From Podarcis muralis (taxonomy: Eukaryota): a DNA stretch of 64,000 bases. Below the pieces are notes generated by a model that saw nothing but the letters and a program-made list of their open reading frames with translations, did no database searches and had not been told where the DNA came from. Shown piece by piece: positions 1 to 64,000 of the stretch; position 1 is the stretch's first letter; each line of letters opens with the position of its first letter. A program made the position numbers and the translations under genes. The stretch spans positions 16,120,001-16,184,000 of the forward strand of contig NC_135656.1 in NCBI RefSeq assembly GCF_964188315.1, given 5' to 3'.

Positions 1-3000
1 ATCTATTGCATAATCTCAGCGGAAAAACATCTACCTGAGCTTCTTGTAATATTAATTTGCCAACACCTGAAAGGAAAGCACAAAAACTGCTGGAAGAATG
101 CATTTAACATTCTGAAACAAGGTTCTCAGGTATGCAACGTGGCTGGGTAACCGCTTAAGCTAGTCTAACTCTTAAACTTAATAAACCAGGTTTGTATTTC
201 CCAAGTAGGCCTATGAAACCTACCTTCGTTTTCAGAATAAGGCTCACAAATCCTTACTGAACTTGTAATGAATTATGTTTGCTAGCCATCGCAGGCCCCA
301 GGTATATATGGAGCTGTGTATGCTCAACATTGAGATTTGGGTGCCTATGTTTTAATTACAGTATTTTGTTTTCTTCTTAATTATTCTATGATTTCAGGTG
401 TTATTGAACTTGTTTGTTATTGGTTCAAGGTTTGAGGTATTAATTAATTAAAGCCAGCCCTTCAGTGTTCCCCATCCAGCAAGGTTGAATTGAAATAAAG
501 TGCATTAGGTTATCAGTACATAAGTGTCTGCCGGGTTTGGTTAATACATTTAAATATAGCCCAGTGGCTTACCCAATTCGGTATGCCTGCATCAGCTATG
601 CCCAATTCGGTATGCCTGCATCAGCTATGAGTCATAACAAAAGATATATGCTTTGTAGACTAGATCAAATACCTTAAAAATTAAAGTATAGTTTTCTCAA
701 GTGCACAAATCTCAGGCAAGTTTTGAAAAAGCAGAGAAGTGACTTTCTGAGTGCTTACCGTATTTCTGAAAAGTATGATAGAGACAAATACATGGCAGGT
801 TCAAGGCACAAGTACATATACTGCCCTCATATGATAAGTGCAGAAAGCATGACAAATATTTTGCCTAAGCAATAGATCATATACAAAGAACCTTTGGCCA
901 GCCAGATGATGAACTACAACTCCCATCCTCCCCTGCCACTGGCCATCCTGGCTAGGGCCAATGGGAGTTGCAGTTCAGCAAAATCTGTAGGGTGTGTCTG
1001 CAGACCTTGCAGAATCCAGCTTTTCTTAGTGCAGAAATTTGATGCTCACAGAGTGAATTTTTATTTTGTGTTTTCTGACCTTGGTTATAAGCTGTTAAAT
1101 ATTTTTATCTTGATTAATACAGTGGTACCTCGGGTTACATACGCTTCAGGTTACAGACTCCGCTAACCCAGAAATAGTACCTCGGGTTAAGAACTTTGCT
1201 TCAGGATGAGAACAGAAATTGTGCTCCGGCGGCGCGGCAGCAGCAGGAGGCCCCATTAGCTAAAGTGGTGCTTCAGGTTAAGAACAGTTTCAGGTTAAGA
1301 ACGGACCTCCGGAACGAATTAAGTACTTAACCCGAGGTACCACTGTATAGAGTTTAAAAACATAAACACAGCTAAAGAATTTATAGACTCAACAAATGAC
1401 ACTCCCTTTTCTGGATTAAAAGAGCAAATACCTCTGAAGAAATCTGCCCAGTTTGCTTATGGTTAGCTAGTAAATATTCTGCACACAAGATTAAAAATTT
1501 GCATCATTACTGCTGACAGAAAAACTGACTCAGGGTTAGGGCTGCTAATATTGATAACACTTCCTGAACACCTGTTTTACAGTTCAGTGCCCAGGAAAGG
1601 TGATGAGCAAGAAACATTTCACAATTACATTAAATATTTAAAAACTTTAATTGTACATTAAAAAATATAAAGAAAGGGTACGAAAACCAAATTAATCATC
1701 ACGACTATCAGAAATTCCTTGTGTACACTAACGGGCAAACCAAACCCAGGTTTACCTTTGTGTAATACACCATCAAATGGCAAAGAAGCTTTTTGAAATA
1801 ACTAATTCTCACTCTTAACAATAGTTTAGTTTAAAGGAAAAGTAGAAGATTTACCTTTCTCCTTTGTGTTTCCCCAGCCAGCTATGTAACATGGGTACAT
1901 GTCAATAGTATCATTTTCAGGTATGCAGACGGGCTGAATATAATTATTATATTTTACATGTTTTATTAGCGTAAACAAGGCAATATCATTTTCATAGCTT
2001 TCTGAATCATAATCAGAATGGACCGTGATTGTACTGACCCGGCGCTTTCGAGTATAATAGTTGTGTGCATGAAGATGATGCACGGCGATGACAGCCCTCC
2101 AAAAGGCTGCGTTCCTAGGACAGAATAAAATCAAAAACAGAGTCAGTAACTATTTTAGAATAGTTACTTCAAGCCTGGTGTAAAACTAGCAAGCATGGAG
2201 CCAGAGTCAAATGGTGAGAGAATGACAAAGGTTTCTGCAATAATAGTAATATAACCAGTAAAAGCATATATGCATAAGAGGAATCCTGCTAGATCAAACC
2301 AAATCATGCCCTATAACAGCCAATCAGATGGTTGCCTGTAGGAAGCTCACAAGCAGAACCTACAGTTGCTGCTCAGCAATTGGTACTCAGGTATAGTGCC
2401 TCTGCATCTAGAAGCAGCATGAGCCATGCTCAGTATGACTATTCACAATTGATAGACATATCCTCCATAAATTTGTCTCATGCACTTTTAAAGTCATCTA
2501 AACTGATGGGCCTCACATTGATCAAAGCAACCTTGAAACATGCCCCAATAATTCCATTTGCACACAACTCCCCCACAATCTTATCATGATGGACTTATCA
2601 ATAAGCACAGCAACTTTATAAGTTGTCTGCCTGTCTCTGCCTCTGGACTGGTCTTATGATAACAATTATCCCTTCTCCAATGTGAATCTCCAGGTCACCG
2701 AGATCTGCAGGCGAGACCTTCCTAGCCAAATTGTCATCTGCTAAGGTCCATCTTGCTTTAAGTATGGGATTTCCCCCCCTGTTGTTCCACTGACCCTATG
2801 GACTCACCACAGCTCTGAAATAAGACAAGCACCAATAGAGATGTGCTCATGGGGCTTGTTGAAAAATGGTTCTCTCAGATCATTTGTATTAGCTAGCTCT
2901 GTTTTTGTTTGGTTTTTTGGGCGCTGCTGTTATTTATTGCTTTAATGTATTGGTCTTAATAACTCTACTGTGAACCATAATGAAATTATCTAAATAGAAA

Positions 3001-6000
3001 ATTGTGTACGTGTGTGTGTGTGTAGAAGCTACAAGTTGGATTCAAGTAACTCGGAGCACTAGAGGAAGCCAGTGCAAAAATGTAAGGATGACGGGAGCTC
3101 CGCCCAGTCTGGAAGTTCAGAAAAATCTCCAGAACAGAATGTGGGAAGAGGATATTGTTCCCTCCAGGGTGCAGAAATACTTGTACTAACAGAACAGTCA
3201 AATCTCTGTGATGTTGAATTCTAACCTATGTATTTAGAATTAAATAAAATCTCCACCCCTGAAAACCAGAGTAAGAATAATGAGGATGACTCCCCACAGA
3301 GTTACAAATACTAAGGTTAGAAGCCGAAGAACTGCAAAAAATAATTATACACCAAGATTTTGGGCATGTGTCAGCTACAAAAGAGTAGCTGATAACCCAT
3401 GCTGCATGACAAGCATATTTTGAAGCTTGAGTGCAGTTGCATCAACACTTTGCGGAATCAGCCTGTATGCCTGCTGCCAAAGTAGGGAAAAAAACACCTG
3501 GGCATACCGTAATTTGGAAATGGGAGGACATTAGTGCCCTCCGTACTTGCGTACCCTAAAATAGATTAGATTGTATTCCGTGCAATGAGTTTCTTGAAAC
3601 ATGAACTTATGCTCGAAACTGTAACCCTACTGTAATAAAGGAGAAGTGCACACAACTGAAATAATCTCATAATTCTTCCCCTGCTTCCATTTCCCTCTTC
3701 ACCTTTCAGACCTGAGAGGCTTCTGATAAGTGCCAAGGGGAGCAGAGGGGAAGAGCACCAGGAGATGAAAAATCTACTTTGTCACACTGTTTTAACTACC
3801 AAACTATATAGTATTAAAAAAGGAAACATCCAGTCATTTACTGCTGTGTTGTTGGGTGGGAAAAGATTTGGGGAGGATGAGAGGAGAAATGTATTCCTGA
3901 AGTCCCAGTGTCTCATTTCCTCTCCCACTCCTCCTTGAAATATGTCCCCACTCCCATGAATTCTCAATATTCACCAAGTGCTTAAAAAAATAAATCAGTA
4001 CACCTTTCTCACACTTTAGAATAGATACATGCCTATTTTTTTTAACGCAGTGTGCTGCTGTCAACACCGTGTTGTTTGTAATTAAACTTCCACCACACAG
4101 ATGGAAATATCCTAGGCCAATGGTATAATGCTGAAGGCTAACTTGCCATGGCCAAGATCCAACCATGGCATCATGTCCACCTATAATCCGAGACTCTGTT
4201 TTTTTCTCATCCATAAGAGGCCTTGTTCCGCAGTCTAGAAATCAAAACACAGATATACTGATGAGATGCCATGAATGTAAATGTTCTGTTAATACAAACC
4301 AATCCATCGACCAAAACAAACTTAAAAGTAGATCTAAAGGATCATTGTTATAAATCGACCAGTTTGCTGTAGCGCTTCTGTCTCTGGACCAATGGGAGAG
4401 TTTATGCAAGACTGCAAACTTTTGAATCACTTACCCCTCTGACACACGTTGTGGATCCCAATCTGGTTTTTGCCACAGAGTGGTTTTGACTCTGTGGTTG
4501 GAGGTGTTAGCACCTTTGTTATGCACCCACCCTCTGGACCTATTTTCTGTGGCTGGTCTTTATATATACCATTTAGAAATGCAAATAATTAAGTGGTATA
4601 ATATAAATGTCTTAAATAAATAATAAAGATAGACACCATTTCTTGGTGAGTTAGGTCTAGCAGTGATGGTTCCCCCCTGTAAAGGTGAGGGGCAGGTTAA
4701 GAAATGTACAGATGATAAGGAATTCTTTAGGGCACTGGTTCCCAAACCTCTCACCCCAGACCACTTGAAAGTTGCTGAAGGTCTTAGTGGACCACTTACG
4801 TTTTCTGCCTGTTGTTGTAAATGTGATGCAATTTGCTAAATGCTGTATGATTTTTAACTGCACTTTCATTGCTTCTTTTCTCATATATTGTACTTCATTG
4901 TATTGTATTACAATTTGTATTCCTTAGAACCCTTTCCAAGTGTCTTCTTCCCATTACTTCTGGTCCACTTCCTGCTCACCTTGTGGCCAGACTGGATCAC
5001 TGGGTTCTAAGAATGATGAAGCAGTCTTTGCACCCATTGTTCACAGACAGTGCTCCTATCATTCATGGTCCATTGGCCACATTCTGGGGTCCCCTGCTGT
5101 ATGGGATTTTCTGATTGGCATGTCTGACACCCCTGTTGAGGTCCTGGTCTCACTGTGGAATGGCAAGGTGTCTAGGGCCATCAAATGCCCACTCCGACAT
5201 TGCGGAGCCCACCAGAATTTTGACACATGCTTCAGATGATGAAACACTATGAACAATGACTGGACTGTGTCGTAATTTTTTATGTTATTACCCAAAGGTC
5301 CTAGGTTGGAAATACACACAATCCAAACCAAAAGTTAAAAATTGAAACTGAAACACTCTAAAACAATATACGGAACTCAGTAACAAATGAAACCATCAGC
5401 AACAATATAATTTCAAAGGTTCCATACCACTACTAAAGGAGAGACTGTTCCAAAGAAGAGCAGCCACTGCAGAGAAAGATGGTCCACAGACCCCTATTCC
5501 ATAAGCCTCAGGGCTTCCCACGTAGATTTTAAAATTCATGCAGGTCACTATGGGAGGAGGCACACTTTCAGATACTTGGAGCCTAGGGCATTCAGGTTAA
5601 CTTTTAAATTTGTACAGCTTAAATTAGGCCTGGAAGACAATAGACAAGCAGTGCAATTGTTTCAGAATCTATGTTAGAGGATACCCTGCGGCATTCAGCT
5701 AGAACTCTGGCATCAGCATTCTGTACCAGTTGCAACTTCCAGGCCATTTTCAAAGGCATGTATTACAATAGCCCTACTAGGAAATAACCAGACTATGAAA
5801 ACCTGTGGCCAACCAGGGCTTCAACAGCAGCACTAACCATGTGAGTCAGAAAATCCCACGAAGCATTCAGGAATCCTTTGGATTCCATAAGTCTTCAGGG
5901 GTGGACCATCTTAACCCCCACCCTTACAGGGGGATCTTGCTGCTACCAGTCCAAAGCACACCAAAAAAGTATTCATCCATGATAAACAATTCACCACAAA

Positions 6001-6798
6001 TCCACAATACCTTCTGTCGCAAAAATCAGATCTGGGGTATGCCCCACAACATGAGTTGAACCTTGATGTACTGAGAAACCCCATGGTTGTCATGGAGGTC
6101 ATGAAATCCTCCGTGGGCCCAGTAAATGCAGCTTCAGCATGGACACTGAAGTCTTCCAACGCAACAGTGAAATGTTCTCCAACATGACCTCTGAGACCAC
6201 CTCAGCTAAAAAGACTGCTGGGCAGCGGGATGGGCAGTACATCAATAGTATCTTATTCTATCTCAAGGGCCCAAATCCAGGAACAAACCCTCTTATCAGT
6301 TACAGAACACACTGGCTTCCTGGTGAGGACAATGGAATTTTCATGGTCAGCAGCATCTCTCCCCTCGCGTCTGACCCTTGGTTCTGAACCAAGTACCCTG
6401 GGGGACAAAGCTAGGATAAATATGGTCTGCTCAGCTAACCCACCTGGGTCTCAGTAATATATGTCACCTTGGGCACCCCCATGGAAAACAGATGACTTAT
6501 TTGAACTGATCTGGCATCAATTAACATCACTACTAGAGCAAAGGGTTTGCCAACATGTTCACCCAAACTCTGAAGATTGGAGGTTAGTCCACAAAGGATG
6601 ATGGTCTTACAGGCATCCCCAAACTCAGCCCTCCAGACGTTTTGGGACTACAATTCCCATCATCCCTGACCACTGGTCCTGTTAGCTAGGGATGATGGGA
6701 GTTATAGTCCCAAAACATCTGGAGGACCGAGTTTGGGGATGCCTGGTCTTAACCATAACTACTGGCCCTTCCAGATTTTCTAAATAATCTTTAAATGC

Positions 6799-6831
<33 letters not shown>

Positions 6832-8058
6832 AATTCTACCCTTCCTTCTGCCCCTCATAACACTCCATGCATCCATTGAAGTGATTTTTAGTCCGTGAAA
6901 GTTTCTGCCACAATAAAGGTGTTTTTTTTAAAAGCTGCCACAAGATCCGTTGTCCTTGCTGCTGGAAGAGACTAACACAGCTACTCTCTGGGACATGGTT
7001 CACAAGAAGCCAATGTTCCATGCTTCAGTAGGGCTTACTCCAAGCTAACGTTGCAGAGGGATGAAGCCTAAAGAATGAATGCCACTCATGAGCTGCCAAA
7101 TCTAGAGCACTATTTTAACTCGGAAGCAAATGCTCCACTGCCTACTTGCGTCACTGTGTCTATTAAGCAATAGCATGCTCCATGGAAGCACTTTAGGAAG
7201 GAGGGGACTTCAATTTCCAAGTAATAATAATTATTTATTATTTATACCCTGCTTTCCCAAATCTGATTGAACTACACACTGAACATTGAAGGTTTATGCC
7301 CCCCAAAACAAATCAGCCTCGAAGGTTGCTGCCTCTTTTTTCTGGCAGACCTTCTACCACCCAGCCAACTTCTTTGTTGCTACTCTTTCTACTCTGCTGT
7401 GAAATCTATTATCTCTGGGTGACACAGATTTCACAAGGTGTTGAACAGGATTTAACATTCCCAGTATGTTCCCAGTATGTTACACATACTGGGAAACAAG
7501 TTGCCATAAATATCCTAGTTTTGACCTTTTTAATAATACAAAAACAAACAAAAACAAACCAACTTGCAGACCTACGGTAACAATCCACTCTGGAGTTCCT
7601 CACATAATAGTTCTGGCCATTTTATACTACAAAAACAGAAGCAGAAACCCAACCTGCAGACCTCACTAGCCACCCTGGAGTTCCTCACGCAATAAAGTTT
7701 ACACGCAAGCACCTTCCTGTGGGGTGGATAACATCATTTGGAATGCTTGAAGTATACACATTTTAACCTTTCCAGTTGTTTTAGATATAATGTATCCCTT
7801 TTAAGAAGAGATGTATCCCTTTTTGGAGAAGGGGGCGACAGAGGACGAGATGGTTGGATAGCGTTTTTGAGGTTACCAGCATGAGTTTGACCAAACTGCG
7901 GGAGGCAGTGGAGGACAGAGGTGCCTGGCGTGCTCTGGTCCAGGGGGTCACGAAGAGTCGGACACGACTAAACGACTAAACAACAACATCCCTTTTAAGG
8001 AGATGGGAGCCCGAGAGGTATTATTTTATGGTTTTTATGATGATGATGTTGGTGATGC

Positions 8059-8111
<53 letters not shown>

Positions 8112-8604
8112 TAAAAACACCACCACCATAATAATATAAAAACACCACCACCACCAACAACAACAACGCCCCTCCGTTTCGAGCCGCCCAGCGACAGCTT
8201 GCTGGAAAGAGAACATTTGTTGGGGTTGGGGATAACAATCACATTTCTCCGGTTCCTGAGGCCGCGATGGGTCTTTCCACGGGGACCCCAATGCCGACGG
8301 CGGATCCACAGGCCTCGCCCGCCCGCTCGATTTGGGAGCAAATCCCAGTCCTCTCAGGGACTTTCCGAGGAAATCCCCGCCCCTCCTTCCTTCGCTGCCT
8401 CCCACGCGCACGCGCAGTTCCACCCCCTGTCTTTTTTGGCGGCTCGAGCGCAGCGCGCGGAGAACGTGGAAAGGGCGGCCGGAGGGAGAGAAAGCCGGGC
8501 TCACCCTCCATGGACAAGAGAGACGTGACGTTTCTGGGCGTGTTGAGCAGCCCCAGGAGCGCCAGCAGAGAGGCCGTGGCTGCCCGGCGGAGCTTTCGGA
8601 ACAT
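1..8604 (-). CDS. TMPRSS12: TMPRSS12-like serine protease, copy A (3'-partial; rest of exon 4 and exon 5 lie off the left edge)
   Basis: Exons: E1 8505-8604 ([20 protein letters not shown]..., signal peptide, donor GTGAGC); E2 4033-4234 (DCGTRPL...ESR|IIGG...LTAAHC, GC donor); E3 1855-2114 (ENDIALF...QPVC...GWG); E4 1-66 partial ([22 protein letters not shown]). Intron phases 1,2,1 join in frame. Motifs DCGTxPL, RIIGG and YNxYIQPxC match TMPRSS12 as recalled; METTL7A-like genes are adjacent. Confidence 0.88.
572..629. repeat. Perfect 29-bp tandem duplication
   Basis: CCCAATTCGGTATGCCTGCATCAGCTATG at 572-600 and 601-629. Confidence 0.9.
1120..1345. mobile_element. Tigger-like (Tc1/mariner) MITE
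   Basis: TIRs CAGTGGTACCTCGGGTTA...TAACCCGAGGTACCACTG with TA target duplication; a near-identical copy lies at 9137-9362. Confidence 0.85.
5860..6420 (-). mobile_element. Degraded L2-type LINE fragment (endonuclease region)
   Basis: Minus-frame remnant [25 protein letters not shown] resembles the L2 APE motif GDFN.H; interrupted frame. Boundaries approximate. Confidence 0.5.
7824..7987 (+). mobile_element. Bov-B (RTE) LINE, 3' fragment
   Basis: Bov-B 3' end ...GAGTCGGACACGACTAAACGACTAAACAACAAC; 9-bp TSD ATCCCTTTT (7815-7823 / 7988-7996). Confidence 0.85.
8059..8112. repeat. (AAT)n microsatellite; similar tracts near 6800, 14522, 44467, 44567, 49450, 55517
   Basis: Directly visible trinucleotide runs. 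Confidence 0.9.
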
Positions 8605-8930
8605 TGTCCGTCGGCGAAACAAAATGGCGGCCGGGCGCCCCCCCCCCGCTCCCTTGGCGGGAATAACGTTGCGGCGGCGGCGGCGCGAGGGAGGGAAGTG
8701 GAGCGAAGATGGCGCGGAGTTCCTTCGCTCGTTCTGACAGAACCTTTTGCTGCTTTCCCCCCGCACAAACACCGAACACATACACACACGTCTCGCAGGG
8801 TTCTGGTTCTCGAGGGGAGATCATTAAAGGAGCCGAGGCGGTTCTCTCAAGAAAGAACGGGGTTGGAGGTAACCGGATTACGGTTCCTCAAGAGGCTGAC
8901 CCGAGACATACCTGTTAACATAGGTTAAGG
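8180..8930. promoter_or_regulatory. CpG-island promoter / exon 1 of copy A
   Basis: GC- and CpG-dense block around the ATG; YY1-type AAAATGGCGGC at 8621-8631. Boundaries approximate. Confidence 0.7.
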
Positions 8931-8939
8931 CCTTAGGAG

Positions 8940-10051
8940 CAGTGCCGGATTTACCTGTAAACTAAACAAGCTATAGCTTACATTTCCAAAATATAAGATA
9001 AAAAACTAATAAAATAAAACCTACATACAGCAACAGTGTTTTGTGTTGTGTCCTACTTACATTCTATGATGTAAGTAATGGGCCCCGCCTGCTAGCCTGC
9101 TCCCTAAAATATCACTAGTCTGCTCATTTCTATATGCAGTGGTTCCTCAGGTTACATACGCTTCAGGTTACAGACTCCGCTAACCCAGAAATAGTACCTC
9201 GGGTTAAGAACTTTGCTTCAGGATGAGAACAGAAATCGTGCTCCGCCGGCGCGGCAGCAGTGGGAGGCCCCATTAGCTAAAGTGGTGCTTCAGGTTAAGA
9301 ACAGTTCCAGGTTAAGAACGGACCTCAGGAACGAATTAAGTATGTAACCCGAGGTACCACTGTACGATATAGGCTGCCTACATTCTGCATGGAATGGTTG
9401 CATGGCAACATGTAGCATGCAGCTGCAGACTGCAGTGTAGCACAGCTGAATGTATACTTCTTGATTGTATTTCAGTTCAACAATTACCTTGATAAAATAC
9501 ACATTTTGTTGTGGAAAATGGCTTTAGATACCTAATAGGTCCATAAATTACCACATAGCATATAAAGGTAAAGGTACCCCTGCCCGTACGGGCCAGTCTT
9601 GACAGACTCTAGGGTTGTGCGCCCATCTCACTTAAGAGGCCGGGGGCCAGCGCTGTCCGGAGATACTTTCCGGGTCACGTGGCCAGCGTGACAAGCTGCA
9701 TCTGGCGAGCCAGCGCAGCACACGGAAACACCGTTTACCTTCCCGCCAGTAAGCGGTCCCTATTTATCTACTTGCACCCGGGGGTGCTTTCGAACTGCTA
9801 GGTTGGCAGGCGCTGGGACCGAGCAACGGGAGCGCACCCCGCTGCGGGGATTCGAACCGCCGACCTTTCGATCGGCAAGCCCTAGGCGCTGAGGCTCTTA
9901 CCCACAGCGCCATCCGTGTCCCACCACATAGCATATATTCAACACAAAAAACAGTGACAATTTGTTGTTGACAACAAAGGACAGCTGGACATATAAAGGG
10001 CCCCATTACCTTCAGTAGCTTAGGGGCTCATCAAAACGAAATCCAGCCCTG
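8940..10051. mobile_element. hAT-type non-autonomous element containing a nested Tigger MITE (9137-9362) and a Sauria SINE (9565-9922)
   Basis: TIRs CAGTGCCGGATTT / AAATCCAGCCCTG; 8-bp TSD CTTAGGAG / CATAGGAG. The SINE has a 15-bp TSD ACCACATAGCATATA. Confidence 0.8.
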
Positions 10052-10794
10052 CATAGGAGCCAACTCCTAGGGGCCGAGGGGTCTGCCCCCCCCCATTTTC
10101 CTAGGAACATTTTGCGGCAGGGAATCTCATTAGAGCGATTAAAACTGCAGAGTGGAAGAAAAGGAAGAGCTGTTTCGGCTTCCCCACTTCCAGCCACTCT
10201 CTGAAGACCAGAGAAGAGACCCTCTTAAGAATATGGGGGGGGGGGGGTGGGCAGGAGAAGGACTAGACCATGTGAAAAATGAACATGTTTTAGCTGCAGT
10301 TCATTCATTGTCAGCTTTGTATTCTTGTGATTAAAAAAGCGCGCCTAGACATTCCGTTGTTGCGCCCATAACCTAGGTTGAAGGTGCCCTTTAGCTCCTA
10401 GCTTTCATGTCTCAGGTTTTAACATTGCCATCCAAAGCACAGATAAGGCTATCATATTGCTTTTTGCACTCGGACCTTGCTGAGTTAATCTGCAACTACA
10501 GTAGATGTCTTTCCCCTACAGCTTGCCTTCCAGGAGCAGTAGTTCCAATTGCAACATCTTGGCGCAAGTGTAAATAAGTATATACTTAACAGACCTGGCT
10601 AGGTATTTACTTAATGAAGAAACTGGCTTGACCATTTTAGTAATAGCTTCTGCAGAATACAATCTTGCCACTATGAAATTACAGGATTGCAGAGGACCCC
10701 CAAACCCATTTAATTTAACACCAAATCATTAAATACTTTGCTTTGCTGTAGGAGAAGTTGCAGAAAGCAATTAATAACAATAAACATGGAACTA

Positions 10795-11153
10795 AGGGTA
10801 AAGGTAAAGGGACCCCTGACCATTAGGTCCAGTCGTCACCGACTCCGGGGTTGCGGCGCTCATCTCGCTTTATTGGCCGAGGGAGCCGGTGTACAGCTTC
10901 TGGGTCATGTGGCCAGCATGACTAAGCCGCTTCTGGCAAAACCAGAGCAGCACACGGAAACACCGTTTACCTTCCCGCAGGAGCGGTACCTATTCATCTA
11001 CTTGCACTTTGATGTACTTTTAAACTGCTAGGTTGGCAGGAGCAGGGACTGAGCAATGGGAGCTCACCCCGTCACAGGGATTTGAACCGCCAACCTTCTG
11101 ATCGGCAAGTCCTAGGCTCTGTGGTTTAACCCACAGCGCCACCCGCATCCCTA
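10795..11153 (+). mobile_element. Sauria-type SINE
   Basis: Head GGTAAAGGTAAAGGGACCCC, body GTACCTATT(T)ATCTACTTGCAC, tail; 13-bp TSD AAACATGGAACTA. Confidence 0.85.
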
Positions 11154-11708
11154 AAACATGGAACTACTTATAGGCAAAATTCTCATTTGTAGATTCTCCT
11201 TTGGGGGATAAGGACTAAAAAATATTACCCTAGAATTTCAAATATGCCTGTATTCAACTGTAAATTACGTTTGATTTTTTAAATGATACAGAAAAGCATG
11301 GCAATGGTAGGCATCTATCATGTACATTTCTTATAGAATATGGATATATATTTTGGATAGGATCATTTGAATTTTGTAAATTAAGCTTCTATGAATAATT
11401 AAAGCATTTCTTTCACATATTAAATTAGAATTTTCTTCATGTTTTTGAAACCATGCTCTTTTTTCATATTGCAGCCTATCAGTACAATCACAATATGACT
11501 TACAGCCCCCAAACATAAATGTAACTGAACAATGCCTTTTGGATTGACGCTTTTAATGAAGGATTTTTCCATTCATTTTGGAGAAGGTTAAACAACTGAG
11601 TACAAAGCATTCATTATTATAAAAACAAATGGCTCCATATACTTGCTTGCAAGAGGAATGAATACGTTTTAAAAGGAAAAGTATAAAATTCCAAAAGAAC
11701 AGGACTTT

Positions 11709-20170
<8,462 letters not shown>

Positions 20171-20723
20171 CGTCCGTCGAGGAAACTTTCTCCTCCGGCC
20201 GAAGTGACGTTAGCGCGGGGGAGGGGAAGGTGGGGGGGGGGGGCGAAGCGCGCAGCGGGAGCTTCCGCGCCTTCTTTACGCCCGTCGGTTGGATCGCTTG
20301 CTCCTCGGGGCGGGAGTCTCCTGTCGGGGATCGATAAGGGAATCCCGAGAGCCGGCAACGAGGGAGGATGGGGACGACCTCTCCCCAAGCCGTACGAAAG
20401 CGAAACTTCCTATTATTATTTCTTTTATTCTTCCTATTATTATTTCCTTCCCGACGTAAGGAAAGCAAAAAACCGCCTGGTGAAATGTCACAGCGACGGC
20501 AGCTCATAAGCCCGTTACAAAAAATCGTATTTTACGAAAGTAATCGGGGCTAAGAGAGGCAACGGGAGGGGGCATAGGTTCTTTTAGCAGTTAAAGGGAT
20601 TTTGATAAATAAGGATCGATATGCCTAATAATAATGATGATGATGATTTTATTATTTATACCCCGCCCATCTGGCAGGGTTTCCCCAGCCACTCTGGGCA
20701 GCTTACAGTACATAAAAAATTGT

Positions 20724-21071
20724 AAAGGTAACGTAAAGGACCCCTGGACGGTTAAGTCCAGTCAAAGGGGACTATGGGGTGCAGTGCTCATCTGGCTTTA
20801 AGGCCGAGGGAGCCGGGTTTGTTTACAGACAGCTTTCCGGGTCACGGCCAGCATGACTAAACCGCTTCTGCCACAACGGGACATAGTGATGGAAACCAGA
20901 GCGCACGGAAACGCTGTTTATCTTCCTGCCGCAGCGGTACCTATTTATCTACTTGCACGGGCGTGCTTTCAAACTGCTAGGTTGGCAGAGCAACGGGAGC
21001 TCACCCCATCGCAGGGATTCGAACCACCAACCTTCTGATTGGCAAGCCCAAGAGGCTCAGTGGTTTGTCCC
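20724..21071 (+). mobile_element. Sauria-type SINE
   Basis: Family head and body; approximate ends. Confidence 0.75.
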
Positions 21072-22482
21072 TGCTATAAAAATGGTAAAATATTAGGCAT
21101 TAAAAATTTGCCTTCAGATGTCTTCTAAAGGTCAGGTACCAGTAGTTGTTTATTTCCTTGACATCTGATGGGAGGGTTTTCCACAGGGTGGGTGCCACTA
21201 CCGAGAAGGCCCTCTTCTTGCCTGGTTCCCTGTAACCTCCCTTCTTGCAGTGAGGGAACCACCAGAAGGCCCTCAGAGTTGGACCTCAGTGTCAGGACTG
21301 GACAATGCTTGTGTAAGAGCAACACAAGTGCCCTCCTACTATTCCTTCTTATAGATGACCATTATGCAGTAAGGGCAGGGGGAAGTGTATCTTAAAGCAT
21401 TTAGTTCTGAATCAACTCACAGTGTTTTGGGGCAGGGTGTAAAACTCATGGAAGGTTGGCTTTGCATCTGGCCAACTGAAGCACTACAGTATTGTAATTC
21501 TACAGCACTCTTTGTGTAACTTTTCCCATGGAGGGCGGTGTACATTGTCCCCCCCCCCCCCCATATTATCACAATAACCCTATGAAACAGTTTAGGATGA
21601 GAGTTCGTGACTGGCCCAAGGTTACCCCATGAGCTTCATAACCAAGTGGGGATTTCAACCCATGTCTCTTAACTACTAGAGCACACTAGGAAGAAGGACT
21701 TATGGTAGAATGAGAGCTATTTGTTTCAATATTTATATGCCACTTTTCCGCAGCTGATAAAGCACTTGTGAACAGTTCACATCAGTATTAAACAATAAAT
21801 TACAACGGTGTGTGATAAAACACTGAAACAATAATGTATCACTCAACAAACCAGTCTCCCTTGTACTGATAAAGCTTGGTCCTAAACGCAGGCAACTTAT
21901 TTATTAGCTACCACTGATCTTACTACCGTAGCTTTTAAAATTGTACATAATAATAATGATTTTATTATTTATACTCCACCCATCAAAAAATGTAAAATAT
22001 ACATATATGTAAATTCCGCATATGCTGTGCCTAGAAAGCACAAGTCCTGGCAGTTTCCCGCTTGACTGGAGTTTTCCCCTTTCCAAGGGAAAACCCGCTC
22101 TTTAGTGATATATCAGAACAAATGGCAATCTGGGGGAAACCCAGATTCCTGTTTGCTCTAATTGAACACTAAAGAGCAGGGGTTTTTTTTCCAGGAGGAT
22201 GATGGAAGCAGCATAACAAGGGGAGGCATGGATAAACTAGTCTGTATATACATATTTTTTATTGTGAAATCGCTTTGGGAAGCTTTATGAGAAGCGATTC
22301 ATAAAGGAAATTAAATGAACAGTGTTTCTGGGTTTATATCTTTGCAGATAAAACTTGTTTTTGAATTTGTCAATTCAACGTAGATTATAAAGCATAGTAA
22401 CTGTTAAATATTGAATTTTGGTAAAGATTTGCAGGAGGAAATAATTGAGTTTAAAAGTGCAATGGAAGCAGAGTTTGCCTGT

Positions 22483-25400
22483 TCACAGAACAAGATGAAT
22501 GGTTACCCACACCACAGTTGAAAAAATCAGAACACATGGAATGCTCACAATGGAGGTTTTGCCAAGTAGGCGTGAATCTATCCAACTTCTGTAATTAGCT
22601 GCATGTATATAGATTCCTGGTAATTTTGGTCGACCACAGCCAATACCAAAGCTGGTGATTCCTACCAGATAAAACTTGTCATCATCTGGCAAATAACACA
22701 TCAGAGGACCACCACTGTCTCCCTGGAAAATGAAAAATAAGGAAGACAATCTAAGTGTTGTTGACAGTATTCGGAAGGTTTCACATGCAGAGGGATTGAG
22801 ATACAATCGTTTTGAGTTTTACCTCTCAGAAATCATCAAGAGAAAATACTCATTGCTAGGAAATAAGGATGAGTCTGGAAATAATGAATTGGGTAATCTT
22901 CCTTTGTGGCTCAACAGCACTACCAACAGGTAAGGTAAAGGGACCCCTGACCGTTAGGTCCAGTCGTGGACGACTCTAGGGTTGCAGCACTCATCTCGCT
23001 TTACTGGCCCAGGGAGCCGGCATACAGTTTCCGGGTCATGTGGCCAGCATGACTAAGCCGCTTCTGGCAAAGAAGAGAAGCGCATGGAAATGCCGTTTAC
23101 CTTCCCGTCGGAGTGGTACCTATTTATCTACTTGCACTTTGATGTGCTTTCGAACTGCTAGGTTGGCAGGAGCAGGGACCGAGCAACGGGAGCTCACCCC
23201 ATCATGGGGATTCGAACCGCTGACCTTCTGATCGGCAAGCCCTAGGCTCTGTGGTTTAGACCACAGCGCCACCCACTCTCGAGTACCAACAGGTAGGCCA
23301 CTTTAAAAATGTGATCATTTGGGGCAGGTGGGGAGAGGAATTCTAGACATCAAGCTAGTCATACAATAATAGTACTGTACATGATATTCCATTTAATGTT
23401 AGCTACCATAACAAGAGCCATGTTTTTATTACAATTCTTGCCTCACCCTCTGTTGCCAAATTCTGTTTTGGAGGGAAGCAAAGTGGAAATAAGTGAATGC
23501 CCTGAATTTTTATGCATAGCTCTTCTTTCATTTATTTTATGTTTTGAAATGTATGCTCCACTTTTCTTTCTAAAGTAAACTCAAAAGTCCCCACTCTCAT
23601 TTCTCAGCTACTAGTATATTTCAGTGAGCCAAAAAAGGACCCAAAAAGAAAATAGTGGTAACAAGTTCTATATCTTAACTGGAATTATGCCGCATGCAAT
23701 CTCAAATCAATATTAGGCACATGAAATTATGGTATTGCTTGAATTTTACTGTGATGTGTCAATGAGACCATTTCATCAAATGAAGAAACAGCAACTTATT
23801 TCTATTAATTTTCCAACTGCTTTGGTAGTACTGTGACCGGTGTTACCCTCATCCAGTAATGATATTTGAGCTACCAACAACAAGACAACATGTTTCTTCA
23901 ATTTGTTTTGAAACAGAATTATCTTCATTTTACCAGGCAAGTGTCAACATGTCCACTTTCAGAGCCAGCACAAAGCTGATTCCTTGATAGTTGTCCATTA
24001 TACCAATCGTAACTATTACAGACTTCGTGTGGAAAAACTTTTATTTCAGCTTCTTGTAATATATAACTTGGTGTACCTATAATGAATACATAAAATACAG
24101 CTGGTAGTATGCCTCTGTTTAACATTCTGTAACATATTGAACAATATGCAAAAATGCTGGCTGTTGACATCTTTTAGTCCAAAGTAACTTTCTTAAGCCT
24201 CATGCACCACAGCCACATCCCCATTAAAGTGCAGAGAACCTATGTCAATTGCTAAAACGGAGCTCAAAAGTCATTCCACCATCTTGGAGATGTGATGAAT
24301 TTTGGTACACTGACCCTAGGTGAATACAGAGCTGTAGATACCATCCCTTTTTTTAAAAAAAATATTTTTTATTTATGATTTTCAATCTTATACATTTCAA
24401 TAATTTTACAATCATTTTAACATTTCAAAACTCGACTTCCTTCCCCCCTTAAATTTTTATTTTATATTTTCTGCATATTCCAAATTAAATTAATCATTTA
24501 TTCATCTACTTTCAATGTATACTCTCAGCTGTAGATGCAACCCCATTTATCTTTGAGTGTGCTGCATTCTCCTTTAAATTTTCTAGTGGTGCAACCTTTA
24601 AATGAGCAATCTGAATGGCTGGGATTAACGATGGTGCAATGAGTTTAGGCATCACTATGGGTAGGGTTAGAAGTCATGGCAGCAGCGTACTAAGTTGTAA
24701 TAAAATTAATTACAATAGGACCACAAGTTATCTGAGGGGTTATGTGGGATGTCAAGCAACCTTCCCAGAGCCCAGAATGCAAGGCAGAGGGCTTAAAAAC
24801 TATTTCTGTGGTAGGAAAACCCTTTGTGGAAAGAGCTTTTAAGTCCTCCACCTTTCTTACTGGGCTCTGAGTCACACAAGGGTTCTGGAAGTTCTCACAA
24901 GTCTCCAGGACACTGATAAGCAAGGCTGCCCCACCCCCCTGTCTAGTCCCCCTGGTCACAGTGTGTAAAGCTGAGATCAAGTACAGTGGTACCTTGGTTC
25001 TCAAACATCTTGGTTCTCAAACTCCAAAAACCGGTAAGTAACTGTTCCAGTTTTCAAACTATTTTTGGAAGCTGAACGTCCGATGCGGCTGTCGGCTATT
25101 GTTTCCAGGGCACCTGTACCAATCAGAAGCTGCGCCTTGGTTTTCGAACATTTCGGAAGTAAAACTTCCGGAACGGATTAAGTTTGGTGCTTTTGTTTTT
25201 GTTATTTATTTTGTGTTTTTGTTTTTGAGGCTTTTTCGGTTACCGTATTTTTCGCACCATAGGGCGCACCGGACCATAGGGCGCACCCAGTTTTTAGGGG
25301 GGGAAATCAAGAAAAAAATCTTCCCCCCCCCCCAGCCCCAAAGAGCAGCGTACAGGGTGCGCACAACCTCTCCCTGCCGGAGGGGTTGCAAGCAGCTATG

Positions 25401-27533
25401 GAGCAAGCCAAGTTTTGGCTTCCCCTTTAGCCCCATGCAGCCTCTCCTTGCCGGGAGACACTGCGCAGGGCTAAAGAAGCCATAGCCCCGTGCAGCCTCT
25501 CCTTGCGGAGGGGTTGCGCGCAGCTATGGAAGAAGGCAAGGCAGCAAGCGGGATGGATCCCGCTCGCTGTTTTGCCTTCCCCTTTAGCCCCGCGCAGCCT
25601 CTCCTTGCGGAGGGGTTGCGCGCGGCTATGGAAGAAGGCAAGGCAGCGAGCGGGATGGATCCCGCTCGCTGTTTTGCCTTCCCCTTTAGCCCCGCGCAGC
25701 CTCTCCTTGCGGAGGGGTTGCGCGCGGCTATGGAAGAAGGCAAGGCAGCGAGCGGGATGGATCCCGCTCGCTGTTTTGCCTTCTCCTTTAGCCCCGCGCA
25801 GCCTCTCCTTGCGGAGGGGTTGCGCGCGGCTATGGAAGAAGGCAAGGCAGCGAGCGGGATGGATCCCGCTCGCTGTTTTGCCTTCCCCTTTAGCCCCGCG
25901 CAGCCTCTCCTTGCGGAGGGGTTGCGCGCGGCTATGGAAGAAGGCAAGGCAGCGAGCGGGATGGATCCCGCTCGCTGTTTTGCCTTCCCCTTTAGCCCCG
26001 CGCAGCCTCTCCTTGCGGAGGGGTTGCGCGCGGCTATGGAAGAAGGCAAGGCAGCGAGCGGGATCCATCCCGCTCGCTGTTTTGCCTTCCCCTTTAGCCC
26101 CGCGCAGCCTCTCCTTGCGGAGGGGTTGCGCGCGGCTATGGAAGAAGGCAAGGCAGCGAGCGGGATGGATCCCGCTCGCTGTTTTGCCTTCCCCTTTAGC
26201 CCCGCGCAGCCTCTCCTTGCGGAGGGGTTGCGCGCGGCTATGGAAGAAGGCAAGGCAGCGAGCGGGATGGATCCCGCTCGCTGTTTTGCCTTCTCCTTTA
26301 GCCCCGCGCAGCCTCTCCTTGCGGAGGGGTTGCGCGCGGCTATGGAAGAAGGCAAGGCAGCGAGCGGGATGGATCCCGCTCGCTGTTTTGCCTTCCCCTT
26401 TAGCCCCGCGCAGCCTCTCCTTGCGGAGGGGTTGCGCGCGGCTATGGAAGAAGGCAAGGCAGCGAGCGGGATGGATCCCGCTCGCTGTTTTGCCTTCCCC
26501 TTTAGCCCCGCGCAGCCTCTCCTTGCCGGGAGATGCTGCGCAGGGCTTTCCTGGCTTTCCTGGGAGGTGGGGGAATTCCCTCACCTCTCGCAAAAGCCCG
26601 CAGAAGCCGTGAGCTCTTTAAAGGGGCTGCGCGGCTTCTCCTGGCTTTTCTGGGAGGTGGGGGAATTCCCCCACCTCCCGCAAAACCGGCAGAAGCCGCG
26701 TGCACTTTAAAAGGGCTGCACGGCTTCTCCTGGCTTTCCTGGGAGGTGGGAGAAGGGACTGATGCGGCCAGTCAGTCCCTTCTCCCTCCTGTGGAAAAGC
26801 CCGCAAGAGCGCACGGAGCTTGTGTGCGGCTCTTGGGGGCTTTTCCCGCCTGCCTCCCCCCCTGCATTCGCTCCATAGGACGCACACACATTTTCCCTTG
26901 CTTTTTAGGAGGGAAAAAGTGCGTCCTATGGTGCGAAAAATACGGTAATTTGTTTTTGTGACTGTGTGGAACCCAATTCAGCTATTGATTGATTGATTGA
27001 TTGTATGACTGCGGAAATTGATAAAAGCCCCCCATCCTGACTATCATCAGTGCAGGGAAGAAAAAAATTAAATTTTCCTTTTTATCATCTACAATACTGT
27101 CTTATTTATTTTATAGTACAGTACATTGATTATTGCTTATATTTTATGGATCAATGGTCTCGTTAGATAGTAAAATTCATATTAAATTGCTGTTTTAGGG
27201 GTTGTTTTTAGAAGTCTGGAATGGATTACTTCATTTTGCACTACTTTCTATGGGAAAGCGTGCCTTGGTTTTGGAACGGACTCCCGGAATGGATTAAGTT
27301 TGAGAACCAAGGTACCACTGTATGTGAAATGTGCATATGTTGTGGTCCTAAGTTTATTCTGCTCATTGTCAGTTTATTTGTTTTGGCCATGAACACCTAC
27401 TGAGTGTATACTTGTTGGGAAACCTGGGTTTCCTTCCGAGTAATGTGAAATAGTCCCAATGTATTCACAGCAAGGAGGTATTCTAAGATCACCAAACTAA
27501 TTCTCACTCTCAATAATAGATTAGTTGAAAACC

Positions 27534-27587
<54 letters not shown>

Positions 27588-30500
27588 GTATTTTTCGCCC
27601 TATAGGACGCACTTTCCCCCCTCCAAAAATGAAGGGGAAATGTGTGTGCATCCTATGGGGCGAATGCAGGCTTTCGCTGAAGCCTGGTAAGCGAGAGGCG
27701 TCGGTGCGCACCGACCCCTCTCGGTCTCCAGGCTTCAGGAAGCTGTCCGCAAGCCTTGCGCGCCCGGTGGGAGTTCCCGCCGGGCTCGCAAGGCTTGCGG
27801 GCAGCAGGCTGAAACCCGAAGCACAGGGCGCGCTTTGGAGCTCGCCCCGTGCAGATGTCCGCAAGCCTTGCGCGCCCGGCAGGAGTTCCTGCCGGGCGCA
27901 CAAGGCTTGTGGATAGCAGCTTGTTCTGGGGTCGGGGGAAGGGGAATATTTATTTATCCCCCCCCCCAAAAAAAAAACACACACAAAAAACCACCGAGGT
28001 GCGTCCTATGGGCCAGTGCGCCCTATAGGGTGAAAAATACGGTGTGTGTGTGTATATATATATATATAGGTTTTATATTCTGATTTTGTTCTGTGAACCG
28101 CCCTGAGATCTTCAGGTATAGGGCGGTATATGAAGCCAGTAAATAAAAAATAAAAGGAAATATTTACCATTCTCTTTTGTCAATCCCCATCCACTTATAT
28201 AACATGGGTTCCTGTCACTCAGGAGAAGAGGGGTGCTAGGTAAACAGATGGGCTGAATATAGTCATTGTATGTGATAACCTGGCTTAATTTAAACAAGGC
28301 AATATCATTTACGTGACTTCTTGCATCATAACGACAGTGGGGCATGATTTTCATCACCTGGCTGTTTACAGAATGAATCTTGTCTCCATAAAGTCGACGC
28401 AAGCCAAACACAGCCCTCCAAAGCTGTGGTGTTGTCCTAGGACAAAATGAAAGCCCTTGCAGAGTCAATCATTAAGCTAGGATTGCAACTTCAGAGCAAT
28501 GAATTTTGTGTCTTGCTTCACCATCTGTTCAAAAATAAACATGAAGCTAGACTCATCAAACACCAAAAGAATGAAAGAGATTGCTGCAGATAATAAAAGC
28601 AACATATCCAGCAAATCGTTTAGATTCCAAACAGATATACAGATAGGTAATACTAGCCAGAGCAAGCTCAAAACATGCTCAACAAGAGTTTCAATTCACT
28701 TCAACTAACTTGGAATTGAGCAAAACTAGGCTTTATTTCACCCAGGTCAAAGACAGAGTTTGGCACCCCCCCCCCATGCTGGGAGCTTCAGTGGCACCCC
28801 TCTGGGGGCTAGCCCCTCCGTAGCTATGGCATTGCTTGGAATGCCACAATGACAATTGTGTCTGTAAATAGAGCATTGTTATTTCCTTTTTTTAAAAAAA
28901 ATGATATTTATTAGAAGTTTAATAGTTACAAAAAAAGAAAGACAATAAAAAGAGCAATGTTATTTCCTTTCCTATCTGTGCCTTTTTTGCAGGGAGTTGA
29001 TTTTATGATGCTCATTATCCCAGGGGGGAATTACATTCAGAAATTTGCTGGAGTGGACTGGGGGACATTCAGTGAATAGGATGGATCCTCCCTCTGGAAC
29101 AGATAGGCAAAGCATTTCAAGTCTTTTGCCTCTTCCAGGATTAGGAGCCATTCTACCCTCCAGTTCTGCCCTGCCTCTGGTCAGGTTGGCAGATTCCTTT
29201 TTTCTATGGGTAAAGGAGGGGGGTCCTTATTCTATATACCACTGTCTTTGTGGTTTCTCTTTTGCTTCGTTTTTGCCTCTTCCATGTGTTTGAGAGGGTT
29301 TTCTCCAACAGATATCCATAATATAGCTATAACACTACAAATCACCTGGCCTTGCAAAAAGCTGAAATAAGATAAAGAGCCACATGTATGGATACACATA
29401 CAAAAAACATTCAGTAAGTCCATATACATGTACTTATATTTGATCCATATACTTTTCTCACACCAGACACAGAAAAAAGATTGAATATATAAAGATCTGA
29501 ATATATACCTGTTTTGAATGCAGTGTGCTGCTGTTAGCACGGAGTCATAATCAATTAAAGATCCAGCACATACATGAAGGTATCTTCCATTAGTATGGTG
29601 AACTTGAAGACTAACTTGCCAAGGCCATCTTCCAACTTCAGCGTCATGTCCACCTACAATCCGTTCTTCCTCTGTGGTCTCATCTACAAGTGGCCTGGTT
29701 CCACATTCTAAATATCAAAATTTATATTGGTGAGATGCAATCCAGCAATTGGTTTGCATCTTTCCATTTATGCAAGGACTTGTGTTTGTGCACTAGTACA
29801 TTCCTTGAATTGTTGGGGAAACCCAGAACACCTGACGGAGACATTATGCAAACCTGAAACATTCAGTGTGGGGGAAAATAACCCTGGTTATACTGTATTG
29901 TTGGGTTGCAAACCAAAGCCAGCCTCTGCAATAACACTGATTTTAACCTATGTTAACAGAAGACTACATTATACGACTATTGTAAGATGCTCTCTTTTTT
30001 TACCCCAACAGGGCACCTAAACCTGCAAGAAGATGGGTAAAAATCACATGTTCTAAATTGAGTAAGATCCTAGTTCCAAGGAAAGATCCAGAGTTCATGA
30101 TTTTCCTCTCCCCCTTTCTGAGGGTGGATGGACAAGGGGCATCAAGAAATCTAAGACTGTTCCTGTTTTGTATGTGGGCATCTCATTCTTTCTCTCGAAG
30201 GTGCTCTCCATAAAAGGATCTAGCCTTGTTTCCAGTCAATTAGGTGAAAAAAAGGTAAAGGTAAAGGACCCCTGGACAGATAAGTCCAACCAAAAGCAAC
30301 TATGGGGTGCAGTGCTCATCTGGCTTTCAGGCCGAGGGAGCCAGTGTTTGTCCACAGCCAGCTTTCCAGTTCGTGTGACCAGCATGACTAAACTGCTTTT
30401 GGTGCAATGGGACACCGTGACGGAAACCAAAGCACACGGAAATGCTGTTTACCTTCCGCTGCAGCAGTACCTATTTATCTACTTGCACTGGCGTGCTTCC

Positions 30501-31130
30501 AAACTCCTAGGTTGGCAGGAGCTGGGACAGAGCAACGGGAGCTCACCTCGTCACATGGATTTGAACTGCTGACCTTCTGATCAGCAAGCCCAAGAGGCTT
30601 AGACCACAGCACCACCTGTGTCCCTCCAGTCAATAGTCCCATAGTCGAAGGACTCCATCGTTGCCTTTGACTGGACTTAACCGTCTAGGGGCCCTTTAAC
30701 TTTACCTTCCAGTCAATTAATTCAAGGATTGGCTCTAAATAATTATTTCCCCACCCCACCCCTAAAACACTGCAGATAATTTTGCTTGCTCCAATAGGAT
30801 AGAAACCGAATCCCCTTATTTTTGGGATGGCGGCCAAGGGTCTCATTGTGCAGCCCTCACCCCCAGCCTCCTTCCTTATGGGCTGTTCTCACTGGAGGGG
30901 AAGCCCCTGACACCGGAGGCCACTAGCAGCCTCCCTCCAGCCCCAGCCTCGAAGGGCGTGCCTGACACGTGAGAACCTGACACGTGAGAATGTGCCCGCG
31001 GGTTCCGCCAAGGGAAGCCGGGCTCACTCTCTAGAGAGATCCCGGCCGAGGGGTTCTCGCCAGTAGCCTCGCCCAGCAGCAGCAGGAGCAGCGCCAGCCA
31101 GCCAGCAGCCGGCCCACTAAAACGCCGCAT
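22483..31130 (-). CDS. TMPRSS12: TMPRSS12-like serine protease, copy C (complete, 317 aa)
   Basis: Exons E1 31028-31130, E2 29509-29707, E3 28168-28436, E4 23934-24076, E5 22483-22722; total 954 bp, in frame, GT-AG. EEER|[31 protein letters not shown]; hydrophobic tail. Confidence 0.92.
22933..23283 (+). mobile_element. Sauria-type SINE
   Basis: 12-bp TSD TACCAACAGGTA (22921-22932 / 23284-23295). Confidence 0.82.
25243..26945. mobile_element. Tc2-like non-autonomous TIR element carrying hairpin minisatellites
   Basis: 27-bp TIRs CCGTATTTTTCGCACCATAGG(G/A)CGCAC with one mismatch; TA TSD (25241-25242 / 26946-26947). Confidence 0.85.
25492..26530. repeat. 102-bp GC-rich minisatellite, 10 full copies plus a partial copy
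   Basis: Unit starts at 25492, 25594, 25696 ... 26410, 26512; units are nearly identical. Confidence 0.95.
27586..28042. mobile_element. Second Tc2-like MITE with internal hairpins
   Basis: Termini (A)CGTATTTTTCGCCCTATAG / CTATAGGGTGAAAAATACGG; flanked by (TA)n(CA)n on the left and (TG)n(TA)n on the right. Confidence 0.8.
30250..30706 (+). mobile_element. Sauria-type SINE (30250-30624) followed by an inverted 5' SINE fragment (about 30638-30706)
   Basis: Family sequence; target TCCAGTCAAT occurs three times (30231, 30625, 30708). Confidence 0.78.
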
Positions 31131-31420
31131 CGTCTGTCAAGGACACAAAATGGCGGGCTGCGAGTCTTCTCCCGCTTTCCCCCCCGCGCTTCCCTGCTGA
31201 GCGTCACGTGACGGCCGCGCTACGTTTTTCCGACGGCGGCCTTCGCTCCCAGGCGGCGGGTATCCCCAACTCGTTCCTCTGCAAAATGGGTCTCCCCTCC
31301 CGGCGGCGGAGGTGGCGGGAGCCGGTGGAAGCGCCTTGCTGGAGGGAGGGAAGGCGATTTCCATTCATTTCCCTGCTCCCGGCCTTCGGGGTCACCTCGC
31401 ATGCTGTACTGGAGGACGGA
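30870..31420. promoter_or_regulatory. CpG-island promoter / exon 1 of copy C
   Basis: CpG-dense; AAAATGGCGG at 31147-31156; palindrome CGTCACGTGACG at 31202-31213. Confidence 0.7.
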
Positions 31421-33220
31421 AACCGCCTGTTCACCCCCTCCCAATACTTCTGAAGCAGCTTTTTTTTGGGGGGGGGGACTTAACTCTTATTTATAGATCT
31501 TCACAATACCAACTGTATGTATCCCCCCCCTCCAGTCATGCGAGGTAGGAAAGAGATTTGTACATGGTGATCCAAGGTATCTATAATGGAGATTCGTAAC
31601 TTGGCAGGAGTTTGAACTTCGGTTTCCTTTGTTTCATTTTCTGGTAGGTTTACTGTGCCATTAACAAGCTGAGAGGCAGAAACGCAACAGATTGAGCTTT
31701 CCTTTTTGCCGCCTTTCCACTCCAGAAACAGTATTCTGGCATATAGGTGTTTCTTTGTTTTATCTAACATTCATTACTGGACCAAGCATGGGAGTGCACT
31801 CGTTTAAGCTCTTGTCATGTTCAGAAACACACTGTACTTTAGGCAGCTGTATAGAGATGGTAACAAAACAGAATAATTCTACTGTGCCACAGCACTTTTC
31901 GTCCTCCTTTGTATCAAAAGAGCAAGCCTGTATTCAAAATGCTATGTTCCTGTAAAAGGGACGGACTCAGGGTTCAACACACGTGGCTGTTTTCTTATCT
32001 CTTGCCAGGGACACAAGTGCATCGGGAAGTTTTTAATGTTTGACGTTTTATTACATTTTTATATTCTGCTGGAAGCCGCCCAGAGTGAATAATATTCACC
32101 TCACCCCCCACGCCCAGGTGAATAATATTCACTGCACCCCCACGCCCTGTAAGTTGGGCACCAGCAGCGGAAAGTTAAGGATTCCCATAAATACTACACT
32201 TGGGTTTCAAATAGGTTGACATTCAACTGCAAAATTTATTATCAAACACAGTACAATTGTATGGCATTGTTTGTTAGGCAACTGTCGTGTACATTTTTTT
32301 CTAGAATAAAAAAATGGGTAAGATTTTAATTCCACAAATTATGAGTCCTGTGCTTAAACATTAATAAAAATATGTTTGTATCGTATGCTCAGTGACTGTT
32401 TTCAGAGCATGCCTTTTAGCCCATTTTGAAGAGTGTGATGGTTGCAATGTAAATCACACATGTTAACTGAAAAGTGCCTTTCGGGTTCATATTTTTAAAT
32501 TAAGGGTGAAATAATATATTTGAATCTTATTTTGTTCTGTGAGCCACACTGAGGTGTCTGGGTATAGGGCAGTATATAAATTCAGTAAATAATAATAAAA
32601 ATTCAAAGCATATAGGTTGTTTAAAAATAAAGGACTGGATGCAAACTAATAACACAATCCCTTACATAAACACACGTTGATGGGGACTGGATGAAATGTA
32701 ATCACCTCTCTGCCATGGAGTGGGGGTTGCTTTGCAGATGCCCCAGAATCATTCATTCAAAAAGTTACTGCCAGTGGTAGCTAGCAGCCACAAAGCAGGC
32801 ATCGCAGGGTAGAGTCAGGGTACTGGCAGCTTTGGGTCTGTTGGACCCAAAATCCCACAGATTCCCTGAGATGTTTGATATTCAAGGCCTCTCAGCTATA
32901 GCAGACTGGAGCTGGCACAGCAAAAAATATCCCTCCCCTCCCCAACATCTGCCTTGGTCAGCATGAGTCAGCAGGACTTTTGATGTGGCAACATATTTGT
33001 CACTCCACTGCTGTTTCCAAGCCCAGTTTGGGTTGCTCTGTGTGTCACTTTTCATTCCCAATTAAATCCATGGGACAAACTACACTTTGATTTCAACGGG
33101 ATCTTAATGCCTGAATCCAGATCAATGAATTTTTCTAAAACACATTTGCCAGGAGGAAGAAGTAAATTCAGAAAACAATTTGAGATTATTCTAGTTCAGT
33201 GGAGTAGAAGTTTGCCTCTT

Positions 33221-36200
33221 TTAGAAAATGAGGCGGAAAGTTACCCATCCAGCAGTTGAAAAGATCAGGACAAACTGAATGCTCACAGTGGTGGTTTTGT
33301 TGTTAGATACATGTGAATCAATCCAACTTCTGTAATTTGCTGCACGGATATAGATTCCCGGTAATTGTGGTCGGCCACAACCAACACCACTGCTGGTGAT
33401 TCCTACCAGATAATACTTGTCATCTAGGAAAGAACACATCAGAGGACCACCACTGTCTCCCTGGAGGATAAAAAAAATAAAGAAGATAACTTGAGTGCTG
33501 CTGAAGGTATTCTGGAGATGTAGCGTGCATAGAAATTATGATAGTAGGGGCTGTATCTAATGCTGGAGCTTTACGGGTGCAATAGGCTTCCATGCACACA
33601 GTGGAACTTCCTCTCCCTTCCCTGTGCACCCTCAGAAACAGTTCTGGAGGGTTGAAAAACCAAACCACTTTTGGGCATTGCAGGGGAGGAGAGGAAGTGG
33701 AAGTCCTGTTTGTGAGTGGAACTCTACTCACACAGCACTGGATAGAATTCAGTAAGTCTGAGCTATGCCTTCCATGTTATTGTAAGCCTCCCAGAGAGCT
33801 TTGGCATTGTTGAGCGACAGATTAAATGCTATTAATAAGTAACTATAAACAATAGTTATCAAAAGAAAAATACAGATTGCTAGAGAAGATGGATGTGGGA
33901 AAGCTGGACTTTGTGGAACAGCACTAAACATAACTATGTCACTTACAAAAAATTGGTAATGCCTATTCTGGGAATTCCAGCTATAAGCTCAGTAAGCCTG
34001 ATGAGAAATTTAGTCTACGCATTGAAGCGCATGGCGCGCCATCCAGTCTTTGCTCTCGTAACTAGGCATTATGTACACAGGTGTTGAGAAGAACATTCCT
34101 CACCCTCTATTTTGAATGCAAATAATGTGGTCCAAGTGTTTGAATGGAAGAAAATAAACACACTCTGACTATTCTATAAAGTTCCTCCGCTTTTATCCCT
34201 TACCCCACCTCTTAGCAGTCTTTACTGAGGTAAACAAGTTATTAAAAATCATGGTGAAGGCTTTTCTACTTCAGCTGGAAGTATGCCCAGATTTGCACAT
34301 TCCTTGAAATCTGTATTAGAAATCTAGTTCCACTAGGGCTGCCATATGAAAAATCGTGATTCTTTTTGTGTTTTTGTCACACACAAAAAGCTCAACAAAA
34401 CAACTTTGGGGTTTGTCTTTTAAAAAGCGCAACAATTTCTGGGTTTTCCTTTTAAAAAGCTCATTTTGGGGTGGGTCTTCCTAAAAAAGCCTCAACAACT
34501 TTAAGGGTGTCCTCGCTTTTATTTTTTGAAATATGGCAACCCTAGTTCCACCCTTTCTCCAATTCTCCTTTTGTCTTTTCAAGTGTATACTTGCAAGGGG
34601 GAACTTTTTATTATTTTTGTTCAGTGTGTAAGGGATACTTATGCACTATTGTAAATAATAAATGTTTTAGCACATAAATATGAACAAATTTTTATGTTTC
34701 TGGAACTGACTGACTATGGTGTTACACTGACATATAATTGTGTTACTACCAGGTAGTAAAGTTTGACTTAGCAACCACATGGCTGGAGGTTTCGCCAATA
34801 TGTTTTTCAAATGGAATTTTACCTGGCAGCTATCGACACTCCCGTTTTCAGTACCAGCACAAAGCATATTCACTGATACTCCCCCAGCATACCAATCAAA
34901 TTTGTTACAGATTTGCTGTGGAATAATGTTGACTCGAGCTTCTTGTAATATACGTACAGCTTTGCCTATAATGAAAACACAAGACAAAAATGGAAGTATG
35001 CTAATTTGTTGTTTAATAATCTGCAATGTACAGGACAACAGGGATATTAGTAGCTCTTGGGTCAGTACATCTTTCTTAAGCCTGCTGCACCAGACCCCCA
35101 TTCTCCATGCATAATCTACATTAGTTGCTAAACTAAGGTTCAAGAGTTATGGCGTGTACTTTTAAGAAACTAATGCAGAACTCAATTCTCTTTCATTTTT
35201 CCGGTAGTGCAATTGTTTAATGAGTGTGGCTATGTGTAAATATAGTACATTGAATTTAGATCCCACCACTGAGAGTAGTAGTGTCTACTGTGCAATAAAA
35301 TGTCATTATGGCTTGGCAAACAGATGTAAATTTAGTAGATTCAGTGCCACATTATTTGCTTTGTAAACTGAACTGCTATACATATTATAAAGATTTTATT
35401 ACGGCTATCACTATACTATGCATGGTAGTTCAAACAGTTTACAAATTAGCCAGGTTTACAAATTAGCCAGGTTAGTCTGGTGCACAATATGAGAATTATG
35501 ATGTTTGCACAGGTTTGGTCAGAGCAAAAGCCAGAGTAATTGAGTATCTGAATAACTGGCATTTTTTTTTTTTTGTAGAATAGACCAGCATCTACTCCTC
35601 CTTCCCACAAAAATGACTCATTATATATTGAGACATGAGTTCTATCATGTATTGTGCCTTTATCCTCAGATTCCACTTAGAAATACTAGAAGAAACAAGT
35701 TACAGTTAGGTAGCCATGTTGGTCTGCCGTAGTCGAAACAAAATAAAAAAAATCCTTCCAGTAGCACCTTAGAGACCAACTAAGTTTGTTATCGGTATGA
35801 GCTTTCGTCTGCATCTTAAGAAGTGTGCATGCACACGAAAGCTCATACCAATAACAAACTTAGTTTCTAAGGTGCTACTGGAAGGAATTTTTTTGTTTTG
35901 TTTAGAAGAAGCAACACAGCCTGATGGAGGAATTTCCTACAGATGTGCAAGACCAAACCTGTACATACCCATCTCAGGAGCTTTGACCAGGCATCTTGAA
36001 TCTACTACCCAAAATACACAAAGCAGGAAACCATAGGGAACTGTTTCAGGCATTAGTACCTGCACAGTTGGGGGTGCCTGGATATATAGACTCAATGCCA
36101 CCAGCAGAGTAATCCTTAATCCTACACGCATTTGACTTGTGCAATTTCAAGCATATGCAGTTGAAGGTGGGCTGGTTGAAGTTGTGCAGGTTAAGTACCA

Positions 36201-39200
36201 AGCAAGGCAGAGAGCTTAGTCGTTTTGTGCTGGGTCTGCTTGGGGTTACCCAGCATAAAAATAGCTTTAAAGCTCTCTGCCTTGCTTGTTGGTTAAGGCC
36301 CGTTCAGCATGCTGGCTGTGAGATGCTCTCATGAGATCTTGCAGGGCAAAATAAACACCACTATCCTTTCAGAGCCAGTGCATTGAGCAGAATTTACCAC
36401 CCACTACCCCTGCCCCAGCAAGGCAGAGCGCTTAAAAGCTATTTTTTGCTGCAGGTCCATTTGGGTTACATGGTACAAAAAGGTTTTAAGCTCTTCACCT
36501 TGCAAGGTTAAGTCCCACTCAGCATGATGGCTTGGTTTGTTGGAGTGGCTCCAATGGTTTGAATATACCTGTTAAGATGTGGCACTACTATACAAATTAC
36601 ATATGGGATACTACTAACTCAGATGAAACTACTGTCCATTGACAATGTCCCCAAAACCACCATGCCAGCTACTATGGATGCTGCAACTCTTTACACCAAC
36701 AGCTCCCACAAAGATGGACTGCAAGCCATCAGAAGCACCCCCCATGGGGCTACAGAACATCTAGCCACCAAGCCCTGCTACTATGCACTTTCTCACAAAT
36801 ACTTCAGCTTTGGAGAGAACATTCATTGTCAGATCATCTGATCGCAAAGCTCCATAAGACGCAAACATCTCCATAGCTGACTTACAACATTCCTTCCTCA
36901 GGTCCTGTCCCTCAAAGTCTCTCTTCTACCTGAGGACACACCAGAGTGTGTAAGTGGTAGCTAGAAGCACTTAAGTATGTGCAGCAGTTAGTGAGTTTCC
37001 AATTGAAGGTGATGCTTATATTTCTATTATACAGTTGCACAGTAGTGTCCAGACAGTTAACCTATTGTATGCAGTGGTCCAGGTTAATGTTGGAGTGAAA
37101 GTTACTGAAGTCCTGGTGGAACTGCTCAAGAGTCTCCTGCCCAAGAATCCAAATGATAATGTACATCAGTGTATCTCAGACATTCACTTAATGTTGCAAA
37201 TGGGCCACTGGCAATAAACAGCCTCGGCCCTGTACACCCGAAGGAGCATCTCCACTTCCATTATTCAGCCCAGACACTGAGATCTATCTCCGAGGGCCTT
37301 CTAGAGCTTCTGTCACTGAGAAGTTACAGGGAACCAGGCAGAGGGCCTTCTTAGTAGGGACATCCACCCTGTGGAACGCCCTCCCATCAGATGTCAAAGA
37401 GATTAACAACTACAAAACTTTCCAAAGACATCTGAAAGCAGCCCTGTATCAGGAGGTTTTTAATGTTTTGCTTTGTTTTTATTATGTCAGAAGCTGCCCA
37501 GGGCAACCCAGTCAGATGGGTGAGGTATGTATGTACAAACAAACAATTAAAATTTATTATTATTTCCCTGGAAATGGCAAATCTGGATTAAATGAGGAAA
37601 ATACAAGCTGCCATTGGGATAATGACATCATGAGGAATCTACAAAATACTTGCAGACATGAAGAACACTGATCCTGCAATAACAGCAATCTGGAAGGTAA
37701 AGGAAAAGCTTTTGGGGAAATCCGAAAGTGTTCTAAATCAGCCAGGAAAAGGTTGCCATACTGTGGAGCTATGTATGTGCTCATGGCAGTGCCACTGATC
37801 TGAAGATCCATGTTCTCCCCATGTGTGAAATAAGTTCAACTGCTTCAATGGGACTTACTTTCCAGCTAAGTATGCAGCTGGAGATAACTTAATTCTCACT
37901 AGTAACAAAAGTTTAAAGGAAAAATAAAAGATTTACCATGTTCATATGTGCTTCCCCATCCACTTATGTAACACGAGGTCTCATGAGACAGGAGAGGAGG
38001 AGTGTCAGGTAAGCAGATGGGCTGAATATAGTCATTGTACTTGACAGGCTTGGCAAGTTGAAACAAGGCAACATCATTTTCAAAGGTGCCCCATTCAAAG
38101 TCAGAATGGATTGTGATAGTGCTGACCTTCTGTATTACAGTACGAGAGTGGGGTTTATACAGATGATGCAAGCCAATCACTGCCCTCCAAGATTCTGGAC
38201 TCCTAGGACAGAATAAAATCCCTTCTAGAGTAAATAATTAGTGCAGAAGTTCCCATTTCAGACTTTAAAATTTGAGAGCAACAGCAAAACAGGGTCAACA
38301 CACATGCAATCATTCCCCTTCAGGAACTCTACTCAAACCATGAACTTCGAATCTTGTCATGGCTCACTCTTCATAAAAGCTAGCCTAGGAGTTTTGCTAT
38401 CTCTGTGATTTAAATAGTATATTAGTTTTATGGAACTTTATTCGGAAATTCTATTCAGAATCAAAAATAAAGTTAAGTGGGGGGAAAACAAGAAAATAGG
38501 AGGTAATGGAAAGATTGTCCATCGATGCAAAAGAACTGCACAGATAATTTTGCATTTGACACTAGAACTTTTGAGTAGAAACTATTCCAGAGCACTTTTG
38601 AATGGGAAGAGCTGCATAAGCAGTTTATGCATCAGTTTATACACCTGTTGCTCAAAGTAAACAATCCCTTTGGACATGTCATAGCGAATCATGGAAGCCA
38701 TACAGAAAGAAAAGATAAGTGTCATTTGTAATCTACAATGGTACGAGTTTCATGATACGAGGCTGTTTTAAAACCTGAACCTATGGTGAAAATCCTTTTG
38801 CTGATAAATCCTACTGGAACTTCTAGGTCAGCGCTTTTCAAACTTTTCAAGTTGCTGGCACACTTTTTGGACAAGCATCATTTCACGACACAGTAATTCA
38901 GTTTTACTAGCACACTGGAGGTTAAACTAACCCGTTCCAGCCCCTACTTAAGCCCAGTCAAAGGCAACTATGGGGTTGTGGAGCTCATCTTGCTTCAGGC
39001 CGAGAGAACTAGCGTTTGTCCAGACTGCTTTCTGAGTCATTTGGCCAGCATGACTAAACTGCTACTGGCACACAGATGACCATAATGAGTGCCAGAGCAC
39101 ATAAACGCTTTTTACCTTCCAGACGCAGCAGTACCTATTTATCTACTTGCACTGGCATGCTTTTGAACTGCTAGGTTGGCAGAAGGCGGGACAGAGTAAC

Positions 39201-42200
39201 AGGTGCTCACTGTGCCGTGTGGATTTGAACTGCCAACTTTCCAATCAGGAAGCCCAAGAGGCTCAGTGGTTTAGACCACAGCGCCACCGGCTCCACTATC
39301 TGTAGAAATGAGCCAGTCAATGAAAGCTTATGCCGGTAACACTTGTGAAGTCTTTAAGGTGCCTCAATGCTTCCTGTTTCTCCTGCAAGAGGCTTACATG
39401 GCTGCTCTCCTGCAAAGCCTACTGATGATACATCCAAAAAAAGTTCATTGGGGTGTGTGTGTGACCTATTCATATAACTGGTTGACGTGCAAAGTGCACC
39501 ACTGATGGGCTCTGATCTGCATGTACTTTTCATTTTGCTGGTTCTCCGGCCCCTGCAATTCCGTTGCTCTTGGTCACCAAAGTATGTTGGTGATACAGAT
39601 ATTGTTTTTGTGTTGCATACCACTTAGGTTTTTAGAATATTAAGCAATTTCGAAATGCTTTTAAATAAAGAGAAAGTGCCCTTCGTAGCATCCCCATTCT
39701 CAGCTGTTACACGTTACCTTAGCATGCATGGCTGAGGGTTAAAATGGCACATTTATGTTGAAAAATTCCAATAACTATCTACTTGCGCTGGTGTGCTTTC
39801 AAACTGCTAGGTTGGCTGGGACAGAGCGATGGGACCTCACCCCGTCATGCAGATTCGAACCACTGCGGATTCGAACCACCGCCCTTCCGATCGGCAAGCC
39901 CAAGAGGCTCAGTGGTTTAGACTACTGTGCCACCCGCTTCCCTGCAACACACCTACACACTGCAGCCAGCACACTAATTTGTCGCAGCACAGAGTTTGGA
40001 AAGCTCTCTTCTAGGTACTGAATCCTAAATGAGCCTAGCTGTGATCGAAAAGCAATTAAGTATCCAACTATGAGGTTAACAGTGGCTTATTAAGATGGGC
40101 TAGATTCTGATCTGGAGGCCAATGTGGGGTGGGGGAGGTAGGCCAAAGGAGGGCAATTTGTTTAGGTGGCGGCAGCTGCTTCATGTGGTGTAGAGCTGCT
40201 ACAATCAGTAGCCAAATAAGCCATATTTCCCAATACTGCAGTTGAAACACCACTACAAGATCATAACAGAATGTCATTCCTGTCAGGGCATTTTGGAGCG
40301 TCACGGTGACCCACAAAACAACCAAAGACAGCAGCTATGCTCTGCTTGAAGTAGTAGGAGAAAATTGTTTTTAGTAAGGCACCACTCCCCCAAAACTGTT
40401 CAACTTTCTCCCAGAAATGAAAATGCCTTCCTGCTTTGAATGTTATTTAAAGGACTGACACTGGCTTCTGATGTCACAGAAGCATACAGACTGCACCTAG
40501 ACAGCCTTTCTGTGATTCTGCTGTGTCGCAGTTCTGTGAAAATGGCACATATCGAAAATTTAGCCTATACCCTCACAGTATGATACTATTCCTATATGGG
40601 CTGACACAGCAATTCATTATTTTTTCTCTAGAACTTGGGCAATTGAGGGCCCATCTGTGTGGAAGAGAATTGGTGCCACTCAAAAAAAAAAAAGCGGATT
40701 ATTTCTGCATATTCGGGGACTTCCTAGATCTGCAGTATTTAAGTTAAATGAAAAAAATATATTTACAAACACAAAGACAAAGAAGCAAAAGCCTGACATG
40801 AATCTGAATTTTTGGGCCTAACAGAATCTTAACATCATAGCTGAGAAGGAAAAGAAAAAAGAAAACCTGAGGTGGGGAAAAGAAGGAATTGGCATGCTCA
40901 AGACCAAATGGGTTTGGGCAAGCTTCAAGTGACGCTAAATGATTTCTGCCTTCACTGTGCATTCAAATACCAATGATGGAAATGTGTAGGTATGTCGTGA
41001 TAATTATAGGATCAGAGTGCTATAGATAGTGTGAGTTTAGAAATCTGATCTATCGTTGAGGCTAATTCAGCTGTCGAATGGTGAAGATGTCAATTCAGAG
41101 GGCAAGATGGCCTGCTTAAGCCCCTAACATTTAATAGTATACTGTAAGTGATCATTAGAGTTGGCAGATAGGCACCATGAGCTACAAACAAACAAACAAA
41201 CAAACAAACAAACAAACACTCCTTTCCTGTGCTGCTCTCCCCACCCAGTTTTCTTACCCTTCACCATAAAGTCCCAGAGTGGGTAACAACATAATCATAT
41301 AATTAAAAACATGTAAATGTGTAAAAATAACTATAGTAAAGTGGCATTCCAGTCCATCTTGCAGATGATTCTCCTGGAGTGTGGATATATCATTTTTGGG
41401 GACTCAGAGTTTGAGGTACACCTCTCCACTTCTTTTGTACCTATTTTGAGTATTATTAGCATAATTATATTACTTTAATAAGACTGCATTATTATACAAT
41501 ACTATATGAGCTATTAAGGAAACAACCAAAACTTAAGTACATAACTGTTATGTAGATGTTATGGTTCATGAAATAAGTGCTTCAGGAGGATGGCTGGTGG
41601 CTATTTTGGAAAGAAGGTTTCCATGGACATATGCCAGCCTGCAGGTTCTATCTACCCAACTTTTTTTTTTTTTTTTGACAAGCTATGTATTCTATAGCAA
41701 CCACATGGAAATTGTCATCAGTAAAGACTGCCCTACAGAAGTATTGCACGGATTGGATTAAATTAAGTGTTCAGATTTATGTCTGGCAACCAGCCCTGAA
41801 CTTGAAAACCACAGTATTATATGGCATAATGGGGAAAGGTTTCAGAATGGTAGGAAAAACTGAAATCTTCCCCTCTTCCTTTTCTCCCTCCTCTTTCCCC
41901 TGAGCCATGGCCAACGCTATAGGGCTCCTGCTCTGGTATGGTTCAATTAGGCTAGTTGAAGACACATGAACCAAAACACCCCTGTTAAGGGTTGGCAATA
42001 AACAGTACTAAAAAATTTTTCCAGATCCCCCCTTGTGGGTAGAGACCAATACATGTCCCTCAAGCACAAAACTGACAGAAAAAGATTCAGAACAAAAAAT
42101 AATAATACATACATATTTACTTTAATGCAGTGTGCTGCTGTCAGCACTGAGTTGCTATTAATTAAAGATCCACCACATATATGGTAAAAAGATTCTCGAG

Positions 42201-43994
42201 GAGCAGGTTGAGCTTGTAGACTAACTTGCCATGGCCAAGCCCCAAGCTGAGCATCATGTCCACCTATAATCCGAGATCCTTCTGCTGTCTCATCCACAAG
42301 AGGCCTTCTTCCGCATTCTAAAAATAAAAAAGTTGTACTGGTATTTCAGTGTAAAACACAGCAGGCATTCAGCAACAATACAATATAGCCATTGTTTCAA
42401 CCGTCCAATCTGACACAGCAGTTCTGTTATCAGATTGCTTTCTGTTGGAGATTATGCAAGTATGAAGGCTTCTGTGAACCATTAAATAATCTTATTGTCA
42501 GATGCCGGCCTAAAAGAACACACCAACTTGTTTGATTGAGGTTAACAGAGTGCATGCCTCCAGGATGGTGGCCAAACATATAACAGAAGCCAAAACATAA
42601 GAGGTCAATGTGACTGGGACCAGAGTAGCATACAAATTTCATTCACATTCACCCACCCAGTAATTTAAATGCATCCCCTTCTCTCCTTCCTCTTCCCTCC
42701 CCGGATGCATTCAAGCTTAGAGAAAAAGTTAGAGTCACACAAATGGAGTGTGTGTGTGTGTGTGTGTGTGTGTGTACACACACATACAATTTTGTTAAAA
42801 TTATATCCTGCTCTTCCTTACAAAGGAGTTTTATTTCCTAAGCTGAATTGCTGCTCAGACTCCTGGCAATGTTTTTTTTTGGGGGGGGGGCAGAGGTGAT
42901 TAACCTTTCCCTCCCAACTGCTCCTCACAGCAATTTAGCTTCAGGAAAAGGTTCCAGTTGTTGTGTATGGGACCTTTTTCTCTAAATGGGGTGGGGGTGG
43001 CAGCACATGGGAAAGAGAGGATTGTTAAGTTTTCCCACCTCAGCTGCCACTGTTCCCTGAAAATTTCACCCAGAAGGCAATTCAAGTTAAGGGAAAGGCT
43101 CCATTTGCACAAATGTTTCTTCCTCTTCCTTTTTACTACAAAAGGCACACGTTTATGAACAGAAACAAAGGAGTACAAAACATTACAATTTTTAAGAGAT
43201 ATTATGGAAGGTATTGTTATAGAAAAATTTGGGGTTGGCTTTTGCAGCCCAACTCTCCATCAAGGGATTCAGTGTCCCTTAAGACAGTTATCGGTCACAG
43301 AAGAATGGATGGAGGCAGGAACCAGTCAAAGCAAGGCAGATCTTTATTTTCCTGTTGCACCACCAGAGTCCTCCCTCCCTTGCAAGGAGGTGAGAAGGGC
43401 CCACAACACCAGTGTATAACAGCTTTTGAAGACTTAGAAATTACCCAACCCCTTATTCAAAGACCACCCGTTTGACAGGAGCAGAAGGGAGGGAAAAGGG
43501 TAGAGTCTACGCTGCCTTCTTTGCCTAACATTAGATCCACGTGCTTCGACCTCCAGGAAAAACAGCAGCCAGGCAGAGCGGCAAACCGAGGGCCGCTTAA
43601 CTTGAGAAGAGATCCCAGTAATCGGGAGAGTAGAAGGAAAAGCCGTCCGGGAAGAAACAGCTGAGGATTCCACCACGCCAGGAGGCATCCCTCCACGTGC
43701 TCGACTCTCCTTGGCATGCCCCTTACGCACTCTGCGTCCGTCGCACTGGAGGCTGCCGGGAGTCGTAGTTCGCATAGTTCGGAGGGGTACTCCGCGCGCA
43801 GGCGCACTTCCGCCCAAGGCCCTGAGGGAACCTGCCCTGCCCAAGCGCCCGCTGCCGCACCCACGGGAACCAGGGGGGACGCCGGGCTCACCGTGTGCGG
43901 GGACCTTGGAGGGCAGAGCTCCGGGCAGGGGTCCGTACAGCAGCGCGAGGAGCGCCAGCGAGGGCCCGGCTGCGGGGCGAAGGCTCCGCCGCAT
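33221..43994 (-). CDS. TMPRSS12: TMPRSS12-like serine protease, copy D (complete, 318 aa)
   Basis: Exons E1 43892-43994, E2 42113-42317, E3 37937-38202, E4 34823-34965, E5 33221-33460; total 957 bp, in frame, GT-AG. EGSR|IIGG, TAAHC, NDVAL, VDSCQ-GDSGGP; hydrophobic tail. Confidence 0.92.
35736..35903. mobile_element. Penelope-like element terminal inverted repeat (fold-back)
   Basis: Arms CCTTCCAGTAGCACCTTAGA...GGTATGAGCTTTCGT and ACGAAAGCTCATACC...TCTAAGGTGCTACTGGAAGG are reverse complements, about 70 bp each. Confidence 0.65.
36623..36945 (+). mobile_element. Penelope-like reverse transcriptase fragment
   Basis: Remnant [22 protein letters not shown] resembles PLE RT (LYTNIPH.DGLQA); degenerate. 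Confidence 0.65.
37690..37811 (-). mobile_element. Penelope-like reverse transcriptase fragment
   Basis: [25 protein letters not shown] resembles PLE RT motif GTAMG..MAP.YANIFM..LE. Confidence 0.65.
38948..39290 (+). mobile_element. Sauria-type SINE (a second, 5'-truncated copy lies at about 39775-39942)
   Basis: Family body and tail; approximate ends. Confidence 0.7.
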
Positions 43995-44420
43995 CGTCCG
44001 TCGAGGGAGAAAAAATGGCGGCCAACTTTCCCCCACTCTCGCCGTCTTTCCCTCTCCTCGGCCGGAGTGACGTTGGGAGCGTCACGTGACGGGGGCCGCG
44101 AGGAAGCTCCGCGCGGCGGCCTCCCGCTCTTGCATTTGCCTGGAAAGGGCGCGCGGGACGGAAACGAGGTCCGCGCGAAACTCTGGCGGGACGAAACCTC
44201 CCTCCGTAATGGGGCAAACATAACAGCGAGGCCGATCGAGCCGCGGTTGCGAGGGATTTCTGCGCGATTTAAAGCCCATTCCAAGAACGCTGAGGGAATA
44301 CATCCGCAGCCTTCGAAGAAATCTTTTTTGGAAGTAAAATTAAAAGTTAAGATTTGACTCAGATCCTTATTTTTGTTTCGTTTTCGATAAAGAATTGCAT
44401 TGCATCCGCACCGCCCACAC
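43600..44420. promoter_or_regulatory. CpG-island promoter / exon 1 of copy D
   Basis: CpG-dense; AAAATGGCGGC at 44012-44022; palindrome CGTCACGTGACG at 44080-44091. Confidence 0.7.
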
Positions 44421-44465
44421 ACCTCCTTGCTTTACCGGTTGGTTTGATCTGCAGCAGTTGCAGTA

Positions 44466-44517
<52 letters not shown>

Positions 44518-45055
44518 TGAATTTATATACTGCCCTATACCCAGTTGGTTTGATTTGCTGCAATTGCATTATTATTATTATTATTATTATTATTAATTGA
44601 ATTTATATACCACCCTATACCCGGAGGTTCACAGAAAAGATATAAAAACCACAATATATAAAAAATCAAAATGAAAACAACCCAATACCCCCCCCCCAAA
44701 GGATCCACATTTTAAAAGGGCATAGGATGTCAATCAGATCAACCAAAAGTCTGGTTAAAAAAAAGAATTGCAAATTAAATTTCCAATAAACAGCAAGTGA
44801 GCAGTAAGCAGGTGTGTATACAGACGCCTTCGTTTCGTGCATGGAAGCATAGAGTTGGAAGGGGATCCCGAGGGGCATCTAGTCCAACCGCCTGCGATGC
44901 AGGAATCTTCTGCCCAACATGGCTGGCTAAGCTTAACTGCTATAAAGCAATGAAGAGGGTGGTAATACAAGGGCTACTGCAATCAACACAATATCACCAA
45001 GGTAACTATCTGTAAACAATCAACGTCCATAAAAATGGCAAAAGTTTCTCAAATT

Positions 45056-45519
45056 GTTGTTGTTGTTTAGTCGTTTAGTCGTGTCCGACTCTTCGTGACC
45101 CCATGGACCAGAGCACACCAGGCACCTCTGTCCTCCACTACCTCCCGCAGTTTGGTCAAACTCATGCTGGTAACCTCGAAAACACTATCCAACCATCTCG
45201 TCCTCTGTCGCCCCCTTCTCCTTGTGCCCTCCATCTTTCCCAGCATCAGTGTCTTCTCCAGGGAGTCTTCTCATGAGGTGGCCAAAGTGGTGGCCAAAGT
45301 ACTGGAGCCTCAGCTTCACGATCTGTCCTTCCAGTGAGCACTCAGGGCTGATTTCCTTAAGAATGGATGCATTTGATCTTCTCCAACACCATAATTCAAA
45401 AGCATCAATTCTTCGGCGATCAGCCTTCTTTATGGTCCAGCTCTCACTTCCATACATCACTACTGGGAAAACCATGGCTTTAACTATACGGACCTTTGTT
45501 GGCAAGGTGACGTCTCTAC
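45056..45519 (-). mobile_element. Bov-B (RTE) LINE, 5'-truncated
   Basis: RT C-terminal peptide TLPTKVRIVKAMVFPVVMYGSESWTIKKADRRRIDAFELWCWRR plus Bov-B tail; 10-bp TSD TTCTCAAATT (45046-45055 / 45520-45529). Confidence 0.9.
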
Positions 45520-47034
45520 TTCTCAAATTAGTTTTATCTTAAACAATAGCAAACACAGTAAATAAAGAGTTCACTTGTAATATGACAGTGGTTCAGTGCT
45601 CATGTCTTCTCATGTTTAATTCCTACGCTTAGGAGTTCATTGACCCTTTGATGAACTTATGAAGTTGGCATCAACCCCACTGCATATACTTAGGTAGGTA
45701 TATGAAATATAGTCAAGAAATACCAGAATATCATGAACATTTATTAATCATCCACCATTACCAGGAATTGTAAAAATAAATCTGGCATACTGTTGGATTG
45801 TGAAATCTTGTTAAATATAAGGTTCCACATTGGCAAGGAAGATACATGCCCATACTGTTTATTTCTGAGGCTCATGATGATCATTCTTTTGCACTATTCG
45901 TCATTAAGATTTCCTACTGCTAGACCATTTTCAACCCCTGGCTCTTTATTCACCCCCTAAACTGTAGGGGGTCAATATCAACCACTTCCAGAACCCAGGT
46001 ATAAATGCATATTTAACATGTAGAATATGGTAGTCCTAAAGGCATGTTAAAATAGGTTTGGGATAGAGTTTTATGTATAAAATATGTATTGCTATGTCAT
46101 AAAAAATATATCAAAGTGGGTTGCAGCAATAAAACAACCATAAAGCAAAAATGATAAAGTTAAATACTGACATCAATTAACTACTGCTGAAGTAGGCAAC
46201 TTTTGAACTGGTTCCTGTACCAACCCCTTTACCAGCAGTTTCATCAACAAAAAATTGTAATAGCTACATTACAAACACATCTTCACTTCTTAATATAGGT
46301 AACCATATATAGGGTCAGACTTTTTGTCCAACTCTGCCCGTGCTCACTACGCTGCCAGAGGTCTTGGACAATATTTTTTCCATGTCACCTGCAATTGGGT
46401 CCTAACAGGAAGCCCAAGGATTGCACCTTGTACTCTGTCACTGAGCGAGGGTCCCTTCCCCACCAGTTCATCTGCCATGGCTCTGCCCCTCACAGTCCTG
46501 GAATTGTTTGAAGCAAGTGGTGAGAATTCCCCAATCTCTACACCCCACTCAGATAATATTTAGGTGCCTGTCAGTAAAAGCTTCACCAGCTGATTTCTGC
46601 AGATCAAGTCAGCACAAGCTGGCCAGGCTGATTTCTTTTTCTGGCCAGTTAGCAATGTTATGTGTTTACACATATTTTTTAGGAGAAAAAAGCATGCAGA
46701 GAACTTTAAAATGGTGTCTTAGTAGTGCTTTAATTTGCAGTTAATTGATTTAAACAAGCTGTCGTTGACTATATTCTAAGATTTCCCCAGTCTGCTCTGC
46801 ACTTTAGAAAGTAGAACTGAATTCCTTTCAGAGAAAGAAACTTCCTTTGAAATGTGTATATAAAAGGAGAAGCCTTAGCATGTTTACTCAGAAATAAAAA
46901 TAAAAGTTCAGTGGGGCTTTCTCCCAAGTAACTGAGCATACTACTGTATTGCAGTCTGACACAGGAGCTGAACTCAGTGGAACATATTTTTCAGTAAACA
47001 TTCATCTGATTGGATTGCACTGGTGAATTGAGAA

Positions 47035-48819
47035 TTACTTTACAGCATAACCAATGATATGTGGCTGAATCGGTGTCCAGTGTAAGGGGACGTATATATG
47101 TTGCAGCTTTACATCTGAGAAATTTGCTTTGTCAAGAACACTCCAGATCTCTCTTGTTAAGCAGCATCCGTCAAAGAGAAGTTTCCATGTTGGGAAGAGA
47201 ACTTGCTGCCAAAAGTAGCACCAGCTTGAATGGTCTGCAGCCACGTGTTCCAAGAAATAAAATGCTCCACCCTAAAGGAAAGGAGGAGACCATTTGAACA
47301 ATAAGTATTCCAGGGAAATCAAGAGTGTAGGATGTTTTTGTGCATGATATAAGACCACTTTCAGTGCCTTAAAATCAATTTCACCAGGTATTTATTTTCC
47401 CCAAAATCTGACTGACCTACTTGTGCTTTGCTTCTTCCTTGCATAAATACCCGCGAAAATGTCAATATTCCAGTAGCTCGAAGGTCTAAGAGCTCCTACA
47501 TATGTATGTTATTACAATCTGTTGCAAGCTGCATTGAGGATCATTCAGTCAAAAGGCAAAATATACAGCTTCTGAATGAATATTAGACTTGGGGCATTCG
47601 CAAACATGTAAGCCCAAGGGCTGATTACCTGCCACTAGCAATCTCCCTTCTGTCTGACAGGGAAATTTAGTACAAGGTTGGGGTCCGTAGTCAGTGGTCC
47701 CAAAAGGAATGCCAAATAGACACAGGCTTCAGTGAAGCTTTAGGCCTTTGTCAAAAGGAACATACACAAAGTCAGTCTGGTAAGACAGATGTCTTCTAAA
47801 GGTTGTATAGTTACTTATTTCCTTGGCTCAGGGATCGCATAAATCCATACCCGCCGACATTTATCCAATGAAAATAGGGACCTCCTAAGGAAACGTGGGA
47901 CATTCCGGGATCGAATCAGAAACCGGGACGGCTTCTGTAACTCTGGGACTGTCCCTGGAAAATAGGGACACTCGGAAGGTCTGCAATCCTAGGCATGTTT
48001 ATTCGGAAGCAAAGTCCCATTTAGTTCAGTGGAGCTTACCTCCCGATAAGCATGCTTACAATTGCACTGTAACACACAGCTTCTTACCAGGCCTGTTCAG
48101 AGCTTGTCTGAGGTCTGGGGTGGGAGTCTTGTTATTGGCATGACAGCGTAAGTTTGGGAGACCCTGGCGAGGGCCCCCATGCCATCTTCGAGGTCTGGAG
48201 CAAGTGAACCCCGCTGCTCCCTTCCTTTGCATCGGCCTGCTGCCTACTATACCCCTCTGAAATTGCATCTCTAACCCACCATGTCTCTTTTGCTGCCCTC
48301 TCCCCCTCAAATACTCACCGGCTTGAGGACTCTGCAGACTTCGCTCAGAACACTTTGCATGTCCCGCACGGAGCAGAGGACCAAAGTGGAAACAACGACA
48401 TCGACGGAAGAATCGGCCACCTCCTGCAGATTCTCCGCCGGGGTCACCAAGAAGCTGTCAAACTGAAGGTGCTGGTTCTGGGCCATGCTTTTGGCTAGAC
48501 TCCGTTGAAAGTGGGGGTTGGGGTCTGTACAGGTGACCCTGCAGTTGGCCGGGAAGAACTGGAAGTTGGAGCCCGTGCCGGTTCCTATCTCCAGTAGCCG
48601 CAGCTGCCCCGAGGGGCCTGCAAACTCCAACAAGTTGCGGAACAGCTCTTGTTTCTGCCTTGACATCTTCTTGTTGTAACTGGGTGCAAACTTCTCCATG
48701 AAGGCCGGGAAGATCTTCTTGCAGTAGGGCTGCCATACGCCTAAGTACGACAGCACGTATATGGGAAGGGCTAGCAGCTGGAGGCAGAGACGGAGGCAGA
48801 AGACCAGGGCTGTTGCCAT
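47035..48819 (-). CDS. METTL7A: METTL7A/TMT1A-like thiol methyltransferase, copy M1 (245 aa)
   Basis: E1 48319-48819 (hydrophobic N-terminus, SAM motif LEIGTGTGSN, TLVLCSV), donor CCG|GTGAGT; E2 47035-47271 (GGAFYFLEHV...FWQQ...FDGC..TRE...PHIIGYAVK*). Two-exon layout and C-terminal GYAVK are characteristic of METTL7A. Confidence 0.92.
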
Positions 48820-49482
48820 TTCAACTCCTCCAGCCCAGTCTCGGATCTTTCACCCTCTTTTCCCCCTCGGAAGTCCAGAAGCAGGGGAAATAGCTTTGAG
48901 TTCTGTGCAAACATCAATATAGCCTATCTTGGAAAAGTTAGGACGTGGGTGGCTCTCTTTCCTCTATCATCGCTTAGTTCCAGTGCAGATCTCAAAGCAG
49001 GGTTGTGGACGAGGAGAGAGGAAGCTGCAAACTTCTTCCTAGGAACTTCCTAAGGATCACGTTACCCACTGACTTCCTCATTCAGCCTGAGCCTTTTGTT
49101 TTGACTGCCAAAAGCAGTCTTTGGCAATCTGCCAGAAGGGAAGGGAAGGAGGGTGACTGTGTAACTCTTTCTCCTCTGGTGTTCTGAAGCGCAAAAGCAG
49201 TTTGTTTTTTTTGCTTAACCCACAGCTTACTCAGATTTCTCTTACCTGTCACACATGTACACATGAGTGTGTACATATTTTTGTGAGGGGGAATAACTTG
49301 GGAAGGGCCTGGAGCTGGGGGCAGAGAGATATGAAGGCACACCTGTTTAGGGAAGTTTTTAATGTTTGATATTTTATCATGCTTTTAATATTCCGTTGGT
49401 AGCCTCCCAGAGTGGCTGGGGAAACCCAGCCAGATGGGCAGGGTATAAATAATAATAAAATTATTATTATTATTATTATTAT

Positions 49483-49523
<41 letters not shown>

Positions 49524-49628
49524 TGATTATTACCTGCATTTTCCATTCAGAGGCAGCTTAACCCAAGGGTTTATTTTTTTGTGGGGAGGGATTAAGAAAA
49601 AAATCTGTGGAGGATATAATCACATAAG

Positions 49629-49867
49629 AGAGCCAGTGTGGTGCAGTGGTTAAGAGCGGTAGTCTCGTAATCTGGGGAACCGGGTTCGCGTCCCCTCTCC
49701 TCCACATGCAGCTGCTGGGTGACCTTGGGCTAGTCACACTTCTTTGAAGTCTCTCAGCCTCACTCACCTCACAGAGTGTTTGTTGTGGGGGAGGAAGGGA
49801 AAGGAGAATGTTAGCCGCTTTGAGACTCCTTAAAGGGAGTGAAAGGCGGGATATCAAATCCAAACTC
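49629..49867 (+). mobile_element. tRNA-derived SINE (Squam3-like)
   Basis: tRNA-like head GTGGTGCAGTGGTTAAGAG...GGTTCG, body CTGGGTGACCTTGGGCTAGTCAC, tail GCGGGATATCAAATCCAAAC. Confidence 0.75.
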
Positions 49868-51121
49868 TATAACTGATTAACATGTAGCCAAAACTTAAGT
49901 GTTTAGAACAACGTACCCTCAAACATTTATCTGATGAAAATACAGACATCCTATTTAATAATAGTAATAATAATAATAATATTTTTTCTCATTTATACCC
50001 CGCCCATCTGCCTGGGTTGTCCCAGCCACTCTGGACCACTTCTAACATATATAAAAACCTAATTAAACGTTTAAAAAACTTCCCTATATAGGGCTGCCTT
50101 CAGATGCCTTCTAAAGGTTGTATATTTACTTATCTCCTTGGCTCGAGTGTCCCGTAACTCCATACCCTGCAATATTTCTCCGATGGAAATAGGGACGTGC
50201 TAAGGAAAAGCGGAATCATATCAGAAACCGGGATGGCTTCTGTAAATCCAGGCATGTCCCTGGAAAATAGGGACACTTGGGAGGGTCTGGAACAATTTGT
50301 TCCTGCTCTAACTCATCCAAGTTGTTCAGCTCAAAGCAGCCTTGCAATCTCTCCCCATAGCTTTCCCTTGATGTCACTGCAACCTTTTGCGCCTCGGGCA
50401 GGGATCTAAAGACCTACCTTCTCTGCTCATGTTTTACGGAGAGTTCTTTTGTGCAAAGGACGGCTGTTACAACGGCGGCTCATTTGGGGCTAAGGGCTGC
50501 CATTAGCCAGCTAGTTTGGCAAATGTAGCATCAGGATGAAAGGACCTTTCACGGAAAGTTCAGTTTAACCCCACTGTTCGCCAACTCACTGCCCGACACA
50601 CACCTCTTCAAAAAGCACTTTAATTGCTGGATTGTCTGTTCTATAGAGACATAATCCCTCTTGTACTGCAGCCCTATTTTGCCCCTGTTTTCATCTTCAC
50701 CCTCCTGTCCATAGCTTCTTTTCTGCCTCCTTTTTGCAACCCCACTTATGCTCAGACCACACTCATAGTAACTGCCTGAACCTTCATCCCCAGTCCCACG
50801 CCTCCTTTTTTGCAGCCCCACTTTGGCACTCCCTCCTTTTCACTTTCACCCCTCTTTTCTCCTCTTTTTTTTCAAACTCCCCTTGCACCATCCTCATTTC
50901 CATGGCTCCTCAACCCTCCTGTTCTGCAGATATGTTACTGTACTCTTAAGAGGAATGGAACCTTAACAGCAAATCTGCCAGTTTGTTCAGTTAGAGAAGG
51001 CTGTGTGGAGAAGGGAGAGCATCTCATGCCTCCTTACTTTCCCGGCTGCTGCACAACAGCCCTGCAGTGCTGCCAGTTGAGTCTTAAGTCTCCAGCAGTT
51101 GCTGCCACCGCCACCCAATAA

Positions 51122-51509
51122 GGGGAGCAGGTGGCGCTGTGGCCTAAACCACCGAGCCTCTTGGGCTTGCCAATCGGAAGGTCGGCAGTTTCAATCCGCT
51201 CAATGGTGGTGAGCTCCCATTGCCGTGTCCCAGCTCCTGCCAACTTAGCAGTTCGAAAGCACACCAACACAAGTAGATAAATAGGTACTGCTGCGGCGGG
51301 AAGGTAAATGGCGTTTCCATGCGCTCTGGTTTCCGTCACGGTGTCCGTTGCACCAGAAGCAGTTTAGCCATGCTGGCCACATGACCTGGAAAGCTGTCTG
51401 TGGACAAACGCCGGCATCCTCAGCCTGAAAGCGAGATGAGCGCCACAACCCCATAGTCGCCTTTGACTGGACTTAACCGTCTGGGGGTCCTTTACCTTTC
51501 TACCTTTTA
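51122..51509 (-). mobile_element. Sauria-type SINE
   Basis: Full reverse-complement copy; approximate ends. Confidence 0.78.
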
Positions 51510-53208
51510 CCACCAGCCTCATTTTTAGGCATCACCCACAGTCCCAGAACCCAAGAGGTGGAAGTGGGGGGGACTGGGGCTGCGCCAAAGCAATTCATTT
51601 TTTTATTTGGAAAAAAAAGACTCCTAGCAACTGCACCCTGCACTCCTCACCTGCACACAATGTAATGGGGAAAGGGCTAACTTCCAGCTGCCTTATCCCA
51701 CTCCAAGATCAAAGCCGCTCCACCCACCCACCCACATCTTAAAGCCCTGGAACATTGGGACCAATGCACCCCCCATTTCCCAGACCGTTCGCTTACACGT
51801 TGCTCACAGTGTAAAAGCAGGCCACGCTCCCCGTCTTTCCGAGATCAAAGAAGAATGTGCTGGTTTCTTACGATGCTGATCTTCAACATTCAAATTAGCA
51901 TGAATTCCATGCACATGGGGATTCCAGAACCCTGAGGTTGGTTACTGCACACACTTAAGCGGTCAAACTGTGAAGCTTTATTAGAAATAAAAGGGGAAGC
52001 AGGTAGAGGAAGCAGAATACAAAAATAAACCAAAGCGCTGCAGGACAGGGGTCACCAAACTTTCTGAGGCTGAGCTGTGGTGTGGCGTGGATCGGGGTGG
52101 TTTCCCTGGGTGCAAAATTTTAACACCCAGTGCTGCTTCAATACAGCTGTGTGGTTTCATCAGTGGACTCTGTTGAAGACGACTTCTCCATGTGAACCAG
52201 GAAGTGACCTCTTCAGAAAACGGAACGACTCTTCTTATCTCTGCAGCTGCGATCTCCTGGGTGACACGGATGCCATGAGGCATATATACCTCACCTGTTT
52301 CCCTTCATCCCACCCACCCCCTCCACGCAGCCACAGGCGCTGGCATGCCACGCTCTGCCACTGAGCCTGAGGGAACATTAGCAAACCTGATAAGCTGTTG
52401 TGGGCACACTCCACAACCTGTTATACCGGCTGCAGTAAGATGTTGCTCTTTTTTAAAAAATAATTTTTAATTAAATTTTCCATTTTAACAATCCAATCAA
52501 ATCACATTAAATATTCCAAATTATACAATTAAATATCATATAGTCCAAATATTCTGCCAAATTTTAAATTTTTATTGGGACTTCCCATGCTTCAAGTTCG
52601 GGGGGGGGGCGCTCTGATCATCTCATATCTCTGCTGCCTTGAGTTTCTAATAGTTCCTTTAAATCTTCCTGTTGTTAACCTTCAGTAAAATTTTGCTTTA
52701 AGTGCAGGGAAGGGACTCCGTGGGTTTCAGGAAAGGCCTCTGTTAGCACGCGTTTGCCTGCAAGCACCACACTGGTAGCATCCGCAATAGGAACCTCTCA
52801 ATCATCTTCCAAATTAAAAAGAAATTCTGTTTAAGATAATCAACAATGGCTGATATCCCAACCTCCATGGGGACCAGATGCTTCCAGGGAGAATAGTAAT
52901 GGTAGTTCATGCATGCTCACGTATAAGTGAATGAGGCAAGCCCAAGCTATGTGTTATGGCAACGTTCACATCTGCATGGGAGCAGCTGGATTGTGGAAAG
53001 TGAAGGTAGCTGGACAGTCTGTCAAGCAGAAATAAAAAATGGATTGGCGATAAGATACATGTGTGTGCATCCAATTACAGATTGCACAAGAGCTTCACAG
53101 CCCATAGGTGACATAGTGATGGGCTGTGCTATAATTCTAATGATTAGGTTCTACACCTCAACCCAGAGACACCTGCATGAAGATCTTGTTCAGTAATTTA
53201 TTTCCAAG

Positions 53209-55515
53209 CTACTTTACAGCATAACCTATGATATGCGGCCTAATAGGGGGCAATATTAAAGGGGCATGTATGTGCCGTAGCTTCAGCTCTGAGAAGCCAG
53301 CTTTTTCCAGGACTTTCCAGGTTTCTCTGGTCATGTGGCACCCGTCAAACAGACATGTCCAAGTTGGATCAGAGATCTGCTGCCAGAAAAGAGTCCAGCT
53401 GGAAGGAGCACCTGCAACGTGTTCTAGGAAGTAGTAAGCGCCACCCTGGAGAAACAGAAATGGAAGCATATAAGTTACTTTCTATTCTCCTTTGGAGTTC
53501 CTCAGATATTCCTTTGCACAATCAGCGCTAATGGTATCAGAGTGCTGTTAATTTTTCATGGCAACAGCCACTGTTCCCCTGAATTCTGTCCTGAATCTTC
53601 CCACATTCAGCTGCATTGGATGGCTTTGGGGTTCTGGTCTTATGAGAAGAACATGGAGAGCTCAGTTGGTTAGAGCATGGGGCTGAGAACGGCAAGGTTG
53701 CAGGTTCGATCCCTGTACGGGACAGCTGCATATTCCTGCCTTGTAGGGGGTTGGACTAGATGATCCTCAGGCTCCCTTCTAAGGCTCCCTTGTAATTCTC
53801 TGTCCGATTTCTCCATTTCGAACATCACATTACACATCTCCATCATTTGCCTTTTCTCACAGCTGCTACAAGCTGGGTCAACATCTTCACCAAACTATCT
53901 GCTATGGCTGCAAAGTCTCATCCCTGGTCACTTACCACCAATTCAGATTCCTGAGGTTATACGTGATTTTATTTTTATTTATCACCCCCAAATCACTCTA
54001 CACTTGATTACTTTGAACTTCACAGGCCATTTTAATGCCCATTCGCTCAGTTCGGAGCAGGAGTGCCAACTTGAATAAAATATTGGGGAAGGCCAGGTAT
54101 GCCCCTCCCCATATAATCAACCACAAGAAGTAGTACACAGACACACTCCATTTTAATCGTATTGCCCATCACCTATGGGGGTTCCTGGCCACTCAAATAT
54201 TTTACTCGTGGGGTCAATGGGACCTCGGCCCCTAGGAGTTGGTTCTATGATTTGGAGAAATCCTTTTGGAGCTTTTCACAACTGCTTTTTGCCAACGTGA
54301 AAAATTGTCAAACTTGACCCCAGTTCAGTCCTTGGACATGTTAAGGATTAACAGGTTGAGTTTAAGGGCTCGTTTCTCAAATAACTGATTGTGCAAACTG
54401 TAAATTCAAGTATACTGTGAAGTGGTATGTAAACTGTTAAAAATTCTGAAGTTTATTCATGTTGGGTGCTTTTAGGATTGTGAACTGGGATAACTAACGG
54501 ACCTTTTGGGCCCAAGGTTGCAGTCATGCTTAGCAAACCCTTTGAGAGCTGCATGCCAATGCTGAGATGGTCCAAAACTCAGTATGGATCCATACAGATG
54601 TAAGAGTTGAAAAGGGGAGCTATCCCTTTTCCTGGTTCATCAAATCAATTAACTGATGACCGAGGAGAGGGCAATTTACATCCCCACCAGGCCACTGGGC
54701 TTGAAGGAGAGGTTTAAATAACTTCATCCACCCTAGTACCCTGGCAGGTGTTTAACTAAGTAGACCTATTGAAATTATGGTAATCGCGGTGACTAAGAGA
54801 GGTTCATTCATTTTAATAGGTCTACTCTGCACTGAATGCTACCTTATTTCATTTTTTGTGGCAGCTGTCCAAATTGGTGGTGTTGCAGGGAGAAAGATAA
54901 TAACTGTTTGGTCTGGATCATGTCCCTATGCTAAGAGTCCTGGATTTACATCCCGGTTTCTGATTTGATCCTGGAATGTCCTGCTTTTCCTCAGTCCCTA
55001 TTTTCATCAGAGAAATGTTGGAGGATATGGAGTTATGTGACCCCCCAAGGCAAGGAGAAGACATCTGAAGGCAGCCCTGTATAGGGATTTAAAAAAAAAT
55101 GTTTTATGTTTTATTATGTTTTTATGTATGTTGAAAGCAACCCAGAGTGGTTGGGGCAACCAATAATACAACTGCTGCTGCTGCTGTTTAATAGGATGTC
55201 CCTATTTTCATCAAATAAATGTTGGAGGGTATGGGATCTGTCACTAGAGTCAGTTAACAGCTTAGCCAAGGGTGATTTTGAGTTTGCCCCCGACTTTGCC
55301 AGTTTCATTGGTGAGCAGAGATGGAAGATGTCAAGGAAATCTCAGTGGGTGAAACAGATACATTTTACTCACTATACTTCGAAAGGAAAGAGAGGCTATA
55401 ATGTGTTTAAAAAGCCATTCCCAAACATTCATCATTTTTTTTATTTTATTTTTAAAAAAAGGCAGGTGGGGATAGACACAAAACAAATGCAGAGAGGCTG
55501 AAATGTGAGAATGAG

Positions 55516-55564
<49 letters not shown>

Positions 55565-56762
55565 TTATTTATTCATTCATTCATACATACATACAAGTTT
55601 CCCCAGCCACTCTGGATGGCTCCCAAAAGAATATTAAAAACACGATAAAAGATCAAACATTAAAAACGTCCCTAAACAGGGCTGCCTTCAGATGTCTTCT
55701 AAAAGTTTATTTCCTTGGCAGGGCGTTCCACAGGGTGGGTGCCACTACCGAGAAGGCCCTCTGTCTGGTTCCCTTCACTGCTCAAAGTGAGCGAACCGCC
55801 AGAAGGCCCTCGGAGCTGGATCTCAGTGTCCGGCTGAACGACGGGAGTGGAGAGGCAGCTTCAGGTATACTGGGCCTTCCTGCCCAACCCTCTTATCAGT
55901 TTCAACATGAGAGACAAGCATGTTTAAAAATTTGCTTTGGTCTTTCACAAGTGCGCAACAACAACGGACAAAATAATAAGAGGCATGTCTAGATTTGTCT
56001 AAAGTGCCCTCAATAACACAGAGTGTAGGATTGTTTCTTCCTAACTGTAGTTAGGGAGAAAAGCAAGGGAGTGATCCCAACATTTGCAACTTAAGAGAAT
56101 GTAAATAGCTCAGAAGCCAGTTGGTTTACGCAGAAACAACCAGGGATCTGAATCCATCTACCTGCATTTGTGATTCCCCAATGGAAATAGAATTGACTAA
56201 CACCCGAGAAGACACATGCCCCTGCAGTTACTGAATTGTCCTTGTTCTTCCCACTTACCGGTCTCAGCACCCGCAGAACTTCTTTCATAACTTGCTCGGG
56301 GCTCTTCACAGAGCATAGCACCAGCGTTGAAACCACCACATCCACCGATGCAGCTGGTACCTGGTGCAGGTCCTCAGCCGGAGCCACCAAACAGCGTTCC
56401 ACCTCCACGTGTGGATTTTCAGCCAGGCTTTTGTTGTAAAACTTCTGGAAGTTGGGGTTCGGATCAGTGCATATGATTTTGCATCCCGCGGGGTAGAACT
56501 GAAAGTTGGTGCCTGTTCCTGCACCAATCTCCAACAGTGTGAGGGCTCCCGTAGGACTGGCAAAGTCCTTCAGGTTGCTGAACATTTCCTTTTTCTTGTC
56601 AGACATATACCTGTTATAAAGGATGGACGCCACGGACAAGAAGTAGGGGAATAACTTCTTGCAAAGGGGCTCCCAGATACCCAGATACCACAGCAAGTAA
56701 ACAGGGAAGGCTAATATCTGGACGCATAACCTGAGCAGGACAACTAGGTATGTTGCTTCCAT
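53209..56762 (-). CDS. METTL7A: METTL7A/TMT1A-like thiol methyltransferase, copy M2 (246 aa)
   Basis: E1 56259-56762 (168 codons, LEIGAGTGTN), donor CCG|GTAAGT; E2 53209-53445 (78 codons plus stop). Frame intact. Confidence 0.92.
53655..53782 (+). mobile_element. Short tRNA-derived SINE (duplicated at 58589-58715)
   Basis: A-box AGCTCAGTTGG and B-box GGTTCGATCCC followed by the non-tRNA tail GGGGGTTGGACTAGATGA. Confidence 0.7.
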
Positions 56763-56829
56763 GTTAGCAAGAGGGCAGAAAACAGCAAAGTCAGAGGAGA
56801 AGAGAAAGCGCCCAGCGTTGGGCGTCATG

Positions 56830-56862
56830 TATTTAAAGACTCTAACCCCTCCTCCGAATTGG
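56830..56862 (-). promoter_or_regulatory. Putative TATA-like and CCAAT boxes of M2
   Basis: Minus-strand TTTAAATA (56830-56837) and CCAAT (56858-56862), about 70 and 100 bp upstream of the ATG at 56762. Confidence 0.4.
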
Positions 56863-57066
56863 CCACAATCAAAACTCCCCAGTAACCCAATTTAACTAAT
56901 TATGCCTTGGGTTATCCGATTCTGCCCAGCAACAACAGGGTGGCTTGTATCCCTCAACCGCAACACGTGCTCTCTGTTAGGGAGAACACGCTGTACTAGA
57001 GCCCTTGGCAGTGACCACACTGGCTGCAAGATCTCAAAGGGTGGAGAGGGATGTTGTTCATAAACT

Positions 57067-57120
<54 letters not shown>

Positions 57121-57544
57121 ACCAATAACCTTGCCCCTGTCAGAGGGAACTTAAAAACTGTATTTGCTGTCTTTAAGAGGGAAATAATCTCATTTAGGGG
57201 GTATTCTAACACTTTATTGCAGACATACCCCGCGGTCCTAAATGCCGGATTTACGTATAAGCTAAACAAGTTATAGCTTAGGGCCCCACTGTCTTGGAGG
57301 CTCCCCCTCAAATTTGAAGGAAACCAAACTTGTACATTTCCAAAATATAAGATAAAAAACAAATAAAACAAAACATACATACACCAACACTGTTTTGTGT
57401 TGTGTAGGCTTTAAGTGCAGGGAAGGGACTCCGTGAGTTTCAGGAAAGGTCTCTGTTAGCACCACACTGGCAGCACCTGCGATAGGAACCTCTCAGTCAT
57501 CTTCCAAATTAAAAAGAAATTCTGTTAAAGGTAATCGACAATGG

Positions 57545-57783
57545 TGTGGTGTAGTGGTTAAGAGTGGTGGACATGTAATCTGGTGAACTGGGTTTGCTTC
57601 CCCGCTCTTCCACATACAGCTGCTGGGTGACCTTGGGCTAGTCACACTTCTCTGAAGTCTCTCAGCCTCACTCACCTTACAGAGTGTTTTTTGTGGAGGA
57701 GGAAGGGAAAGGAGATTGTTAGCCACTTTGAGACTCCTTAAGGGGAGTGAAAGGCGGGATATCAAGTCCAAACTCTTCTTCTT
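57545..57783 (+). mobile_element. Squam3-like SINE inserted only in duplication unit 2
   Basis: Empty site CAATGG|CTGATATC near 52845 in unit 1; (CTT)n tail. Confidence 0.82.
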
Positions 57784-58142
57784 CTGATATCCCAACCTCC
57801 ATGGGGATCAGATGCTTCCAGAGAGAATAGTAATGGTAGTTCATGCATGCTCACGTGGAAGTGAATGAGGCAAGCCCAAGCTATGTGTTATGGCAACATT
57901 CACATCTGCATGGGAGTAGCTGGATTGTGGAAAGTGAAGGTAGCTGGACAGTTTGTCAAGCAGAAATAAAAAATGGATTGGCGATAACATACATGTGTGT
58001 GCATCCAATTACAGATTGCACAAGAGCTTCACAGGCCATAGGTGACATAGTGATGGGCTGTGCTATAATTCTAATGATTAGGTTCTACACCGCAACCCAG
58101 AGAAACCTGCATGGAGATCTTGTTCAGTAATTTATTTCCAAG

Positions 58143-61100
58143 CTACTTTACAGCATAACCTATGATATGCGGCCTAATAGGGGGCCATTTTAAAGGGGCA
58201 TCTATGTGCCGTAGCTTCAGCTCTGAGAAGCCAGCTTTTTCCAGGTCGTTCCAGGTTTCTCTGGTCATGTGGCACCCGTCAAACAGACATATCCAAGTTG
58301 GATCATAGATCTGCTGCCAGAAGAGAGTCCAGCTGGAAGGAGCACCTGCAACGTGTTCTAGGAAGTAGAAAGCGCCACCCTGGAGAAAAAGAAATGGATG
58401 CATATAAGTTACTTTCTATTCTCCTTTGGAGTTCCTCAGATATTCCTTTGCACAATCAGCGCTAATGGTATCAGAGTGCTGTTAATTTTTCATGGCAACA
58501 GCCACTGTTCCCCTGAATTCTGTCCTGAATCTTTCCACATTCAGTTGCATTGGATGGCTTTGGGGTTCTAGTCTTATGAGAAGAACATGGAGAGCTCAGT
58601 GGGTTAGAGCGTGGTGCTGAGAATGGCAAGGTTGCAGGTTCGATCCCTGTACGGGACAGCTGCTTATTCCTGCCTTGTAGGGGGTTGGACTAGATGATCC
58701 TCAGGCTCCCTTCTAATTCTACAATTCTATGATTTCTCTGTCTGCTTTCTCCATTCCAAGCATAACATTACACATCTCCATATTTGCCTTTTCTCACAGC
58801 TGCTACAAGCTGGGTCAACCTCTTCACCAAACTATCTGCTATGGCTGCAAAGTCTCATCCCTGGTCACTTACCACCAATTCAGATTCCTGAGGTTATACG
58901 TGATTTTATTTTTATTTATCACCCCCAAATCACTCTACTTTTGATTACTTTGAACTTCATTGGCCATTTTAATGCCCATTCGCTCAGTTTGGAGAAGGAG
59001 TGCCAACTTGAATAAAATATTGGGGAAGGCCAGGTATGCCCCTCCCCATATAATCAACCACAAGAAGTAGTACACAGACACACTCCATTTTAATCGTATT
59101 GCCCATCACCTATGGGGGTTCCTGGCCCCCTCAAATGTTTTATTCGTGGGGTCAGTGGGACCTCGGCCCCTAGGAGTTGGTCCTATGGTTTGGAGAAATC
59201 CTTTTGGAGCTTTTCACAACCCCTTTTTGCATTAACCAACGTGAAAAATTTGGTATCATTGTCAAACTTGACCCCAGTTCAGTCCTTGGACATGTTAAGG
59301 ATTAACAGGTTGAGTTTAAGGGCTCGTTTCTCAAATAACTGATTGTGAAAACTAAATTCATGTACCGGTACACTGTGAACTGGTATGTAAACTGTTCAGA
59401 ATTCCGAAGTTTATTTATGTTGGGTGCTTTTAGGATTGTGAACTGGGATAACTAACGAACCTTTTGGGCCCAAGGTTGCAGTCATGCTTAGCAAACCCTT
59501 TGAGAGCTGCATGCCAATGCTGAGATGGTCCAAAACTCAGTATGGATCCATACAGATGTAAGAGTTGAAAAGGGGAGCTATCCCTTTTTCCTGGTTCATC
59601 AAATAAATTAACTGATGACCGAGGAGAGGGCAATTTACATCCCCACCAGGCCACTGGGCTTGAAGGAGAGGTTTAAATAACTTCATCCACCCTAGTACCC
59701 TGGCAGGTGTTTAACTAAGTAGACCTATTGAAATTACGGTAATCACGGTGACTAAGAGAGGTTCATTCATTTTAATAGGTCTACTCTGCACTGAATGCTA
59801 CCTTATTTCATTTTTTGTGGCAGCTGTCCAAATTGGTGGTGTTGCAGGGAGAAAGATAATAACTGTTTGGTCTGGATCATGTCCCTATGCTAAGAGTTCT
59901 GGATTTACGTCCTGGTTTCTGATTTGATCCTGGAATGTCCTACTTTACCTCAGTCCCTATTTTCATCAGATAAATGTTAGAGGATGTGGAGTTATGTGAC
60001 CCCCCAAGCCAAGGAGATAAGTAACTATACAACCTTTAGAAAACATCTGAAGGCAGCCCTGTATAGGGATTAAAAAAAAAATGTTTTATGTTTTATCATG
60101 TTTTTATGTATGTTGAAAGCCGCCCTTAGTAGTTGGGGCAATCAATAATACAATTGCTGCTGTTGTTGTTTAATAGGATGTTCCTATTTTCATCAAATAA
60201 ATGTTGGAGGGTATGGGATCTGTCACTAGAGTTAGTTAACAGCTTAGCCAAGGGTGATTTTGAGTTTCCCCCCGACTTTGCCAGTTTCATTGGTAAGCAG
60301 AGATGGAAGATGTCAAGGAAATCTCAGTGGGTGAAACAGATACATTTTACTCACTATACTTCGAAAGGAAAAAGAGGCTATAATGTGTTTAAAAAGCCAT
60401 TCCCAAACATGCATCATTCTATTATTATTTTTTTTAAGGCAGGTGGGGATAGACACAAAACAAATGCAGAGAGGCTGAAATGTGAGAATGAGGAATAATA
60501 ATAATAATTTATTTATTTATTTATTTATTCATTCATACATACAAGTTTCCCCAGCCACTCTGGATGGCTCCCAACAGAATATTAAAAACACGATAAAAGA
60601 TCAAACATTAAAAACGTCCCTAAAGAGGGCTGTCTTGAGATGTCTTCTAAAAGTTTATTTCCTTGGCAGGGCGTTCCACAGGGTGGGCGCCACTACCGAG
60701 AAGGCCCTCTGTCTGGTTCCCTTCACTGCTCAAAGTGAGCGAACCGCCAGAAGGCCCTCGGAGCTGGATCTCAGTGTCCGGCTGAACGACGGGAGTGGAG
60801 AGGCTGCTTCAGGTATACTGGGCCTTCCTGCCCAACCCTCTTATCCGTTTCAACATGAGAGACAAGCATGTTTAAAATTTCGCTTTGCTCTTTCACAAGT
60901 GCACAATGGACAATATAATAAGAGGCATGTCTTTATCTGTCTAAGGTACCCTCAATAACACAGAGTGTGGGATTGTTTCTTCCTAACTGTAGTTAGGGAG
61001 AAAAGCAAGGGAGTGATCCCAATATTTGCAACTTATGAGAATGTAAATAGCTCAGAAGCAAGTTGGTTTACGCAGAAACAACAAGGGATCCGAATCCATC

Positions 61101-61716
61101 TACCTGCATTTGTGATTGCCCAACGGATATAGAATTGACTAACACCCGAGAATACACCATGCCCCTGCAGTTACTGAATTGTCCTTGTTCTTCCCACGGC
61201 GTGAGCTACTTACCGGTCTCAGCACCCGCAGAACTTCTTTCATAACTTGCTCCGGGCTCTTCACAGAGCATAGCACCAGCGTTGAAACCACCACATCCAC
61301 CGATGCAGCTGATACCTGGTGCAGGTCCTCAGCTGGAGCCACCAAACAGCGTTCCACCTGAGGGGGGGATTTTCAGCCAAGCTCTTGTTGAGAAAGTTCT
61401 GGAAGTTGCAGTTCGGATCAGTGCATATTATTTTGCATTCCACGGGGTAGAACTGAAAGTTGGAGCCAGTTCCTGTGCCAATCTCCAGCAGTGTGAGGGC
61501 CCCCGTAGGACTGGCAAAGTCCTTCAGGTTGCTGAACATTTCCCTTTTCTTGTCGGACATCTGCTTATTATAACTGATTGTCACCACAGCCATGAAGTAG
61601 GGGAATAACTTCTTGCAAAGGGGTTTCCAGATACCCAGATACCACAGCAAGTAAGCAGGGAAGGCTAATATCTGGACGCATAACCTGCGCAGGATAACTA
61701 GGCATGTTGCTTCCAT
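58143..61716 (-). pseudogene. METTL7A: METTL7A-like copy M3 with a -1 frameshift in exon 1 (pseudogene, or an assembly homopolymer error)
   Basis: E1 61214-61716 is 503 bp versus 504 bp in M2. The frame is lost at a C7 run near 61361-61368, giving a stop at 61261-61263. E2 58143-58379 is intact. Confidence 0.7.
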
Positions 61717-62284
61717 GTTAGCAGGAGGGCAGAAAACAGCAAAGGCAGAGGAGAAGTGAAAGTCAGTCGCAGAGTCTCGAGGGTGGGGCTTGTTATTATC
61801 TGTTGCTTCCAGTCCTCAAAGATATCAAAGGGGGGAAAGAAATATTGTTAATAAACTCCACACGCACACAAACTCACCAATAGCATGGTTTGTGCATGCA
61901 CTTGTAATCTTGCCCATCAGAGGAACTTAAAAACTGTATTTGCTGTCTTTTAGAGGGAAATAATCTCATTTAGGGGGTATTCTTACACTTTATTGCAGCA
62001 GTGTACTCCGCGGTCCTGTAGTAACCCAAAGTGAATGTTGGTTTAAATTTGTTACAAGCTTTTCCTAAATAATAGGGGGAAACCCTTTCCCCATGGCAGA
62101 ACTCTTTCACACCAAAACTGCGGTGAAAAATGTTGGGGTGGAAGGATTTGCTCCCTCTGAGTTGAAACTACGGTCGTCTTCAGTGATATATTTGCTTCCC
62201 TTGTGGATTTGTTTTTTTGTCTCAAGCAGCTGCAGACTTGAGCAGCAGTCCTGCCCTGCAAATGCTTTTCTTTTATTCGCTCTG

Positions 62285-64000
62285 GCTGTTCTTTTATATA
62301 TATATATAAATTTTCCAACATACATTTATAATATCCATTCTAAATTTAATCACATATTTTCTCTTTTTGACTTCCTTCAACCTCTCTGACAATCATCCAT
62401 TATTCAAATTCTTAAATACGCATTTCCTAATTTTATATTGCATTTTTTTCTCCCAAACTTGTACTTGATACAATGTATGTGGAGAGATGATTTCCAGAGC
62501 CCATGGGTAAAAAATTTACAGCTGAAAATTACGGCAATGGGAATCTCCTCATCCAAATTACTAGAGCAGGACATAGTTCCAGCTAAAAGAACAGTAACCT
62601 GTAAGCTAGAGGAGATGGACTTGCAGCAGACGATGGTCTTGGGCAATGGTACCTGCTCACCTCTAAACCTTGGTTTATTACCCCTCTTAAGGCTCCCAAA
62701 CTATTTGAATTCCTTAACTTCTTCGGCTCATAGATACGCCTTTGTAAAGGCAAGATTCAACACCTTCCCATCGAACGTGCTGAGAAATAGATTCTCCAAT
62801 GGACAGATATCGCTCTTATGTGATTGTAATTGTGGGGCACCGGAATCGTTGCATCACATAATCTTTGACTGTGCTTTTCACTCACCGGCCAGGAGCAAGT
62901 TTCTTGCTCAATATCTAAAGGGAATTGCCGATGATACGAATGAAGCCAAACTGAGATATCTATTAAATGATGATGACCCCCTAAGATCACTCACGGTTGC
63001 CAGATTCTTGATCAGCGTCCTATCCCTAAAGAAGAGAAACGGACTCCTGTGTGGCTCAGATAATCCCTTTAAACCATGATCTATGTTTTAGGATGTAATT
63101 AGGTGATATCACCATTGATGTCTTCTATTAATTTATGAGCAGAGGGCGATGTTTATGTTACAAATTTATTGTAATGTATGATGTTGGTCTTTTGTTTTTG
63201 TTTTGCTTTGGTTCTTGTCTGTTTTTGTAAGTTTTGGCGGTTTTAAATTTGGAGGTTTAGTATATTATGTTGGTATGGGAAACTGTCGTGTGACGGGCCA
63301 ATGGCCGTAATAAAGATCAATCCAATCCAATCCAATATATTGCATTTTATAAACCTTCACACCCTTAGTTTTCATCAATACAATAGTCCTCTATCATTTA
63401 CAGAACTTCTTGAAATCCCACTAGCGTTATGTGCTCATCACATACACATTTCAGATAGTCTGAAAATTTTCCCCAGTCTTCAAGGAACTTTTATCTCGTA
63501 TATATCTGATCTTTCCTGTTAGTTTGTCTAGTTCAGCATAGTCCATCAGTTTCATTCTCCATTCTTTGAGCGTCGGCAGTTGTTCCTGTTTCCATTTTTG
63601 GGCCAATAATATTCTTGCTGCTGTTACTGCATATTGGAAAATTTATTTCATTTCCTACTATTCCTAGAAGAAAAGCCTCTGGTTTCTTAACAAACGTATA
63701 TTTCAACATCTTTTTCATCTCATTATATATCATTTCCCAGAAGCCCTTCACCTTCTTACAGTCCCACCACATATGGTAAAATGTTCCGTCTTTTTCTTTA
63801 CATTTCCAACACTTATTACATGTTTTATACATTTTTGCCAGTTTCACAAGTGTGATGTACCATGTATAAATCATTTTCATAACATTTTCCTTTAACGCAG
63901 TACATGCCGTAAATTTTATATTTTCATTCCATAGTTTTATCCAATCGTTAAACTGTATATTTATATCTCTCGCCCAGTGTATCATAACCGATTTAACTTC
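62285..64000 (-). mobile_element. L1-clade LINE 3' portion, interrupted by the insertion above and running off the right edge
   Basis: ORF 63533-63985 contains the L1 ORF2 C-terminal motif CWKC...GTFYHMWWDC; the AT-rich 3' UTR continues across the TSD. Confidence 0.78.
62447..63335 (+). mobile_element. 5'-truncated non-LTR retrotransposon (RTE-X-like; clade uncertain)
   Basis: ORF 62438-63079 has a C-terminal knuckle CDCNCGAPESLHHIIFDC; AATAAA then (CAATC)n tail; 13-bp TSD TATATTGCATTTT (62434-62446 / 63336-63348). Confidence 0.78.

Follow-up and report, generated by a model that had tools for sequence, protein, structure and literature searches.

The 64,000-nucleotide stretch of the Podarcis muralis genome analyzed here (hereafter, the window) contains four co-oriented TMPRSS12 paralogues on the minus strand, arranged from left to right as A, B, C, and D. 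These copies are real and intact, as confirmed by gene models identical to P. muralis RefSeq proteins. Very likely, they represent four (D, C, B, and A) of six tandem TMPRSS12 paralogues that make up an early-squamate array, have been kept since, and encode membrane-held zymogens.

Gene models and organization of the array

A tblastn search of the window with the exon peptides of gene D as query revealed homologous exons in exactly four co-linear sets, each of them on the minus strand, and the exon boundaries of A-D were obtained by splice-site modelling. Each gene has five coding exons, A being cut at base 1. The 5' part of gene A occupies 1..8604 (-), with E1 at 8505-8604, E2 at 4033-4234, E3 at 1855-2114, and E4 at 1-66, where it is cut by the window edge. 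The other three genes are complete: gene B (319 aa) at 11709..20170 (-), with E1 at 20071-20170, E2 at 16143-16344, E3 at 13115-13383, E4 at 12446-12588, and E5 at 11709-11954; gene C (317 aa) at 22483..31130 (-), with E1 at 31028-31130, E2 at 29509-29707, E3 at 28168-28436, E4 at 23934-24076, and E5 at 22483-22722; and gene D (318 aa) at 33221..43994 (-), with E1 at 43892-43994, E2 at 42113-42317, E3 at 37937-38202, E4 at 34823-34965, and E5 at 33221-33460. The initial annotation of this DNA had described four co-oriented genes with identical exon phases, and the models agree with it both in the intron phases (1/2/1/0 in A-D) and in the reported exon sizes (E1 of 100/100/103/103 bp in A/B/C/D; E5 of 246/240/240 bp in B/C/D).

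Two of the predicted proteins match P. muralis RefSeq records named 'TMPRSS12-like' over their whole length, namely C (P0176, XP_028576922.2; 100% over 317/317 aa) and D (P0173, XP_077780064.1; 100% over 318/318 aa). B corresponds to residues 1-319 of the P. muralis RefSeq protein P0166 (100% over 319/319 aa), and residues 35-209 of A to residues 409-583 of the same protein (100%), which is a fused B+A model of 687 aa mislabelled 'TMPRSS9-like'. In P. raffonei, the orthologue of A (P0167) is an intact protein of 313 aa, and that of B (P0068) is 99.4% identical to the P. muralis protein. P. muralis, P. raffonei, and Lacerta agilis all carry intact ORFs, and P. lilfordi has annotated full-length orthologues.

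Intron 2 of A is a GC-AG intron, with its GC donor at 4031..4032 (-), next to the end of E2 at 4033. The homologous position has no in-phase GT, and P. raffonei and Lacerta agilis have the same GC donor (AG/GCATGT). RefSeq models use this donor, and the resulting protein aligns to its orthologues and to RefSeq without a gap. A GT donor at 4015, which would insert 6 aa after His57, was dropped because the GT is missing in Lacerta, the GC site is the conserved one, and no gap appears in the RefSeq proteins.

In P. raffonei, two METTL7-like genes are followed by the array D, C, B, A, F, and E and then by a pKID+bZIP gene (ATF1/CREB-family); orthologues of F and E are also present in P. muralis. 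Thus, two further copies, F and E, lie left of base 1, where additional members had been suspected at the outset. METTL7-like genes adjoin D in the window, in P. raffonei, and in Lacerta, and the pKID+bZIP gene adjoins E. The corresponding human gene order is presumably ATF1-TMPRSS12-METTL7A. DIP2B and SCN8A have been described as anchors of the TMPRSS12 locus (PMC13762310).

The region upstream of the ATG of A (8605..8765, (-)) is GC-rich and TATA-less and contains GCCGCCATTTT at -24. This putative element recurs at -24/-25 in C and D: GCCATTTT is found at -24 upstream of the ATG of C (31131..31290, (-)) and at -25 upstream of that of D (43995..44155, (-)), accompanied by CGTCACGTGACG at about -80 and about -94, respectively.

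Family assignment and age of the duplications

Wherever a match of the exon search has a gene name, this name is TMPRSS12, TMPRSS12-like, or 'TMPSC protease'; the remaining ones are 'hypothetical', 'Peptidase S1 domain-containing', or unnamed. The best 120 matches to P0006 show this pattern too, apart from two 'elastase-1-like' labels. In a phylogenetic tree built without mammalian, amphibian, or acrosin (ACR) sequences, the root of which is therefore assumed, the squamate copies are united in a single clade (100/100), next to the clade of bird, turtle, and alligator TMPRSS12 (100/100); a quick tree of 114 rows agrees with it. The genes are thus TMPRSS12-like, as first proposed from the DNA sequence.

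Orthologue clades were recovered for A (support 100/99), C (100/99), D (97/96), F (100/98), and E (99/96), whereas the place of B among them was not recovered in the tree. Each of these clades holds both lacertoid and toxicoferan members (snakes, iguanians, or anguimorphs), and clade E also takes in geckos and skinks. Anolis sagrei is among the species with these orthologue groups. Since orthologues of A, C, D, E, and F occur in Lacertoidea as well as in Toxicofera, the duplications are ancient and date to early squamates. The array very likely arose by tandem duplication before the Lacertoidea/Toxicofera split and has been retained since then. The view of the family as lineage-specific has to be modified, as the shared groups are not Podarcis-specific. 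The suggested pairs A/B and C/D were seen neither in sequence identity nor in the tree: D goes with F and A with D+F in the best tree, from which a C+D grouping is absent, being 11 log-likelihood units worse and not rejected (AU p = 0.126).

The six tandem paralogues contrast with a single TMPRSS12 gene in the birds, turtles, alligator, and geckos retrieved. Pipelines that require a single orthologue will choose one copy arbitrarily in squamates. No description of a squamate TMPRSS12 array was found in the literature searched (TMPRSS12 with lizard, snake, squamate, and tandem duplication). The system had been called undescribed, which holds for papers on the array but not for the genes themselves, as they are already annotated in RefSeq.

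Predicted proteins, constraint, and possible roles

The ORFs of B, C, and D are complete and carry His57 (AAHC), Asp102 (ND[IV]ALF), Ser195 (GDSGGP), Asp189, Gly216, and Gly226, and the part of A covered by the window includes His57 and Asp102, its full-length P. raffonei orthologue having the full triad. This is in line with the first description, which gave complete ORFs for B, C, and D and called A intact as far as the window shows. A Pfam Trypsin match was obtained on every exon tested, the Arg-Ile activation site is common to the four genes, and the trypsin-like S1 pocket is unchanged across all in-window copies. Position 192 is Leu in C, likewise in Lacerta C. Hydropathy peaks in B, C, and D are confined to residues ~4-25 and to the last ~20 residues. 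Judged from sequence, this combination of an N-terminal signal peptide with a hydrophobic anchor at the C-terminus is a type I layout, different from that of type II TTSPs, and matches chicken and gecko TMPRSS12 in the alignment; as the lizard tails stop the protein without cytoplasmic residues, they also fit a GPI signal.

We propose that each copy is a secretory-pathway zymogen that would consist of (i) a signal peptide, (ii) a short propeptide, probably tethered by a disulphide through its Cys, (iii) a protease domain, and (iv) a hydrophobic tail that may hold the protein in the membrane, either as a type I anchor or as a GPI signal. Activation is predicted to proceed by a cut between Arg and the following I(I/V)GG, and the chymotrypsin-fold domain, with its His/Asp/Ser and its Asp189/Gly216/Gly226 pocket, should cut after Arg or Lys. 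The proteins are predicted to be active, and the copies appear to differ mainly in surface loops and, through them, probably in substrates.

The closest counterpart is TMPRSS12 of mouse, human, and chicken, which likewise has an S1 domain with the full triad, a signal peptide, and a C-terminal anchor (type I, PMC7401031). A position next to METTL7-like and ATF1-family genes may be shared as well, and the squamate copies are sister to other sauropsid TMPRSS12 in the tree. Identity between chicken TMPRSS12 and the lizard copies is 42-50%, and paralogue F differs from TMPRSS12 in the lack of the activation Arg, Asp189, and Gly216. In the mouse, sperm motility and migration require Tmprss12, a type I membrane protease (PMC7401031), and a testis bias of TMPRSS12 has been reported for 21 vertebrates (PMC13762310). 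By analogy with the mouse protein, the lizard copies may act on sperm or in the reproductive tract.

It is possible, if rather unlikely, that the extra copies serve instead in non-reproductive roles, such as in epithelia, glands, or immunity, in which case the array would not be a system of sperm proteases. Chicken TMPRSS12 can cleave an avian metapneumovirus glycoprotein (PMC7401031); thus, the TMPRSS12 family can act outside sperm. The RNA data, three bulk runs and one single-cell run from P. muralis with unlabelled tissue and none identified as testis, place no copy in any tissue: depth was zero on the exons of C, no splice joint was recovered from the four runs, and the last exon (E5) and 3' UTR of D had a depth of only ~1 in two of them, trace reads that would fit a non-reproductive role. 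A reproductive role is favored by the testis-dominant TMPRSS12 of the 21 vertebrates (PMC13762310), by the upstream elements common to A, C, and D, and by the high omega of A and D, which would fit a pattern common among reproductive proteins. Separately, the one place where raw reads of the four runs accumulate is a SINE-like repeat at 30200-30800.

Pairwise omega between P. muralis and Lacerta is 1.42 for A, 1.14 for D, 0.66 for C, and 0.31 for B. B is under purifying selection (p = 0.028 against neutrality), and the values of A, D, and C are indistinguishable from 1. The corresponding pN/pS values between P. muralis and P. raffonei are 0.88, 0.92, and 0.56 for A, D, and C. Such near-neutral ratios, taken alone, leave room for relaxed constraint, and together with the zero RNA reads on C they would suit an explanation in which only B and, outside the window, E are working and A, C, and D are still-open duplicates that drift. 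We regard it as improbable, as these genes retain open ORFs and correct splice sites in each of three genomes and have full-length orthologues in a fourth, P. lilfordi, and as the A, C, and D orthologues across Lacertoidea and Toxicofera keep R15, H57, D102, D189, S195, G216, and G226. These residues are nearly invariant in clades A-E, whereas clade F, which lies outside the window, illustrates decay at such sites in the same family, with loss of the activation Arg, Asp189, and Gly216. The array mixes near-neutral copies that keep their catalytic residues with one conserved dead-enzyme lineage.

With more reserve, we suggest that the ancient six-gene set of most lizards and snakes might work jointly, either on sperm or within the female tract. 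In this view, B and E would form a conserved core of enzymes, A, C, and D would evolve fast through sperm competition or sexual conflict, and F would be a catalytically dead copy kept over a long time as a partner or decoy. In its full form, this suggestion is doubtful; if true, it would describe a six-gene reproductive protease system with nothing comparable in the birds, turtles, and alligator retrieved. An old and stable six-copy array in most squamates offers a natural experiment on the diversification of sperm proteases in the context of internal fertilisation, sperm storage, and sperm competition.

Fused gene models and other trypsin-like proteases

RefSeq joins neighbouring copies into 'TMPRSS9-like' proteins: P0166 (687 aa, B+A), P0186/P0191 (671-672 aa, F+E), and P0180 (636 aa, D+C). 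Taken at face value, these models would mean that B+A, D+C, and F+E are each one gene for a two-domain polyprotease. This is very improbable, because each unit begins with an ATG and a signal peptide of its own and ends with its own C-terminal anchor and stop codon, the linker of P0166, a peptide that recurs among the listed open reading frames, is a translation of intron 1 of A, and the units are annotated separately in P. raffonei, P. lilfordi, and newer P. muralis records. TMPRSS9 (polyserase-1) is defined as one gene for multiple protease domains that follow a type II N-terminal anchor; the single units scanned showed neither such an anchor nor an LDLa domain, and they start from a signal peptide. 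The likeness to TMPRSS9 is limited to the two trypsin domains within one predicted protein (P0166, P0186), and the fused proteins are false.

Hardly any credence can be given to the four genes being orthologues of distinct old PRSS genes common to all amniotes, which would agree with their strong divergence, already indicated by the initial annotation (pairwise identity here of only 48-58%), but not with their adjacency at one locus, the TMPRSS12(-like) names of every named relative, or the gene tree, where the squamate copies are a single clade (100/100) apart from the single bird, turtle, and alligator TMPRSS12 clade.

Testisin (PRSS21) and prostasin (PRSS8) are GPI-anchored S1 proteases that share with the lizard proteins a signal peptide, a single trypsin domain, and a hydrophobic tail at the very C-terminus. 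They fall, however, into another S1 subfamily and lie at another locus, and GPI attachment of the lizard proteins is putative. The best-scoring solved structure is acrosin (1FIW, E = 1.2e-58; also 1FIZ), a sperm trypsin-like protease and an ancient paralogue of TMPRSS12 (PMC13762310). Unlike the lizard copies, acrosin is a soluble acrosomal enzyme encoded at another locus and lacks a C-terminal hydrophobic anchor.

Gene models and their database annotation

A search of the window with exon-ORF translations of gene D revealed four co-linear homologous exon sets on the minus strand and no others, and reading of the junctions gave five coding exons (E1-E5) per gene with intron phases 1/2/1/0. The reconstructed genes are: (i) A, with exons 8604-8505, 4234-4033, 2114-1855, and 66-1, the last truncated by the window edge, (ii) B, with exons 20170-20071, 16344-16143, 13383-13115, 12588-12446, and 11954-11709 (319 aa), (iii) C, with exons 31130-31028, 29707-29509, 28436-28168, 24076-23934, and 22722-22483 (317 aa), and (iv) D, with exons 43994-43892, 42317-42113, 38202-37937, 34965-34823, and 33460-33221 (318 aa). 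Exon sizes in the initial annotation, 100/100/103/103 bp for E1 of A/B/C/D and 246/240/240 bp for E5 of B/C/D, match these splice models. Every exon scanned corresponds to part of a Pfam Trypsin domain. Database queries were single exons or database proteins identical to the gene models; the joined models were assembled from the window sequence and kept to local scripts.

The only odd junction among the genes is intron 2 of A, where the homologous position lacks an in-phase GT. The donor is GC (AG|GCATGT), kept in P. raffonei and Lacerta, and the resulting protein aligns without gaps to all orthologues and to RefSeq. A GT donor 18 nt downstream was dropped, since the GT is missing in Lacerta, whereas AG|GCATGT is conserved.

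All four genes are already annotated in RefSeq, two of them (B and A) under a misleading name. C and D are identical over their full length to XP_028576922.2 (P0176) and XP_077780064.1 (P0173), respectively, both titled 'transmembrane protease serine 12-like [Podarcis muralis]'. In XP_077776233.1 (P0166, 687 aa), titled 'transmembrane protease serine 9-like', residues 1-319 are 100% identical to B and residues 409-583 match residues 35-209 of A. The segment joining the two halves is translated intron 1 of gene A; thus, P0166 represents two neighbouring genes fused and not a polyprotease. The match of RefSeq proteins to A-D independently confirms the gene models. Two-domain 'transmembrane protease serine 9-like' models of P. 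muralis combine B with A (P0166), F with E (P0186/P0191), and, in an older version, D with C (P0180).

The regions upstream of the A, B, C, and D start codons (8605-8765, 20171-20330, 31131-31290, and 43995-44155, minus strand) are GC-rich and TATA-less. Putative elements are the YY1-like GCCGCCATTTT at -24/-25, common to A, C, and D, CGTCACGTGACG, common to C and D, and an ACGT-core element in all four. Intron 3 of C contains a 102-bp tandem repeat (25483-26526, 10.2 copies, 98% alike) adjoined by an 89-bp repeat (26540-26754); these repeats explain why long spurious ORFs appear on either strand.

The complete array and its neighbours

In P. raffonei (CM049751.1), the locus comprises, in the direction of transcription, two METTL7-like genes, D (318 aa), C (316), B (319), A (313), F (317), and E (324), and then, on the opposite strand, a pKID+bZIP (ATF1/CREB-family) gene. 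F and E are also present in P. muralis, where RefSeq fuses them into a second 'TMPRSS9-like' model; the suspicion that further copies lie left of base 1 was therefore correct for two genes. Human TMPRSS12 sits between ATF1 and METTL7A. The exons of P. raffonei are 98-100% identical to those of the window, except for C exon 1 at 88%. This exon (31028-31130), encoding the signal peptide, also carries a 3-nt indel; the other C exons are 98-99.5% identical. Wider locus anchors for TMPRSS12 are DIP2B and SCN8A (PMC13762310).

At the Lacerta agilis locus (L004:26800-32631), a second A-like gene, encoding a 313-aa protein (P0165) with 90% identity to Podarcis A, lies directly downstream of A, and the A-F gap in P. 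raffonei leaves no room for such a copy. Either a recent additional duplication or a duplication in the assembly accounts for it. Adjoining D in the window is a tandem run of three two-exon METTL7/TMT1-like methyltransferase genes with the Pfam Methyltransf_11 domain (47035-48819, 53209-56756, and 58143-61716, minus strand). A 1-bp deletion in an exon 1 C-run (~61360) shifts the frame of the third; this copy is a pseudogene, unless the deletion is an assembly error in the homopolymer.

Family and age of the duplications

A word search with B exon 3 yielded 54 relatives, and those with gene names, which come from squamates, birds, and turtles, are called TMPRSS12, TMPRSS12-like, or 'TMPSC protease'. 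Among the matches listed for one of these relatives, P0006, were several distinct TMPRSS12-like proteins per squamate species, many sharing one chromosome-scale contig, and one protein each for five geckos and for most birds, turtles, and the alligator. The top-scoring solved structure is acrosin, reported to be the ancient paralogue of TMPRSS12 (PMC13762310).

A careful maximum-likelihood analysis of 75 proteins sets all squamate sequences (100/100) apart from bird, turtle, and alligator TMPRSS12 (100/100), and a quick tree of 114 rows is concordant. The TMPRSS12 assignment made initially is borne out by this position and by the gene-named relatives. Clade E (99/96) unites the Podarcis gene adjoining the ATF1-like gene with gecko and some skink genes and seems to be the copy of ancestral type. 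Lacertoid and toxicoferan members are both present in each of clades A (100/99), C (100/99), D (97/96), and F (100/98): Podarcis, iguanians, and snakes occur in all four, and Lacerta, Zootoca, Rhineura, or Salvator, as well as anguimorphs, in A, C, and D. Thus, the duplications are older than the lacertoid-toxicoferan split, which occurred well over 150 million years ago; the copies do not stem from the amniote ancestor, nor is the family Podarcis-specific, as its description as lineage-specific might imply. D and F cluster together (97/90), and A joins them (96/88); the C/D pair proposed from exon sizes and sequences is missing from the best tree, though not rejected (AU p = 0.126). The placement of B is not settled in the maximum-likelihood tree, and skinks have an additional clade of their own.

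Protein features, constraint, and expression

Each of the A-D proteins contains an N-terminal hydrophobic signal followed by a CG(T/R)RP propeptide, the activation site Arg-I(I/V)GG, the AAHC, ND(I/V)ALF, and GDSGGP motifs with Asp189, Gly216, and Gly226, and a hydrophobic tail at the very C-terminal end. Position 192 in C is Leu, not Gln. These proteins would be membrane-held zymogens cleaved after Arg15, the freed N-terminus forming the oxyanion hole, as S1 proteases generally do, and the enzymes would cut substrates after Arg or Lys. The tail may serve either as a type I anchor or as a GPI signal. The mouse homologue TMPRSS12 processes ADAM3 and is required for sperm motility and migration (PMC7401031), and this homology makes the sperm surface the likely setting.

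The A-D ORFs are all open in P. raffonei, as are A, B (E3-E5), C (E2-E5), and D in Lacerta agilis. Between P. muralis and Lacerta, omega is 1.42 for A, 0.31 for B, 0.66 for C, and 1.14 for D, and pN/pS against P. raffonei is 0.88, 0.09, 0.56, and 0.92, respectively; with these small counts, only B departs from neutrality (p = 0.028). The longer evolutionary range gives a clearer picture: R15, H57, D102, D189, S195, G216, and G226 are near-invariant in clades A, B-like, C, D, and E. We read A, C, and D as probable active enzymes with fast-changing surfaces, uniform relaxation of the three being the weaker alternative. Of the 10 clade F sequences, 7 have lost the activation Arg, 4 Ser195, 6 Asp189, and all 10 Gly216, and by its residues this clade looks like a pseudo-protease lineage retained across squamates, a dead enzyme long kept. 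F of P. raffonei (L002:1696-8995, 317 aa) has Gln for the activation Arg, IVGD for IVGG, Asn189, and Ser216; in iguanians and snakes, His57 or Ser195 is partly lost too.

The nearest published statement is that multiple copies arose in several species via whole-genome or local duplication (PMC13762310). The literature searched contained no description of this evolutionary pattern, with its six old orthologue groups, their differing rates, and a dead-enzyme lineage; the genes themselves are already annotated.

Four P. muralis RNA runs of unknown tissue (three bulk and one single-cell) were mapped to 28000-33999, which covers C E1-E3 and D E5. Depth was zero over C E1-E3 in all four and about 0.4-1.5 over D E5 and its 3' UTR in two, on the strand expected for minus-strand RNA; no splice joints were seen in this interval. 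Nearly all reads fell on a SINE-like repeat in C intron 1 (30200-30800). They come from many loci and continue into dissimilar sequence with tRNA-like ends (GGGATTCGAACC); the repeat is probably a tRNA-derived SINE.
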